Source of the DNA: Takakia lepidozioides | Taxonomy: Eukaryota > Plantae > Bryophyta | Direction of reading: 5' to 3' | DNA length: 64,000 nucleotides | Assembly (NCBI GenBank): GCA_030704615.1 | Contig: CM060734.1 | Location: 3,534,001-3,598,000 of the forward strand | Shown here: positions 1-64,000 of the stretch, piece after piece | Layout of the letters: every line of letters starts with the position of its first letter | Position numbering within the stretch: position 1 is the stretch's first letter | The notes under the pieces: model-generated | Seen by the model: only the letters and a program-made list of their open reading frames with translations | The model's database searches: none | Told to the model about the DNA's origin: nothing | Position numbers and translations under genes: made by a program

Positions 1-483
1 CTGTCGCTGTTACTGTTCACCCCTGTTTCAGGTTGTGGGCTGAGCAGCACTGCTGGAACCAATACCATGTTTTCTAGCATGACGTCTACAACAGCCTTAG
101 CACCAGTATTCAATTACCATGTCCTGACTTTGGATTCACATTGGTTGTGCAGGAGCCTACGGCACTTTACATACCCTGGTTGGTAGAATGGTTGGTAGAA
201 ATCCCTCAACTAGCTACACGAGGGCTTAAAACCACTGGGTACTATGCCCCCAATGGTACTTCATAGCCAGTCCTTGCAGTGAACTTTGAATCAGTCCATC
301 CTCTCCCAATGGCATGAGAGATGGAGGCTGCAAGGAGGGGGGCCCCACAATAACACAACTACTGAGTGAACTGAAGAGCACCTCAATAATCAGACAGCAC
401 CATCCTCACATGTTTCTCAAGTGCCAGCCACGTCCGGCCATAACAACCGACACCCAGAAAGAAGGACAAACCGGGGAAAATAC

Positions 484-2724
484 CGGATCTGCCCACTTGG
501 CTCTAATAGCATCTGAAATTTTCTGGCGATGCTCATCTGAGACCCCTTTGGCCTTCAGGGCCACTGCCCGGTCCTCTTTTTTCTTCAAAGCTAGTTGTTT
601 AGTTGCAGCTATTCTTTCCTTCAGGAGTCGCTGCTTGAGCATATTATATGTGTCCCAGTCAAATTCTTCGTCCCCAAGTCCTCCCTGTCTAGCAGCCTCT
701 GCCACAATATCCTTCCACTCCCTGAGGCACATCTCCTGGCAGAGCTTCATCATCCTTTTCATCTGCCATGTCATTCTCATTGAATTCCGGATCTTATCCT
801 TAGTTTCCTCACTGCACACACAAGAACCCCAGTGCTATCATCACAGACAGCTTCTTAGAGAACATAACACTTGTCATGCCTAGGTGAATCATTGACCAAC
901 CCCTGTGAACGTTGGCTGCTTACAGGCACATCCCAATGCATTACCAACCCATGGGACCCAAAATAGAGGGTGCAACAACAGATAGCAGATGGCAACTCCA
1001 TCCCATAGACAGACCTCAGATGTCTGTTCGAGTATGGGACAAACTCTCACTTTACAGGGTGTAACACGAACTCAATTAAGAAAAGAGAATGTGGTCAAGA
1101 TAACATGTAAGTCCTTACGAAGGATTTTTCCCACAATTCCGCAGCTTCTCCCGAACCTGCACCACATGCACAGAGTACCCAACCCATCATAAGAATGAGA
1201 GACAGAGCTGTGTCCGTCTTGATTGTCCTCTGAAATATTGGTTAAGACCACCCTGGCAGCATACAAATGTGTTGCTATAGCCTTGTGGCCTAACCCGTGA
1301 GAAGAAGAAACAAGAAAAAGGAAGAACAGAACTGACAGAGTGGGGGAATGGTGAGGGAGAGAATGTACTCATAAGACATTGTTTGCCATAGCCTTGTGGC
1401 CAAAGATACTGCGCCCAGTTTGGGCAGAACAAGAGAGAGAGAGAGGAGAGAGAGAGAGAGGGAGATGCACCCATAAGCTGCCCTGACCACACTGGAACAT
1501 ACAAAACTCGGAATAGGTGTGGTAATCATAAGAGTGAGCCTACAAATGGTACACAGTATTTGTGGGAGAGAGAAAGGGAGCCAGCGGAGATTCCAATAGT
1601 GATGACTGACTTCCTTTCCAGTGTGAGAGCGTGGGTGATACACACAGAACCCAGCCTCTCATAACAGTTTTCCCTCTAGAAACTGAGCTTCAAGCCAAAC
1701 TACCGAATCAAGGGGAATAAAAGAAGTCACACGACCGAACCTTTGGATTGAGCATGGCCTGTCTTGTTTTTTCCCGAATTCTTTCAATTGTTTCTGCCAG
1801 GCAACAACTCACAACAGTTGTAATCTCTCTCTTATCTCTCTCTACTCTAATATAACAGCGCAACCGAGTTTGCATGCGGACAAGTGCCTCTGTAAGCACC
1901 TCAATGGCAGTTGTGGGAAAATAAGTTTATACCTGCAGTTGAGTTGCAGGGATAAGCTAAACCCTGGTGGGTGCGAACCCCACAAAAGGCTTCGGGAGGG
2001 TTAGTTTCCCGCAGGATCAATGGCCGTAAGGCTATGGCAAGCCAACGTTCACAGGGAACAGCATGAGTACATTCTCTACTCTGCATTGTGTGCATGGAAG
2101 CAATGTGATGCTTCCACCTCATTACCATACAAGATTATTGCCTACTTCACATCCAGCAGGATCAGCTCAGTGCAAACACCACTAGCAATTTACCTGGTGA
2201 ATGCCGTTTGCCCTTGTTCCAGGGCACCCTTCCTTTGTTGGACTTTGCTATATTCTGTCGCCGTAATTTCTCTTTGGCTGCGATACCCTCTCTTGGTAAA
2301 TCCATTGATTCATACTCGATCTCTCTCTCCTCTACATAGTGCATATGTGTGCTGGGGTGCTGTGAATCCATGATGTTTGGGATCCCCAGCGACACAACGG
2401 TCCCTGCAGCAACCTGAGAAGTAACTATTGTTCCATTATCTAGGGCCACAACTGCCAGTGCCACAGTAGCACAACCACAACGACCTGTAAGCTTTTCAGC
2501 GACTTGGCCGTTCCTTGCTACCCATAATCTGAAAGGGGGGGAAACCTTCCAATAAAAGCCAAGTCTGACCGGAATGGTTTGTCCTGAATTAGAGAGACAA
2601 AGCACATTTCTCAATACAGGCCTGCTGCAAATGAGGTCCGTGGGAGAATGCATAATCGAAGCAACCACACCGGTTGAAGGGAGATGAGATGATCCCAGCG
2701 ATAGAAGGGAGGTCCACAGGTAGC
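484..2724 (-). CDS. Spliced host gene, NUMOD3-motif (nuclease-associated modular domain 3) protein, similar to Arabidopsis At1g53800/At1g53250; exons about 2194-2724, 1741-1793, 1119-1156, 484-811; true 5' and 3' ends not resolved
   Basis: GT-AG bounded exons join in frame to give EKLRRQNIAKSNKGRVPWNKGKRHSP-ETIERIREKTRQAMLNPK-VREKLRNCGKNPS-EETKDKIR...EWKDIVAEAARQG...DEEFDWDTY...HRQKISDAIRAKWADP, which follows the plant NUMOD3 family pattern as I recall it. Confidence 0.85.
1261..1660 (-). mobile_element. Degenerate LINE 3'-end remnant in an intron of the NUMOD3 gene
   Basis: TGTACTCATAAGACATTGTTTGCCATAGCCTTGTGGCC (about 1363-1401) closely matches 28771-28808 of the LINE tail; a second partial copy lies at about 1270-1292. 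Confidence 0.55.
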
Positions 2725-4489
2725 CTGCAGGACAATCCACACCAATGTATACGGATCATGAGACGCTCGCCTACACCAAAGTCCAATTCACGAATGCAGC
2801 ACAGTAGCTGGACAATTGCACTTATTAACATCTCTGCAGCAAGCTAGGACTTTTGAGTTGTATAGTTGGCTGGAATGGTGAGCTCAGCACAATCGCATGG
2901 CAGGCCAGGGAAACTTTGTGAAATGCTTCCACTTCATGGCCAAGAACATCTCTGTGCTTGGAGCTTACGTTCAAGGCCCTCCGTGTTCGTGCAATGATTC
3001 GGTTCAGTGCTTTTGTCTGGTATGCGTTACTGTCCCATACGCTTTTCGGACTTTCCTGGACCCTATCAAGGTATGTGCTTTATACTTCTCTCTCAAACAT
3101 ACCCTGACACAGATATACATGCCTTCAGCAGCCACGCCGTGTGTGTACATGCCCGTGCCCAATTTGCGTCTCCATCTTCAGACTTCGAGCGATAAATGGA
3201 GACACAAATGGAACAACCAAGCACCTTCAGATCCGATGGTGAAAGACCTTGCAATGAATGAGTAGGAAAAAAGAGCGCCGAGGAGAAAACAACCTGGGTA
3301 TCGACCAAGCAGGAGGCGTGGCAGACTCCCATCACCAATAGCTCCACAACTTGCAACCCTGCCTCTCAAGTAAGAGAGATTACCTTACTATTACACTATC
3401 CTGCCCAATTCTCTCCTCTGCTGAGAGCCTGAAGGCCTGTGGACGACGCATGGCACATCTCCGCAGCAAAGGACCCGGACCCAAGTGATAGAAGCTCGAG
3501 AGTGCGGAGAAGGAGGTAGGCCAAGCACTACCATCCACTTCCCATCGCAAGCTTTTCCGCCTGCGCTCTCAGAGACAAGATACTCGAGTAGCCATTTATG
3601 AGAGTCTTTTTTCTTTTCTCTCTCTGAAAGTCTTTTATTTTTTTTTCTTCAACACAAAACCCCTGTCCCTTAACCCTAGCCCTTTTTTGACTTTTTACCA
3701 ATTTTGGGTACCCAGCTGCAGTAAATTGCCCCTAGAAACCTACCGAAAATCATCCAGATATTCCAGCCTTATAGCAATGGGCCCAGCTCATTTATGCATG
3801 ACATACCAAAAAAGGATCCAAGTCCACCGTGGAAATTGTGAGATTATAGCATTTGCCCGGACCTCAAATATCAGGTCCCAAATAAAAAGTGAGAAAGAAA
3901 TTGGTTTGACCAAATCAAAACCTAGCTTTATCCAATTTTGCTTGCCCCAAGACCCACCATTTCCAAATCACTAGTGGAGTGGCTATGACCCCACTAAATT
4001 GCAGGTCCAACTGATTTTTTCACCTATGGTTACTATTCATGCAATTACATGGGGGGTTGAAATCTCAAAATTGACAAGAGAAAATGTGCCTCCAAATGAA
4101 GTACTTTTTTACAATTTTTTAAAAAAGCCAATGGTGGATGTGTGTATGTAATGCTCACACACCACAAGGTGAAGTGCTTTTTCCAAAATTGCTAATGTTA
4201 TGCCAAAAATGGCCTTTGGAGTGCAATATGTTTTGGGCTTGTTTACCTGCCACATCAGCGGTCAACAAGCCCTTTTCAGGCCCCAAAACGTAAATGAGAT
4301 TTTTTATAGGTCGAAGCTTTTGTTTTTTTTTTAATTTTGTTTTTTGCATCATACTCGAGACAAATCCCTTGTCATTAAAGCTTCAGGAATGGGCCCCATC
4401 AGATTAGATCTGCAAAAATTAGGTCGAATTGCAAATTCAAAGTGACCCCATTCAGGTCGCTTGGGAACTTAAGGGTTAAAAAAAAAAAA

Positions 4490-4490
4490 C

Positions 4491-4546
<56 letters not shown>
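4490..4546. repeat. (GAAAAC)n hexanucleotide microsatellite
   Basis: About 9 tandem AAACGA units after an A-run. Confidence 0.95.
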
Positions 4547-4547
<1 letters not shown>

Positions 4548-4841
4548 TAGAAATACTGGCCCTGCCTTGTTTGCTACTAATTTTGAATTGCTTCAAATGA
4601 TTGACATAATATGGGAGTTTAACCCTTGCAAAACTGCAAGCGAAATTGAATCTCCAGCCACAAAAAAGCCTCATAACTTGAGGAAAATTCGCATGGGTGA
4701 AAACTGATACTATGGAAGCTACTTACCATATATAACCCTGCATAGCTTTATAAAAAGACCCAAGTGGGGTGACTGTACAAATGGGTGTAACTGTCCCCAA
4801 GAGGAAACAACCAAAGCGATATATTAACACAAAGAAAGAAA

Positions 4842-5246
4842 TCAAACTATTCTAGTATCACCTACAGCCTGAAGAAGGTCAGACAACAGGAAAGAGGGTG
4901 GATCAGACAGTGCGGGGAGGCGAGATGAAGCCGCCCCAGCAACCTCTGCCCGACGTAAAATAGATTGAGCTTGAGCCTTTTGCAAAGCAACAGAAACTCG
5001 TTGTCTAAAGAATGCTACAAGAACAGAGGCGTATGGGCTTCCAAGGCTTTTGTTTTCTGCTGCACGATGGGCACATGTGCGAAGGAACTCATTGAACTGA
5101 TGATGCAAACAACCAAAGATCTCGACTGCCAAAGGAAGGAATGTGTCTGTGGATTGACGTGCCTGATAGTCATGCTCCTTTCCCTGCGCAGCTACTGAAG
5201 CAGCAACTCCCTGTGATGAGGCTGTGCGGGGCAGAAGATGCACCAC
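4842..5246 (-). pseudogene. 3' fragment of an RLE-type (CRE-like) non-LTR retrotransposon, restriction-like endonuclease C-terminus
   Basis: AA..GKEHDY...FLPLAVEIFGCL...FFRQRVSVALQKAQAQSIL resembles the C-terminal RLE of CRE-clade elements; 5' truncated. Confidence 0.7.
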
Positions 5247-5271
5247 ACAAAAGAATTTTCCACTGTAGAAG

Positions 5272-5497
5272 CTGGGAGCACATCAGTGGTAAATGCACAG
5301 TGTGTCGCCCCTGGTGGTTCGGGGTTCAAACCCGTTGCCCTGCCCCGTGTGTGGGATTGTTCCTGACGATATGTCTGGGCGTTGATCGTCCTGTAGGTCT
5401 CATGGCCCATAAATGAAAGGGGGTTAATTTTTCCCCCTCCTCAAGGGCCAGAATTGTGGGCTCTCGCCCCCACGTTTCCTTTACATATATATATTAA
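5272..5497 (+). mobile_element. Putative tRNA-derived SINE
   Basis: A-box-like CATCAGTGGTAA (5281-5292) and B-box GGTTCAAACCC (5323-5333) with tRNA-like spacing; (AT)n tail at about 5485-5497; no TSD identified. Confidence 0.5.
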
Positions 5498-5724
5498 ATT
5501 GGGAGATTATAATAACAATGTTGTGGACAGTCTCCAGCAGTTTTTGACGGCCCAAAAATCTTGTTTCCTTATCGAATTTCCTAAACTACAAGATTTTGTG
5601 TCCGGGAGAAGATTTTGCGGCCGATAATCCATCTTCCCACCAAGTTTCAGGAAAACTTGGGGTTGTTTTGTTTTTAGGCTCTTGTGTAGTGCCATCTGGA
5701 CGGCAGTCAAGGATGGGCAGCAAA

Positions 5725-8382
5725 TTTTTTTTTTTTTTAATCAACAGGGGACAATGGCCCTGAAAATTTATTTAATAAAAGCGGATTACATAGAAGTGAG
5801 GAAAAAATAACCTCACAAGAGACACCGTAAGGAAGAGAAAGGAGCTTTGCCCCGTAACCAAAACTAAGAGCCCTGGAGAGGCTAAGGATGAGCGCTGCAG
5901 GAAGAGGATGGCGATTAAGGCCTAGAGGAGTCGAAGGAGAGATACGCCTTGGACTTGGCCTTTCTCAGGGTGCGCTTATGGCGCCAATTGACTTCGGAGT
6001 CCTCGGCCTCAGCAGACTGACGGGCACTACGGGAGCTACCAACATGTCGGGAAGCAGTTGTTCCAGACAACCGTTGAATTGGAAGTTCTTGTGCACAAAA
6101 CACCTCCTTATCAAAGTCAATGAATAGTTGCAATCTCCTGTTCTGTGAGCATCTAGCAGCAGCTGTACAAAGGACATGCCACGCTTTCTTGCTTTAGACA
6201 GGATGTCTGAGTGAGCTCTATGGAGCACCAACTTTGCACAAGGAGCAATACCATCATAAACAAGAGCACATCTACATTTCCAAATGTTCCAGAGGGTGTG
6301 GGCTCTTACAGCAATCCAATAAGAGCCATTGTGCATATTTAAAAGCAAGACAGAAGTCTGGAAAGAGAAATCCAAGGACCAGTTACCATAGAATTTCCTG
6401 ACTGCAATCCAAACAGAGCAGGCAAAGGGACAGTGTAACAAGCAATGCTCGATTGTCTCCGGTCCACCTGAGTTGCACATGGAGCAGGGAAGCTATGGAT
6501 CCGAAATGAAGGCAACTACTAGCAGGATACGGTTGACAAGCTTCCATAAGAACCCACTTATTTTGGCTGCTCGCTGTTTTCTAAAAACATCTTTCCACAC
6601 TAATTGCCAGTTGGCTGGAAGCAAGGGAAGATGTCTCTACTTGGAATTCCACTTTTCATTGAAAAGTATCGGGGGCCTTTGGAGAGAGTATCTGAGCTTC
6701 ACAGTATAGGCAAAGAAAGGCTTGTGGACCTGCGACATCCATTTCCATTCGGCAGGATCGAATTGTAGAAGTGTAATTGGAGCCCGCAGAAACCAAAAGA
6801 AGGAATCTCTGTAGTGCTAGATGTTAATAGGAGGAGAAGGGTTAAATTCTCCAGTAATCTTGTAAAAGACCCTTATTGCATAGAGACCTTCCTCCTGCAA
6901 TTGAGAGAAACGAGGCTAGTACAGAGCACCATCACTGTCCGACAAAAATTGCCAACCAGAAACAAAACCGGCATCCCGGGAAATGGCATAGAAGGCAATT
7001 TGCGCAGAGCCAGCATCACCTCTCCCGAGCCAGGCTGGAAGGGATCGAACTACGGACGGATCAAAACATATGGAGGTCCACCACTGCGGAATCTCCCCGA
7101 CCACCAAGTCCCAGGCTTGAGCTCTCTTGGAAGAAAGATTAGGAGTGACTAACTCTTTGGGAAGGAAGTTGGAGGAATCCCATATATGGCAGAAATGTGA
7201 AACCCGCGTTCTCCCAATGAGCCCACCGCTTGGAGCAAGGCAAGGGCACTTCGGAATCAGAATTATAGTTACCGAAAAGAGGTTGGCGCAGGGTCTCCTC
7301 CACTGTAGAAGGCATAGTTTGATAGAGGGAATTCCGAATTTGAATCCATGCTGACCAGATTGAATGCCAGCGCGGCCCGTTCACCGGCGTTAAAAGCAGG
7401 TGTGGCGGATTCTCGCCGCTACGTGGCGCTATATGATTGAGGTTCGATTATCCCATATCGATAGCCCAGATTCAGAGCCCCGGGGAGGATATAAACGGGG
7501 CGAGTCTCAAGGGAAGGCCGATGGGTTGATGGCTGATGACATGGGCCTCGGTGGTAGGTCTGCCGTCCTCTGTGCGTAATCGGCCATCCCTGCCGATTCT
7601 GCCCTGGGTGGCCGATTCGGCCTGAGAATTAGGCCGAAAAAGTGGCAGAATCTGCCACACCTGCTTTTAACGTTTGGGTGATCTGGGTCAAACTAACCAG
7701 GGCTCTTCGAAATGGAGAGGATGCAGTAGCTCCCCAGAGGATGTTTCTAACCAAAACATTAATCTGGTTGATGATCTCGGAGCCTGGTGACCAAACCGCA
7801 GCTGTGAACCACGACGAGGCCAGAACCACCTGATTAGCCACAAGAGCACGCCCTGTAATCGAGAGAAAGAGGGAACTCCAATAAACAAGGCTCTTCCTAT
7901 ATTTTGAATCACAGCTTCACAACGCTGGATATCAGTAAGCCCGTGGCCTATGAGATGCCCCAACAGCTTGTGGGCCTGCCTATCTTGAAGCCGCCGCAAC
8001 CCTAAGTCCTGGCCCCATGAGTCAATGTGATTGTTAAAGAATCGGGACGTTGCTTGGAGAGAATCCCCATTGACTTAGACCAATTGACCTTGAGCCCCGA
8101 TGCCAAATATAAAAGGTTGAGGGCCTGGAGCGAATCCAAGATATTAGACGTCGATGCATTATCCAGCAGAAGCACCGTGTCACATGCGTATAGAGATGTT
8201 TTGATGGAGGCAGGAGCAGGCAAGGATCGGGGGATTTTGAGGCCCTGTATTTGTGGATGAGAGTCAAACAAGTGCCCAAGGCAGTCAGCCGCCAATAAAA
8301 AGAGGAAGGCAGCCAACGGGCATCCTTGACGAACAGAGCGATGTAAACAAAAAGCAGGAGAAATAACCCCATTCACCAGATT
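5725..8382 (-). mobile_element. L1/Tx1-type LINE, 3' half (RT C-terminus, zf-RVT, poly(A) tail); degenerate
   Basis: T14 run at 5725-5738 (poly(A) on the minus strand); CSMCNSGGPETIEHCLLHCPFA zinc finger; RSVRQGCPLA and SLYACDT (YADD-like) RT motifs. Confidence 0.9.
7394..7666. mobile_element. MITE inserted in the LINE
   Basis: 20-bp TIR AAGCAGGTGTGGC(G/A)GATTCT (19/20 match), flanked by TTAA at 7390-7393 and 7667-7670. Confidence 0.75.
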
Positions 8383-9109
8383 TGTCGCGCACCTCACTTC
8401 AGTAAGCTCCCCTTCAAGTCATAGTTACTCGCTTTGATGCGCGCACCTAACTCCCAACCTGGCCGCCGGGCCAACTCGGAGCTTCGGCTGCTCACCGGGA
8501 CATAACGGTCCCCCTTTTCTCCCCCAACAGACCCTCCACCAATTTGGGCCTAGTGGAAATTCCCTTTGGTAGCTGGCAGTCCGGAATAGCTCCCCACTTC
8601 TTGGTCGCTTTCCGGCTCGCTCGCTTACTCACTAGTTTTTGGTCACCAACGGGCTTGCACCGTTCTCGGGGTTACTACTCCCTATATATACTTCTGTGAC
8701 TGTCCGCGGGGGTTTCACAAACAACCATGCCATTTTATGGCGAACCACCATGAAGACCCTCGATTCCCGGTGATGAGTTGCGGTGAGTCTTGGCCCACCC
8801 ACCACAGCCCCATTGGACCGTGGTGAGTCCCAAGACTCCCCACGACTCCCACCACCAGGTCTCCGCCCCATGGTGAGTCCTATGCCACCCCCACTAAGTC
8901 CCACTAAGCTACCACCACCCCTTGTGGAGCCACCCCCACCGCAACTCGGTGTGCGGGGCTCCACCTAGTGAGCGCCTCTGCCTCCTTGAGTGCCTTGGGC
9001 ACTCAAGGGTGCTTCAGCCCCCCCGTACCTATTGCTGCCACCGCCCCCCACCACAAGGGCAGCCCCTCTGCGTCCCGACCCCCTGCCCTCAAGGCAAAGG
9101 GCCGCGACA
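8383..9109 (-). repeat. 3' LTR of chromovirus A
   Basis: TGTCGCGC...GCCGCGACA, matches 57125-57849; PPT (minus strand GGTAGGGGTGTG) at 9110-9121. Confidence 0.93.
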
Positions 9110-10013
9110 CACACCCCTACCAACAGGGAGTCGATGTCCTCATCGACTTGTCCATTTTGTAGAAACGAACATCCAAGTTGTGGCGTCCCACATCAAGGAG
9201 TTTGTTTCCGCACCATGGCGTCCCATGGCAAAGAACCAAACCCCACACTTGACTCTACTCTCCACTAGCTAGTTCGGCCGACTTCCTCCAAGTCCCGGCC
9301 AAGGGTGGAGCCTCTCAAGCTCCACCCAGTGCACTCTTCTTGGCCTACTTCAAGGCCAAGGAACGATCCTCCCTGAGGATCAAAACGCCTTACTGCAACA
9401 ACATTGCTTGCGACTGCTCATGATGCCGCTTTTGGCATCACCTTGTGCAAGGGTTCACCTTGAACCCTTTTTGACTAGGAAGATAACCTTGAACCAACCG
9501 TGCGCCCCAATCACTACAATTGGGTCCGCCTTGGAATGTTGGCCTGAGGTACGGGAACACGCCGAAGCGGCACTACGACTTCGTCCCGAGGCTACACGAT
9601 TATAGTACGTGAACGGAAGCACGTAGCTTCTGCGTTAGCCCGCACTACAAGGCAACCCCCTCGGTAGCGCAGTTATAGTACGCGCATGCGCCAGATGCGC
9701 ACTAGCACGTGAACTCCCAAAGAAGGCGCAAGTTTCTTTGCCCCTTGGATGGGAGTCACCCGATTTCGGCTCTGCGCAAACACACGATTAAACCAATTTA
9801 CCTCTCCCACTTTTGTAAGCTAGTATGCATTCTACACACTAGCCAACCATACCATGCATCACCATTCCAAACAAAATAGGAAGCGCAACATTTGGAAACC
9901 ATTTCATTTATAACAAAATTTGTACAATACAAGTTTTTGCAATCGGATTCTTGAGCTAGCTAAGCCGGCTAAGCATGCATTTCCTCCCCCACAATCCAAG
10001 GTTGATGTCCCCA

Positions 10014-10545
10014 TCAACGCTTCTTCCGCTTTTGAGGTTGCCCTTCGAAAGCTGCAACCGCCTCGGATGCGTTTCTCATTTCTGAGGCACGCACCCAAGA
10101 TGCCTCCACATAATGATAGCCTTTCCTTTTCACGAGATACTCTATTTCTCGATTCTTGAACCTCCTCGACTTAAGCATTGTCTCCACCTCGTACTCAAAT
10201 TCATTTTCATGATCCAACAGCACAGGTGGCGGACGCAACACTTGATGCCGATTCGGACGCGCTTCATCTTTGAAGTAAGGCTTCAAAAGGGAGATGTGGA
10301 ATACCGGATGCACCTTGCTGTTTGCCGGCAGCTCCAATTCATACACATCCTCATTCATAACCTTCCGGATTCGAAAGGGTCTCGCATACGGAGGTACAAA
10401 CTTCGGGCTCACTTCCGGAGGTAGTCGAAAATTCTTGATGTTCAACCAGACCTCCGTGCCTGCCTCAAACTTAACTTCCCTCCGCTTCCGATTTGTCTGC
10501 CTTTCATACTATTTCCTAGCTTTGGCAATGTTGTACTTTGCGAGC
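10014..10545 (-). pseudogene. pol: Chromovirus integrase C-terminus (GPY/F module plus chromodomain)
   Basis: VYELELP..SKVHPVFHISLLKPY; EYEVETMLKSR...IEYLVKRKGY..VEASWV. Confidence 0.9.
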
Positions 10546-12085
10546 TTGAACAATCTCAAATGGGCGGTCGAACTCCGGGATTTTCAAGACTGGAGCTTCC
10601 GCTATCCGCTGCTTCAACTCGGCAAAAGCTTGGCCACAAAAGGTGTTCCATACCCATACCTTGGATTTACACAGAAGGTCTGACAGCGGCCCCGCGATCT
10701 TGGCAAAATTTCTCACATACTTTCGGTAATAGGAGGCGAGTCCTAGGAAGGATCGCACTCCCGGGACCGAAGTCGGAGGTTCCCAGTCCAAGATCGCCCT
10801 CACTTTTCTGTCATCCATTTTGATCCCATCCTGTGTAATCACATGCCCTAGAAACTCCACTTTTGTGACCTCGAATTCGCACTTTGAAGCCTTGGCATAC
10901 AGCTTCCCTTCCCGCAATTTCTGGAACACCCTTTTGAGGTGCTCCAGGTGCTCTTCCTTTGTTTTCGAGTACACCAAGATGTCGTCGATGTACACGATCA
11001 CAAAGTCATCCAGCCACTCCTGGAAAAGGCTGTTCATTAGCGTGCTAAAGGTTGCGGGTGCGTTGGTGAGGCCAAAAGGCATCACCAAGAACTTATACGA
11101 ACCATGTCTTGTCCTGCACGCGGTTTTCTCCTCATCTCCTTCCGCCACTCGGATTTGATGGTAGCCGGAGCGCAAATCGATCCGGCTGAAATACTTTGCT
11201 CGTGCCAACCGATCAAAGAGGTTGTTGATTCTTGGCAAAGGGTACCGGTTCTTGATAGTCACCTTATTCAGAGCCCTGTAGTCGATACACATCCGCAACC
11301 TCCCATCCTGCTTGTCTACGAATAGCACCGGGGCTCCGTAAGGTGACTTACTCAGCCAGATGTACCCCTTTGACATTAGATCCTTGAGCTGTGTCTTCAG
11401 CTCAACCGGTAGGGCGCCTTGGCAGGCAGCTCCGATCCCGGTATCACCTCAATCTTGTGGTCAACTCCCCTTCGCGGTGGCAAGTCGCTTGGTAAATCCT
11501 CCGGCATCACATCCCGATATTTCTCCAAGATCCCTTTGATCCAATCTGGGCTCGGCTCCCTATCGCCTTCTCCCTTCACTTGTCTTACATAAAGCAAAAA
11601 CTGGGGCTCATGTGACTCCTCCACGGCCCACTCCCTTGCTGACAGAAGGTTTATTCGCCCTCCCACGGGGTTGGGCGTTTCCGACACTCGTAAAACTTCA
11701 CCACCATTCCCACACGGTAGCGTGACTACTCTCTTGCGGCCATCTATGACCGCTCCGGATTTGCTCAAAAAAGTCATCCCCAAAATGAGATCCACTCCAT
11801 CGATCTTGCAAATGGTGAAGTTCTCACGTCCCTCCCAAGTGCGCAGTTGAAGAGGAACATCGAACGCCAACCTCGTCGCCAATTGTGGTTCTCCTTTGGC
11901 AGAACGCACCTCAATAGAGGCCCCCACATCACTTGTTGGGAGTCCCAGCTTTCGTGCCGTTGCCGGTGTCATGAAGGAGTGCGACGCTCCTGTGTCCACC
12001 AACAACGACACGTTAGTTCCGGAGATTATCCCACTCACAAACATTAACTGACTCCCTTTACACAAGGCGCCAGTTTACTGATACA
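10546..12085 (-). pseudogene. pol: Chromovirus protease and reverse transcriptase; RNase H and integrase core deleted
   Basis: LLVDTGASHSF protease; [19 protein letters not shown] and [10 protein letters not shown] motifs; ends abruptly at DRPFEIV. Confidence 0.92.
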
Positions 12086-12089
12086 ACTC

Positions 12090-12572
12090 ACAAGAGTAGT
12101 TGTCTACCTTGCAAGTCTTGGCGACCACCACCTCCATCAAGGGGCTGATGGAATCTTCGGACAACTCCGTGGTTGCCCGAGTCATGTTCAATTGTCGGGG
12201 TTTCGTGCACTTCTTGGCCATGTGCCCGGGCTCCCCACAATTGAAGCACACTCCATCGAAGGTCGTCTTTTGTCCGCCATAAGGCGTCGCACCTCATTTT
12301 CCTTTCGGAGCACCGGGTGTCGTCTTGGCGTGTGAAGGCCCTCCCTTTGATTTCCACGTGCCATTGTCGCCGCGTGGCCTATCCCACTTCTTTTCCGGTC
12401 GAAAGAAGTCACCCTCCCGCCGGGTCTTCTTATGGTTCAGCTCCGTACGGCCTTGTCTTTCGCCCCTAGGGACATCCGAGAAACATTCAGCCCTCTCAAT
12501 TGCCTCGTTCAAAGTCTTAGGTGGCTTCTCCTCCAACTTCCGCCTGGCCCATGGGGCCAGTCCCGCCACAAA
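12090..12572 (-). pseudogene. gag: Chromovirus gag, 3' part with CCHC zinc knuckle
   Basis: FVAGLAPWARRKLEEKPPKTLNEAIERAE and CFNCGEPGHMAKKC; continues from PEMVFNF at 56370. Confidence 0.85.
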
Positions 12573-12599
12573 TACTACGGGAAAAGGGGGTTCTTTGAG

Positions 12600-13235
12600 A
12601 CGCCCGCGCCACGCCGCAGCGTCGGGAAAACGCCCTTTTCGAGCACGCGGGAGGCGCAGAATTTGCGACGCCCGGCTGTCGCCATGCAGTCGTAAGGGCG
12701 TCACCATAATGACGTCGCAAAAATGCGACGTATGGGGGTCGCGAGCCCCCGCCCCAACTCCCGCGACTGCTGGACGTCGGTTTTTCAGGCCGTCCGCGCC
12801 GATGGCAGGAGCTTTCGAGCGACGTCTCGCCGTCGCGGCCCTCCAGCCGACGGCGTTGGTGGGGGCGCCAGCGCGGCGTCGCATCCCCTTTTTGTTTTTC
12901 TAACCTGCCCGGGAGTCAGCCGGGTGGTACACCAAGCAACTATTGGGCGTGGCACAAAATAACAGGAGACGGTCTCCGCCACGCCCGGGCGTGGGTTGTT
13001 GCGACGCTCCAGCGTCGCTTTTGTTTTAAATTTAATAAAAAAAAAAACGTGGCGCAGGCAGGGTGGCGGTCTCTGCGTTGCCAGGGCGTTGCGGCTTGCG
13101 ACCCCCGGACTAAAAAACACGTCGCAGGGGGTGTCGGGCGTTGCCGCCCGCAAATGGGGTTTGCAACGCCCGACCGTCGCTGCTTGCGACCCCCGCCCAA
13201 AAAACACGTCGCCATTGGCGACGTGCTGAAGTCGC
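12600..13235. repeat. CACTA left subterminal repeats
   Basis: Dense direct and inverted GCGAC(G/C)/(C/G)GTCGC motifs. Confidence 0.8.
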
Positions 13236-13516
13236 GAGGGCAGCCTGGTGGGGGGGGGGGGTTGGGGGTTCATTTTGTAGGTGAATTGGGGGTGGTTTTT
13301 TGTTTTTTTCCTGGTTTTGTATTTGGGGATGGGAGAACTTACAGTTCCATTTCTCTGAGTTAGCAGGTACACAATTGAGCAAGCATGAATCGAGGGTGAG
13401 GACGATGCGACATGAATAAGATGGAAGATGGAAATATGGAAATATATTTACAAGAAATGAGCTGAAAAGCTCACAAGGGTTCAGTAGACTGACCCTGGGA
13501 CCTACATGGACTAGGA

Positions 13517-14937
13517 CTAGTCATCCTCATCCTCATCCTCAGTGGAGGACTCAGAGCTATCTGATGAGTCTGATGACTCCACGCCCTTTGCCAGAGCACG
13601 TAAATGAGGCGGCGTTCCCCTAAGTCCCACAGAGCTCTCATCCAATCCCTCGGCATGACCCTCGACCTCATCCATACTAGTGCCCTGTAGTGCACTTATC
13701 CCCTCTGTGTTGGCCATGTTCTTCATGAGGGATTGCCAACCATGCTCCTTGGCGTAGTTGTACTCTACCGGAGATGGCTTCCTCTCAAACGCGCGTTGCT
13801 ACACATGCCACAAATTAAAGTCAGTTCTTCGCGATGATGGAGCCAGAAAGAAGACATAACAAAATCCATAGGGAAGTACGACTTACAAATCGCAAGATAA
13901 AACCCTTGGATCTGTCGGCGCCCCACTTGTGTGTGGATTCGTGCTTGTCAAGGCGGACTGTTGTTGCTTCGCGTGCCTGGTCAAATTTGGCCTTGTTTGC
14001 GGCATCACTCTCTCCCGCAATGAGTGCATCCCACGATACCTATGCACCCCCCCCCCCCCAACAATTAGTGAATTACACACATACGTTGCATCGAATCCAC
14101 CTCATTAATGCACATGCGACAAATGGAAGGTGACATGATTCAGGATTTGCCAACCTGTGTAATTCCATAAGGTGGTTTGGGTATGGCCCCCTTTTCCATT
14201 GCCCTCCGAATGATCTGTCTGGCACGGTACCTCCTGTCCTTCAAGTTTTGCCCCACCATCTCCATCACCCTTGTGTCACTCCAATTGCCCGGAAACCGGC
14301 GGTCTAACTCACGGGCATACGCCCGCTTCGCGCCAAAGTGCTGATCAGCCCACTCGATGTGCAAAAGGAACCACCTCAATGCGAGTTCGAAGGCTGGCTT
14401 CTTCATAGCCTCCCAGAACGCACCGCAGGGGTCACCATGGCGATTCTTCTCCACCGGTGGCACCACGATCTTTGTCAACTCCACGTCCTGTATCGCCAAG
14501 GCCTCCTTTGTTACCCCATTGCCCTCCCCCGCATGCACACTCACCCCTTCCTCTCCATGGGACTTCTTTTTCTTCTTTTCCTTTTCCTTCCCCTTCTCCA
14601 CGACCATCTCCTTCCCCTACCCCGCTACTTCCTCTCTCTCCTTCTCCCTCTCCCTTCTCTCTCTCTCCTCGGCAGCCCCTTCATTGATGGTAAAAGGGAT
14701 CTCGGGAGATAGAGGCCTCTTCTTCTTACCTTTGGTGTTTGGGTCCTTCATGAACACCACGTGCTCTCCCTCATTGGCAACCCCACTGGACTGCACCAAT
14801 GAGGCCAGCCATGTTGCTGCCTCCTGAAGACAAATAACCCCTCCAAATTCAAAAAAAGAAACAAACAACAAAGAAAATCATGCATGCAAAGGAAAGGATA
14901 AATCATGGAACAAGGTGCGACAGTTGTACCTTTGCAA
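13517..14937 (-). pseudogene. CACTA TnpA/Ptta-like accessory gene, 3' exons (14930-14937, 14155-14823, 13887-14039, 13517-13798)
   Basis: GT-AG exons in phase; WADQHFGAKRAYARELDRRFP...VGQNLKDRRYRAR...PPYGITQ-VSWDALI...HKWGADR resembles Transposase_24-type proteins; internal stop present. Confidence 0.6.
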
Positions 14938-15264
14938 TGTCAAGTTATTTTACCACTAGTGTGAAACTAGCTAGGAAATAGCTAGCTTTTACATATTGAC
15001 ATTTGGGATTGGCCCAAGTGTCAATCCAGGGGTCAAGGCAGATTTAGGCCCTGAAGTGATTATCTTCACGGCAAGCGCGGGAGGCTCATCTTTCTCGAGT
15101 TGAGCCTCACCGCGCCTAGCTATGGCACCGTAGTGTGGATTCCCCATGGCGTGGGGTGCACTTGGCTTGACTTGTATTTGAGTGATGAGGTTATATATGC
15201 ATGAGTTTATGCTTCAGCTTTGTGAGCTCGCATGAGCTTGTGCTTGTATTCTTCTTCTTTATCA
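14938..15264 (+). repeat. Repeat A1 of copy B
   Basis: Near-identical to 25392-25719; ends TTTATCA. Confidence 0.92.
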
Positions 15265-15280
15265 CTCGAGAAAGATGAGC
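15265..15280 (+). promoter_or_regulatory. Self-complementary primer-binding site candidate (copy B)
   Basis: CTCGAGAAAGATGAGC is the exact reverse complement of 15084-15099; no TGG tRNA-type PBS. Confidence 0.7.
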
Positions 15281-15919
15281 TCGTATCTATGAGTGCCAGA
15301 TACGAGTTAGTTGTAGCACTTGTGGTTTTTGCTTGAGAATGAGAGAAACCAGGTTGTTATGCAAGGAGCACCATGGAGCTCTTGGTTGTTAGAAGCGGAG
15401 GCGATGTGGGTTACGAGGTGGTAGACCTTGGCATTCGATCTTCAGCTTCAGAGATGAAAGCACCATGCTGCAGGTAATTCCAGAGCACCTTGATGGTTTC
15501 AGATTGTGTACATGCATGAGCAAGTACGATTGGGAAGAGGACCAGTCAAGAGCAGGTTATAGTGGCTTTGGTGGCAAAGCTGAGAACTGGACTTGGGAAT
15601 GCGAGCTTTCATTGTGTGAAGGATTGTAAGACCAAGCGAAAGGGCTGATTTGGCTTGGGGCAAATCAGTGCACTTTGTGGAGTATGTTGAGATTGGGTTT
15701 CAATCTCGAGTTTCAGCATTGAGAGGGCTCTTGTCATGGCAAGAGCAAGGCTGGAACAGGAGCTAAGAGGTGCGGCAAGGCCATGGAATGTGCACCTAGG
15801 GTTTCAGAGCTTGGAAGAAGAACTCTTGCACCACAAGATGAGTGTCTTGTGGCTGTAAATGTAAGCCTTAGGGTTTCAGGAGCTTGGCAAGGGCTGTGGA
15901 GTGCTTAGTCTTGTCTTAG

Positions 15920-16310
15920 AGACCATCAAGGAGCTAAGGAGCCAAGATAGGGGGCTGTTACCTCTTGTGTGAAGAGGTTGCATGTGTGGAGCATGTATTC
16001 AGCTCATTAAAGCTTCCATCTTCAAGCTTGGAGGGCAAGCAAGGAAGAGGGAAGGGCTAACTTCCCTTATGTGAGAGCAATGCATGTGTGGAGCATGCTT
16101 TCAGCCTGATGAAGGCTTGTACTTTCAGGTTTGGGAGTGCAAGAAAGAAAGCAAAGGGGCTGATTCTCTGGTGGTAAGAGTGGGGCATGTGTGGAGCATG
16201 CCTTCAGTCCATTGGGCTTTTGTTTTCAAGCTTTAGAGAACTAGAAGAGAAGGTAAGGGACTGATCTGCTCTTATGTGACAGTCCGACACTTGTAGAGCA
16301 TGTTCTGAGT
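15920..16310. repeat. Imperfect tandem repeat of about 103 bp (3-4 units) in the copy B leader
   Basis: CATGTGTGGAGCATG recurs at about 15981, 16083 and 16187, with a degenerate copy at about 16290. Confidence 0.7.
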
Positions 16311-16359
16311 TGGGGTTTCAACCTCAAGCCTAGATAGAGCATGGCTCTTGAAGTGGCAG

Positions 16360-16985
16360 GTGTGAGGGGCTGTGACAGGCTGTGCCTTATGGCCTGCGGG
16401 GCTGTGAGGGGCTGTGACAGGCTGTGCCCTATGGCCTGTGGGGCTGTGAGGGGCTGTGAGGGGCTGTGATAGGTGTGCCATGTGGCCTGTGGGCCTGTGG
16501 GCCTGTGACGGGCTGTGACAGGCTGTGACAGGTTGTGCCCAATGGCCTGTGGGGCTATGACGGGCTGTGAGGGGCTGCGACAGGCTGTGGCCTGTGGCCT
16601 GTGGCCTGTGGGGCTGTGACGGGCTATGAGGGGCTATGACAGGCTGTGATAGGCTGTGGCGAGCTGTGACAGGCTGTGATGGGTTGTGGCCTTTGGGGCT
16701 GTGACCCCTGTGACCTGTGTAGGGCTGTGACAGGCTGTGCCATGTGGCCTGTGGGGCTGTGATGGGCTGTGACAGGCTGGGACAGGCTGTGGCCTGTGGG
16801 GCTGTGACAGGCTGTGGCCTTTGGGGCTGTGACCCTGTGACCTTTGTAGGGCTGTGACAGGTTGTGCCTGTGGCCTTTGGGGTTGTGATGGGCTGTGTGA
16901 GGCTGTGACATGTGGCCTTTGGGGCTGTGATGGGCTGTGATAGGCTGCGGCCTGTGGGGCTGTGACGGCTGTGACCAGTGAGCTA
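16360..16985. repeat. GGCTGTG(A/G)-based minisatellite
   Basis: Dozens of GGGCTGTGA/CAGGCTGTG/GGCCTGTG units. Confidence 0.92.
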
Positions 16986-17712
16986 TGTGGGCTTGTGCTG
17001 GTTTGTGGTAGCCCGTGTTGACCTGTGGACGGCCTATGCTGACTCGTGGAGGCACTGGTGGACTGCCTAAGGACTGACATGTGGTCTTGAAGGCCGAATT
17101 TTGAAGCTCGTGGAGGGCGGTTTGAAGAGTATCTTCATGATATTCCCATGGTCATGCAAGTGAGGGAAGAGAGGAGAGGAAGAGTGTTGGGATGAGGGCA
17201 TGCTGGGGTTAGGCATTGCTTTAGCTTCTCTTCCTCGTAGTTTCCACCCTCTCATTAGGCCAAGACCTTTCCGTAGGTGGAGGCAAGAGTCAGTCCGGGT
17301 TTGGGCTGGGGTGTCCTTGCAGGAGCAACATCGTGGAGTTGTTTTTGGTGTGGGGGAGTTGTCGTTCTGATTTCTTGTGTTTGGATCCCCTCCATACCTG
17401 CATGCTTGACTGTGCGCCATGCTAGTTTTGTGTGGGCGCTTGTTTTTATAGGTGATTGGACCGGATTTGATCACCGGCCAGTCCTAGAGCATGCTATCGA
17501 TGGTGAGGCTGGGGTGATGACCAGCCAGACCATCATTGTTGCTCCTGTGGTGAGGTTGGAGGTGATGACCAGCCAACCATAGGAGTGCTTGCGGTGGATG
17601 CAGGTACAGGTGTAGGCTATGTTAGGAACCTAGTATTCCAAACCATAAGCCGCAACAGGTTCTCTACCCGGTTACCTTGTGGAGAGGGGGTTAGGGACAT
17701 GTTCATGACCGG

Positions 17713-20700
17713 TTGAGTGTCAACACGGAGGTGCCACTAGTTGCTGGGGACAGTGCCGGTTCGAGCACTAGCGATACTAGTGGGTACACGAGACGAGGTG
17801 TGCGGTTTAGGCCACCGTCACCTCCCGTGTCTTCTACGGAAGGTTCTGATTCGGATTGTGAATCAAGAGGACTTATACAGGCGGTGCAAGTTGTTTCCTT
17901 GCCATTGTTGTGGGACACAATGGAGGAGATGTATGGAGCTACCAAGGGGCCACGAAGGTACTCTGGGGCGGTGTGCACCATCGAGTCGGATGATTTTATC
18001 CAAGAGTTTGATAGTTGGTGTGATTTGCAGCAAATGCACAATCCACAACTATTTATGCCTTTCATGGCATGAAAGAGGCTGTTTCAGCACCTTGAGGGGC
18101 CGCCTATGGATGATTACCATGAGTTCAGGCGGGGGCATGAGGATGAGATCAAGGAGTGGAGGATGTACTGGTCACCCGACTATGTCTCCATCACTAGGGG
18201 CACTAGAGTCACGAGGGCAGTGGCTACACCTGCCGCTGCACCGGCAGCTTCAGCAAGCAGCAGTGGGACTAGTAGGACTGGTGGTACCGTAGCTACGACG
18301 TCCACCCAAGCCACTACCGCACCAGCACCAGTTGTCGTGCCTGCCTTCAACCCTGTTGTGGAGTTCTTCGAAGAGTTGAGAGGGAACTACCAAGGGGTGA
18401 GGACAGAGAAGTTGCGGAGCTTGCAAGAGTTCCAATGGAAGCCTACTGAGAGCTTGAGAGAGGCTTTCACTCGCATGAGGCGCTTGATAAATGTAACCCA
18501 AGGGGTTACGAAAGCTCAAGCAGTCCAATTCTGGTATGGGATATTGGACAAGGAGCTGAGGAGAAGGGTGCGGGATGCAACTCTCCTACAAGCGGCCCAA
18601 CCCACCTTAGCAAATGTGTTTTTGCTGGCAGAGCGGATAGAGCTCAACATGGTGGAGGAACGAGTGGTCATGGTGGGATTTGCTAAAGAGACACCACGGG
18701 GTAGTGGTGCTCCTAGCCAACCACTACCTCAACGTGCTCAAGGCAACAAGGGGGCTCAGGTGAAGCTAAGGGAAGGGCAGAGAGGACCTCAGATGCAGGG
18801 GTCTCTCCCTTCATTTGCAGGCCAACAATGGGCGGATGTGGTGTGTTGGACAAGTGGAGGACCCCACGTCAAGAAGGATTGTCCAGAGGGAGGCAAAGGG
18901 CCGGCACATGCACAGCCTACACAGTTGCAGTGTGGGCATTGTGGCAAGCACGAGCATGGAGAGGCCCAGTGTTATGGTTTGCATCCCGAGTTGCGCCCAA
19001 GCCAGTTCCAAGGGAACAATGGTGGCCGAGGGCAAGGGGGAGCAGCCCAAAGAGGACGAGGTGGCCAAGCACGGGGTGTAGGCCAAGGGCAAGCTCAACA
19101 TGGCCAAGGACACGGAGGTCAGGGTGTTGACTAAGGCATGGCCAACCAGCTTCAGCAGCTAGAGCAGAGGCTCGCTGCCATGGCTACAGCTCAAGTGGTA
19201 CCGGCTCCAAGGCCGGATGGTCCACCTCCTGCTTCTAAGGGAGGAGATATGGGAGGCATGGGATTCATGTGCGGAGCAGCACTACCACTAGTGCAGGTGG
19301 AGTCTGCTGCAGCCGTGACTTGAGGAGCAGCACGAGTTCCTGAGCCACGAGGTGCAAAGGTGGAGTTGGATCCACAGCGTGGGGAGGCAAGCCGTCAGGC
19401 TAGGCTTCCTCAGTCATTCACATTGGCGGAGATAGTGTCGACGCCATCCATGGCACCTAGTTCTCGCCCGACTGTTACCGAGGCGGAGGTTACTATGCCA
19501 TTGGGGAGAGCTACACAGGTAGCACCACTACCTAGTGTTGCCAAGGCTACGGCAGCTAGTGTGCTGCTGGGAGCGGCCACATCTGTGTGTCAGGCTCCAT
19601 TGTTCTCGGCTACCATGATTGCGACGCCGGGGGTAAGATCAGCTGAGGTGTTCAGGCTGGCAGCTACACTCTGTGAGAGTGGGGAGGTTACTTCATCTTC
19701 TACGGAGATAGTGGGAGGTGTAGTGCTGGAGGGATCCTTGGATTTGAGGGTCAAGACTGCCACGGCGGTGCCATGGCAAGCTGCAGCTGTCAGGTTGATG
19801 GAGCTGCCAGCTAGGCCAACCATTGAGCGCGCCATGGTTACACCTGGAGTTGTCATGTTAGACAACCAGGATGGCATTTTCTGTTTGAGTGGACCGGCAG
19901 GCAAGAGGTACCGGCCACTGCGGGTCTTGTTGGACTCGGGAGCTCAGCCATTGATGTTGGGCAGAGCTGCTATTGCAGGCTTGGGCCTCACAGAGGCGGA
20001 TATGGAGCCTTGTCCTTTCTAGATACAGACGTCTCTGGGAAGATTAGAGCAGGCTTGGGGCATGACACGGCGTGAGTTGGCTATCAGACTACAGCCGAAT
20101 CATCCTACAGATGGCTCAGTGATGAGAACCAAGGCCATTGTGACAGACGCGGTCTCGTACGATGTCCTTGTTGGTGGGGCAGTGTTGTACCCCATGGGCT
20201 TCACCCTGGATTTTTGGGAGGAGTCAGCTTCCTATAGGCCCGGATGGCAGTCAGGGGAGGGCCGACGTATGCAACTCCCTGTGACGTTCAAAAGAGGAGT
20301 TGCGGTTGCCCAGCGAGGCAAGATGCCGACATTAGCAGCATTCACATCGGCAGTGAGTTGGCCTGGAGAGTTGCTTGAGTGCAACGCTCATTCAGAGGAT
20401 GTGCCACCTCCGGGAGAGCAGGATGACATGTATGGTATGGTGGAGTTGCCTACCATGGTTGCTCAGACTCCATTGTGGGGCACGAGCAAGGATTTGCAGC
20501 GGGATGCTGATCGACGGGTGCAACAAGCCTGGGTGGAGGCTTTTGTACCGTCAGGAGAGGAGGAGAGTGCGGGGATTGCACCAGGACCACCTCAGTTGTC
20601 TCCATTGAACACCACACCTATTGTGTGGCAGTATCCGGATGAAGGCATTTGTCTTTTGGACTTGTTTGGCGGGATCAGCACCGGATTGGCTGCTGTGTTA

Positions 20701-21895
20701 CAGGCAGATGTACGAGTTCGGCGTTACCTGTATGTGGAGAGGGATGAGACTGCACGACGCGTTTCACTTCGCCATGTTGCTCAGTTGGTGCAGCGGTACC
20801 CTGAGTTGTTGTCGGGTGTCTGCAGTTCGTGAATATCAGCAGGCCTTACCAGCAAACATTTCGTTGCTGGGGGCGCAAGATTTGGAGCGGGTTGGCTCCA
20901 TTGATCTGGTAGTGGCAGGTTGGCCCTACCAAGGGCATTCCTCAGCCGAGCATGGCAATGGATTGCGAGACTCGAGGTCGGGTCTGTTTTGGGAGATGGT
21001 GCGGGTTTTGCGCCATTTGCAGCTTCATCAAGCTGTATCTCTAGCATACATCTTGGAGAATGTGCCACTGATGGGCGATTCTTGGGCCAGGGTGATGGCC
21101 AGTGTGCATCAAGTCCGGTCGTGGCTTGGGTCAGCAGTGTTGCTAGATGCAGCTACAGTGGGGTCACGGGCTCATCGTCCACGGCTATGGTGGACTAATT
21201 TGATGCCACCCGCATTGCTCAAGCATGCATTTGATGGGGTGCAGCGGCCAGCACATCTCACAGTGGATAGCATTCTAGAGACAGGGAGGCAGTCTCAGCG
21301 TGTGAGACACGATGACCGTTTGCCTTTGGCAGTGGTCAACAAGGTTGGTCAACCACGAGCAACATTACCTACACTGCTCAGCTTCCCAGGATTGCATGCT
21401 TTCCGGGATAGTGGACCTGGCCTCCTGTGGGATGCTCAGTAGCAGCAGTTAGTGGAGCCTAATGCGGACAAGCGTGAGCGGGCAATGGGTTTTACCACTG
21501 GTACCACGGCGGTGTCGTCTCTTTCTGAGGCATCACATCGTCAGGTGTTGGGGCAAGCAATGGATCTCAATTGCTTGACCTGGATTATCAGCTTGGCTAT
21601 GGCTGAGCAACGCAGAGTGCGGAGTACACTTCCCTCGATGGTCTCTCTGCCTACTGAGACGGTACAGGCAGTGAGTGGGGGCGAGCATGTGAGGACCACG
21701 GGGTGCAGGCATCCATGGCACACGTGGGAGGTGCTCGAGGTTCAGAGGGAGTTGGCAGCCAAGGTGGCGGTGATAGATGAGGTTGGAGATTTTTCTCGGG
21801 TGGAGAAAGTCCTTGAGGATGAGATGATGGGGCAGGATGAGGCCTTGTCACTGACTGAGCAGGTAGGGAGTACTACTCAAGAGGTTGCAACATAG
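17713..21895 (+). pseudogene. gag: Copy B Gag - aspartic protease - C5 cytosine methyltransferase (stops and frameshift)
   Basis: Gag with two CCHC-like knuckles; VLLDSGAQ protease; LDLFGGISTG (motif I), GWPYQ (IV, Cys to Tyr at 20927), LENVP (VI), AHRPRLWWTN (VIII), ERAMGF and LGQAMD (IX/X). Confidence 0.88.
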
Positions 21896-24800
21896 TAACC
21901 ACTGGACGCGTCCTCTACCTCTAAACCCACTGGACTTAAGGTTGCAGTTACGGGGGACAATTGGGAGCCTGACATTGGACCCATTGTCACCGGAGGAGAG
22001 AGACGACGTATACGGCGGTTCCTGAGGGCTTATAGGAATTGTTTTGCCTTCAGTTTGAAGGACTTGGGAGCACTGAAGGGTCAAGAGATCCGTATTGAGT
22101 TGGCCACTGACACGCCAATCTTTCGGAGACCCTGACATGGAGAGGTTTTTGATTCAGATGAGGACTCAAGATCTCTGGGAGGCAGGTTTGGTGGAGCTCT
22201 CTGGTGGCAAGTATGCTTCAGCCACAGTGATGCCAGCCAAGAAGGATGTCTATGGCAATTGGACGGAGAGACGTATGTGCGGTGATTACCGGCCTGTAAA
22301 TCGTCAGACCAAGTCCGATAAGTATGCCATGCCAACACCAGAGGAGATCTTTGATGCCATCAGGCATGCTAAGGTCTTTAGCACTTTGGATTTAGGATCC
22401 GGATATCACCAGTTGCCAATCAAGGAGGCGGACAAACAGAAGACGGCATTCTAGGGGATCAATGAGCACGGCAAGGATTGCCTATATCAGTGGCGGTTCT
22501 TACCATTTGGGCTTAAGAATGCTCCTGCAGAGTTTCAAAGAGTCATGGATAGGATTCTAGCAGGGGTGGACTTTGCTCGGTGCTACATAAATGACATCAT
22601 CATCTTTAGTGTTACGGTGGAGGAGCATGAGAGACACCTTCAGGTGGTATTGGAGCGCTTGAGAGCGCACGGATTGAAGTTGCATCCGGGGAAGTGCAAG
22701 TTTTTCCACAACCAGATTGAGTATCTGGGTCACATGATATATCCTGGAGGATTGGGGGTACAGTAGACTAAGGTAGAGGCCATTGCACAAATTCCACGCC
22801 CCACGGATGTGAGCCGAGTTCGAGCTTTCATGGGGTTGGCAAACTATTATAGACGGTTTGTCAAGGGATTTAGTACCATTGCAAAGGCTCTAACCAAGCT
22901 GACCAAGGTGGACCAGGAGTGGCAGTGGGAAGATGAGCAGGAACGAGCTTTTCAAGAGCTCAAGGCGAGGTTGACCTCGGTGCCTATCCTGAGACGACCT
23001 ATCAGGGGGCGTCCCTTTCAGCTGCATACGGATTGGAGCATGCTGGGGCTTGGAGCGGTGCTCACACAGGTGGATGATGAGGGAAGTGAGTTCGTAGTGG
23101 CTTATGCTAGCTGCTCAAACAATGCTGTAGAGGCTAAGTACAGCTCATATGAAGGAGAGTGCTTAGTTGCAGTATGGGCCGTGGCACACTTCAGGTGCTA
23201 TCTATACGGCAATCTTTTCACCCTTGTCACGGATCACCAGCCACTCAAGTGGTTGATGGAGTCAGACAAGCTTACGGGGAAGCTTGCACGGTGGGCACTC
23301 ATACTCTAGGAGTATGACTTTCAGGTTGTGCATCGGTGGCATGGTGAGACGGACGAGGAGATGGTGCCGGGATGGCACGCATCTGCATTTTTGTGTATCT
23401 TGGCATCGGGAGGTCAAGTTGGACCTACAACATGGATAACTGTAGATGGAGTGTCTGAGGACCCTGAGGCTAGTGATGATCCAGGTGGTGCTAGAGATAT
23501 ACATGAGGATTTGGCTGTGTTGGACTACCTCCGCACGGGAGGCACGGCAGCCACTGTGACTGCCAGGGAGAGGGATCGGATCCTGCAATGAGCCAAGAGG
23601 TTCAAGTGGGAGGGGATACACCTACTTCAAGTGTGGGAGGATGGTCGGGTGAGGATTGTGCCTCACCCCACACAGCGTGCACGGTTAGTGCGGCATGCCC
23701 ATGAGGAGTTGGGGCATTTTGGAGTGCGACGCACTCACAGTTTACTGCAGGGGCAGTATTGGTGGCGTGGTATGCATACAAAGGTGCAACAGTTCGTGGC
23801 TAGGTGCATGGTGTGTGACAGGGTGCGTGTTTCATTCAACGCCCCTACACCATAGTTGCATCCTTTACCAATCATGGGATTGGGCTACAGGTGGAGTCTT
23901 GACTTCGCAGGACCGTTGCCACTGACTATGCGCCACCACAGACATGTGTTGGTGATGGTGGAGCACTTCTCCAAGTGGATTGAGTTGGTTCCATTGCTTG
24001 ACAAGGCTAGTGAGGGGGCTGCATATGCATTCTTGGATCGTGTGCTTAGCTGATTCGGTGCTCTAGCTGAGGTACTTACGGACCAAGGGAGAGAGTTCTT
24101 GGGGGAGTTTCAGGCTTTGTGTGATAAAGCCTTGATAGACCACCGCACCACTTCTCGGGATCATCCTGAGGCCGATGGCTTGGCAGAGAGAGTTGTTCAG
24201 ATGGTGAAGAGGGGTTTGCGCAAGTACGGCTTGCAGAATGGACACCTAGGAAATTGGGATCTTCAGGTACCTTGGTTAGCCATGGGCTACAGGTTCAGCA
24301 AGCAAGCATCACTTGCCTCCTTCTCACCATATTTCCTTCTCTTTGGCCGAGAGCCGGATTTGCCTACAGCCATTCGTAGAGACACTGCTCAAGTCCTTAA
24401 CCTTAACGATCCAGACGTGTGGGTACGTGCATATGGTCAGCGTGCAGAGTTGTTCAAGAAAGTCACGCCCATGGCTTTTGAGAACCTTGCCATTGCACAG
24501 CACCGTGATACGTTGAGGTATGCCACTATACGCAATGGAGGATATCGTCATGGGGTTCGGAGGTTTAGCCCTGGTGACTATGTTTATTTGCAGCAGACTG
24601 CTCTTACGACCCTGGATGTCACTGCAGGGCGTGTTATTCTGAGGGTTCGAGAGGTGTTGCCCTCAGGAGTCCTGATCTTGGAGGGTCGGGATGGCATGAC
24701 TTGGAAAGACCATGTGCGTAATTGTGCGCCATGTCACCTTCCCAATGTCGATGGCAGAGTTGACCCAAACTTGGCAGTGGTACCTGCAGGTTTGAGGTGC

Positions 24801-24941
24801 ATGCTCTGTGGGTCTGCCAAAGGGGCAGCCATCATGCTGGTGTATGATCGATGCTCAAGAGGTTGGCATATGGGATGCTTGACACCACCTCTTGAGAGGG
24901 TTCCTGATGGAGATTGGTTATGTCCACCCTGCTTGGGATAG
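21896..24941 (+). pseudogene. pol: Copy B RT - RNase H - DDE integrase - PHD finger
   Basis: RRMCGDYRPVN, LPFGLKNAP and YINDII; LHTDWS and VTDHQPL; HEELGH...C..C; SLDFAGP, TDQG and DGLAER; CMLC...DRCSRGWHMGC...DWLCPPC. Confidence 0.92.
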
Positions 24942-25190
24942 TGGCAGTGGACATGACTAGAGGCAGCTAACAAGACATGGGAGGCCAAGCTCATAGGAGT
25001 CAATACACGAGATCTTAGGCTCAAGTTCATAGGTTGCAAGACGGCGACTAACGATGGGGCAACTCTTGCACCCGGCCTCTTGATCTATCGAGTTTGAGTG
25101 TAGTAGGGATAGTGGTGGAGGATTTAATGAGGCTATGGTCACTATCACATCTTGTGGCTACCCGGACTTAGAGGGACCTAAGCACCAGCT

Positions 25191-25908
25191 AGGGGGGCGA
25201 TTGTGTGGACTAGTGACTGCCATAGTGGGCAGCATAGTGGCAACCTAGTGACTGATTAGTTGTAGCCTAGTGGTTGGACTAGTGGCTGCACTAGTGGTGG
25301 ACTAGTGATGTACTAGTGTGTGGTGTGCACATGTGTTGTGTGGTTTTGGAGAGCGATGTAGTTATGTAGCGATATGTATGCGCACGACAGCTGTCAAGTT
25401 TTTTGACCACTAGTGTGAAACTAGCTAGGAAATAGCTAGCTTTTACATTATTGACATTTGGGATTGGCCCAAGTGTCAATCCAGGGGTCAAGGCAGATTT
25501 AGGCCCTATAGTGGTTATCGTCACGGCAAGCGCGGGAGGCTCATCTTTCTCGAGTTGAGCCTCACCGCGCCTAGCTATGACGTTGTAGTGTGGATTCCCC
25601 ATGGCGTGGGGTGCACTTGGCTTGACTTGTATTTGAGTGATGAGGTTATATATGCATGAGTTTATGCTTCAGCTTTGTGAGCTCGCATGAGCTTGTGCTT
25701 GTATTCTTCTTCTTTATCATTGTGTGGACTAGTGACTGCCAGAGTGGGCAGCATAGTGGCAGCCTAGTGACTGACTAGTTGTAGCCTAGTGGTTGGACTA
25801 GTGGCTGCACTAGTGGTGGACTAGTGATATACTAGTCTGTGGTGTGCACATGTGTTGTGTGGTTTTGGATAGCGATGTAGTTGTGTAGCGATATGTATGT
25901 GCACGACA
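25191..25908 (+). repeat. PPT (25191-25200) plus B1-GC-A2-B2 terminal block of copy B
   Basis: AGGGGGGCGA then TTGTGTGG; B1 and B2 are each about 189 bp; junction GACA-GC-TGTC at 25386-25395. Confidence 0.9.
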
Positions 25909-25912
25909 GCAA

Positions 25913-26699
25913 GCTTGTCCGACTCGCCCCTAGTGTCACCCGATGTGGGAGGAGTCCTCGTTTCCGGATGTGCCCGCTCTATCCCCTCCCGGAGCGCCAC
26001 TGGAAATAGATTCCAAATGTGGAGCATAGCCGGCGGCGGCGCCCCGTAGTCCAGACCCTTCTTTGCTAACCGCTCAGGCTCAAGGGCGGTGTCGCTGATC
26101 GGCTAGGCTGCTCCGAACCGGACCATACCTCCTCCTCTCCCCCCCCCCCCCCCCAAATGCATATTAGGGTAGAAGCCCTCACCCGGCTTCACTTCTTTGA
26201 GGCGCTTCGCTATCTTGGCCACTTCATTGGCCCTCCTCGTCTCCTCTTCCTCATCGACAACAATGGGCTGGCAATGGAGGCTTTCAAAGGCCCTTGAACC
26301 TGACGTTGGGCCTTCGCAAGTGCAGCCTTTGTTGCGGAGGAAGGGGTCGCTATGGGGGTGACATCCGAAAGGTGCCCATACCGGGCCCCTGAACGGGTGG
26401 TGTTTGCCAAGGTACATTTCACCCGTCTTGGTGGCCGGGGGTGTGCTCAACTGAGCATCTGGCTCAGCAACAACCTCCCAAATAGGAGAGCTGGCTGAGC
26501 CGGCCCCTGGCGCATCCAAGATGTGGACAAGAGGGGGGTACTGGCCTCGGGGGGTAGACGAGCCCTCTGGCTGCGGCTGTCGACGGGGCTGGTTAGCCGT
26601 GAGACGCCCTGGTGCGTAACACGTGCTGGCAGAGCAAACGGATTGTCCGCCCCTTTCTTTGGGGCAGGGGACTTCTTCTCTTTCCCCATAAGCTGGCAC
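25913..26699 (-). pseudogene. Upstream exon of the CACTA TnpA-like gene (split by copy B)
   Basis: Acceptor GCATGACAG at about 26700; reads ...GESDKL across the TSD into AK and a GT donor at 14929. Confidence 0.55.
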
Positions 26700-28770
26700 C
26701 TGTCATGCAAACCCACAAGTTGGCCTCATTAGGAACATTCCAGATCAAAAACAAAAAAAAAACCAAGCATGTCGGGGGCTGAGAGCAGCAAGTGCTCGGG
26801 GTCTCGAGAGGGGGCAACAAAGAGAAAAGAAAAAGGTGGGGGGGGGGGGGGGGGGTGACTGAGCTCCACCAGCAGCTACTGAGCACCACGGGCTCAGTCA
26901 CCCCCCCCCCCCCCCCCATTTTTATTTATTTTTTGGTTTCCTGATCTCTCCCTCTCTCTCTCCCTCTCTCCCTCTCCCTCTATAAATCTTTGGATTTCAT
27001 CTGGCCTTAACCTTTTGAGGTTATTTAGTTTTTCATCCCTGCCTTTTTCATCCAAATCTAGATGATTTTATTTTATTGGATGATGAAACTTAATATACAG
27101 AAAGCTAGAGTTACCATCTATTTTTTTCATCTAAACTGGATGATCTACATAAATAATGGTTACCTATTATAAAATCCAAGAGAATAATAAAACTACCATC
27201 ATAAATGATGGCAGTTATTAAACCTAAACCTATACCATAACCCTAAAAGATACATTTCTATGGGATGTCATCCAGTGACAAAATGCATATCTTGGTAAGA
27301 TGTGATATTTCATCCATCCTGGATGAAAAATCGGGAAGTTTTGCCCTAAGCAGGCCGACACACTTCAAGCACTGAACTCGTGCTTCAGTGAACCTTGATG
27401 ATGCGCCGTATAAACCTGCTCCCCTGCTGCTACATGGTACTCGTGATTGCTGGCTCTTGGGATGCGCAGTGGTGGTTAAACAGATTCTTCTATGGCAGAC
27501 GACAAAGCCGTGATTGCTCTGATCAGGAACTCATGGTTCTTTATTTTGCAGCGGCGCTTTTACTCCTTGTTGGGAAGTACTCTATCCCTATTTATCTACA
27601 GATTACTTGTTGCTCTCTCTTCGTGTATGAGCCACTCTCTAGCTGTGAACGCTTCTACTCTGATTGCGTTCTGTTGGAGACAATCTGTTGGACGCCATGG
27701 CGTAGGGCATACCACAAACACTCAAGGTTTTTTGAGTTTACCATTGCTTTAATTGTGATCTGTACTTGCTTTAGAATTCAACACTGACATGGATAGCAAC
27801 TGTGAAGACCTGCCACTTACCTGCTGCATCCTCACTAACACACATCGCTATGTGGTGGTTTTTGGGACGGGCACAGGTGAGGGTCTTCACTTGTCTTGAT
27901 TTCTTGAAGCTTGCAGTTCCTGTTCTTGCAAGTGTGGATACTGCTGCTGCCTAAGCTGCTGATGCCATCTGCTGTTTCAAACTGCCACCATGCCGCTTCA
28001 GACCTGCTCCAAGATTGCTCCAATGAGGATCTGCTTCTCTCCTTACCCCTGTTTACGGTTTTTTACAACCACATTTGCATGTGTAGGAGTTTAGCTATGA
28101 AGGATACAAGGATACAAAATAGCAGTTATTACTTTGACTGCCTTGATACTTGGCTCTGAAATGAGAACTCTTGGTATGACTCTGATGGATCAAAAGGATA
28201 GGCTTTGATAGATAACACACATTCTTCAAGGCCCTCATATCATGGTTTCATGGCTTGATAACAAACTGGGGTTTCTGAGCTGCTCTTTCACCTTGGCAGA
28301 ACTACTTTATGTGGCCTTAAAATACCATTCTAGGCCTATACCTGCTTAAGGGGGCTCTACACTGTTGTTTCTTCTTCCTTTTTAAGAATCTTGCTTATAT
28401 CTTGGTTCTAAAACATCATCTTCAAACCAAACCTGCAATCTGGTTTTTGAAATGAGTTTAAAATGGATTCTTGAGATGATGATGTGTACTATGGTGCTTT
28501 CATGATATGAATGACCTGGAATCCCACCCTCCCGCCCTGTTTTTTCAGAGACCCTGAAATGCAATTGGGTATTCAAATGAGATTGTAAACATGAAAGAGA
28601 ATGTTAGATGGTGCCCTGTAAAGGGCTGTTTTGTCTTTCAATGACAATGACCTTAGCGGTCTTGTCCATGTCTTGACATGACATGTATATCTTCCCTCCC
28701 TCTTTTTTTTGCTGTTCACAAAAGTAAACAAACCACAAGGGAGAGAGGGTGCAGAAAAAAGTTAAAAGAT

Positions 28771-29470
28771 TGTACTCATAAGACGTTGTTTGCCGTAGCC
28801 TTGTGGCCATTGACCCCGCGCCCAGTTTGAGTGGAAAAAAAGGGGACAGAACCTGCCTCTGTCAGGGCCTGACGTTGGTAGTAAGACTTACCTTCATATA
28901 TAGAATTAATCTGGGTTTTCCAGATATCCTCTAGAAATCCCTTCACACAAGCATCAAACTGTTCTGTGTGATTTGCCCAATAACTAGGCCTCAGGAGGGC
29001 CTGGGCTTTTGGCTCAGCCTTGAGACTTTCAAAGTTGGTAAACAGAGGTACAGGCACAATTCCCTTGATAGATTTGAAGAGAGCGTCTGTTTGGTGAGAG
29101 AACCCCGGACAGTGTATCAGAAAATGAGTACTGTCTTCAGATTGCCCACACAACGGGCAATTGCACTCTCCCTTTCCTCTCTGCTTCTATTTGCTATTCA
29201 AAGGTAGCTTCCTGCCCTGAGTTTAAATTTCAGTCTAGTGCCGAGAGTGGGTAGACCCTTGAGGTCATCCAAGATGTCCTCCCCCATGTCACTGACTGGA
29301 AACAAGTTCAGGGAAGTTTTCTGCCTAACTTCATTTTCATCAGACAATCTCATGGCAACAAACATGGCTTTGGACACTACAGCCTCTAAGTCAGATTTAT
29401 CAACCCATATTGCAGATCCGTACTCCAAGGCAGGTCTAATAATGCGACAAAGCATGGTTTTCTTAACCTC
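28771..29470 (-). pseudogene. LINE ORF2 3' fragment (C-terminal CCHC)
   Basis: IIRPALEYGSAIW; LKFKLRAGS; CPLCGQSEDSTHFLIHC. Confidence 0.75.
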
Positions 29471-29504
29471 AGAGTTGACCCCTCTACAGAAAAAGTTAAA
29501 AAGA

Positions 29505-32500
29505 GAGAGGGAAGATACTTTTTGTCATGTCAAGACAAAGACAGGACCCCTAGGGTAGTTGTCATGAAAGAATAAATAGACATATCAGCCACTTAACAGT
29601 GGCACCATCCATCAATCATCAAGCTTAGAAAATCCAGAATTACATCCATGCACAGTAATGTGTTCATGTCAGTATGATTCATAATCCAGAGAGTATGCCA
29701 CTGATGTTGATTGACCACCAGTCAAGATCATGATACACTTACATAGGTCTGGGTGGGATGGCGGGTACTTGGCCATATTTTGGCCTTGATGTGGTGCAGG
29801 TCACATAGTCATACAGATTTACTGTCTGCAAGTTGTAATCCAAGCATACTTACTAAAACCCCATGGGTGTCATGGAGGGTTTTCTTAAAAAGAAATGAAC
29901 ACTTGGATATCACAGATTTAAATACCTTGCCTTGCCAGTATTTGTTTAGACTGGTGTGCAGTACAGCTTGCCCCCACAGGGGATGTGGATATGTCTGGTA
30001 AGTTTCCCAGTACACCCCTATACCTTTATTTCTTGCTATAGCTGAAAATCAAAGCTCATGACAAAGCAAGGTAAATATAAAGGACTGCATACACATCCTG
30101 TGACAGTATATGGTACTGTCAGTACACCCTTCACATCATTCCACATTTGACCATGTCATTACACCATGTCCAGGGGGTATTTCCACTTGACCACCCTGGC
30201 TGCCTCAAAAACCAATTACCATTTATATTACTGACATATTTCAGTGTCAGCCGAAATAGCCACAAGTAGAAACTTCACCATACCCTGGCCTAAGCATCTA
30301 GCTAATCAAAGCCATCTGGGTTGGAACATAACAGGGGCCTTTTACCAACAGAGGTACCCGAGTAGCTGCAGCAAACAGTTCCTTGCAGCCTCTCAATTTG
30401 TTTCCAACTACCATAAGGTAAGCAAAGCAAACTAGGGCCTGGAAAACAGATGTGTGTCTCTCACACAAGCCATCATAAACCCGGCTATCACATCATAACA
30501 AAGTCTTTCCACTGGCTGGGCCGAACTAGCCCATCGTAGAAAGCATTACACTTGTTCTTCAAAAATCAAGGAAGGAAAGAGGCAGGATCAAGAAAAACCA
30601 TAGAGTAGTTTAGTTTTTCAACATTTTAGGATGAGTCCCTGGCAAACGATTCCTTCCCTTGCTCTGCAATCCCACTTGGCATCCAGCAGCACCTAGGCAT
30701 CAGAATATTAAGTGGAAGCCCTCACTTGTGCCCGTCCCAAAAACAACCACAACGCATTGTGAGTTAGTGAGGATGCACGAGGTGAGTAGCAGGCTTCCAC
30801 ACTTGCTATCGAGGTCAAATACACTTCAATCTAAGCGCAGAGAATGCCAAAGGAAACAAGGAAGCAAAATCAATAGAAAAAAACCTTTTACACTGTTTGG
30901 GGGAGAGTCGCCATCTCTCTACAAGCCTAACCGTGCAGGGAAGACTCCGCCAGCACCACAGCACTGCTACCTTAACCAAAGCAAGATCTTGCCAAGCACA
31001 AGAAAAAAAGAGCTTGGTTTAAAAAGGTAGGGTTTATAAAGGGAGGGAGAGAGACTTGCTTGTGCCGCTATTCATCAAAGATCCAGAGGAGGGCTACTAG
31101 GGAAACGTCCTAGGCATGCAGGTGGTGCCTCCACCATCACTGCCGCGGTTCCCTTGTGCAGCAAAAAAACAGACAACTGAGACAGGTAATCTTCCCTCAT
31201 CACTAAGCCACCGCCATCGCCTTAAAGAGCTCGCCCAGGCGTCGCTCACATCAGCCATAAACACTCAACGATTGGCAGCTCAAGGTATCTGCAGCACGAG
31301 CATCATCGCTCCTCACAAGCCGCCATCGCGCGCGCTCTCGCAACGCAAAAAAAAAGACATTAGGGTTGCGCAGGGTTTTCCCCTGCCTGGCCCGTCATCC
31401 ATCATTCTCAGGATGAAAAACATCCGCCAGTCTGTCCGTCCGACGGACGTTGTCCGTTTCTCATTCGTGGAAGATGAAAGACATCGTGCTTTCATCCTGT
31501 CTTGCACTTCAACGGATGTAGTCTGTATTTCATCTAGGTTAGATGAAAAACATGGGGGATTTTTTATATTAAAAAAATTGTTTTGCCTTGTATTTAGGTC
31601 CTGTCAAATGAAGTCTTTTTTTCATCCAGGTTGGATTGAAAAATATAGAAACTGACGGGAATTTCACAGTTTTTTAGTGAAGAAATATTTCACTAAAAAT
31701 ATAGTTTTAAAAAAAAAAACAATTGGATAAAGAACATCCAAAATTCCCTGCAACCCAATTTTGCAATTTTTTTCAATTTCCTCGAGGATGGAAGTCGGGA
31801 CAACAATTCCATAAGCCCAGTGTCCAGAGGGAGAGAGAGGGAGAGAGGGGGCAAGAAAGAAAAAACATAAAGGTTGGGGCGGGAGTGACTCAGCAGTTGC
31901 TACTCAGTCACTCCTCCCCCCACCTTCCTCTTTTTCTTTTTGTTTCCCTCTCTCTCCCTCTCTCTCCCTCTGGACACTGGGCTTATGGAATTGTTGTCCC
32001 GACTTCCATCCTTGAGGAAATTGAAAAAAATTGCAAAATTGGGTTGCAGGGAATTTTTGGATGTTCTTTATCCAAAATATTTGTATTAAAAAAACTATAT
32101 TTTTTAGTGAAATATTTCTTCACTAAAAAACTGTGAAATTCCCGTCAGTTTCTACTTTTTCAATCCAACCTGGATGAAAAAAGGACTTCATCTGACAGGA
32201 CCTAAATACAAGGCAAAACAATTTTTTTTATATAAAAAATCCCCCATGTTTTTCATCTAACTTAGATGAAATACGGACTACATCCGTTGAAGTGCAAGAC
32301 AGGATGAAAGCACGATGTCTTTCATCTTCCACGAATGAGAAACGGACAACGTCCGTTGGACAGACAGACTGGCGGATGTTTTCATCCTGAGAAGGATGGA
32401 TGACGGGCCAGGCAAGGGAAAACCCTGCGCAACCCTAATGTCTTTCTTTTTGCGCTGCGAGAGCGCGCGCGATGGCGGCTTGTGAGGAGCGATGGTGCTC

Positions 32501-34290
32501 GTGCTGCAGATACCTTGAGCTGCTAATCGTTGAGTGTTTATGGCTCATGTGAGCGACGCCTGGGCGAGCTCTTTAAGGCGATGGCGGTGGCTTAGTGATG
32601 AGGGAAGATTCCTTGTCTCAGTTGTCTATTTTTTTGCTGCACAAGGGAACCGCGGCAGTGATGGCGGAGGCACCATGCCTAGGACGTTTCCCTAGTGGCC
32701 CTTCTCTGGATCTTTGATGAATGGCGGCACAAAGAAGTCTCTCTCCCTCCCTTTATAAACCCTACCTTTTGAAACCAAGTGCTTTTTTTCTTGTGCTTGG
32801 CAAGATCTTGCTTTGGTTAAGGTAGCAGTGTTGTGGTGCTGGCGGAGTCCTCCCTGCACAGTTAGGCTTGTGGAGAGATGGCGACTCTCCCCCAAACAGT
32901 AAAAAATGTTCTTTTTCTGTTGATTTTGTTTCCTTGTTTCCTTTGGCATTCTCTCCGCTTAGATTGAAGTGTATTTGACCTCGATAGCAAGTGTGGAAGC
33001 CTGCTACTCACCTCGTGCATCCTCACTAACTCACAATGCGTTGTGGTTGTTTTTGGGACGGGCACAAGTGAGGGCTTCCACTTAATATTCTGATGTCTAG
33101 GTGCTGCTGGATGCCAAGTGGGATTGCAGAGCAAGGGAAGGAATCGTTTGCCAGGGACTCATCCTAAAATGTTGAAAAACTAAACTACTCTATGGTTTTT
33201 CTTGATCCTGCCTCTTTACTTCCTTGATTTTTGAAGAACAAGTGTAATGCTTTCTACGATGGGCTAGTTCGGCCCAGCCAGTGGAAAGACTCTGTTATGA
33301 TGTGACAACTGGGTTTATGATGGCTTGTGTGAGAGACACACATCTGTTTTCCAGGCCCTAGTTTGCTTTGCTTACCTTATGGTAGTTGGAAACAAATTGA
33401 GAGGCTGCAAGGAACTGTTTGCTGCAGCTACTCGGGTACCTCTGTTGGTAAAAGGCCCCTGTTATGTTCCAACCCAGATGGCTTTGATTAGCTAGATGCT
33501 TAGGCCAGGGTATGGTGAAGTTTCTACTTGTGGCTATTTCGGCTGACACTGAAATATGTCAGTAATATAAATGGTAATTGGTTTTTGAGGCAGCCAGGGT
33601 GGTCAAGTGGAAATACCCCCTGGACATGGTGTAATGACATGGTCAAATGTGGAATGATGTGAAGGGTGTACTGACAGTACCATATACTGTCACAGGATGT
33701 GTATGCAGTCCTTTATATTTACCTTGCTTTGTCATGAGCTTTGATTTTCAGCTATAGCAAGAAATAAAGGTATAGGGGTGTACTGGGAAACTTACCAGAC
33801 ATATCCACATCCCCTGTGGGGGCAAGCTGTACTGCACACCAGTCTAAACAAATACTAACAAGGCAAGGTATTTAAATATGTGATATCCAAGTGTTCCTTT
33901 CTTTTTTAAGAAAACCCTCCATGATACCCATGGGGTTTTAGTAAGTATGCTTGGATTACAGCTTGCAGATAGTAAATCTGTATGACTATGTGACCTGCAC
34001 CACATCAAGGCCAAAATATGGCCAAGTACCCGCCATCCCACCCAGACCTATGTAAGTGTATCATGATCTTGACTGGTGGTCAATCAACATCAGTGGCATA
34101 CTCTCTGGATTATGAATCATACTGACATGAACACATTACTGTGCATGGATGTAATTCTGGATTTTCTAAGCTTGATGGTTGATGGATGGTGCCACTGTTA
34201 AGTGGCTGATATGTCTATTTATTCTTTCATGACAACGACCCTAGGGGTCCTGTCTTTGTCTTGACATGTCAAAAAGTATCTTCCCTCTCT
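29505..34290. repeat. Long near-perfect palindrome, arms about 2.4 kb, centre about 31898
   Basis: Mirror ORFs 30244-30435(+)/33358-33549(-), 30659(+)/33134(-) and 29753(+)/34041(-); coordinate sums are constant at about 63794. Confidence 0.95.
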
Positions 34291-34424
34291 TTCGTGCTGC
34301 TCACAAAAAAAAAAAAACCCACAGAGGGAAAGAGGGGGTAGAAAAAGTTAATAAGAGAGAGGGAGAGAGAGGGAGAGGGAGAGAGGGGGCAACAATGAAA
34401 AAAAATGGGTTGGGGGGGGGGGGA

Positions 34425-35070
34425 GGTCAGATGGTGGGGTCAGCTGTAGCATATGTCCAACACCAGATATCCTAAGTTAATCGACTCTAAGTCTTCACCC
34501 AGCTGAATAAATATGACTTAGAGGCTGTAGTGTCCAACCATGTCTGTTGCCATGAGATTGTCTGATGAAAATGAAGTTAGGCAGAAAACTTCCCTGAACT
34601 TGTTTCCAGTCAATGACATGGGGGAGGACATCTTGGATGACCTCAAGGGTCTACCCACTCTCGGCACTAGACTGAAATTTAAACTCAGGGCAGGAAGCCT
34701 ACCTTTAAACAGCAAACAGAAGCAGAGAGGAAAGGGAGAGTGCAATTGCCCGTTGTGTGGGCAATCTGAAGACAGTACTCATTTTCTGATACACTGTCCG
34801 GGTTCTCTCACCAAAGAGACGCTCTCTTCAAATCTATCAAGGGAATTGTGCATATACCTCTGTTTACTAACTTTGAAAAAGTCGAGGCTAAGCCAAAAGC
34901 CCAGCCCCTTCTTAGGCCTAGTTTTTGGGCATCTCACACACAGCAGATTGATGCTTGTGTGAAGGGATCTGTAGACGATAGCTGGAAAACCCGGATTAAT
35001 TCTATATGTGAAGGTAAGTCTTACTACCAACGTCAGCCCCTGACAGAGGTAGGATTTTTCCCTTTTGTTT
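34425..35070 (+). pseudogene. LINE ORF2 3' fragment, inverted relative to 28771-29470
   Basis: Same SDENEVRQKTSLNLFPV...CPLCGQSEDSTHFLIHC sequence. Confidence 0.75.
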
Positions 35071-35207
35071 CCCCAAGAGGGGGGGCAACAAAGAAAAACA
35101 GAGAATGTGGGGGGGGGGGGGGGAGTGACTGAGCAGCAGCAGTTGCTCAGTCACTCCCCCCCCACCTTCTTTTCTTTTCTTTGTTGCCCCCTGATGTCTC
35201 CCTCTCA

Positions 35208-35242
<35 letters not shown>

Positions 35243-35284
35243 TCTTCTGTGCTGCTCTCTTTTAAGCTCCCGACACCCTAAATT

Positions 35285-35705
35285 CAAGGTCAGATGGTGG
35301 GTTCAGCTGCAACATATGTCCAACACCAGATATCCTAAATTAATCGACTCTATATCTTGGAAACAGGACCGCCCTGTCAAATAGGGTGAGCCCTGGGAGA
35401 AGAGAGTAAAAGAGATTCTCAAGGATCTGAATCTGGACCCGCAAGTCTTGACCTTGCTGGATAAACCTGACTTAGAGAGTGTAGTGTCCAAAGCCATGTC
35501 TGTTACCAGAAAATTGTCCAATGAAAATGAAGTTAGGAAGAAAACTTCCCTGAACCTGTTTCCAGTCTGTGACATGGGGGAGGACATCATGGATGCGCTC
35601 AAGGGTCTATCCCACTCTTGGCACCAGACCTAAATTTAAAGTCTGGGCAGGAAGACTACCTTTGAACAGTAATCAGAAGCAGAGAGGAAAGGGAGAGTGT
35701 AATTT
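35285..35705 (+). pseudogene. Third, more diverged copy of the same LINE 3' fragment
   Basis: DLESVVSKAMSVTRKLSNENEVRKKTSLNLFPV...QKQRGKGECN. Confidence 0.7.
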
Positions 35706-36139
35706 CCCTGACGTACCTCTGCTGGTGCTGGTGCTTGAAGCGACCTGGCGCGGCGAGCTGCTGCGGTGCTGTCGCGGCTGCCAGCGGCGCGGGTCCCTGC
35801 CGCTGCAGGGCGTCTCTCCCCCGCTCACCACGACTCTCTCTCTCTTCAGCTCGTTAGGTCGTGCCTCTGCGCGGCGTTCCTACCACACAGGGGAGAGAGA
35901 CATCAGCCCGTGCTTAGGGCAAGAAAGAAAGACAGAAAGTGAGGGAGGAGGTGGTGCTTACCTTGGGCGTTGGAGCGGCGTTGGGGCATTGGGGCCTTGC
36001 GACCACCTCGGGCTCAGCAGCAGGTGTGTTTCTCCTCCACCCTAAACCCCACCCTCTGAACTACCTCTCTCCCAAAGAACAAACAAAAACGGGAGGGGAA
36101 AGAGATGCTTGAAGCACTTAGGGAGAAAAAAAAGGCGCG

Positions 36140-36490
36140 GCGCCCACGTGCGACGCCCGGCCGTCGCACGCCTGCGCCCGCCCATTTTTTGAAATGTAAA
36201 AATGAAGATTGCGACGGCTGGCCGTCGTTTCTTGCGACCCCGGGTCCCATAAATAAATAAAACACGTCGCCCCCCGCGACGGCTGTCCGTCGCAGGGTGC
36301 GACCCCCAATTAAAAAATTAAAAAAAACTCGTCGTCCAATGCGACGCCAGGGTGTCGCAGGAGGCGACGGCCGGCCTTTTCTGGATTTAGGGTTTAGAGC
36401 CTTTTGGGTTTCTTAGTTTTTATTTTATTTATTTATTTTTTCATATGGTACTGGGTTAGGGTGTTTGCTTTTCTTTATGGTGCTGGGTTT
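36140..36490. repeat. Internal block of CACTA subterminal-type repeats; inverted paralog of about 55690-55990
   Basis: GCGAC/GTCGC motifs; TTTCATATGGTACTGGG.TAGGGTGTTTG is the reverse complement of 55703-55731. Confidence 0.75.
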
Positions 36491-36795
36491 TGGATTGGCG
36501 GTTTTGATTGTGGGTCTTGGGGTTAAAAGGATAAACGGTGTAATTAGGATTCACATACCCAAAATGTGGTTCAATCTGATAATCGCAAAGCGCTGGGTCT
36601 CAACAAATTTTTCCATAGTGTGAGCATCCTGAAGATAGAACGAGAGGAAGGATTTATTGTCTTGGGCTCCAGCACCATAGGGATGCTTCGCCTTTGGTTA
36701 CCAATTTTGAAAGCCCCGAGGCTGAGGCATAGGGTTTTTTTGCCAACGGTTTTTGAGAAATGAAAGTGTTGGTGGTGTGTGTTAATTAGGATGGG

Positions 36796-37191
36796 ATGGT
36801 GAGGAAACATCGACCCGTCTTCCTCGAGGATGGGGAGGTAGTACCACATATCGATTGTGGCCCTAGAGCGACCATTTTTCGTGGCGAGGAGGCACCCATT
36901 GCACTTGATCCAATACAGGCTGCCGGGCACAATCGTAGAAGGGACCGGAGCCAAATTTCAGGTGATGCGGAGGATGTTGACACTCCGGGATCGAGTCGGG
37001 CGCACCACGGGTTGCCCCCTCGCGGGCCACCCCGTCCAACCACGTCCACCTTTGACCCCCCCGACAGGATTGAGTGTTGGTGCACTAAGTGTTGGGAACG
37101 GATACCGCCGGGTGGCACCAGACCACCGAGGCGGCGACCGCATGTTGTCAAAAAACATTACAAGAAGAAGAAGATTGCAGATGCGGCAAAG
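36796..37191 (+). CDS. Probable first exon of the CACTA transposase (transposase-associated Zn motif)
   Basis: IECWCTKC...R.PHVVKKHY; followed by AAG|ATGAGT (likely mutated GTGAGT donor, phase 0), compatible with the acceptor at 39328. Confidence 0.5.
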
Positions 37192-37457
37192 ATGAGTGTT
37201 TTTCCCACCCCTCTCATTAACATTCATTTAAGGTACATTTAGGTTTATCTAATAATATAGTATGATTGGTAAGCATACATGAATGAAAATTACGACATAA
37301 GTATTGATGCGTCGTTCACTACGCACATTGCAGCCACGACTTGATGCCCAAGCTCGCAATCACATTGCACAGGAGGCATTTCGCGCCGGTCTACTTGCAG
37401 AATTTGTGCCAGAGCATGTGCCCGATGTGACCAATTGGTTCCCCCAGCAGCACGTAG

Positions 37458-38434
37458 ATGATGCGTAGGGTCGAGGGGTATCATAGGTGTCGTAGGCATT
37501 ATGGCCGGCGACGAGCCCCCCCCCCCCCCCCCCCGTCTGTTTCTTTGCCTGATCCACCTCCAGTTGTACCTGATTCGGACGTTGTACCCCCGGCTGCACC
37601 TTTGACATTATATCCTCAACCACCTCCATTTTCATCTCCTCCGCTAGCAGTACCACCTCCACGTGCATGTGCCCCCCGAACCCCTAGGAGGGGTCGGCTT
37701 CGCCCTAGGTTTCCTCCCCTTCGGCTTGGGCGGCCTGAGCCGGATCCTCGCCCCCGATGGGAAGCGCATAGGACTATGTTACTGAGGACCGTCCAGCCTC
37801 GTTGTTGGGGGAATCATCTCGACCCTCCCATCCCCATCCGAGAAAATGTGGAGTTCGAGTATTGGGGGAGACGGTATGTTGTGAGAACCGCTACAGACCC
37901 TGCTATGGGTCGGGGTTTATTCACGGTCAATGATATTGTGGTTCCTCCTCGAGAAACAGCATGGTGGACTTGTTTCCCTACTACGGTCCATACTACACCT
38001 CCACGGAGTTCCGTACATTATGCCTCGAAGCCCCATACATCCTACCCTACATTTTGTGTGTCAACGGACAGGATGTACGTAGACGGGGGTTGTCTCCCAT
38101 TGAGATCAGATTTTGTGATGGTGACCCCGACATCTTCGGCAACGTTGCTGGACTGGCCAATAGTTCTTTTGGTCATCCTAGGAGAACCAATGTAGTATGG
38201 GACGAGCGAAGCGATGGGCATGAGAGCTTTTGTGGTCATACGTCAGTATACTGTGAGGGGATGCACATGTTTGTGATGACATGTGCTAGTAGGACTATTA
38301 GGGCTGGCAGCGAACTATTTACATCATACGAGTTCTCCCGGGATGATTGGGACCGCCGATTACAGCGTGAGTGGGATGTATATGATAGAAATAGGGTTCC
38401 TTTGAGACAGAGATCGCGTAGAGGGGCATTGTAG
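37458..38434 (+). pseudogene. SET-domain (lysine methyltransferase-like) ORF with Pro-rich linker; one frameshift at about 37960
   Basis: MGRGLFT; YYGPYY; DGDPDIFGNVAGLANSS (cf. GN.ARF.NHS); ASRTIRAGSELFTSY (cf. I..GEEL..DY). Confidence 0.75.
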
Positions 38435-40096
38435 ATATTCTCATGATGTACTTTGTATACATCCGATTAATCGATTGATGTAAAATCTTTTCTTGTTGCT
38501 CGTGTGGGTTGCAACTTTGCATATGTGATCTAAACATACTTATGCACATGTGGACCAAATATTAGCTTGAACCAAGTTGATTCAATGGGTCATTCTAGTG
38601 TTGAACGCAGCTACGTGTCATAGAGACGGAAAATTGTGTTTCGCCTGCATATGATTTTTTTTTAATTCCATTTTCAAGCCATATGCTTAATGATAGCATA
38701 TGCAATGTGCGTGCAAAATTTGGGAGTAAACAAAAGTCATTTGTACCCATAACCAGATTTTGTTCTCTCATTTGCACTCCAAAGCTGAGTTATCTTCAAC
38801 TTCATGCACTTTTCATAGAGAGTTCTGCAAAAGTGACCCTAGAAACACACTTATTTTTTTCCATTTTTTGCATGATATAGTGGGGCAAAGCCCGATGTCA
38901 CAGAACAAAATAGAGCTAAAAAAAAAATCATTGCGCCCCTCAAAACCGCAATCATATGTTTTGTAAATGCAAACATTTATTTTAAATTCATTCAAATTCA
39001 TTCAAAATTGGTGCAAGGTGAGTGCGTCGTTGGGGAGGCAATTTTATTTTGTTTTATTTTATTTTTCACCTGCTGGATGGTGTTGCACACATATTTAAGC
39101 ACATGTAGGAAAAAATGAAGCTTGAGCCACATTCGTTTGTTGGGTGCAATAGCATGAGAGGATTTTCTTTCACATTAATAAACAAAAATTGGTTGATAGG
39201 GTGAATGCGTCATTGGGGGGGGGCAAATGACTTTGTTTGGGTTTGAAACTTTGCATGCGTTATAATGAAGTGTATGGTTGCAATGACACATTATAATATA
39301 TATCCCTATGTTCATTTGTTCGTATCAGGACTTTGTCCATCCCTTCCCGGTCTTTTCTCTTGGCACCCCATCCGAAAACAACCCAAGTACATCAGGCGGG
39401 AGCCATGGGCGAGACGCCGCCCCCACGGTACCGGACGATGATGACGATGACAGTGATAGTGATAGTGACAACAATAATGAGCATGGAATTAACCAGGAGG
39501 ATGTGCAAGCCATGGAGGATATCTTAATGCATCATGTGGCCGCTGATGCATCCCATGAAGAGAGAACCTGACCAATCAATGATCCTGAAATGGCCCCCTC
39601 AAATGACATGGAGAGGGAGGCGAGAACTCCCTTGTACGAAGGAGCGAAAGTGAGTCGACTTTCAACAATCTTACTTTTGCTCAATCTTCAAATTCGATTT
39701 GGCATAAGTAATGTTGGGATGTCTGCCATAATGCGAACTATTGCAGACTGTCAGGTTAAATAAGCACAGTGTGAAAACAGCTAGAATAAAACTAGTTATT
39801 TGTATTTAACACTTGGATTTAGGTCAAGTGTTAAATCAGATGTCAAGTTTAGTTTGACACCTGGTCCGTCTTATCTTCACGAGAGCGGCAGTCGCGCGGC
39901 TCATCTTTCTCGAGTTGAGCCTGCGTGACCAAGCTCCTGCATGCGGTTAGATTTGAGTGTGCTTATGTAGGGGTACAGGTTGTTGTGGGGTGGAGTCCCC
40001 ATAGCTTGGGGTGCCCCTGGCTCGACTACTATTTCTAAGAGTGATGGTTTGGTTTTCATGTTTTGTGTAAACAGTGTGTTCGTTGGTTTTCTATCA

Positions 40097-40110
40097 CTCG
40101 AGAAAGATGA
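40097..40110 (+). promoter_or_regulatory. Self-complementary primer-binding site candidate (copy C)
   Basis: CTCGAGAAAGATGA is complementary to 39901-39914. Confidence 0.7.
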
Positions 40111-40214
40111 CTCTTACCTGTGAGTGCAAGGTAGGAGTTGAGGGTTAGCACTTGCAAGATTACCTGTGTGTAAGTAGTGCTTAGTTTGAGAAGCATATCA
40201 TTGAATGTGATCAC

Positions 40215-40575
40215 AAGATTCAGCGTGCCCTGAAACGCCTGGAGGATGACGATGCCAGAGCCGCCACTGTTATTGCAGTCGCTAAAGCTACCAAGTCACC
40301 AGAGGCTTTGGAGTACACGAGGAGAGACTTAAAAATGCAGCAGCAAATGCTAGTTGGCACCTATGCGTGATCCTTGAAGCTGGATGATTGTTTCCCCAGT
40401 AAGCTTATAGAGAAGCTCTACCGTGCAGCATGGAGCAGCGCTGGCAAGCTGTGAACGCTGATACCTGCACTCTTGTAGTCTTGGAGTCCAAACTAGGACA
40501 CGGGGAATATGACCGGTCAACAACCAAGGTGCTGCATTTGATCAACAATCCTGAAGCGGAGGGAGCCCAGGCCAC
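40215..40575 (+). pseudogene. MAD1: Captured MAD1 (spindle checkpoint) gene fragment
   Basis: 40481-40570 reads LESKLGHGEYDRSTTKVLHLINNPEAE, like plant MAD1 LESKLGHGD(F/Y)....T(K/R)VL; coiled-coil-like piece upstream. Confidence 0.65.
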
Positions 40576-41339
40576 GGACTAGCTCATCTCGTCTTACCCT
40601 GGGAGTGCAAAGGATGAATAGGTGAAGATTCTTTGGCAGATCAGAGCAGGGCGGAGCTCGTTGCGTTGACTGGCTAGCCGTTATATGGTCGACAGTCGCT
40701 TAAGCTGCAGGGTTACGTTGTCGGGTGATCGATATTGTTTCCAGGTCTTCATTTGGTGGGCATGCCGGGAGCGTGGAGGGGATGACATTGAGACGGCAAC
40801 AGAGGCTCAGCTGTGGAGGCAGTTCACATTAGCAACGTGGCTTTACCGAATACAGCAGCTTTCTGGACAAGATGCTTGCGAGGTTGTAGGGGTCAGCTGC
40901 AAATGCTAAATGCCACTCTGTTCACTTGCAGGTAGCTTCTGCGACAATCTAGTACAAACAACATGCACAATTGTAGCAGAAGGATGGTCAGACGAGTTCT
41001 CCAGGAAAGCTCTGAAATGCACAGGACCATTTCTGCTCCGTCTAATGGGTATGTTGTGTCTGTTGCAGCAAAGCTGTGACAAGCAAATTGTAGGCAGATC
41101 ACCTTCACCTGCATGTGGTTTCATGTGCTCTTTGGAGACTTGTGTCTCTGTTCCTTATGAAAGGGCTGTTGCTATGGATTGCGACTGGTGATGCTCAGTT
41201 GAGTAAAGGAACGAAGTTCACTCCTCCGATGTTTTTGTGTGCACCTAGTCTGTAATTGGTGCTAACCTGGCTTAGGGGGCAGCTGGCTTGTGCTGAGGTG
41301 AAGAGCCGGTTGAATGCGGCCATTGGGGGCTCTACCCAC

Positions 41340-41769
41340 ATTCTCCATACACTCAAAGGTCCCAGCAGTAACGGGCTCCACAATCAATGCGTCCTTGAGC
41401 TTTCCATCATCATCTTTTTGAAAGCAGTGAGCCAAGCCTAACACAATATAGTCATCGTCATTCCAGTCCGGGTCTTCTCCCACGGCAAAAGCCTTGGCAA
41501 TCGCACAGGAAGGTTTTAGACTGTGCCTGGCAGGTTTAGAAAAACAGACAGAGGTTCCCGTCAGTGACGGCTCTACAAAAGGAGAGCGAGAAAGACGACT
41601 TCCTGTGGATGATGAAGCTGGCTCTCCCAAGTAAGCCCTCCGTCAAGTGAACTGCATCTACTGGAGCTCGGCTCGACGAAGCCTTTGCTGACGATGCCTC
41701 TCTGTTGGAGATGGCGTCTACCGCCAAACCAGTTTTCAAAGCCTTCGAGTAACCTGCTACAAACGCCAT
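41340..41769 (-). pseudogene. Captured first exon of a probable plastid-targeted conserved hypothetical protein (frameshift at about 41540)
   Basis: Ser/Ala-rich transit-peptide-like start MAFVAG..., then DDYIVLGLAHCFQKDDDGKLKDALIVEPVTAG, ending at a GT donor. Confidence 0.55.
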
Positions 41770-42290
41770 CGAAACAGCTACAGCCAGGAAGTGAAGCGAA
41801 GAAGACAAAAGACGTTGATGAGTGTAGAAGGATAGCTTAGAAACTGATGGAAAAAGGCCGAGGTGGGCTGTCACAGGTATTCGCCATACAGGTGAGTGGG
41901 CTCCGTGAAGACCTCAAAAAAAAAAAAAAAACAAAACATGCCGGCACCTGTGCACTGCAGAAAAGCAATAGAGAAGGGAGCAGTTTTTAATGGCGAGAAA
42001 GTTTTGGTGTTAAAAAAAATAATTTTTTAAAAAAAAAGCCATTTTGATCTAATTTAAATGATTTAGAGCCTGGTTGGTCATATCTTTGTCAAATGAGCTC
42101 CGTTTGACTCAGTTCTTGAGGGGATAGCTGTAGAAAGGGGAAATCTACCTATCTAGACCTGGTTTTTGTTTTTGGGACTCTGCTAATATGGAATTTTTAG
42201 AGTGTGAGTGTGCCATGAAAGATCCACAATCCTGTATCTAGAACTTGTGCTGGTCTATATGAGAGACAAATTTGTGGATGTACTCCTTGC

Positions 42291-43040
42291 ATGGCTGGGG
42301 GAAATGAGGACGTAATTGAAGGGCAGGTCTCTTCTCTTAGCCTGTGCACACAAGGGGACATGATTTATGTTTCCCAAGGAACTCAGACTGATTTGAGTGG
42401 AGAACAGTTGGACGAGTTGATTGCATACTGGGAGTCAGGCATTAGCAGTAGACAACAGACTGCTGTAGTTGGCATTGAGGGCCTCAATATCGCCTTGGAC
42501 AGTCAGAACTCTGTTGGAGCCAGCAGTTCTGCAGCTGTAGGTGAAATACCAAAGTGGGTGAAAGCTAGGCTTGGAACACAGCCAAAGACAGCCCCGGGGA
42601 CCAAGGTGTTCAGCCACAAGGCCGTGGTGTACTGGAGCAGAGGAGCAGGAGCTACACAAGTTTGTGCAATCAGACATGGTTGCAGCCGGATACGCTCTGC
42701 ACAGGGCAACCACGAGCGGGGGTTCATCAGCAATGACATGTTTGTTGTGCGTGAAGGAGATGCAGTCATTCGCAATGAGGACACCCGCAACCGTCTCAAA
42801 GCTTTCGAGTTGAGAGACTATCAGACCCTACCTTTGTTTTCTTTAGTGTTCAGTGAGCGGGAGATAGGGGAGTATTGCTTTGTCTCTACCTGGCAGAAAG
42901 AGGATGAGGGTTGGTTAGAGCGAGCTACTATAGCTTGGGACAAGGTTAGTGGCAGGTTTCTGGACATAGATATACCTCCTACACCTTACCATCACGCAGA
43001 GCAAGGCACTTTGAGAGAAGTCTGGAAGTTGATAGCATAG
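42291..43040 (+). CDS. Hypothetical 249-aa protein in the copy C leader
   Basis: Uninterrupted ATG-to-TAG ORF upstream of gag; no recognisable motif. Confidence 0.5.
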   Translation: MAGGNEDVIEGQVSSLSLCTQGDMIYVSQGTQTDLSGEQLDELIAYWESGISSRQQTAVVGIEGLNIALDSQNSVGASSSAAVGEIPKWVKARLGTQPKTAPGTKVFSHKAVVYWSRGAGATQVCAIRHGCSRIRSAQGNHERGFISNDMFVVREGDAVIRNEDTRNRLKAFELRDYQTLPLFSLVFSEREIGEYCFVSTWQKEDEGWLERATIAWDKVSGRFLDIDIPPTPYHHAEQGTLREVWKLIA

Positions 43041-43559
43041 ATCAGGATTAGATCTTGCTTGGGCGGGCTTCTATTCTTCCCCTCCATCTCTGTACTATTT
43101 TCATTACCTTGTACTCGTAGTTGCCAAAGCCTCTCTTGGTGGAGGCCAGTCAGTCCGGGGTTTTGGGCTGGGATATTTTGCAGGATCAGCATTGCAGCTG
43201 GATTTTGGTGTGGGGGTGTTGATGTTTTGATTTCTTGTGTTTGGATCCCCCCCAACACCTGCATGCTTGACTGTGCGCCATGTTGGTTTTGTGTGGGTGC
43301 TTGCTTTCATAGGGATTAGGCCGGATTTGATCACCGGTCAATCCTAGAGTATGCTGTCGGTGGTGAGGCTGGAGTGATGACCAGCAAGACCACCAGTGTT
43401 TCTTCTATGGTGAGGCTGGGTTGATGACCAGCCAACCATAGGAGTTCTTGCGGTGGATGCAGGTGCAGGTGCCCTGAGCCATTGGGATATGACCCTTAGA
43501 CTGCAACAGGTGCCCACCCGTGTCACTATTAGATTAGTACTAGAGCCTTATAGTGTCAC

Positions 43560-46500
43560 GTGGAGGAGGTGCACATTGTGAGTGTCATTACAGAGTTACC
43601 CAAGGGTTTTGAGGGGAGTACGGCTACAGGCAGTAACAGTGAGAGTGGGTTCACAAGACGAGGTATTCGGTTCAGACCACCTTCACCGCCACCCTCAATT
43701 ACTGTAGAGTCAGACACAGACTCGGAGGCTTAATCAACAGGTGTGCACTTTCATTCGCCATTGTTGTGGGACGACATGGAGGAGATGTATGGAGCTACCA
43801 AGGGGCCTCGTAGGTACTCTGGAGCTGTGGGCACAATCGAGTTGGATGACTTTATCCAGGAGTTCGACAGCTGGTGTGATTTGCAGCAGATACGCAATCC
43901 ACAGCTATTCACCCCATTCATGGCGTGGAAGGGACTGTTCCAGCATTTGGAAGGCCCGCCTATGGACGATTACCACGAGTTCAGGCGAGGACATGAAGCA
44001 GAGATTGAGGAGTGGAGGATGTATTGGTCACCTGACTACGTCTCCATTACTCGAGGCACGACGCGACCAGTAGCTGCATCAGTACTAATAGCTCCCACTG
44101 CCAGCACTAGTAGTGGAGCAAGTAGTGCTGGTACTTCTGTAGGTGGTACCAGTTCAAAAGGTGCTACTACTCCTCCTGCCACGACTACAACACATGTGCC
44201 TAGATTCAACCCGGTGGTGGAGTTCTTCCAGGAGTTGCGGAGGAACTACCAAGGTGTACGGACAGAGAAGCTGCGAAGTTTGCAAGACTTCCAGCGCAAA
44301 CCCAGTGAGAGCCTGCGAGAGGCGTACACTCGTATGAGGCGCTTGATAAGTGTGACCCAAGGGGTTAATGAAGCTCAGGCAATCCAATTTTGGTATGGAA
44401 TTCTGGACAAGGAGCTCAAGAGAAGGGTGCGAGATGCAACCCTGTTACAAGCAGCCCAACCCACATTAGCAGATGTGTTTCTGCTGGCTGAGTGGATTGA
44501 GCTCAACATGGTGGAGGAGCGAGTTGTTACAATTGGATTTGGCAAGGACATGCCTGCACGGGGCACAGCTGTGAGCCCACAGGCACAAGGGACTGCCCAA
44601 CAGCGTGGTCAGGGGGGCAAGGTTGCCCAGCCCAAGTTCCATGGAGCTTACAGGGGACCTCAGGTGCAAGGCCCGTGGCATCTTTTGCAGGCCAACAGCA
44701 ACCAGGGGTGATATGTTGGACATGTGGAGGACCCCATGTCAAGAGAGATTGCCCAGAGAGTGGCAAAAGGCCGGCACAAGCACAGCCTACACAGTTGCAG
44801 TGTGGGCATTGCGGCAAGTATGGGCATGGAGATGCCGAGTGTTATGACTTGCATCCTGAGTTGCGCCCAAGCCAGTTCCAAGGGAATAATGGTGGCCGGG
44901 GGCGAGGTGGACCAGCCCAAAGAGGACGAGGTGGTCGGGCACGAGGTGCAGGCCAAGGGCAAGCTCCACATGGCCAAGGACGCGGAGGTCAGGGTGTTGA
45001 CCAAGGCATGGCCAATCGGCTTCAGCAGCTAGAGCAGAGGCTTGCTGCCATGGCTATAGCTCAGGCGGTATCGACTCCCAGGCGGGATGGTCCACCTCCT
45101 GCTCCTGAGGGAGGAGATATGGGAGGCATGGGATTCATGTGCGGAGCAGCACTACCACTAGAGCAGGTGGAGTCTGCTGCAGCCGTGACTCGAGGAGCAG
45201 CACGAGTTCCTGAGCCACGAGGTGCAGAGGTGGAATTGGATCCACAGCGTGGGGAGGCAAGGCGTCAGGCGAGGCTTCCTCAGTCATTCACATTGGCGGA
45301 GACTGTGTCAACGCCATCCATGGCACCTAGTTCTCGCCCGACTATTACCGAGGCGGAGGTTACTATGCCATTGGGGAGAGCTACACGTGCAGCACTGACA
45401 CCTGCTGCCAAGGCTAGTACAGCCGGTGTGTTATTGGGGGCAGCCACCTCTGTGTGTCAGGCCCCACTGTTCTCGGCAACAATGATTGCGACGTCGGGGG
45501 TGAGACCAGCTGCAGTGTTCCGACTAGCAGCAACACTCTGTGAGAGTGGGGAGGTCACTTCATCTTCTGCGGAGTTAGTGGAAGGTGTAGTGGCAGAGGG
45601 ATCCTCGGATTTGAGGGTCAAGACTGCCACGGCTGCGCCCTGGCAAGCTGCAGCTGTCAGGTTGACGGAGCTGCCAGCTAGGCCAACCTTTGAGCGCGCC
45701 ATGGTGACACCTGGAGTTGTCTTGTTAGACAACCAGGGAGGCATTTTCACTTTGAGTGGACCGGCAGGCAAGAAGTACCGGCCACTGCGGGTCTTGTTGG
45801 ACTCGGGAGCTCAGCCACTGATGTTGGGCAGAGCTGCTATTGCAGGTTTGGGCCTCATGGAGGCGGATATGGAGCCTTGTCCTTTCCAGATACAGACATC
45901 TCGAGGAGGATCAGAGCAGGCTCGGGGCATGACACGGCATCAGTTGGCCATTAGACTGCAGCCGGATCATCCTATCGATGGCTCAGTAATGCGAGCCAAG
46001 GCCATTGTGACAGACGCAGTCTCTTACGATGTCCTCGTTGGTGGGGCAGTGTTATACCCCATGGGCTTCACCCTGGACTTTGGGAGGAGTTAGCATCCTA
46101 CAGGCCTGGATGGCAGTCAGGCGATGGTCGCCGTGCACAGTTCCCTGTGACATTCATTGGGGTATAGCGGCTGCCCAGCGGGGCAAGATGCCAACACTAG
46201 CCGCCTTCACAGCTGCAGTTAGTTGGCCTGGAGAGTTGCTGGAAGGCAATGCCCATGCAGAGGATGTGCCACCTCCAGCAGAACATGATGACATGCATGG
46301 TATGGCGGAGTTGCCTGCCATGGTTGCTCACACTCCATTGTGGGGTACAAGCAAAGATTTGCAGCAGGGTGCTGATCGACGGGTGCAACAAGCCTGGGTA
46401 GAGGCTTTTGTACCGTCAGGAGAGGAGGAGAGTGCGGGTATTGCACCAGGACCACCTCAGTTGTCACCATTGGATACCACACCTATTGTGTGGCAGTATC

Positions 46501-47783
46501 CGGATGAAGGCATTTGCCTTCTGGACTTGTTTGCGGGATCAGCACCGGATTGGCTGCTGTGCTACAGGCAGGTGTGCGGGTAAGGCGTTACCTGTATGTG
46601 GAGAGGGATGAGACTGCACGACGCGTCTCAGTGCGTCATGTAGCTTAGTTGGTACAACAGTACCCTGACTTGTTGCCTGTGTCTGTAGTTCGTGGATACC
46701 AACAAGCCTTGCCAGCAGACATTTCCTTGTTGGGGGCGCAAGATTTGGAGCAGGTTGGCTCCATTGATCTGATAGTGGCAGGTTGGCCCTGCCAAGGGCA
46801 TTCATCAGCCGGGCATGGCAATGGATTGCGAGACTCGAGGATGGGTCTGTTTTGGGAGATGGTGCGGGTTTTGCGCCACTTGCAGCTTCATCAAGCTGTA
46901 TCTCCAGCATACATCTTGGAGAATGTGCCATGATGGGTGATTCTCGGGCCAGGGTGATGGCCAGTGTGCATCAAGTCCGGTCGTGGCTTGGGTCAGCAGT
47001 GCTGCTGGATGCAGCTGCAGTGGGATCACAGGCTCATCGTCCATGGCTTTGGTGGACTAACTTGATGCCACCCGCACTGCTCAAGCGTGCATATGATGGG
47101 GTGCAGCGGCCAACACACCTCACCGTGGATGGCATTTTGGACACAGGGAGGCAGTCTCAACATGTGAGACACGATGACCGTTCGCCTTTGGCAGTGGTCA
47201 ACAAGGTGGGTCAACCACGAGCAGCATTACCTACACTGCTCAGCTTCCAGGATCCCATGTTTTTCGGGATGGTGGACCTGGCCTCTTGTGGGATAGCTAG
47301 TTGCAACAGTTAGTGGAGCCTAATGCCGACGAGCGAGAGCGAGGCGGACTATGGGATTTTCCACTGGGACCACGGCGGTGCCTTCTCTTTCTGAGGCATC
47401 ACGTCGTCAGGTGTTGTGTGGGGCAAGCAATGGATCTCAATGCTTGACCTGGATTATCAGCTTGGCTATGGCTGAGCACGGTAGAGTGCGGAGTGCACTT
47501 CCCTTGATGGTCTCTCTGCCTACCGAGACGGTAACAGCAGCGAGCGAGGGGGGCGAGCCGGTGAGGACCACGGGGTGTAGGAACATCCATGGCACACGTG
47601 GGAGTGCTCGGGTTCAGAGGGGAGGTTGGCAGCCAAGGCAAGCTTTGTGTGATGTGATGGATGGGTTGGGGATTCTTATCGGGATGAGGAGGGGTCTCAA
47701 TGATGAGATGATGGGGGCAGGATGAGGCCTTGTCATTGACTGAGCAGAACGGAGGTAGTACTGCTCAAAAGGTTGCAGCATAG
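43560..47783 (+). pseudogene. gag: Copy C Gag - protease - C5 cytosine methyltransferase (frameshifted)
   Basis: CWTCGGPHVKRDC and CGHCGKYGHGDAEC; LLDSGAQ; intact GWPCQ (Cys codon 46790-46792); LENVP; AHRPWLWWTN. Confidence 0.88.
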
Positions 47784-50700
47784 CAACCACGGGACGCGTC
47801 CTCTACTCTAAGCCACTGGACTTAGGTAGGTTGCAGTTACGGAGGACAATTGGGAGCCTGACATTGGACCCATTGTCACCAGAGGAGAGAGACGACGTAT
47901 ACGGCGGTTCCTGAGGGTTTACAGGAATTGCTTTGCTTCAGTTTGAAGGACTTGGGAGTACTGAAGGGTCAAGAGATCCGTATTGAGTTGACCACTGACA
48001 CGCCAATATTTCGGAGACCCTATAGATACAGTGACATGGAGAGGTCTTTGATTCAGATGAGGACTCAAGATCTCTGGGAGGCAGGTTTGGTGGAGCTCTC
48101 GGTGGAGAGTATGCTTCAGCCACAGTGATCCCAGCTAAGAAGGATATCTATGGCAATTGGACGGAGAGAGTATGTGCGGTGATTACCGGCCTGTAAATCG
48201 TCAGACCAAGTCCCCGATAGGTATGCCATGCCAACACAGAGGAGATCTTTGATGCCATTGGGCATTCCAAGGTCTTTAGCACGTTGGATTTACGATCCGG
48301 ATATCACCAGTTGCCGATCAAGGAGGCGGAATAAGCAAAAGACGGCATTCTGGGGGATCAATGAGCACGGGAAGGATTGCCTATACCAGTGGCGGTCTAC
48401 CATTGGGCTTAAAAACGCTCCCGCTGAGTTTCAAAGAGTCATGGACAGGATCAGATTCTAGCAGGGGTGGAGTTTGCTCGGTGCTACATAGATGACATCA
48501 TCATCTTTAGTGCTACGGTGGAGGAGCATGAGAGACACCTTCAGGGGGTATTTGAGCGCTTAAGGACACACGGATTGAAGTTAAATCCGGGCAAGTGCAA
48601 GGTTTCCACAACCAGATTGAGTATCTGGGTCACATGATATATCCTGGAGGATTGGGGATACAGCTAGACTAAGGTTAGAGTCCATTGCACAGGTTCCACG
48701 CCCCCACGGATGTGAGCCGAGTTCGAGCTTTCATGGGGTTAGCAAACTATTACAGACGGTTGTTAAGGGATTCAGTGCCATTGCAAAGGCTCTAACCAAG
48801 TGACCAAGGTGGACCAGAGGAGTGGCAGTGGGGAAGATGAGCAAAGAACAAGCTTTTCAAGAGCTCAAGGCGAGGTTGACCTCGGCGCCCATCTTGCGAC
48901 GACCTATCAGGGGGTGGTCCTTTTCAGCTGCATACAGATTGGAGCATGCTGGGGCTTGGAGCGGTGCTTCACACAGGTGGGATGATGAGGGGAAGCGAGT
49001 TCGTAGTGGCTTATGCTAGCCGCTCGAACAATGCTACAGAGTCTAAGTATAGCTCATATGAGGGAGCAATTGCTTAGCTCAAGTGAGTGTGGGCCGTGGC
49101 ACACTTCAGGTGCTATCTATACGGCAATCTCTTCACCCTTGTCACGGATCACCAACCACTTGATGGAGTCAGACAAGCTTACGGGGAAGCTTGCACGGTG
49201 GGCACTCATCCTTCAAGAGTATGACTTTCAGGTGGTGCATCGACCGGGTTTGGTCAATCGCAATGCAGATGGGTTGAGTCGCAATCCATGCACGAGCCAA
49301 CAGGATGACACTGGAGCTCGGTGGCATGGTGAGACGGACGAGGATGGTGCCCGGATGGCATGCATCTGCATTTCTGTGTATCTTGGCAGCGGAAGGCCAG
49401 GTTGGACCTGCAACAGGGATGACTGTAGATCAAGTGTCTGAGGACCCTGAGGCCAGCAATGAGCAAGGTGGCGCCAAAGATATACATGAGGATTCAGTTG
49501 TGTTGGACTACCTCCGCACTGGAGACACGGCAGCCACTGTGACTGCCAAGGAGAGGGATCGGATCCTACAACGAGCCAAGAGGTTCAAGTGGGAGGGGAC
49601 ACACCTGCTCCGAGTGAGGATGGTCGAGTGAGGATTGCCTCACCCAACACAGCGGGCACGGTTAGTGCGCCATGCCCATGAGGAGTTGGGGCATTTTGGG
49701 GTGCGACGCACTCATAGTCTACTGCAGGGGCAGTATTGGTGGCGTGGTATGCACACAGAGGTGCAACAATTTGTGGCTAGGTGCATGGTGTGTGACAGGG
49801 TGCGTGCTTCATTCAACGCCCCTACCTCCACAATTGCACCCTCTTCCGATCATGGGATTGGGCTACAGGTGGAGTCTTGACTTCGCAGGGCCGTTGCCAC
49901 TGACCATGCGCCACAACAAGTACGTGTTGGTGATGGTGGAGCACTTCTCCAAGGGATTGAATTGTTCCATTGCCTGATAAGGCTAGTGAGGGAGCTGCGT
50001 ATGCATTCTTGGATTGTGTGCTTAGCCGATTCGGTGCTCCAGCTGAGGTACTCACGGACCAAGGGAGAGAGTTCTTGGGTGAGTTTCAGGCTTTTGTGAC
50101 AAGGCCTTGATAGACCACCGCACCACTTCTCGGGATCATCCTGAGACCGATGGCTTGGCAGAGAGAGTTGTTCAGACAGTAAAGAGGGGTTTTGCGCAAG
50201 TATGGCTTGCAGAAGGGACACCTAGGAGATTGGGACCTTCAGTTACCCTGGTTAGCCATGGGCTACAGGTTCAGCAAGCAAGCATCCTTGCCTCCTTCTC
50301 ACCATACTTTCTTTCTCTTTTGGCCGAGAGCCGGATTTGCCTACATCCATTCGCAGAGAAGCTGCTACAGTTCTTACCTTGACGATCCGGACGTGTGGGC
50401 ACGGCATGTGAGCAGCGTGCAGAGTTGTTCAGAGAGTCATGCCCATGGCTTTCGAGAACCTTGCCATTTGCACAAACCGTGATACGTTGAGGTATGCTAC
50501 CATACGTGGTGGGGCTATCGTCCTGGGGTTCGGAGATTCAACCCTGGTGACTATGTCTATCTGCAGCAGACTGCTCCTACGACCCCTGGATTGTGACTGC
50601 AGGACGTTTATTTGAGGGTTCGAGAGGTCTTGCCCTCAGGCGTCTTGGTCTTGGAGGGTCGGATGGCATAACTTGGAAGGACCATGGCGTAATTTTGCGC

Positions 50701-50913
50701 CATGTCACCTTCCGAATGTCGATGGCAGATTGACCCAAACCTGGCAGTGGTATCTGCAGGTTTGAGGTGCATGTTGTGTGGGTCTGCTAAGGGGCAGCCA
50801 CCATGCCGGTTGTGCGATCGATGCTCTCTAGAGGTTGGCATATGGGATGCTTGACTCCACCTCTTGAGATGGTTCCAGATGGGGATTGGTTATGTCCACA
50901 TTGCATTGGATAG
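47784..50913 (+). pseudogene. pol: Copy C RT - RNase H - integrase - PHD (many indels)
   Basis: Collinear with 21896-24941; YIDDII; SLDFAGP; DGLAERVVQ; CMLC...CDRC...HMGC...WLCPHC. Confidence 0.88.
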
Positions 50914-51162
50914 TGGGGATGGATACAACCATGGAAGGCTAACAAGAAACGCAAGGCCCAGGTACTAGGGGACCTTGAACACACGAGATCCTGGCTCAAG
51001 TTCACAGATTGCAAGACGGGCGACTAACGATGGGGCTACTCTTGTACCCGCCCCCTTGGTCTATAGAGTTTGAGTACAATAGGACAGTGATAAGGAACTT
51101 AGTACGGCTGTGGCTATTACATCTTGTAGCTATCTGGAGGTAGAGGGACCTATCCACCAGCT

Positions 51163-51686
51163 AGGGGTGCGATTGTGGCAGACTACTTTATTGTGCAATA
51201 TGTGTGGTGTGGTTTGGACAGCGATGTAGTTGTGTAGCGATATGTATGCGCACGACAGCTGTCAAGTGTAAATAAGCACAGTGTGAAAACAGCTAGAATA
51301 AAACTAGTTATTTGTATTTAACACTTGGATTTAGGTCAAGTGTTAAATCAGATGTCAAGTTTAGTTTGACACCTGGTCCGTCTTATCTCACGAGAGCGGC
51401 AGTCGCGCGCTCATCTTTTCTCGAGTTGAGCCTGCGCGACCAAGCTCCTGCATGCGGTTAGATTTGAGTGTGCTTATGTAGGGGTACAGGTTTTTGGGGT
51501 GGAGTCCCCATAGCTTGGGGTGCCCCTGGCTCGACTACTATTTCTAAGAGTGATGGTGGTTTCATGTTTTGTGTAAACAATGTTCGTTGGTTTTCTATCA
51601 TTGTGGCAGACTACTTTATTGTGCATATATGTGTGGTGTGGTTTGGACAGCGATGTAGTTGTGTAGCGATATGTATGCGCACGACA
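51163..51686 (+). repeat. PPT plus B1-GC-A2-B2 terminal block of copy C
   Basis: AGGGGTGCGA then TTGTGGC; B1/B2 about 85 bp; GACA-GC-TGTC at 51254-51263. Confidence 0.9.
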
Positions 51687-54600
51687 AGACTATATTCTTG
51701 CTCCACACTTGAAACCCAAGATGCCACGGTCGCGGAAAGAGGCGCGCGAAGTCTTGGACTCTGTGGGGATGGGCTATAAGATTTTTCATGCATGTCCATG
51801 TGATAAAAACCCTATACTACGGAGAGGATTCGCATCTCACCAAGTGCCCAAAGTGCAAGAAAGACCGATATCGGGATGATGTCCAAGGGAAAAAAGTACC
51901 ACGCAAGGTATAAGCGTCATCCCCCCTCGCATGGAGATTATTTTCTTTAATCTTCTCAATGTATGTAAAGTGTATTCCACAAAATTTAGGTTTTAGAGAG
52001 TAGTACTCATGCAAGATCTGATTGTGGTTTTGGAAGGAGTGAGTGAGGAGTGGAAGGAGCGACGTTTGGTTTTGACCATTCACACCCAAATGAGGGAGAG
52101 GCTGCATAAAGGGAAAGGCATAAGGGTGTTGTATTATGTGTGCTAATGGGATGATTACATGTGGGGGGCGTGGGGTATTTCATCCTAGAAAATGCATTAC
52201 TTTCCGATCATCCCGCGATTGAGGGCACAGTACCGAAGCCCCGAATTGGCCAGACTCATGAGATGGCACGCCTCGCATCGAGCCCCCGGGAAAGGTGTGC
52301 GGGCCACAAGATTCACAAGCATGGAGGCATATTGAAGAGATGTGGCCTTTTCTCTTGGAGGACCCACGACATGTCCACCTCGGCTTCTCCTCGGATGGGG
52401 TCAACCCATTCTCTGTCCAGTCATGTAGTCATTCCACTTGGCCGTGACCATGGTGAATTACAACATCCCTCCGTATCTTTCAATTAAAAAAGGCCATATC
52501 ATGTTGGCTGCCATTGTGCCAGGTGAGTGTACTCATTTCATGTTTATTATTGCCTTCGACTTTACATTAAACTTCTGATCTTTGACGCAATTCGGATGCA
52601 AGATTGATGAGTGACATAATCATGGAGTAAGACGTGTAATTCATTTTGTAGTATAATCTGCATATTGGTGGAGCATTGAAACAATGATGTGAATGTCTCA
52701 TAGGGAAAAAACAAGTGGCAAACATGGACACGTACTTGCGACCTCTTGTTGATGAACTTAAAGAGCTATGGAGGGGGGTCCCGGCATTGGATGCTTCACT
52801 TGACCCTATGGCCGGACAATCTTTTCAGATGAGAGGCATCTTGCTTTGGACAATGCATGATTATCCAGGTATATTATGTTCCCCATAAACAACCCGCGTA
52901 CATTCACTTGTCAATGCCGGATAATATCGATGAAAATTGGGATTGATTGAAGTAGCGGCGACAGTCTTGTGCACCGTAGTGGGGTAGATGGCATTATGGG
53001 CCATGCACATGACAACTTTTTTTTTGCTAATGTGGCGGGATGTGTAGTACATGACTAACTGTTTGCTCGGGCTAAGCACCAAAGGGTACCATGCATGCTT
53101 GCATTGTGGATGATCTTGATGCACATAGCTCCCGCCATCTTCACAAGATGGTGTATCCCAACTACCGCAAATTTCTTCCTATGAGCCATCGATGGAGAAG
53201 AAGAGAGAAACACTTGTTTGATGGCAAAGAGGAAGTACGTCCCCCCCCATGAAACCGTCCGGGCAGTTTTGGGAGGACCGATGGAAGGAGGCCCATGCGG
53301 GCACGGACGGTGAAGTGGACGTGCCCGACATGAAACGATTTTCAATCTTCTACGAGTTGCCATATTGGGCGGTACATATTCCACAAAAACACCGTCAATA
53401 TCCCTATGCATGCATGTGATATTGCACATTTGGTATGCGTTGCATTGTCACTTTCACGTAAAAAAATTTGTGTAAGTCTTTGTGGGTGGGGATATATGTA
53501 GGACCTGAAGATTCGTCATCTTCTAGATCCCATGCATATTGAGAAGAATGTCTGCTCGTCCTTTTTCGGGTTCTTCATGGCACGCCGGCAAAGAAGGGAG
53601 TGGCTGCAAAAGGAGATTCTCTCGGTGTTAGAAAGGAGCTTGAGGAGCAGGGTCGCATGCGCCATCTATGGGCCGAACAAAATGGTGTGGACCCAAAGGG
53701 TGTTGTACGGTGGAAGTATAGGCGCGCACCTTGGCAATGGACAAAGGAGGAATACAAGAAAGTGATAGCCACCATAAGTGCTGTCCGAACACCAACTGGT
53801 TATGGGTCATCCCTCCGTACGAAGTTCAGCGAAGAAGACGGGTCCATGGTTTGAAGTCTCATGACTACCACAATCTATTGCAAGACATCTTGCCCATTGC
53901 AGTACGTGGGACATTGACTCCCGAGGTTCGTGAGACAATCTATAGATTGGGAGGCTTGTTCCGGTGGATTTGCTCCAAAGAGTTGGAAGAAGCAGATTTT
54001 CCACGCATGAAGAAGGAGGCGGCGGAGGTAATGTGTATGTTGGAGATGCACCTTCCTCCCTCCTTCTTTGACATCCAAGTGCACTTGGTAGTGCACTTAG
54101 TGGAAGAGGCTTCGATTGCCGGCCCCGTTCATTCTCGGGGCTTCCTTGAGCGTTATATGAAGACTTTGAAAGGATTTGTAAGACAAATGGCGCACCCGGA
54201 GGGTAGCATGGCGGAGGGTACACGTTGCAAGAAGCTATGTTCTATTGCACGGAGTACATGGCAAGGGTGGATGAGGAAGCCCCTCGGATGTGGAAGGAAG
54301 AGGAGGATGCACGAACCAATGACATCGTTTTGCCCAAAAAATCGAAGAGGGTAAAATTGCCGACCTTGGTGATTGAGCAAGCGCATGACTTCATACTGAA
54401 GAACACCCCATCCATACATGAGTGGGAGGCAAGATACAATAATCTTGTTCAGCAACGAGAGGAGGAGACGCTTGCATGGAGGCGGAACCATCCAAGGCCG
54501 GTTACTAGACGCCCACGACGAGGAGCGGGCCGCCGGAATGTTCCTTCACAAAATTTGCCCATGGAATTGCAGCCTCTAAGTTCATTCCAACAGTGGCTTT

Positions 54601-55689
54601 GGACTTCAGTTTATGACGCGTTGCTCAAGGAGAGGTGGTTTCAGATTTGGTGCAAGACATTGCAAGGGGCCCCTCTCAATTCGCGACCTCATACACGGCG
54701 GTTTGGGTTCACGGTCGTCATTTCCGCATTCGTGCTCTTGACATGAAGCGCAAAACAACCTTTGATTCTGGCTTGTGTGCCACATATTGGCAAGACTCCG
54801 TGTGGGGCAAGGGAGATACACGACCTGCTATGAGCAAACTTGAGTACATTGGAAAGCTTGAGAGCATACTCCAACTTCAGTATACAAGGTACCGGCCTCT
54901 TCTCTTCAAGGGAAGGTGGTTCCAGCCACATCTTGTGGGCCCTCCGCAACACTAGTGCAAGATGATTGTGGTTTCATGCGCGTCAATGCAGATAGGCTCA
55001 ACCCTACTCATCGTCCCTCCGATGAGCCTTTTTCACGGCCTTCAGACATGGAGCAAGTTTTCTCCGATGACAAAACAAGAGGGGGGAATTGGAAGGTGGT
55101 TGTGCATGCTCAGCCAAGAGGAAGACGTATCTATCATGGTCTCGGATCTCCATGGGGTGAGGCAATTGCGGTGGACGGAGAGACTGGTCATAATGATGCT
55201 GATGATGGAGGTTGGGTAGAGGGGTAGAAGAGGATGATGACGCCCGGACAATGCATCCTGGACCCTATATGATGAAGCTCTAGAAGATACGGATGTTGGA
55301 GAAGGAGACGAAGACACGGCCATTGACAACGAGGTGGAGATGATTCGGAGGTGCTTTTGAGGGCCGGGCCATTTATGACGATGACTCGATGACCAAGAAG
55401 ACTTGCAGCTTGATGAGGATGAAGAGGCTCCGGATGATGATGTTCAAGTTGATTAGACACAAAATCAAAGCTACATAACAATTCTCGCACCGAACTGGAC
55501 CCATCCCTTCGATTGATTGTACATGTACATGCATATTGTATTTTATTTCTATGATTCATCAAATATGGCTGTGGCTGGTAGTCTTTCAAGAAAGAAGGCA
55601 GAGGCAATGAATATGTTGGAGCAACACATACAGATGTGGTATCAAATGAATGTCACAATCTACAAGAAGGTCCACAACAACAAGCTAAA

Positions 55690-56369
55690 CCATAAAGAAA
55701 AACAAACACCCTACCCCAGTACCATATGAAAAAAAAAAAAAACTAAGAACCCCCAAAGGCCTTAAACTAAACCTAGAAAGCCTGCCATTGCCTGCGACCC
55801 CCACGCGTCGCACCTGCGACGCGGTTTTTAGGCCGGGGGTCGCAAACGGTGACGGCCAACCGTCGTCATCTGCGACGTGTTTTTTTGAATGGATTTATGA
55901 GGCCGGGGGTCGTACACGGCGATGGCCAGCCGTCGCACACTGTGACCTGTTTTTTTTTTTTTTAAGAATAGGGCAGCCGGCAGTTTGCGACGCCTAGCCA
56001 TCGCAGGGGCCTTTTGCCCTTCATGCCATCATGCGACGGCCTGGCGTCGCAAGAAATGGCTGTGATGAAAGAAGGGTTTTTTTTTTTTCCGGCGTGCGAC
56101 GAGCGGCCGTCGCCGAAAGGGCTGCCTTCTGCCCTTCGCTAGAGGCGACACTTGGGCGTCGCACGGAAGGGCTGCCATTTGCCCTTCATCACTCCGTGCG
56201 ACGGCCAGGCGTCGCCGCCTGGCCCCGGCCAGGTGGCGGCCCGCGGGGTTTGGCTGCGACGGCCCGACGTCGCAAACACGCTCCGCGGGTTGGCGTCGCA
56301 CGCTCGGCGCCGCGGGGCGTGGGGGGCGCTGCTAGAGTCGCAAACCCCCCCCCCCCATTTGCTATAGTG
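55690..56369. repeat. CACTA right subterminal repeats and TIR
   Basis: GCGACG/CGTCGC arrays ending in TAGTG at 56365-56369. Confidence 0.85.
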
Positions 56370-57070
56370 AAAGTTGAAGACCATTTCTGGTTTTGCCATG
56401 TTCGCGACTTCGAGCAACAGCACATTGAAAGCCTGAACATATCCCCGAATGTCATCCGTTTGCTTCAAATTCCTCATCTTGTCCCGGGCGAGCCAGGACG
56501 CATTGAGGGACACAAACTGTCTCTTCATAAGTTCCTTGAACCCACTCCAGTTCATGGTTTTTGGGTTTGGACCTCGGTCGTGAAGTCGTTTCTGCCACCA
56601 TTGTTGAGCATAGCCCCCTCAAATAGGTGGGAGCCACTTCCATCCGATCCACGTCACTCAACTTGGCCGCCCGGAAGTATTGCTCTAGCTCCAAGAGCCA
56701 GGTGTTGAGTGCTTTCTGATTTTGGATGCCCTCGAAGGTGCTGGGTTCCTTGGGCTTCACCTTAAACTTTGCCTTAGTGGAAGTGGCATTAGCCGCCTTC
56801 ACCACGTCTTTCAACGTCCCGCCAAACTGCGCCAACAACCCTTCCCAAAAGGCTGCTGGCATGGGAGACATCTGTTGGTCTGTCGGAGCTCTCAGGGATT
56901 CATCGGGCTCTGACTCCTCAGATTCCTCCCGTTCTTGAGCGGCCTCGTTTTCAAAAGCATGCATCGCTTCCTCAAATGGCCGCTTCGGTGACACGTCGCC
57001 CCCATCGGGCTCACCAGGATCATCATCTTTTGGGCCGTTCTGCTTTCGCTTTGGCTTGCCCGACCCCATG
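56370..57070 (-). pseudogene. gag: Chromovirus gag, 5' part
   Basis: KVKPKEPSTFEG...LNTWLLELEQYF; WSGFKELMKRQF...LKQT.DIRGYV. Confidence 0.85.
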
Positions 57071-57110
57071 ATGAGGCCGATCCCAAGGACGATCACGTAC
57101 TGAACTCTAA

Positions 57111-57122
57111 GCTCTGATACCA
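57111..57122 (-). promoter_or_regulatory. PBS complementary to tRNA-iMet
   Basis: TGGTATCAGAGC on the minus strand, 2 nt from the 5' LTR. Confidence 0.9.
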
Positions 57123-57124
57123 AG

Positions 57125-57849
57125 TGTCGCGCACCTCACTTCGGTAAGCTCCCCTTCAAGTCATAGTTACTCGCTTTGATGTGCGCGCCTAACTCCCAAC
57201 CTGGCCGCCAGGCCAACTCGGAGCTTCGGCTGCTCACCAGGACATAACGGTCCCCCTTTTCTCCCCCAACAGACCCTCCACCAATTTGGGCCTAGTGGAA
57301 ATTCCCTTTGGTAGTTGGCAGTCCGGAATAGCTCCCCACTTCTTGGTCACTTTCCGGCTCGCTCGCTTATTCACTAGTTTTGGGTCACCAAGGGGCTTGC
57401 ACCGTTCTCGGGGTTACTACTCCCTATATATACTTCTGTGACTGTCCGCGGGGGTTTCACAAACAACCATGCCATTTTATGGCGAACCACCACGAAGACC
57501 CTCGATTCCCGGTGATGAGTCGCGGTGAGTCTTGGCCCACCCACCACGGCCCCATTGGACCGTGGTGAGTCCCAAGACTCCCCACCACCAAGTCTCCGCC
57601 CTATGGTGAGTCCTATGCCACCCCCACTAAGTCCCACTAAGCTACCACCACCCCTTGTGAGCCACCCCCACCGCAACCCGGTGTGTGGGGCTCCACCTAG
57701 TGAGCGCCTCCGCCTCCTTGAGTGCCTTGGGCACTCAAGGGTGCTTCAGCCCCCCCCCCCCCCCCCCGTACCTATTATTGCCACCGCCCCCAACAGGGGC
57801 AGCCCCTCTGCGTCCCGACCCCCTGCCCTCAAGGCAAAAGGCCGCGACA
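57125..57849 (-). repeat. 5' LTR of chromovirus A
   Basis: Near-identical to 8383-9109. Confidence 0.93.
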
Positions 57850-59355
57850 AGAACTTTACTAGATGCGGAGGGAGTAATTTTTTGGTCCACATGAGAAAGT
57901 TCCCGGAAATGCCAAGCTTTTGCATAGCACCCAGAAGGAAATCCTAGTCTATATTGTCAAATGCCTTTTTGAAGTCTAACATAAGCAAGGCCAAGGGCTG
58001 ATCAGTATCGAAAGCATGCTGCAAGGCTTCCAGAGCAAATAGGATGTTATCTAAAATCATTCTATTCCTCATGAAGCTCGTCTGGTCAGGTCGCACCAGA
58101 TTATGAAGGAAGGGTTGCAATCTTAACTCTAGGGCTTTAGCAATAATTTTATAAGTAGAATTAAGCAAGGTAATTGGACGATAGTTGGAGATAAGGTCTC
58201 TATCACCTTTGTTGAAAATCAATGCAATCACCCCCTGCGATATTTAAGAAGGCATAATGCCTTTCCGAAGAATGTCAATCGCCATAAGTAGAAAATCATC
58301 CTCTACATGATTCCAAAGAGCTTTAAAGAACTCCACCGGGAGTCCATCAAGCCCCGGCGATTTTAAGGAGGCAAGGGCTTCCATTGCATCACAAAGCTCA
58401 TCCACAGAGAATGGAGCCGAGAGAAGGGATTCATCGAGGGATAAAATTTTAGGCACAAAATCCAGGACTCTCATTCTGCTAGTGGTGACTTCCACGGAGT
58501 TAATTGGCCGCGCAAATAAGTTGGAAAAGTAGGCTGCTGCCACACCAGCCATAGACTTAGGATTGGAATGGGTGGTCTTCGTATGATCCCGAAGGGAGCA
58601 TATGGAGACCGCCGACTGACGCTGCTTGGTCTTTTGAAAAAAATATGCAGACATTTTTTCTCCTTGCAATGACCATTTCACCCCCGCCTTCATTTTCATG
58701 TTCAATTCTTTGAGAGCCCACATCTCAGACAGTTCATGCTTGGCCTGAAAGAAAGACTGCATGGTAATGGGTCCCACCAAATTGGATGCTATAAGCCACT
58801 GGCAGTGAGCGATGGTCTTGAGGGGGAGGCAAAGCCATTACCCGCCTCCTTCCAAACCTTTCCCATATCTTGCACCATAGGTATTGACTTAAGAAGAGAA
58901 GGGTTCAACTTAAATAATCCCCTACCTGTACGATGGAGACCAGGCACACTCAAATCTACGAAGACCAACGCGTGATCAAAGTCTGGTAAGTAGGGGGGAG
59001 TGGAATTGGAGAAATCCAGGAGGAGGCAGCGGGCGAGCAATAAAAACGGTCCAGCCTAGCCATACACAACTCCGGGGGCAATCTATTGTTGGCCCAGGTG
59101 AATCTAAGAGAGGAATGATGAAAACGGAAGGAATCAGAGAGGCCTCTAGAGAAACATAGGCGGTCCCAGGCAGCCTGTTCTTCTGTGGAAAGACCCTAGG
59201 AGGACGGACCCATCCTGTCAGCCAGACCTTCTATCATATTGAAATCGCCACCTAGGATCCAATTTTCAACCTGCGGATGCTGAAGGATATTATCGTGAAT
59301 TGAAGACCAGAAATCAATACGGTCAGCAATCGTATTGGGAGCGTAGATGTTTATG
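57850..59355 (-). mobile_element. L1/Tx1-type LINE, 5' half of ORF2 (APE endonuclease plus RT N-terminus), 5' truncated
   Basis: NIYAPN, WILGGDFN, ARLDRF, KSPGLDG, NYRPITLLN, LDFKKAFD. Confidence 0.9.
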
Positions 59356-59359
59356 GAAG

Positions 59360-60730
59360 CAGAGGCCCCAAAAACAGAGGAGCTATCTGTAAAAGCAGCT
59401 ACCTCAAAGATGCCCCCCCTAAGAAACCATGTACCCTCAGCTGGCTAGCAATGGCATGCGCTCATAACACTATACCCAAAGACATTCTCGCATTACTCAT
59501 CAATTCATTCCAACTTACTCACTCATATTACACCAGCCCACTCACATGCCCTATGGAATTAACTACATTTGCAAATCCACACCACGGGGACTGTATCTTC
59601 GGAGCCACGGGTACTGCCACTCAGTACATCTGGGCCGGCAGAGGCCTTGCTCACCCTCCCCCCGGTACCCCCACTCATGAAGCTCTCCAATGGGCACGCT
59701 TTGCTGCTCATTCCTTCCCCCACGCCCTCACAATACTCATACTCACCCAACAACAATCACCTAATGACTCCCACCCTCTCTTACGCCTTCCGACAGGGGT
59801 CAATTTACTAGCCACAATCAAACCAAACCAGCTTAAATATGTGCTTAATATGTGCATACCCCACCCCTTCCAAAATACCTTAGACAAAGGGAACCCACCC
59901 TAACCCTAATTTTTCATGTCCAACACTCCTCTCCCATCAATAATATACCGGTACCCGTCCTTAGTCACTTAAAACAACTGCTAACCCTGACTCACAAAAT
60001 GAAGGCTACCACCCTCCACCCAAACACCCATCGTTCGTTCACCTCCTCCTATGACTCTGCACCAACCATCTCATTTCCCAAAATCAAACCAAACAAAGCG
60101 TGGGAAAGGGCGCTGCGCGCCCCCCCCCCCAAGGCTACCCCGCCAACATCCACACCCCTTATTCCCTCACTATACCGACAAACTATCCCCCTTAGATACT
60201 CCCATCTAACTCCCATTATACTGATGGATCCCTCACCAAACCTAATGCTGACTACAGAGTTTACCATGCCGCCACTAACCAAGGCACCGCCCTCAGACTC
60301 CCTGGCCCTGCCACCATATTATGTGTTGAACTTATGGCCATCTTCGAAGCACTCTCCCTCTAGACGCCTTTCCTCCTCCATACTACATCTTCACCGATAG
60401 CCTTACCTCACTCTTTCTTATCCGAAACCACATATCCCGCCCCTCCTCTCACCATCATCACCCAGACCGCAACCTCATTACGATGTACAGCCATTGTCAA
60501 CCTCGTTATTTCCAAAATCCACCCTGTCGACCTCCTCAAAGTCCGCTCGCACACTGGCATTCAAGGTAATGAGGCTGCAAACCTGCTTGCTCAGGAGGCG
60601 CCTCTAAACCCCTAGTGGATCCTACAAATGACCCTATTCACATCGCTCATACACATCCTTTCTGGTTTATGCATCCAGTCCCAGACCCCCCTGCACCCAT
60701 CCCGATCCGTAATCTTATGACCACTCTAAA
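59360..60730 (+). pseudogene. Fragment of a Dualen/RandI-like non-LTR element: PCIF1-like domain plus RNase H
   Basis: YTSPLTC...D.IFGA.G.A....W.G...AHPP; then YTDGS, ELMAI, IFTDSLTS and KVRSHTGIQGNEAA (RNase H). Confidence 0.6.
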
Positions 60731-61743
60731 TGACAGCTTCCCGATTTCCTGTTGCATTCAGCTTTGTGTTTTTTGTCTGATTTGTTGTTTGTGTGGGCTA
60801 TTTGCAGACTCAGGTGTTTGAAGCCATGTGCCTTGTGAGGATGCGCAAGGACACGCTACCAGCTGGCATTGCGGAGTTCTAGTTGCGAGACCTGGGAGTG
60901 TCGAGCGGCTTTTACTCACCCATCCCTTCGCCATTCGAGGTGCGAACTCCAAGATAGAAGAGTTGGATATCTCTAAGCACTCAGCCCGCTCAGAACAATC
61001 AGTCATGACCTACAACTAGTGTATCATGGGAGTGCTTCCTATTTGTATTCCTTCTTACCTTCATGTCAGCAAGTTACCTTACTGTTTATATTTAAGTATC
61101 AGATTGCTTCAGCAATCTTTCAGGTTCCAATCACCCATCCATTCGTTCCACAGCTTCACTCAAGTCCTTCTACACAGCGTGAGTATGGAATATGTATCAG
61201 ATTAAGATCTATCAAGTATCAGGCCGAAGCCATGGTGTCTCTAGTCTGCTCTATAGTACAACTCTACAGCTTGCATGTATCAAGCATCATCTCCTCGTAC
61301 GTGTAATCTCCATCCCCTGTGCTCCAAGATTGTCCTCTCCGCTTGACCTCCTTCCGTGATGTACAGGTCGTGATCCCCGAAGTGTCCTCTCCCCATTGCT
61401 ACTCTGCCTTTTCTACCTGCAAGCTGTTCTAACTACCTAACTAACTAACTGTCATCCAGACATAATACACGTTCCCTCTGCAGATGTCATTCCCACACAG
61501 TCGTTCCCTACCATGGTAACCGTTCTCTGTGAATGTTGTGACGGGCTGTGCCAAACTGTGTCAGCTGTGACTGGCTGTGTCGGGCTCTGATAGATCGTGT
61601 CAGGCTGTGTCTGACTGTGTAAGCCTGTGTACCACCCCTAAAGCCTGTGTTGGTCTAAGTCTTTTATCCGTAAGTCCGCGCAAAAATTAAGGGTACCCCA
61701 CAGAACCCGTAAAACTGTCTAAGTCCCAGATAGCCCTCTAACA
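60731..61743 (-). repeat. Probable 3' LTR of Ty3/gypsy element D
   Basis: Ends at ...CTAACA next to a PPT (minus strand GAGAGGGGGAGGGG, 61747-61760); left boundary TGACAG is tentative. Confidence 0.55.
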
Positions 61744-61826
61744 TTACCCCTCCCCCTCTCAAAAAGTCGTGTCCTCACGGTTTACTGTTTAGGATCAGCA
61801 AACCTTTGTGAACGAGCACCCTTCTG

Positions 61827-62870
61827 TCAGTGAGAGTCCCGTGGCGGGCTCTGTGTGCGAGCCCGAGCCCTGTCACTGGCTGGTGGAGATGCCTGTCCAC
61901 CAAATACAATTGACTGCCCTTCCTTTGGCCGATAAGGAGGTAACTTCTCAGGCATAGGAGATCCCGTTGTTTCTTCTCCGCCATCTGTATTGCATAAGTC
62001 CTCAGCCATGTCAAAAGGTTCCTCCATAGAACCAGTAGTATCAGAATCATCTTCCCCCCTGTGGGCTTTCGGTGCTCTGACCTTCTCGGGAATCCTGCGT
62101 GGCACACAGTGTTTGCCCACCATGTCTGGAAGCTTAAACTTTAGAACTTGCATCCATCTCTTGCGAGCAAAATTAGTGTACTCTCATAGCTCCTTGTCCG
62201 TATAGGTGAGGGGTGTGCCAACGACCTTGGAACAGTGTAAGTATTTCCTGGCTTCATGTCCCTTATAAAAAAGATCGTCAAGGCCCAAGTTTTCTTTGGC
62301 CAAATTGTCCAAAGCAAAATTGAACCAAGAACGAAGTTGGGGATCCTTCTGCAACATGATCCTCACATCATACAGATACGTATGGGGTGGAACTGAAGGT
62401 AAGACCCAATGATCCCCAGTGGAATAACTGTGAAATCTCGTCTGCATCTTCTGCTGCTCAATGTGATAGCGTGCAATGAAACAAGCAGCATAGTATAAAC
62501 CACAACCCATGACCAGGCTAGGTACCTCCTTGGTCTTGGTATAGATGTACCCATGAACAATCTAGAAGGCAATTAATTCCTTCAGCATGGTGCCTACCTT
62601 AGACCAGTACCTTGCATTAATGGCCCCGTATTAGTTTCAGTTGATGTACCGGGTAGGTACTTTGACGGCCCTGTTTGTCTTCTTGCATGATGGCGCCCGC
62701 TATTGCAATACATGCAATGCAGAGTGCTTTTCCCCTTAGGCCACGTGTTTGAATTCAAGCACTCTCTCGTCTCCCTCTGTCCGCGTGGCATATTCTCCGA
62801 GTTTGACTTCCAAACTGTCTTTACACTTACCGGCCACTTTTCTGACGTTAACCCGTGTCCACCTGTCACT
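61827..62870 (-). pseudogene. Degenerate extra ORF downstream of the integrase in element D
   Basis: In-frame pieces 62184-62510 and 61827-62153 separated by a single stop; the frame extends upstream with further stops. Confidence 0.4.
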
Positions 62871-62919
62871 GACCCTATGGATTGTGCAACCTGTGTGGGC
62901 TGTGTTGGACTGTGACAGG

Positions 62920-64000
62920 CTATGTCAAACTGTGGTGAGCTGTGATATGCTGTGTCAAACTGTGGTGGGCTGTGATGTGTTGTGTTAAACTATGGTGGGC
63001 TGTGATGGCTGTGTGAACACCCGTGTTTCTGCTATGGCCATACACATTCGGCTTTACGACAAGTGCTTCATGCTCTGTTGGTGTTGCCGGTGTAGGCTGT
63101 GACTGTATCTGTGTTCCAAGATGCAAATCATGCTGCAATGGTTTGTCATGGATACCACTGTATCCCTTCAACTTATTGGCATTGACTCTTCCAAGCATCT
63201 CCTTGTTAATGGTTTGTAACATGGCTGTGTTATTATCATACATCTTCTGTATGACATAAGGTCCTTTCCATGGTGACTTAAGCTTAGAAGCTTTAATCTT
63301 TCCCTTCTTCTGCAACCACAGTACCAAATCTCCAGTCTTTAAAGTCTTCAATTTTCCTTCATCAAACTGATCCTTCCTCTTCATCTGAATTCTGGTCATG
63401 TTATCTGCTGCATCAACGCGTACTTCTTCCACATGATATAATTCATGTTTCCTAACTTTAATTGAATCTTCCAATTCCATTCTCCTTCCCCATTCAGTTC
63501 TCATGGTAGGTAATAAGAATTCTACTGGAAGTAAAGCTTCCATACCATAAACTAATTGGAATGGTGTATACTTGGTGGTGACTTTATATGAAGTCCTATA
63601 TGACCACAAAGCTGTCAACAGCTTTGTATCCCAATCCGTTCTGTTTGCATTGACTATCTTAGCCAAGACAGTGCATAGTATTTTGTTGGTGGCCTCTGCT
63701 TGCCCACTGCCCTGTGGGTAATAGGTTGTACTCTTCCTGTGCACAATCCTGAACTCTTTAGTCAATAGTTCTATGGTCTCATTAATGAAGTGACTTCCCT
63801 GGTCACTGATAAATTCCAAAGGACAGCCAAATCTTGTGAGTATGTTCTCATACATGAACCTTGCTGTGGACTTACCTGTGTTGTCCCTCAGAGCCTTAGC
63901 TTCCACCCACTTTGTAGTATAATCAGTGGCTGTGATTATATACTTGTTATGTGTATTCCTGGCTGGTGGATTAATTGGTCCAACAAAGTCTAGTCCCCAT
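62920..64000 (-). CDS. pol: Ty3/gypsy integrase (element D, non-chromovirus type); continues beyond the window
   Basis: WGLDFVGPI, TDYTTKWVEA, ISDQGSHF, YYPQGSGQAE, WKGPY. Confidence 0.92.
   Translation of the reverse strand, partial: WGLDFVGPINPPARNTHNKYIITATDYTTKWVEAKALRDNTGKSTARFMYENILTRFGCPLEFISDQGSHFINETIELLTKEFRIVHRKSTTYYPQGSGQAEATNKILCTVLAKIVNANRTDWDTKLLTALWSYRTSYKVTTKYTPFQLVYGMEALLPVEFLLPTMRTEWGRRMELEDSIKVRKHELYHVEEVRVDAADNMTRIQMKRKDQFDEGKLKTLKTGDLVLWLQKKGKIKASKLKSPWKGPYVIQKMYDNNTAMLQTINKEMLGRVNANKLKGYSGIHDKPLQHDLHLGTQIQSQPTPATPTEHEALVVKPNVYGHSRNTGVHTAITAHHSLTQHITAHHSLTQHITAHHSLT

Follow-up and report, generated by a model that had tools for sequence, protein, structure and literature searches.

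The 64,000-nucleotide stretch of DNA analysed here (the window) contains two retroelement copies, B and C, that share an unusual arrangement of repeats. Both read A–internal–B–gc–A–B, begin with TGTCA and end with CGACA (hence TG…CA ends), and lie between perfect 4-bp target-site duplications (TSDs). This is the layout described in the initial annotation, and it was seen at all repeat coordinates. The features of the two copies are as follows.

Copy B
14934–14937, + strand: left TSD, GCAA, found again at 25909–25912
14938–15264, + strand: repeat A1, 327 bp, first bases TGTCAAG, 96.6% identity with A2
15084–15099, + strand: putative self-primer (inferred transcript 5′ end), pairing with the PBS as a 16-nt perfect complement of 15265–15280
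15265–15280, + strand: PBS, adjoining the A1 3′ end; putative Tf1-type self-priming
16350–16980, + strand: G/T-rich tandem repeats of the untranslated leader
20609–21439, + strand: cytosine-5 DNA methyltransferase segment (PF00145, E = 1.2e-7)
22077–22763, + strand: reverse transcriptase in two pieces with a stop between (RVT_1, E = 5e-23 and 3e-5)
22767–23306, + strand: RNase H, Ty3/gypsy type (RT_RNaseH, E = 9e-32)
23592–24050, + strand: integrase H2C2 zinc domain and start of the DDE core (Integrase_H2C2, E = 2e-17; rve, E = 2e-3)
24054–24938, + strand: remaining integrase and C-terminal PHD finger at about 24798–24932 (PHD, E = 3e-8)
25191–25200, + strand: polypurine tract (PPT) AGGGGGGCGA, adjoining B1; motif repeated before B1 in all relatives
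25201–25389, + strand: repeat B1, 189 bp, last bases CACGACA, 95.8% identity with B2
25386–25395: perfect palindrome GACA-GC-TGTC where B1 meets A2, a putative integrase site left uncut
25390–25391: gc between B1 and A2
25392–25719, + strand: repeat A2
25720–25908, + strand: repeat B2
25909–25912, + strand: right TSD, GCAA

Copy C
39745–39748, + strand: left TSD, AGAC
39749–40096, + strand: repeat A1, 348 bp
39901–39914, + strand: putative self-primer inside A1
40097–40110, + strand: PBS CTCGAGAAAGATGA
43734–44708, + strand: gag-like ORF piece (Retrotrans_gag, E = 9e-4, under the curated cut-off)
48428–49877, + strand: heavily decayed reverse transcriptase, RNase H and integrase zinc fragments (RVT_1, E = 1.6e-11; Integrase_H2C2, E = 9e-18)
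51163–51172, + strand: PPT AGGGGTGCGA
51173–51257, + strand: repeat B1, 85 bp
51254–51263: palindrome GACA-GC-TGTC at the B1/A2 boundary
51258–51259: gc between B1 and A2
51260–51600, + strand: repeat A2
51601–51686, + strand: repeat B2
51687–51690, + strand: right TSD, AGAC

Within each copy the repeats differ little, with 10/327 (copy B) and 5/339 (copy C) substitutions between A1 and A2 and 8/189 and 0/84, respectively, between B1 and B2, and the four repeats of each copy were therefore alike at insertion. Compared with each other, the copies are 85–87% identical in their internal regions, have different leaders, and carry B repeats of 189 versus 85 bp. With respect to the insertion sites, the initial annotation held that removing the copies restores interrupted CACTA reading frames. 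This held in part for copy C, whose removal in a script yielded a 121-codon ORF across the rejoined site, with a DUF4218 (CACTA-type) domain 2 kb downstream. It did not hold for copy B, whose removal gave no ORF of at least 80 codons across the rejoined site, and whose left flank contains minus-strand PR/RT sequence from a different LTR element. There is no reference for either rejoined sequence.

In terms of coding content, both copies are pseudogenes with DNA_methylase, RVT_1, RT_RNaseH, Integrase_H2C2, rve and PHD domains in Ty3/gypsy order, and the pol of copy B is a single frame interrupted by lone TAG/TGA stops. The proposed PR–RT–RH–DDE integrase series thus stands for RT, RNase H and integrase but not for PR, as a protease domain was not detectable in the window copies and gave only weak matches in relatives. 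The integrase remainder and PHD segment of copy B (24054–24938) matched 412 representative clusters at E ≤ 1e-30. Split direct repeats of the type A1…B1A2B2 are also found in DIRS/PAT/Ngaro-type elements, which integrate by tyrosine recombinase and some of which, according to passages of PMC5890265, likewise encode a methyltransferase. Nonetheless, assignment of the window elements to this type is highly improbable: consistent with the absence of a tyrosine recombinase claimed at the outset, profile searches found no Phage_integrase match in any ORF piece of the window copies or any ORF of intact relatives, whereas the H2C2 domain is conserved, the DD35E integrase triad is invariant, the ends are TG…CA with 4-bp TSDs, and the best solved relative of the enzyme is Ty3 Gag-Pol (E = 7e-98). 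Copies B and C are dead members of a Ty3/gypsy lineage encoding gag, DNMT, RT, RNase H and a DD35E integrase with a C-terminal PHD finger.

The same A–internal–B–A–B layout was found in Klebsormidium (one copy, TSD TCTT), Closterium, Marchantia, Calypogeia (three copies, TSDs GTCA, ATTG and GATT) and about 23 distinct metagenome places. In Marchantia a B1–A2–B2 end was found, and a second element begins with A immediately after the host flank. Perfect and mutually different 4-bp TSDs surround 13 full copies from the window and other genomes (one further copy matches at 3/4 positions), which excludes chance. In the count of forms that the initial annotation had called for, host flank was followed by a single A at all 21 resolved 5′ ends, with neither ordinary BA…BA nor ABA…B forms among them. 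The layout was thus rightly read as characteristic of the family, not as a rearrangement, given that it recurs in five further genomes or assemblies as well as dozens of metagenome places, and it extends across an entire old group of elements from plants and algae. That an ordinary LTR element was altered by misassembly, a nested solo LTR or tandem duplication has next to no chance of being correct, even though one metagenome contig reading internal–B–A–PBS–leader–gag is possibly a collapsed assembly. Specifically, independent occurrences of the layout, each with its own TSD, number more than 30 and come from at least six hosts, chromosome-scale assemblies included; the repeat boundaries match PPT and PBS to the base; and B1 and B2, at 85–190 bp and kept between species, cannot have arisen as a target duplication when an A was inserted. 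The comparative data refute this reading.

The positions of the priming sites are central to how these repeats arise. In every lineage a perfectly complementary stretch of 11–16 nt begins with the first base past A1 and has a sequence that differs per lineage; in Calypogeia, Klebsormidium and Marchantia the PBS-equivalent site shows this co-variation. In copy B the pairing of self-primer and PBS is the outermost helix of the minimum-energy fold (z = −8.9). The PPT before B, together with the co-varying self-primer site after A, makes B+A the unit made by reverse transcription; the earlier view of B+A as one true LTR is borne out by a PPT directly 5′ of B and a PBS directly 3′ of A. Minus-strand synthesis would start from the site directly 3′ of A, paired with a segment inside A (Tf1-type self-priming), and plus-strand synthesis from the PPT directly 5′ of B, such that the repeat unit would be B–gc–A and the linear cDNA an ordinary BA–internal–BA. 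Under this scheme A1 of copy B would comprise the upstream promoter part and R–U5.

In each copy the A2/B2 joint corresponds to the right cDNA end joined to the left cDNA end in an exact fusion of U5 end and U3 start; in copy B the last base before the PBS adjoins the first base after the PPT. The joint is also the sole junction of variable length in relatives. In one metagenome family 8/13 copies deviate here: some lack 1 to 2 bases or 3+5 bases, and others carry an additional T or TC, matching the start of the PBS, or an additional G, matching the final base of the PPT. In a second family 2/7 deviate (+1 and +19). The A1/PBS and PPT/B1 junctions were constant (7/7 and 13/13), and B1 and B2 do not form lineages of their own. 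Part of the variation could come from ordinary insertions and deletions that old copies acquired in an A/T-rich stretch. Variable length, sometimes with extra PBS or PPT bases, would mark cDNA ends joined anew in each cycle.

These observations bear on the possibility that reverse transcription itself yields linear A–internal–B–A–B, with neither circle nor end-joining. DIRS-style template switches would then let B1–gc–A2 restore both ends starting from a shorter transcript, and the integrase would only trim the GC dinucleotide off true DNA ends. Such a route, to which we assign a modest chance, would explain the single permutation, matches the way in which A1…B1A2B2 is accounted for in tyrosine-recombinase elements (PMC7192593), and fits GC as the usual size of a 3′-processing overhang. 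It is opposed by the co-varying primer site after A1, which sets the minus-strand 5′ end at the end of A, so the B2 strand beyond A was not made by continuous synthesis. Moreover, the first base of B2 is exactly the base after the PPT, and untemplated length variation with PBS- or PPT-derived bases points to joining, not copying.

The ends joined to host DNA (TG…CA, 4-bp TSD) correspond to the B/A boundary within the B–gc–A unit, at the palindrome GACAGCTGTC, a putative integrase site. This 10-bp palindrome is kept from Closterium to liverworts (Calypogeia), and in Klebsormidium it reads GGCA-GC-TGCC, with a matched change in both arms. Taken together with the A2/B2 joint, these features make it on balance probable that end-joined cDNA is opened by integrase at the internal palindrome to give A–internal–B–gc–A–B, a model read from integrated copies, from which we infer the circle and the transcript ends. 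In every cycle the two cDNA ends would be joined anew, whether through formation of a 2-LTR circle or, immediately after integration, through host end-joining. With the upstream LTR palindrome as its assembly site, integrase would cut after each CA, leaving recessed 3′ ends with GC overhangs, and the element would insert as A–internal–B–gc–A–B, which alone could replicate again because it keeps promoter and R upstream and a second R downstream. The initial proposal that cDNA circularises and is opened inside an LTR is materially strengthened by the end-joining-type A2/B2 variation and the conserved palindrome, but the distribution of forms does not fit a simple circle. A 2-LTR circle opened at either of its two identical palindromes predicts equal A–B–A–internal–B and A–internal–B–A–B, and the former was seen at 0/21 5′ ends; the simple 2-LTR-circle model is thus incomplete, and extra polarity is needed.

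Copies of the form A–internal–B also have to be accommodated. Six full copies of this form were counted against 11 of A–internal–B–A–B, and A–internal–B with intact TSDs occurs in about 24 metagenome places, where it is not measurably older than B–A–B copies. Most simply, such copies would be later B1/B2 deletions; since they are not measurably older, some may have been made directly at integration, with both palindromes of the linear cDNA cut. There is also a slim chance that integrase assembles on and cuts one palindrome of linear BA–internal–BA and inserts both new ends simultaneously, leaving a chromosome break, with the two original cDNA ends on either side, for host repair to close. End-joining would then give B–A–B and single-strand annealing between repeats A–internal–B, and cuts at the downstream palindrome would nearly always be annealed via the long A repeats, hence no A–B–A. 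Such repair would cover the A2/B2 end-joining signature, the many TSD-flanked A–internal–B copies of the same age and the missing A–B–A; B is shorter than A in 9/9 families examined, and in vitro an integrase tetramer is assembled around a single palindrome (PMC1905944). However, it is purely inferential, some surviving A–B–A would still be expected, and about half of the copies in each host should be A–internal–B, whereas 8/8 copies or 3′ ends in the window, Calypogeia, Klebsormidium, Marchantia and Closterium were B–A–B.

Although the initial annotation knew of no description of the layout, it has been in print since 2018: in their legend to Fig. 4c, de Mendoza et al. (Nat Commun 9:1341, PMC5890265) give KnitGypsy-Dnmt3 of Klebsormidium nitens a DIRS-like repeat structure with Gypsy domains. 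The window elements are of the same kind, sharing Gypsy-type pol and a Dnmt3-like methyltransferase within the polyprotein. The passages of that paper on KnitGypsy-Dnmt3 do not treat TSDs, palindrome, priming sites or integration route. A K. nitens copy in our comparison has A–internal–B–gc–A–B, a 4-bp TSD, PPT, self-primer site, CCHC gag, DNMT and PHD; its repeats are longer than in the window copies and its ends are TGCC…GGCA versus TGTC…GACA. The window copies, which belong to another host than KnitGypsy-Dnmt3, are about 70–73% identical at the DNA level to those of Marchantia and Calypogeia.

The same repeat order, A1–internal–B1–A2–B2, characterises the DIRS-order elements (PAT-like, Ngaro), and TOC1 of Chlamydomonas is among those with split repeats. 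To our knowledge, elements of this order have no protease and no classical TSD. DIRS-order elements use a tyrosine recombinase and have no DDE integrase, in contrast to the DD35E integrase and 4-bp TSD of the window family. In the split-repeat elements the internal meeting point of B1 and A2 has the sequence obtained by joining both element ends (PMC7192593). In terms of priming, Tf1/Sushi and Tcn1 (self-priming summarised in PMC6317226) resemble the window family in that the bases immediately following the 5′ repeat can pair with a segment inside the repeat, as expected if the 5′ end of the transcript acts as primer. Compared by features, they have ordinary LTRs and a chromodomain integrase, whereas the window family has a permuted LTR and a PHD-finger integrase.

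With respect to integration, the closest parallel is the cleavage of 2-LTR circles, in which foamy-virus and HIV-1 integrases cut the palindromic LTR–LTR junction at the processing positions (PMC1180852, PMC1905944). As in the route favoured here, cleavage of an internal palindrome at CA by a DDE integrase yields two 3′-processed ends at once, in cells for prototype foamy virus and in vitro for HIV-1. In retroviruses, however, the palindrome is itself the junction of the two cDNA ends, and cutting gives an ordinary provirus. In the window family the palindrome lies inside the LTR and the A2/B2 junction of cDNA ends stays in the provirus, hence the permuted layout.

In terms of overall organization, a repeat finder and direct reading of the sequence both recovered the permuted layout described in the initial annotation, and at the same coordinates. 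The two DNMT-carrying elements, copies B and C, are each bounded by a target-site duplication (TSD) and carry the two parts of a split LTR, A and B, in the order A1-internal-B1-gc-A2-B2.

Repeat features of copies B and C, by window position
Copy B: TSD GCAA; A1, 14938-15264; B1, 25201-25389; 'gc'; A2, 25392-25719; B2, 25720-25908; TSD GCAA
Copy C: TSD AGAC; A1, 39749-40096; B1, 51173-51257; 'gc'; A2, 51260-51600; B2, 51601-51686; TSD AGAC

The first bases (TGTCA) and the last bases (CGACA) are the same in both copies. Within a copy, A1 and A2, as well as B1 and B2, differ by 0-4%, indicating that no differences separated the four repeats of a copy when it inserted. Between copies, the internal sequence is 85-87% identical across ~8 kb; the leaders differ, as does most of A, and B measures 189 bp in copy B against 85 bp in copy C. 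Identity is 93% over the 3'-most ~60 bp of B and ~69% over the first ~170 bp of A, the rest of A being unmatched. Substitutions separating the copies comprise 584 transitions and 361 transversions, and the leader of copy B contains, at 16350-16980, degenerate G/T-rich units of ~10 bases (CTGTGACAGG-like), an array that copy C lacks.

With respect to classification, both copies have the split direct repeats (A1...B1A2B2) of DIRS, PAT and Ngaro elements. The two complete terminal LTRs of Ty3/gypsy elements are missing, as the 5' end consists of A only and the 3' end of B-gc-A-B. The TG...CA termini and 4-6 bp TSDs of Ty3/gypsy elements are present in the window and in relatives, with 13 perfect, mutually different 4-bp pairs and one more matching at 3/4 positions; such perfect duplications are at odds with DIRS-type integration, which proceeds without a classical TSD.

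Both insertions had been assigned to CACTA elements, and this fits copy C, which has an ORF (53731-54351) 2 kb to its right with DUF4218, a domain typical of proteins from CACTA/En-Spm transposons. The assignment of copy B is in doubt: the protease and reverse transcriptase (RT) of a different LTR retroelement are encoded just to its left (10516-12062, minus strand), so copy B may sit in or beside that element instead. The window holds no empty-site copy of either insertion. A 730-bp direct repeat (8383-9109 and 57125-57849; 93.6% identical, 49 kb apart) flanks the whole studied region.

Both copies are pseudogenes. Pfam searches recovered in copy B, in order, pieces of DNA_methylase, RVT_1, RT_RNaseH, Integrase_H2C2, rve and PHD, and fragments of the same domains in copy C. 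In copy B, pol stays in one frame over 2.9 kb, interrupted by six single stop codons that are all either TAG or TGA (22452, 22764, 23307, 23589, 23853 and 24051). The cytosine-5 methyltransferase (PF00145, 20609-21439) lies upstream of the RT, as it does in relatives from Calypogeia fissa (L007) and Klebsormidium nitens (L009). The Calypogeia element is intact, with ORFs for a gag-like protein, for the DNMT and, at L007 positions 9869-13009, for a 1046-residue product holding RT, RNase H, H2C2, rve and PHD; the best PDB match of its pol is Ty3 Gag-Pol (E = 7e-98), and it shares with copy B the RT-RNase H-integrase order of Ty3/gypsy elements (Pfam). An H2C2 zinc domain and a DD35E core are present in the window copies and in relatives (Integrase_H2C2 and rve matches), and the D, D and E residues are invariant, with the canonical ~60/35 spacing, in eight diverse members. 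An HMM search gave no match to the tyrosine recombinase PF00589 in any ORF of the window copies, the Calypogeia element or K. nitens L009, which agrees with the initial annotation. Of the proposed order of protease, RT, RNase H and DDE integrase, the last three parts were recovered; no protease domain is detectable by Pfam in the window copies. Gag is represented in the window by a weak Retrotrans_gag match only, and relatives contain zf-CCHC as well as weak Asp_protease matches.

The integrase of copy B ends in a PHD finger (24798-24932; residues 950-1000 in protein P0275) whose closest solved structures are readers of the histone H3 tail (KDM5A/B, PHF21A, ATXR5, CHD4 and UHRF1), a resemblance that suggests that targeting may be guided by chromatin. 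With a PHD finger of the histone-reading type and a DNA methyltransferase in the same elements, the family bears on the interaction of transposons with host silencing.

The integrase-PHD piece of copy B retrieved 412 representative clusters at E ≤ 1e-30, with named relatives from Klebsormidium, Closterium, Calypogeia, Marchantia and Tetraselmis. Window and liverwort copies share ~70-73% DNA identity, and in similarity searches the K. nitens proteins are 39-44% identical to the closest full-length relative. The same repeat order was found in three Calypogeia copies (TSDs GTCA, ATTG and GATT), in one Closterium copy, at the 3' end of one Marchantia copy and in a 14.6-kb K. nitens copy (TSD TCTT) with a CCHC gag, a weak protease match and a DNMT; a second Marchantia copy has A right after the host flank at its 5' end. 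Together with the metagenome loci described below, these copies bear out the view that the layout is a family trait and no one-off rearrangement, and judged by sequence similarity it is probably a trait of the clade.

Several individual loci merit separate mention. The closest full-length relative, L001 (JGI contig Ga0620596_002343, 12.2 kb), reads pol-B-gc-A-PBS-leader-gag; its single B-A unit, placed between the 3' and 5' parts of the element, could come from a tandem arrangement, from a 1-LTR circle or from collapse during assembly, and it was set aside for the last of these possibilities. In L010 (Closterium sp. NIES-54) the end of pol, B and the start of A occur twice, 4.8 kb apart, and the first of these 3' parts stops 55 bp into A, reflecting a local duplication or an assembly problem. 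B-A-B repeats and the palindrome were not found downstream of pol in L004 (K. nitens, at a contig end), and no repeats were detectable in L011, a distant PHD element. These two loci and L002, a messy region, were left out as uninformative.

A metagenome scan with the integrase-PHD alignment yielded 80 loci of three further families, several of the loci being one place in different samples; A and B segments taken from the loci themselves served as the library for classing them. The 3' end reads PPT-B-gc-A-B-flank at about 23 distinct places, PPT-B-flank at about 24 and PPT-B-A-flank at none of the classified places (PPT, polypurine tract). The 5' end is flank|A|PBS in all resolved cases (13 metagenomic, 8 from the window and genomes; PBS, primer-binding site), and never B-A or A-B-A. 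No ordinary BA...BA copy was found among all loci, so that the family-wide count of forms proposed in the initial annotation came out with A...BAB common and with neither BA...BA nor ABA...B. Metagenome contigs can mis-join repeats; in the copies used here the repeats are 5-10% diverged, which makes collapse during assembly unlikely.

Full metagenome copies of both forms have 4-bp TSDs, namely CATA, ATGT and (A/G)CAT for A-int-BAB and TACA, TGTG, CCAA and GTAT for A-int-B (L012, L040, L069 and L090), and about 20 further metagenome loci have an intact 4-bp TSD without A2/B2. About half of the older relatives are A-int-B, and young or genome-derived copies are B-A-B in 8/8 cases; a comparison of ages gave p = 0.06 and 0.80, such that single-B copies are not clearly older. 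The simplest reading of the A-int-B form is that the stretch between B1 and B2 was deleted; it may instead be made directly at integration, as a second product.

With respect to reverse transcription, the 11-16 bases starting at the first base after A1 are the perfect complement of a segment in the middle of A in every lineage, even as the PBS itself differs (CTCGAGAAAGATGAGC in copy B, CTTAGAGAACT in Calypogeia, CAACTTGAGAAGTG in Klebsormidium and CTCGAAGAAC in Marchantia). For an 11-mer at a fixed position, a match within 341 bases would arise about 8e-5 times by chance. When copy B was folded from its putative RNA start, the first bases paired with the PBS in the minimum-energy structure (z = -8.9). 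Co-variation of PBS and mid-A is the signature expected of Tf1-type self-priming, in that the PBS stays complementary to the segment at which the element's RNA is predicted to start. In addition, a polypurine tract (AGGGGGG...) adjoins B1 on its 5' side in all copies. The position of the PBS right after A and of the PPT right before B defines B-gc-A as the U3-R-U5 unit, and both positions agree with the ordinary linear BA-internal-BA cDNA proposed initially. Within this framework the A2|B2 boundary joins the last base of U5 directly to the first base of U3, in 8/8 copies from the window and assembled genomes.

The metagenome copies are more variable at this joint. In metagenome family 1, the A1|PBS boundary (7/7 copies end ...aat before TCTAGAAAAAC) and the PPT|B1 boundary (13/13) are constant, whereas A2|B2 deviates in 8/13 distinct copies, either by loss of 1-2 bases from the A end, by losses on both sides, or by gain of T or TC (the first PBS bases) or G (the last PPT base). 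In metagenome family 2, 1 and 19 bases are inserted exactly at A2|B2 in 2/7 copies.

Metagenome loci with deviating A2|B2 joints
L065, L079, L057, L075/L076, L049, L053, L067, L014 (19-base insertion), L031

This pattern of lengths resembles that of retroviral 2-LTR circle junctions. When B1 and B2 were tested for being inherited separately, no sign of it was found; since they are not distinct lineages, B2 would be copied afresh from the template of B1. The variation at A2|B2 argues against a joint inherited through RNA, and is evidence that the cDNA ends may be joined anew in every cycle. Routes by strand transfer alone were also worked through on paper (plus-strand synthesis from a second primer where B ends, priming in trans by the palindrome, transcripts that read through, and rolling synthesis with a 1-LTR circle as template), and gave A-internal-B, an inverted repeat or A-PBS joints, never the joint of A-end to B-start. 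A reverse-transcription route beyond those derived could still account for the layout and its missing counterpart discussed below, and is considered with lower confidence.

In integrated copies the TSDs adjoin the first base of A and the last base of B, and the point at which B1, gc and A2 meet is a perfect 10-bp palindrome, GACAGCTGTC, in the window copies as well as in Calypogeia and Closterium. The Marchantia version, GATAGCTGTC, is decayed; that of Klebsormidium is GGCAGCTGCC, with both arms changed to match and the GC spacer retained. A cut after each CA of the palindrome would leave both 3' ends recessed and GC as the 5' overhang, the normal product of 3' processing. A palindromic LTR-LTR junction is cut in this manner by foamy-virus integrase in cells and by HIV-1 integrase in vitro (PMC1180852, PMC1905944).

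The furthest-reaching interpretation of these observations, to which we give slightly less than even confidence, is an ancient streptophyte Ty3/gypsy clade (Klebsormidium, Closterium, liverworts and moss-associated metagenomes) in which the cDNA ends would be obligatorily joined and the DDE integrase would then open an internal palindrome. An end-joined circle would carry two identical palindromes, and opening at the downstream one would yield A-B-A-internal-B, which is absent. Only A-int-BAB keeps both a promoter-proximal and a downstream R and is thus the sole form able to found a lineage; dead A-B-A-internal-B copies should nonetheless be expected in the genome. Polarity in integrase loading, to which we give lower confidence, could explain their absence: in all nine families A (about 280-660 bp) is the longer repeat and B (72-190 bp) the shorter, which places the upstream palindrome nearer a cDNA end, that is, nearer the left than the right end of the predicted linear molecule. 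Similarly of lower confidence is an order of events in which integration precedes end-joining and the other form is removed by single-strand annealing. Whichever applies, the finding is real and unusual, and places strong sequence-level constraints on a putative non-canonical integration route, for which we infer the circles, transcript ends and enzyme activity.

In the textbook account, what LTR retrotransposons and retroviruses insert is a linear cDNA, attached through both ends, and joined-end circles are regarded as by-products. Here, a DD35E integrase appears consistently to leave the cDNA-end junction inside the provirus and to use an LTR-internal palindrome as ends, in elements spread over several streptophyte lineages. 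If end joining followed by internal opening is correct, the productive substrate would be a circular or end-joined molecule of the type that is a dead end in retroviruses, providing a natural case of integration from such an intermediate. Split direct repeats would then mark permuted, end-joined intermediates rather than the integration enzyme, decoupling this layout from tyrosine recombinases, and standard LTR finders and classifiers would be expected to miss or misfile these elements. Marchantia, a tractable model, would allow the question of integration to be tested directly.

In terms of prior description, the initial annotation knew of none, and this is superseded by de Mendoza et al. 2018 (PMC5890265), who noted DIRS-like repeats with Gypsy domains in the legend to their Fig. 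4c. That article mentions neither 'target site' nor 'PHD', and its K. nitens results section does not discuss the integration route; to this extent, a layout of this kind is noted in print and never analysed. Within the library searched, the name 'KnitGypsy' occurs in this article alone, and the REXdb survey (PMC6317226) covers neither these hosts nor a PHD integrase. Troyka, suggested initially for comparison, is unrelated, with a 3-bp TSD, CG...CG ends and ordinary LTRs. The window copies resemble KnitGypsy-Dnmt3 in having a methyltransferase upstream of the RT and a DIRS-like repeat order combined with Gypsy domains. They share split repeats with DIRS, PAT and Ngaro elements, which have a tyrosine recombinase in place of the DDE integrase found here. 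Finally, Tf1/Sushi-type elements carry a chromodomain at the integrase C-terminus, as chromoviruses do at the integrase end, whereas the window copies and their Calypogeia relative carry a PHD finger instead.
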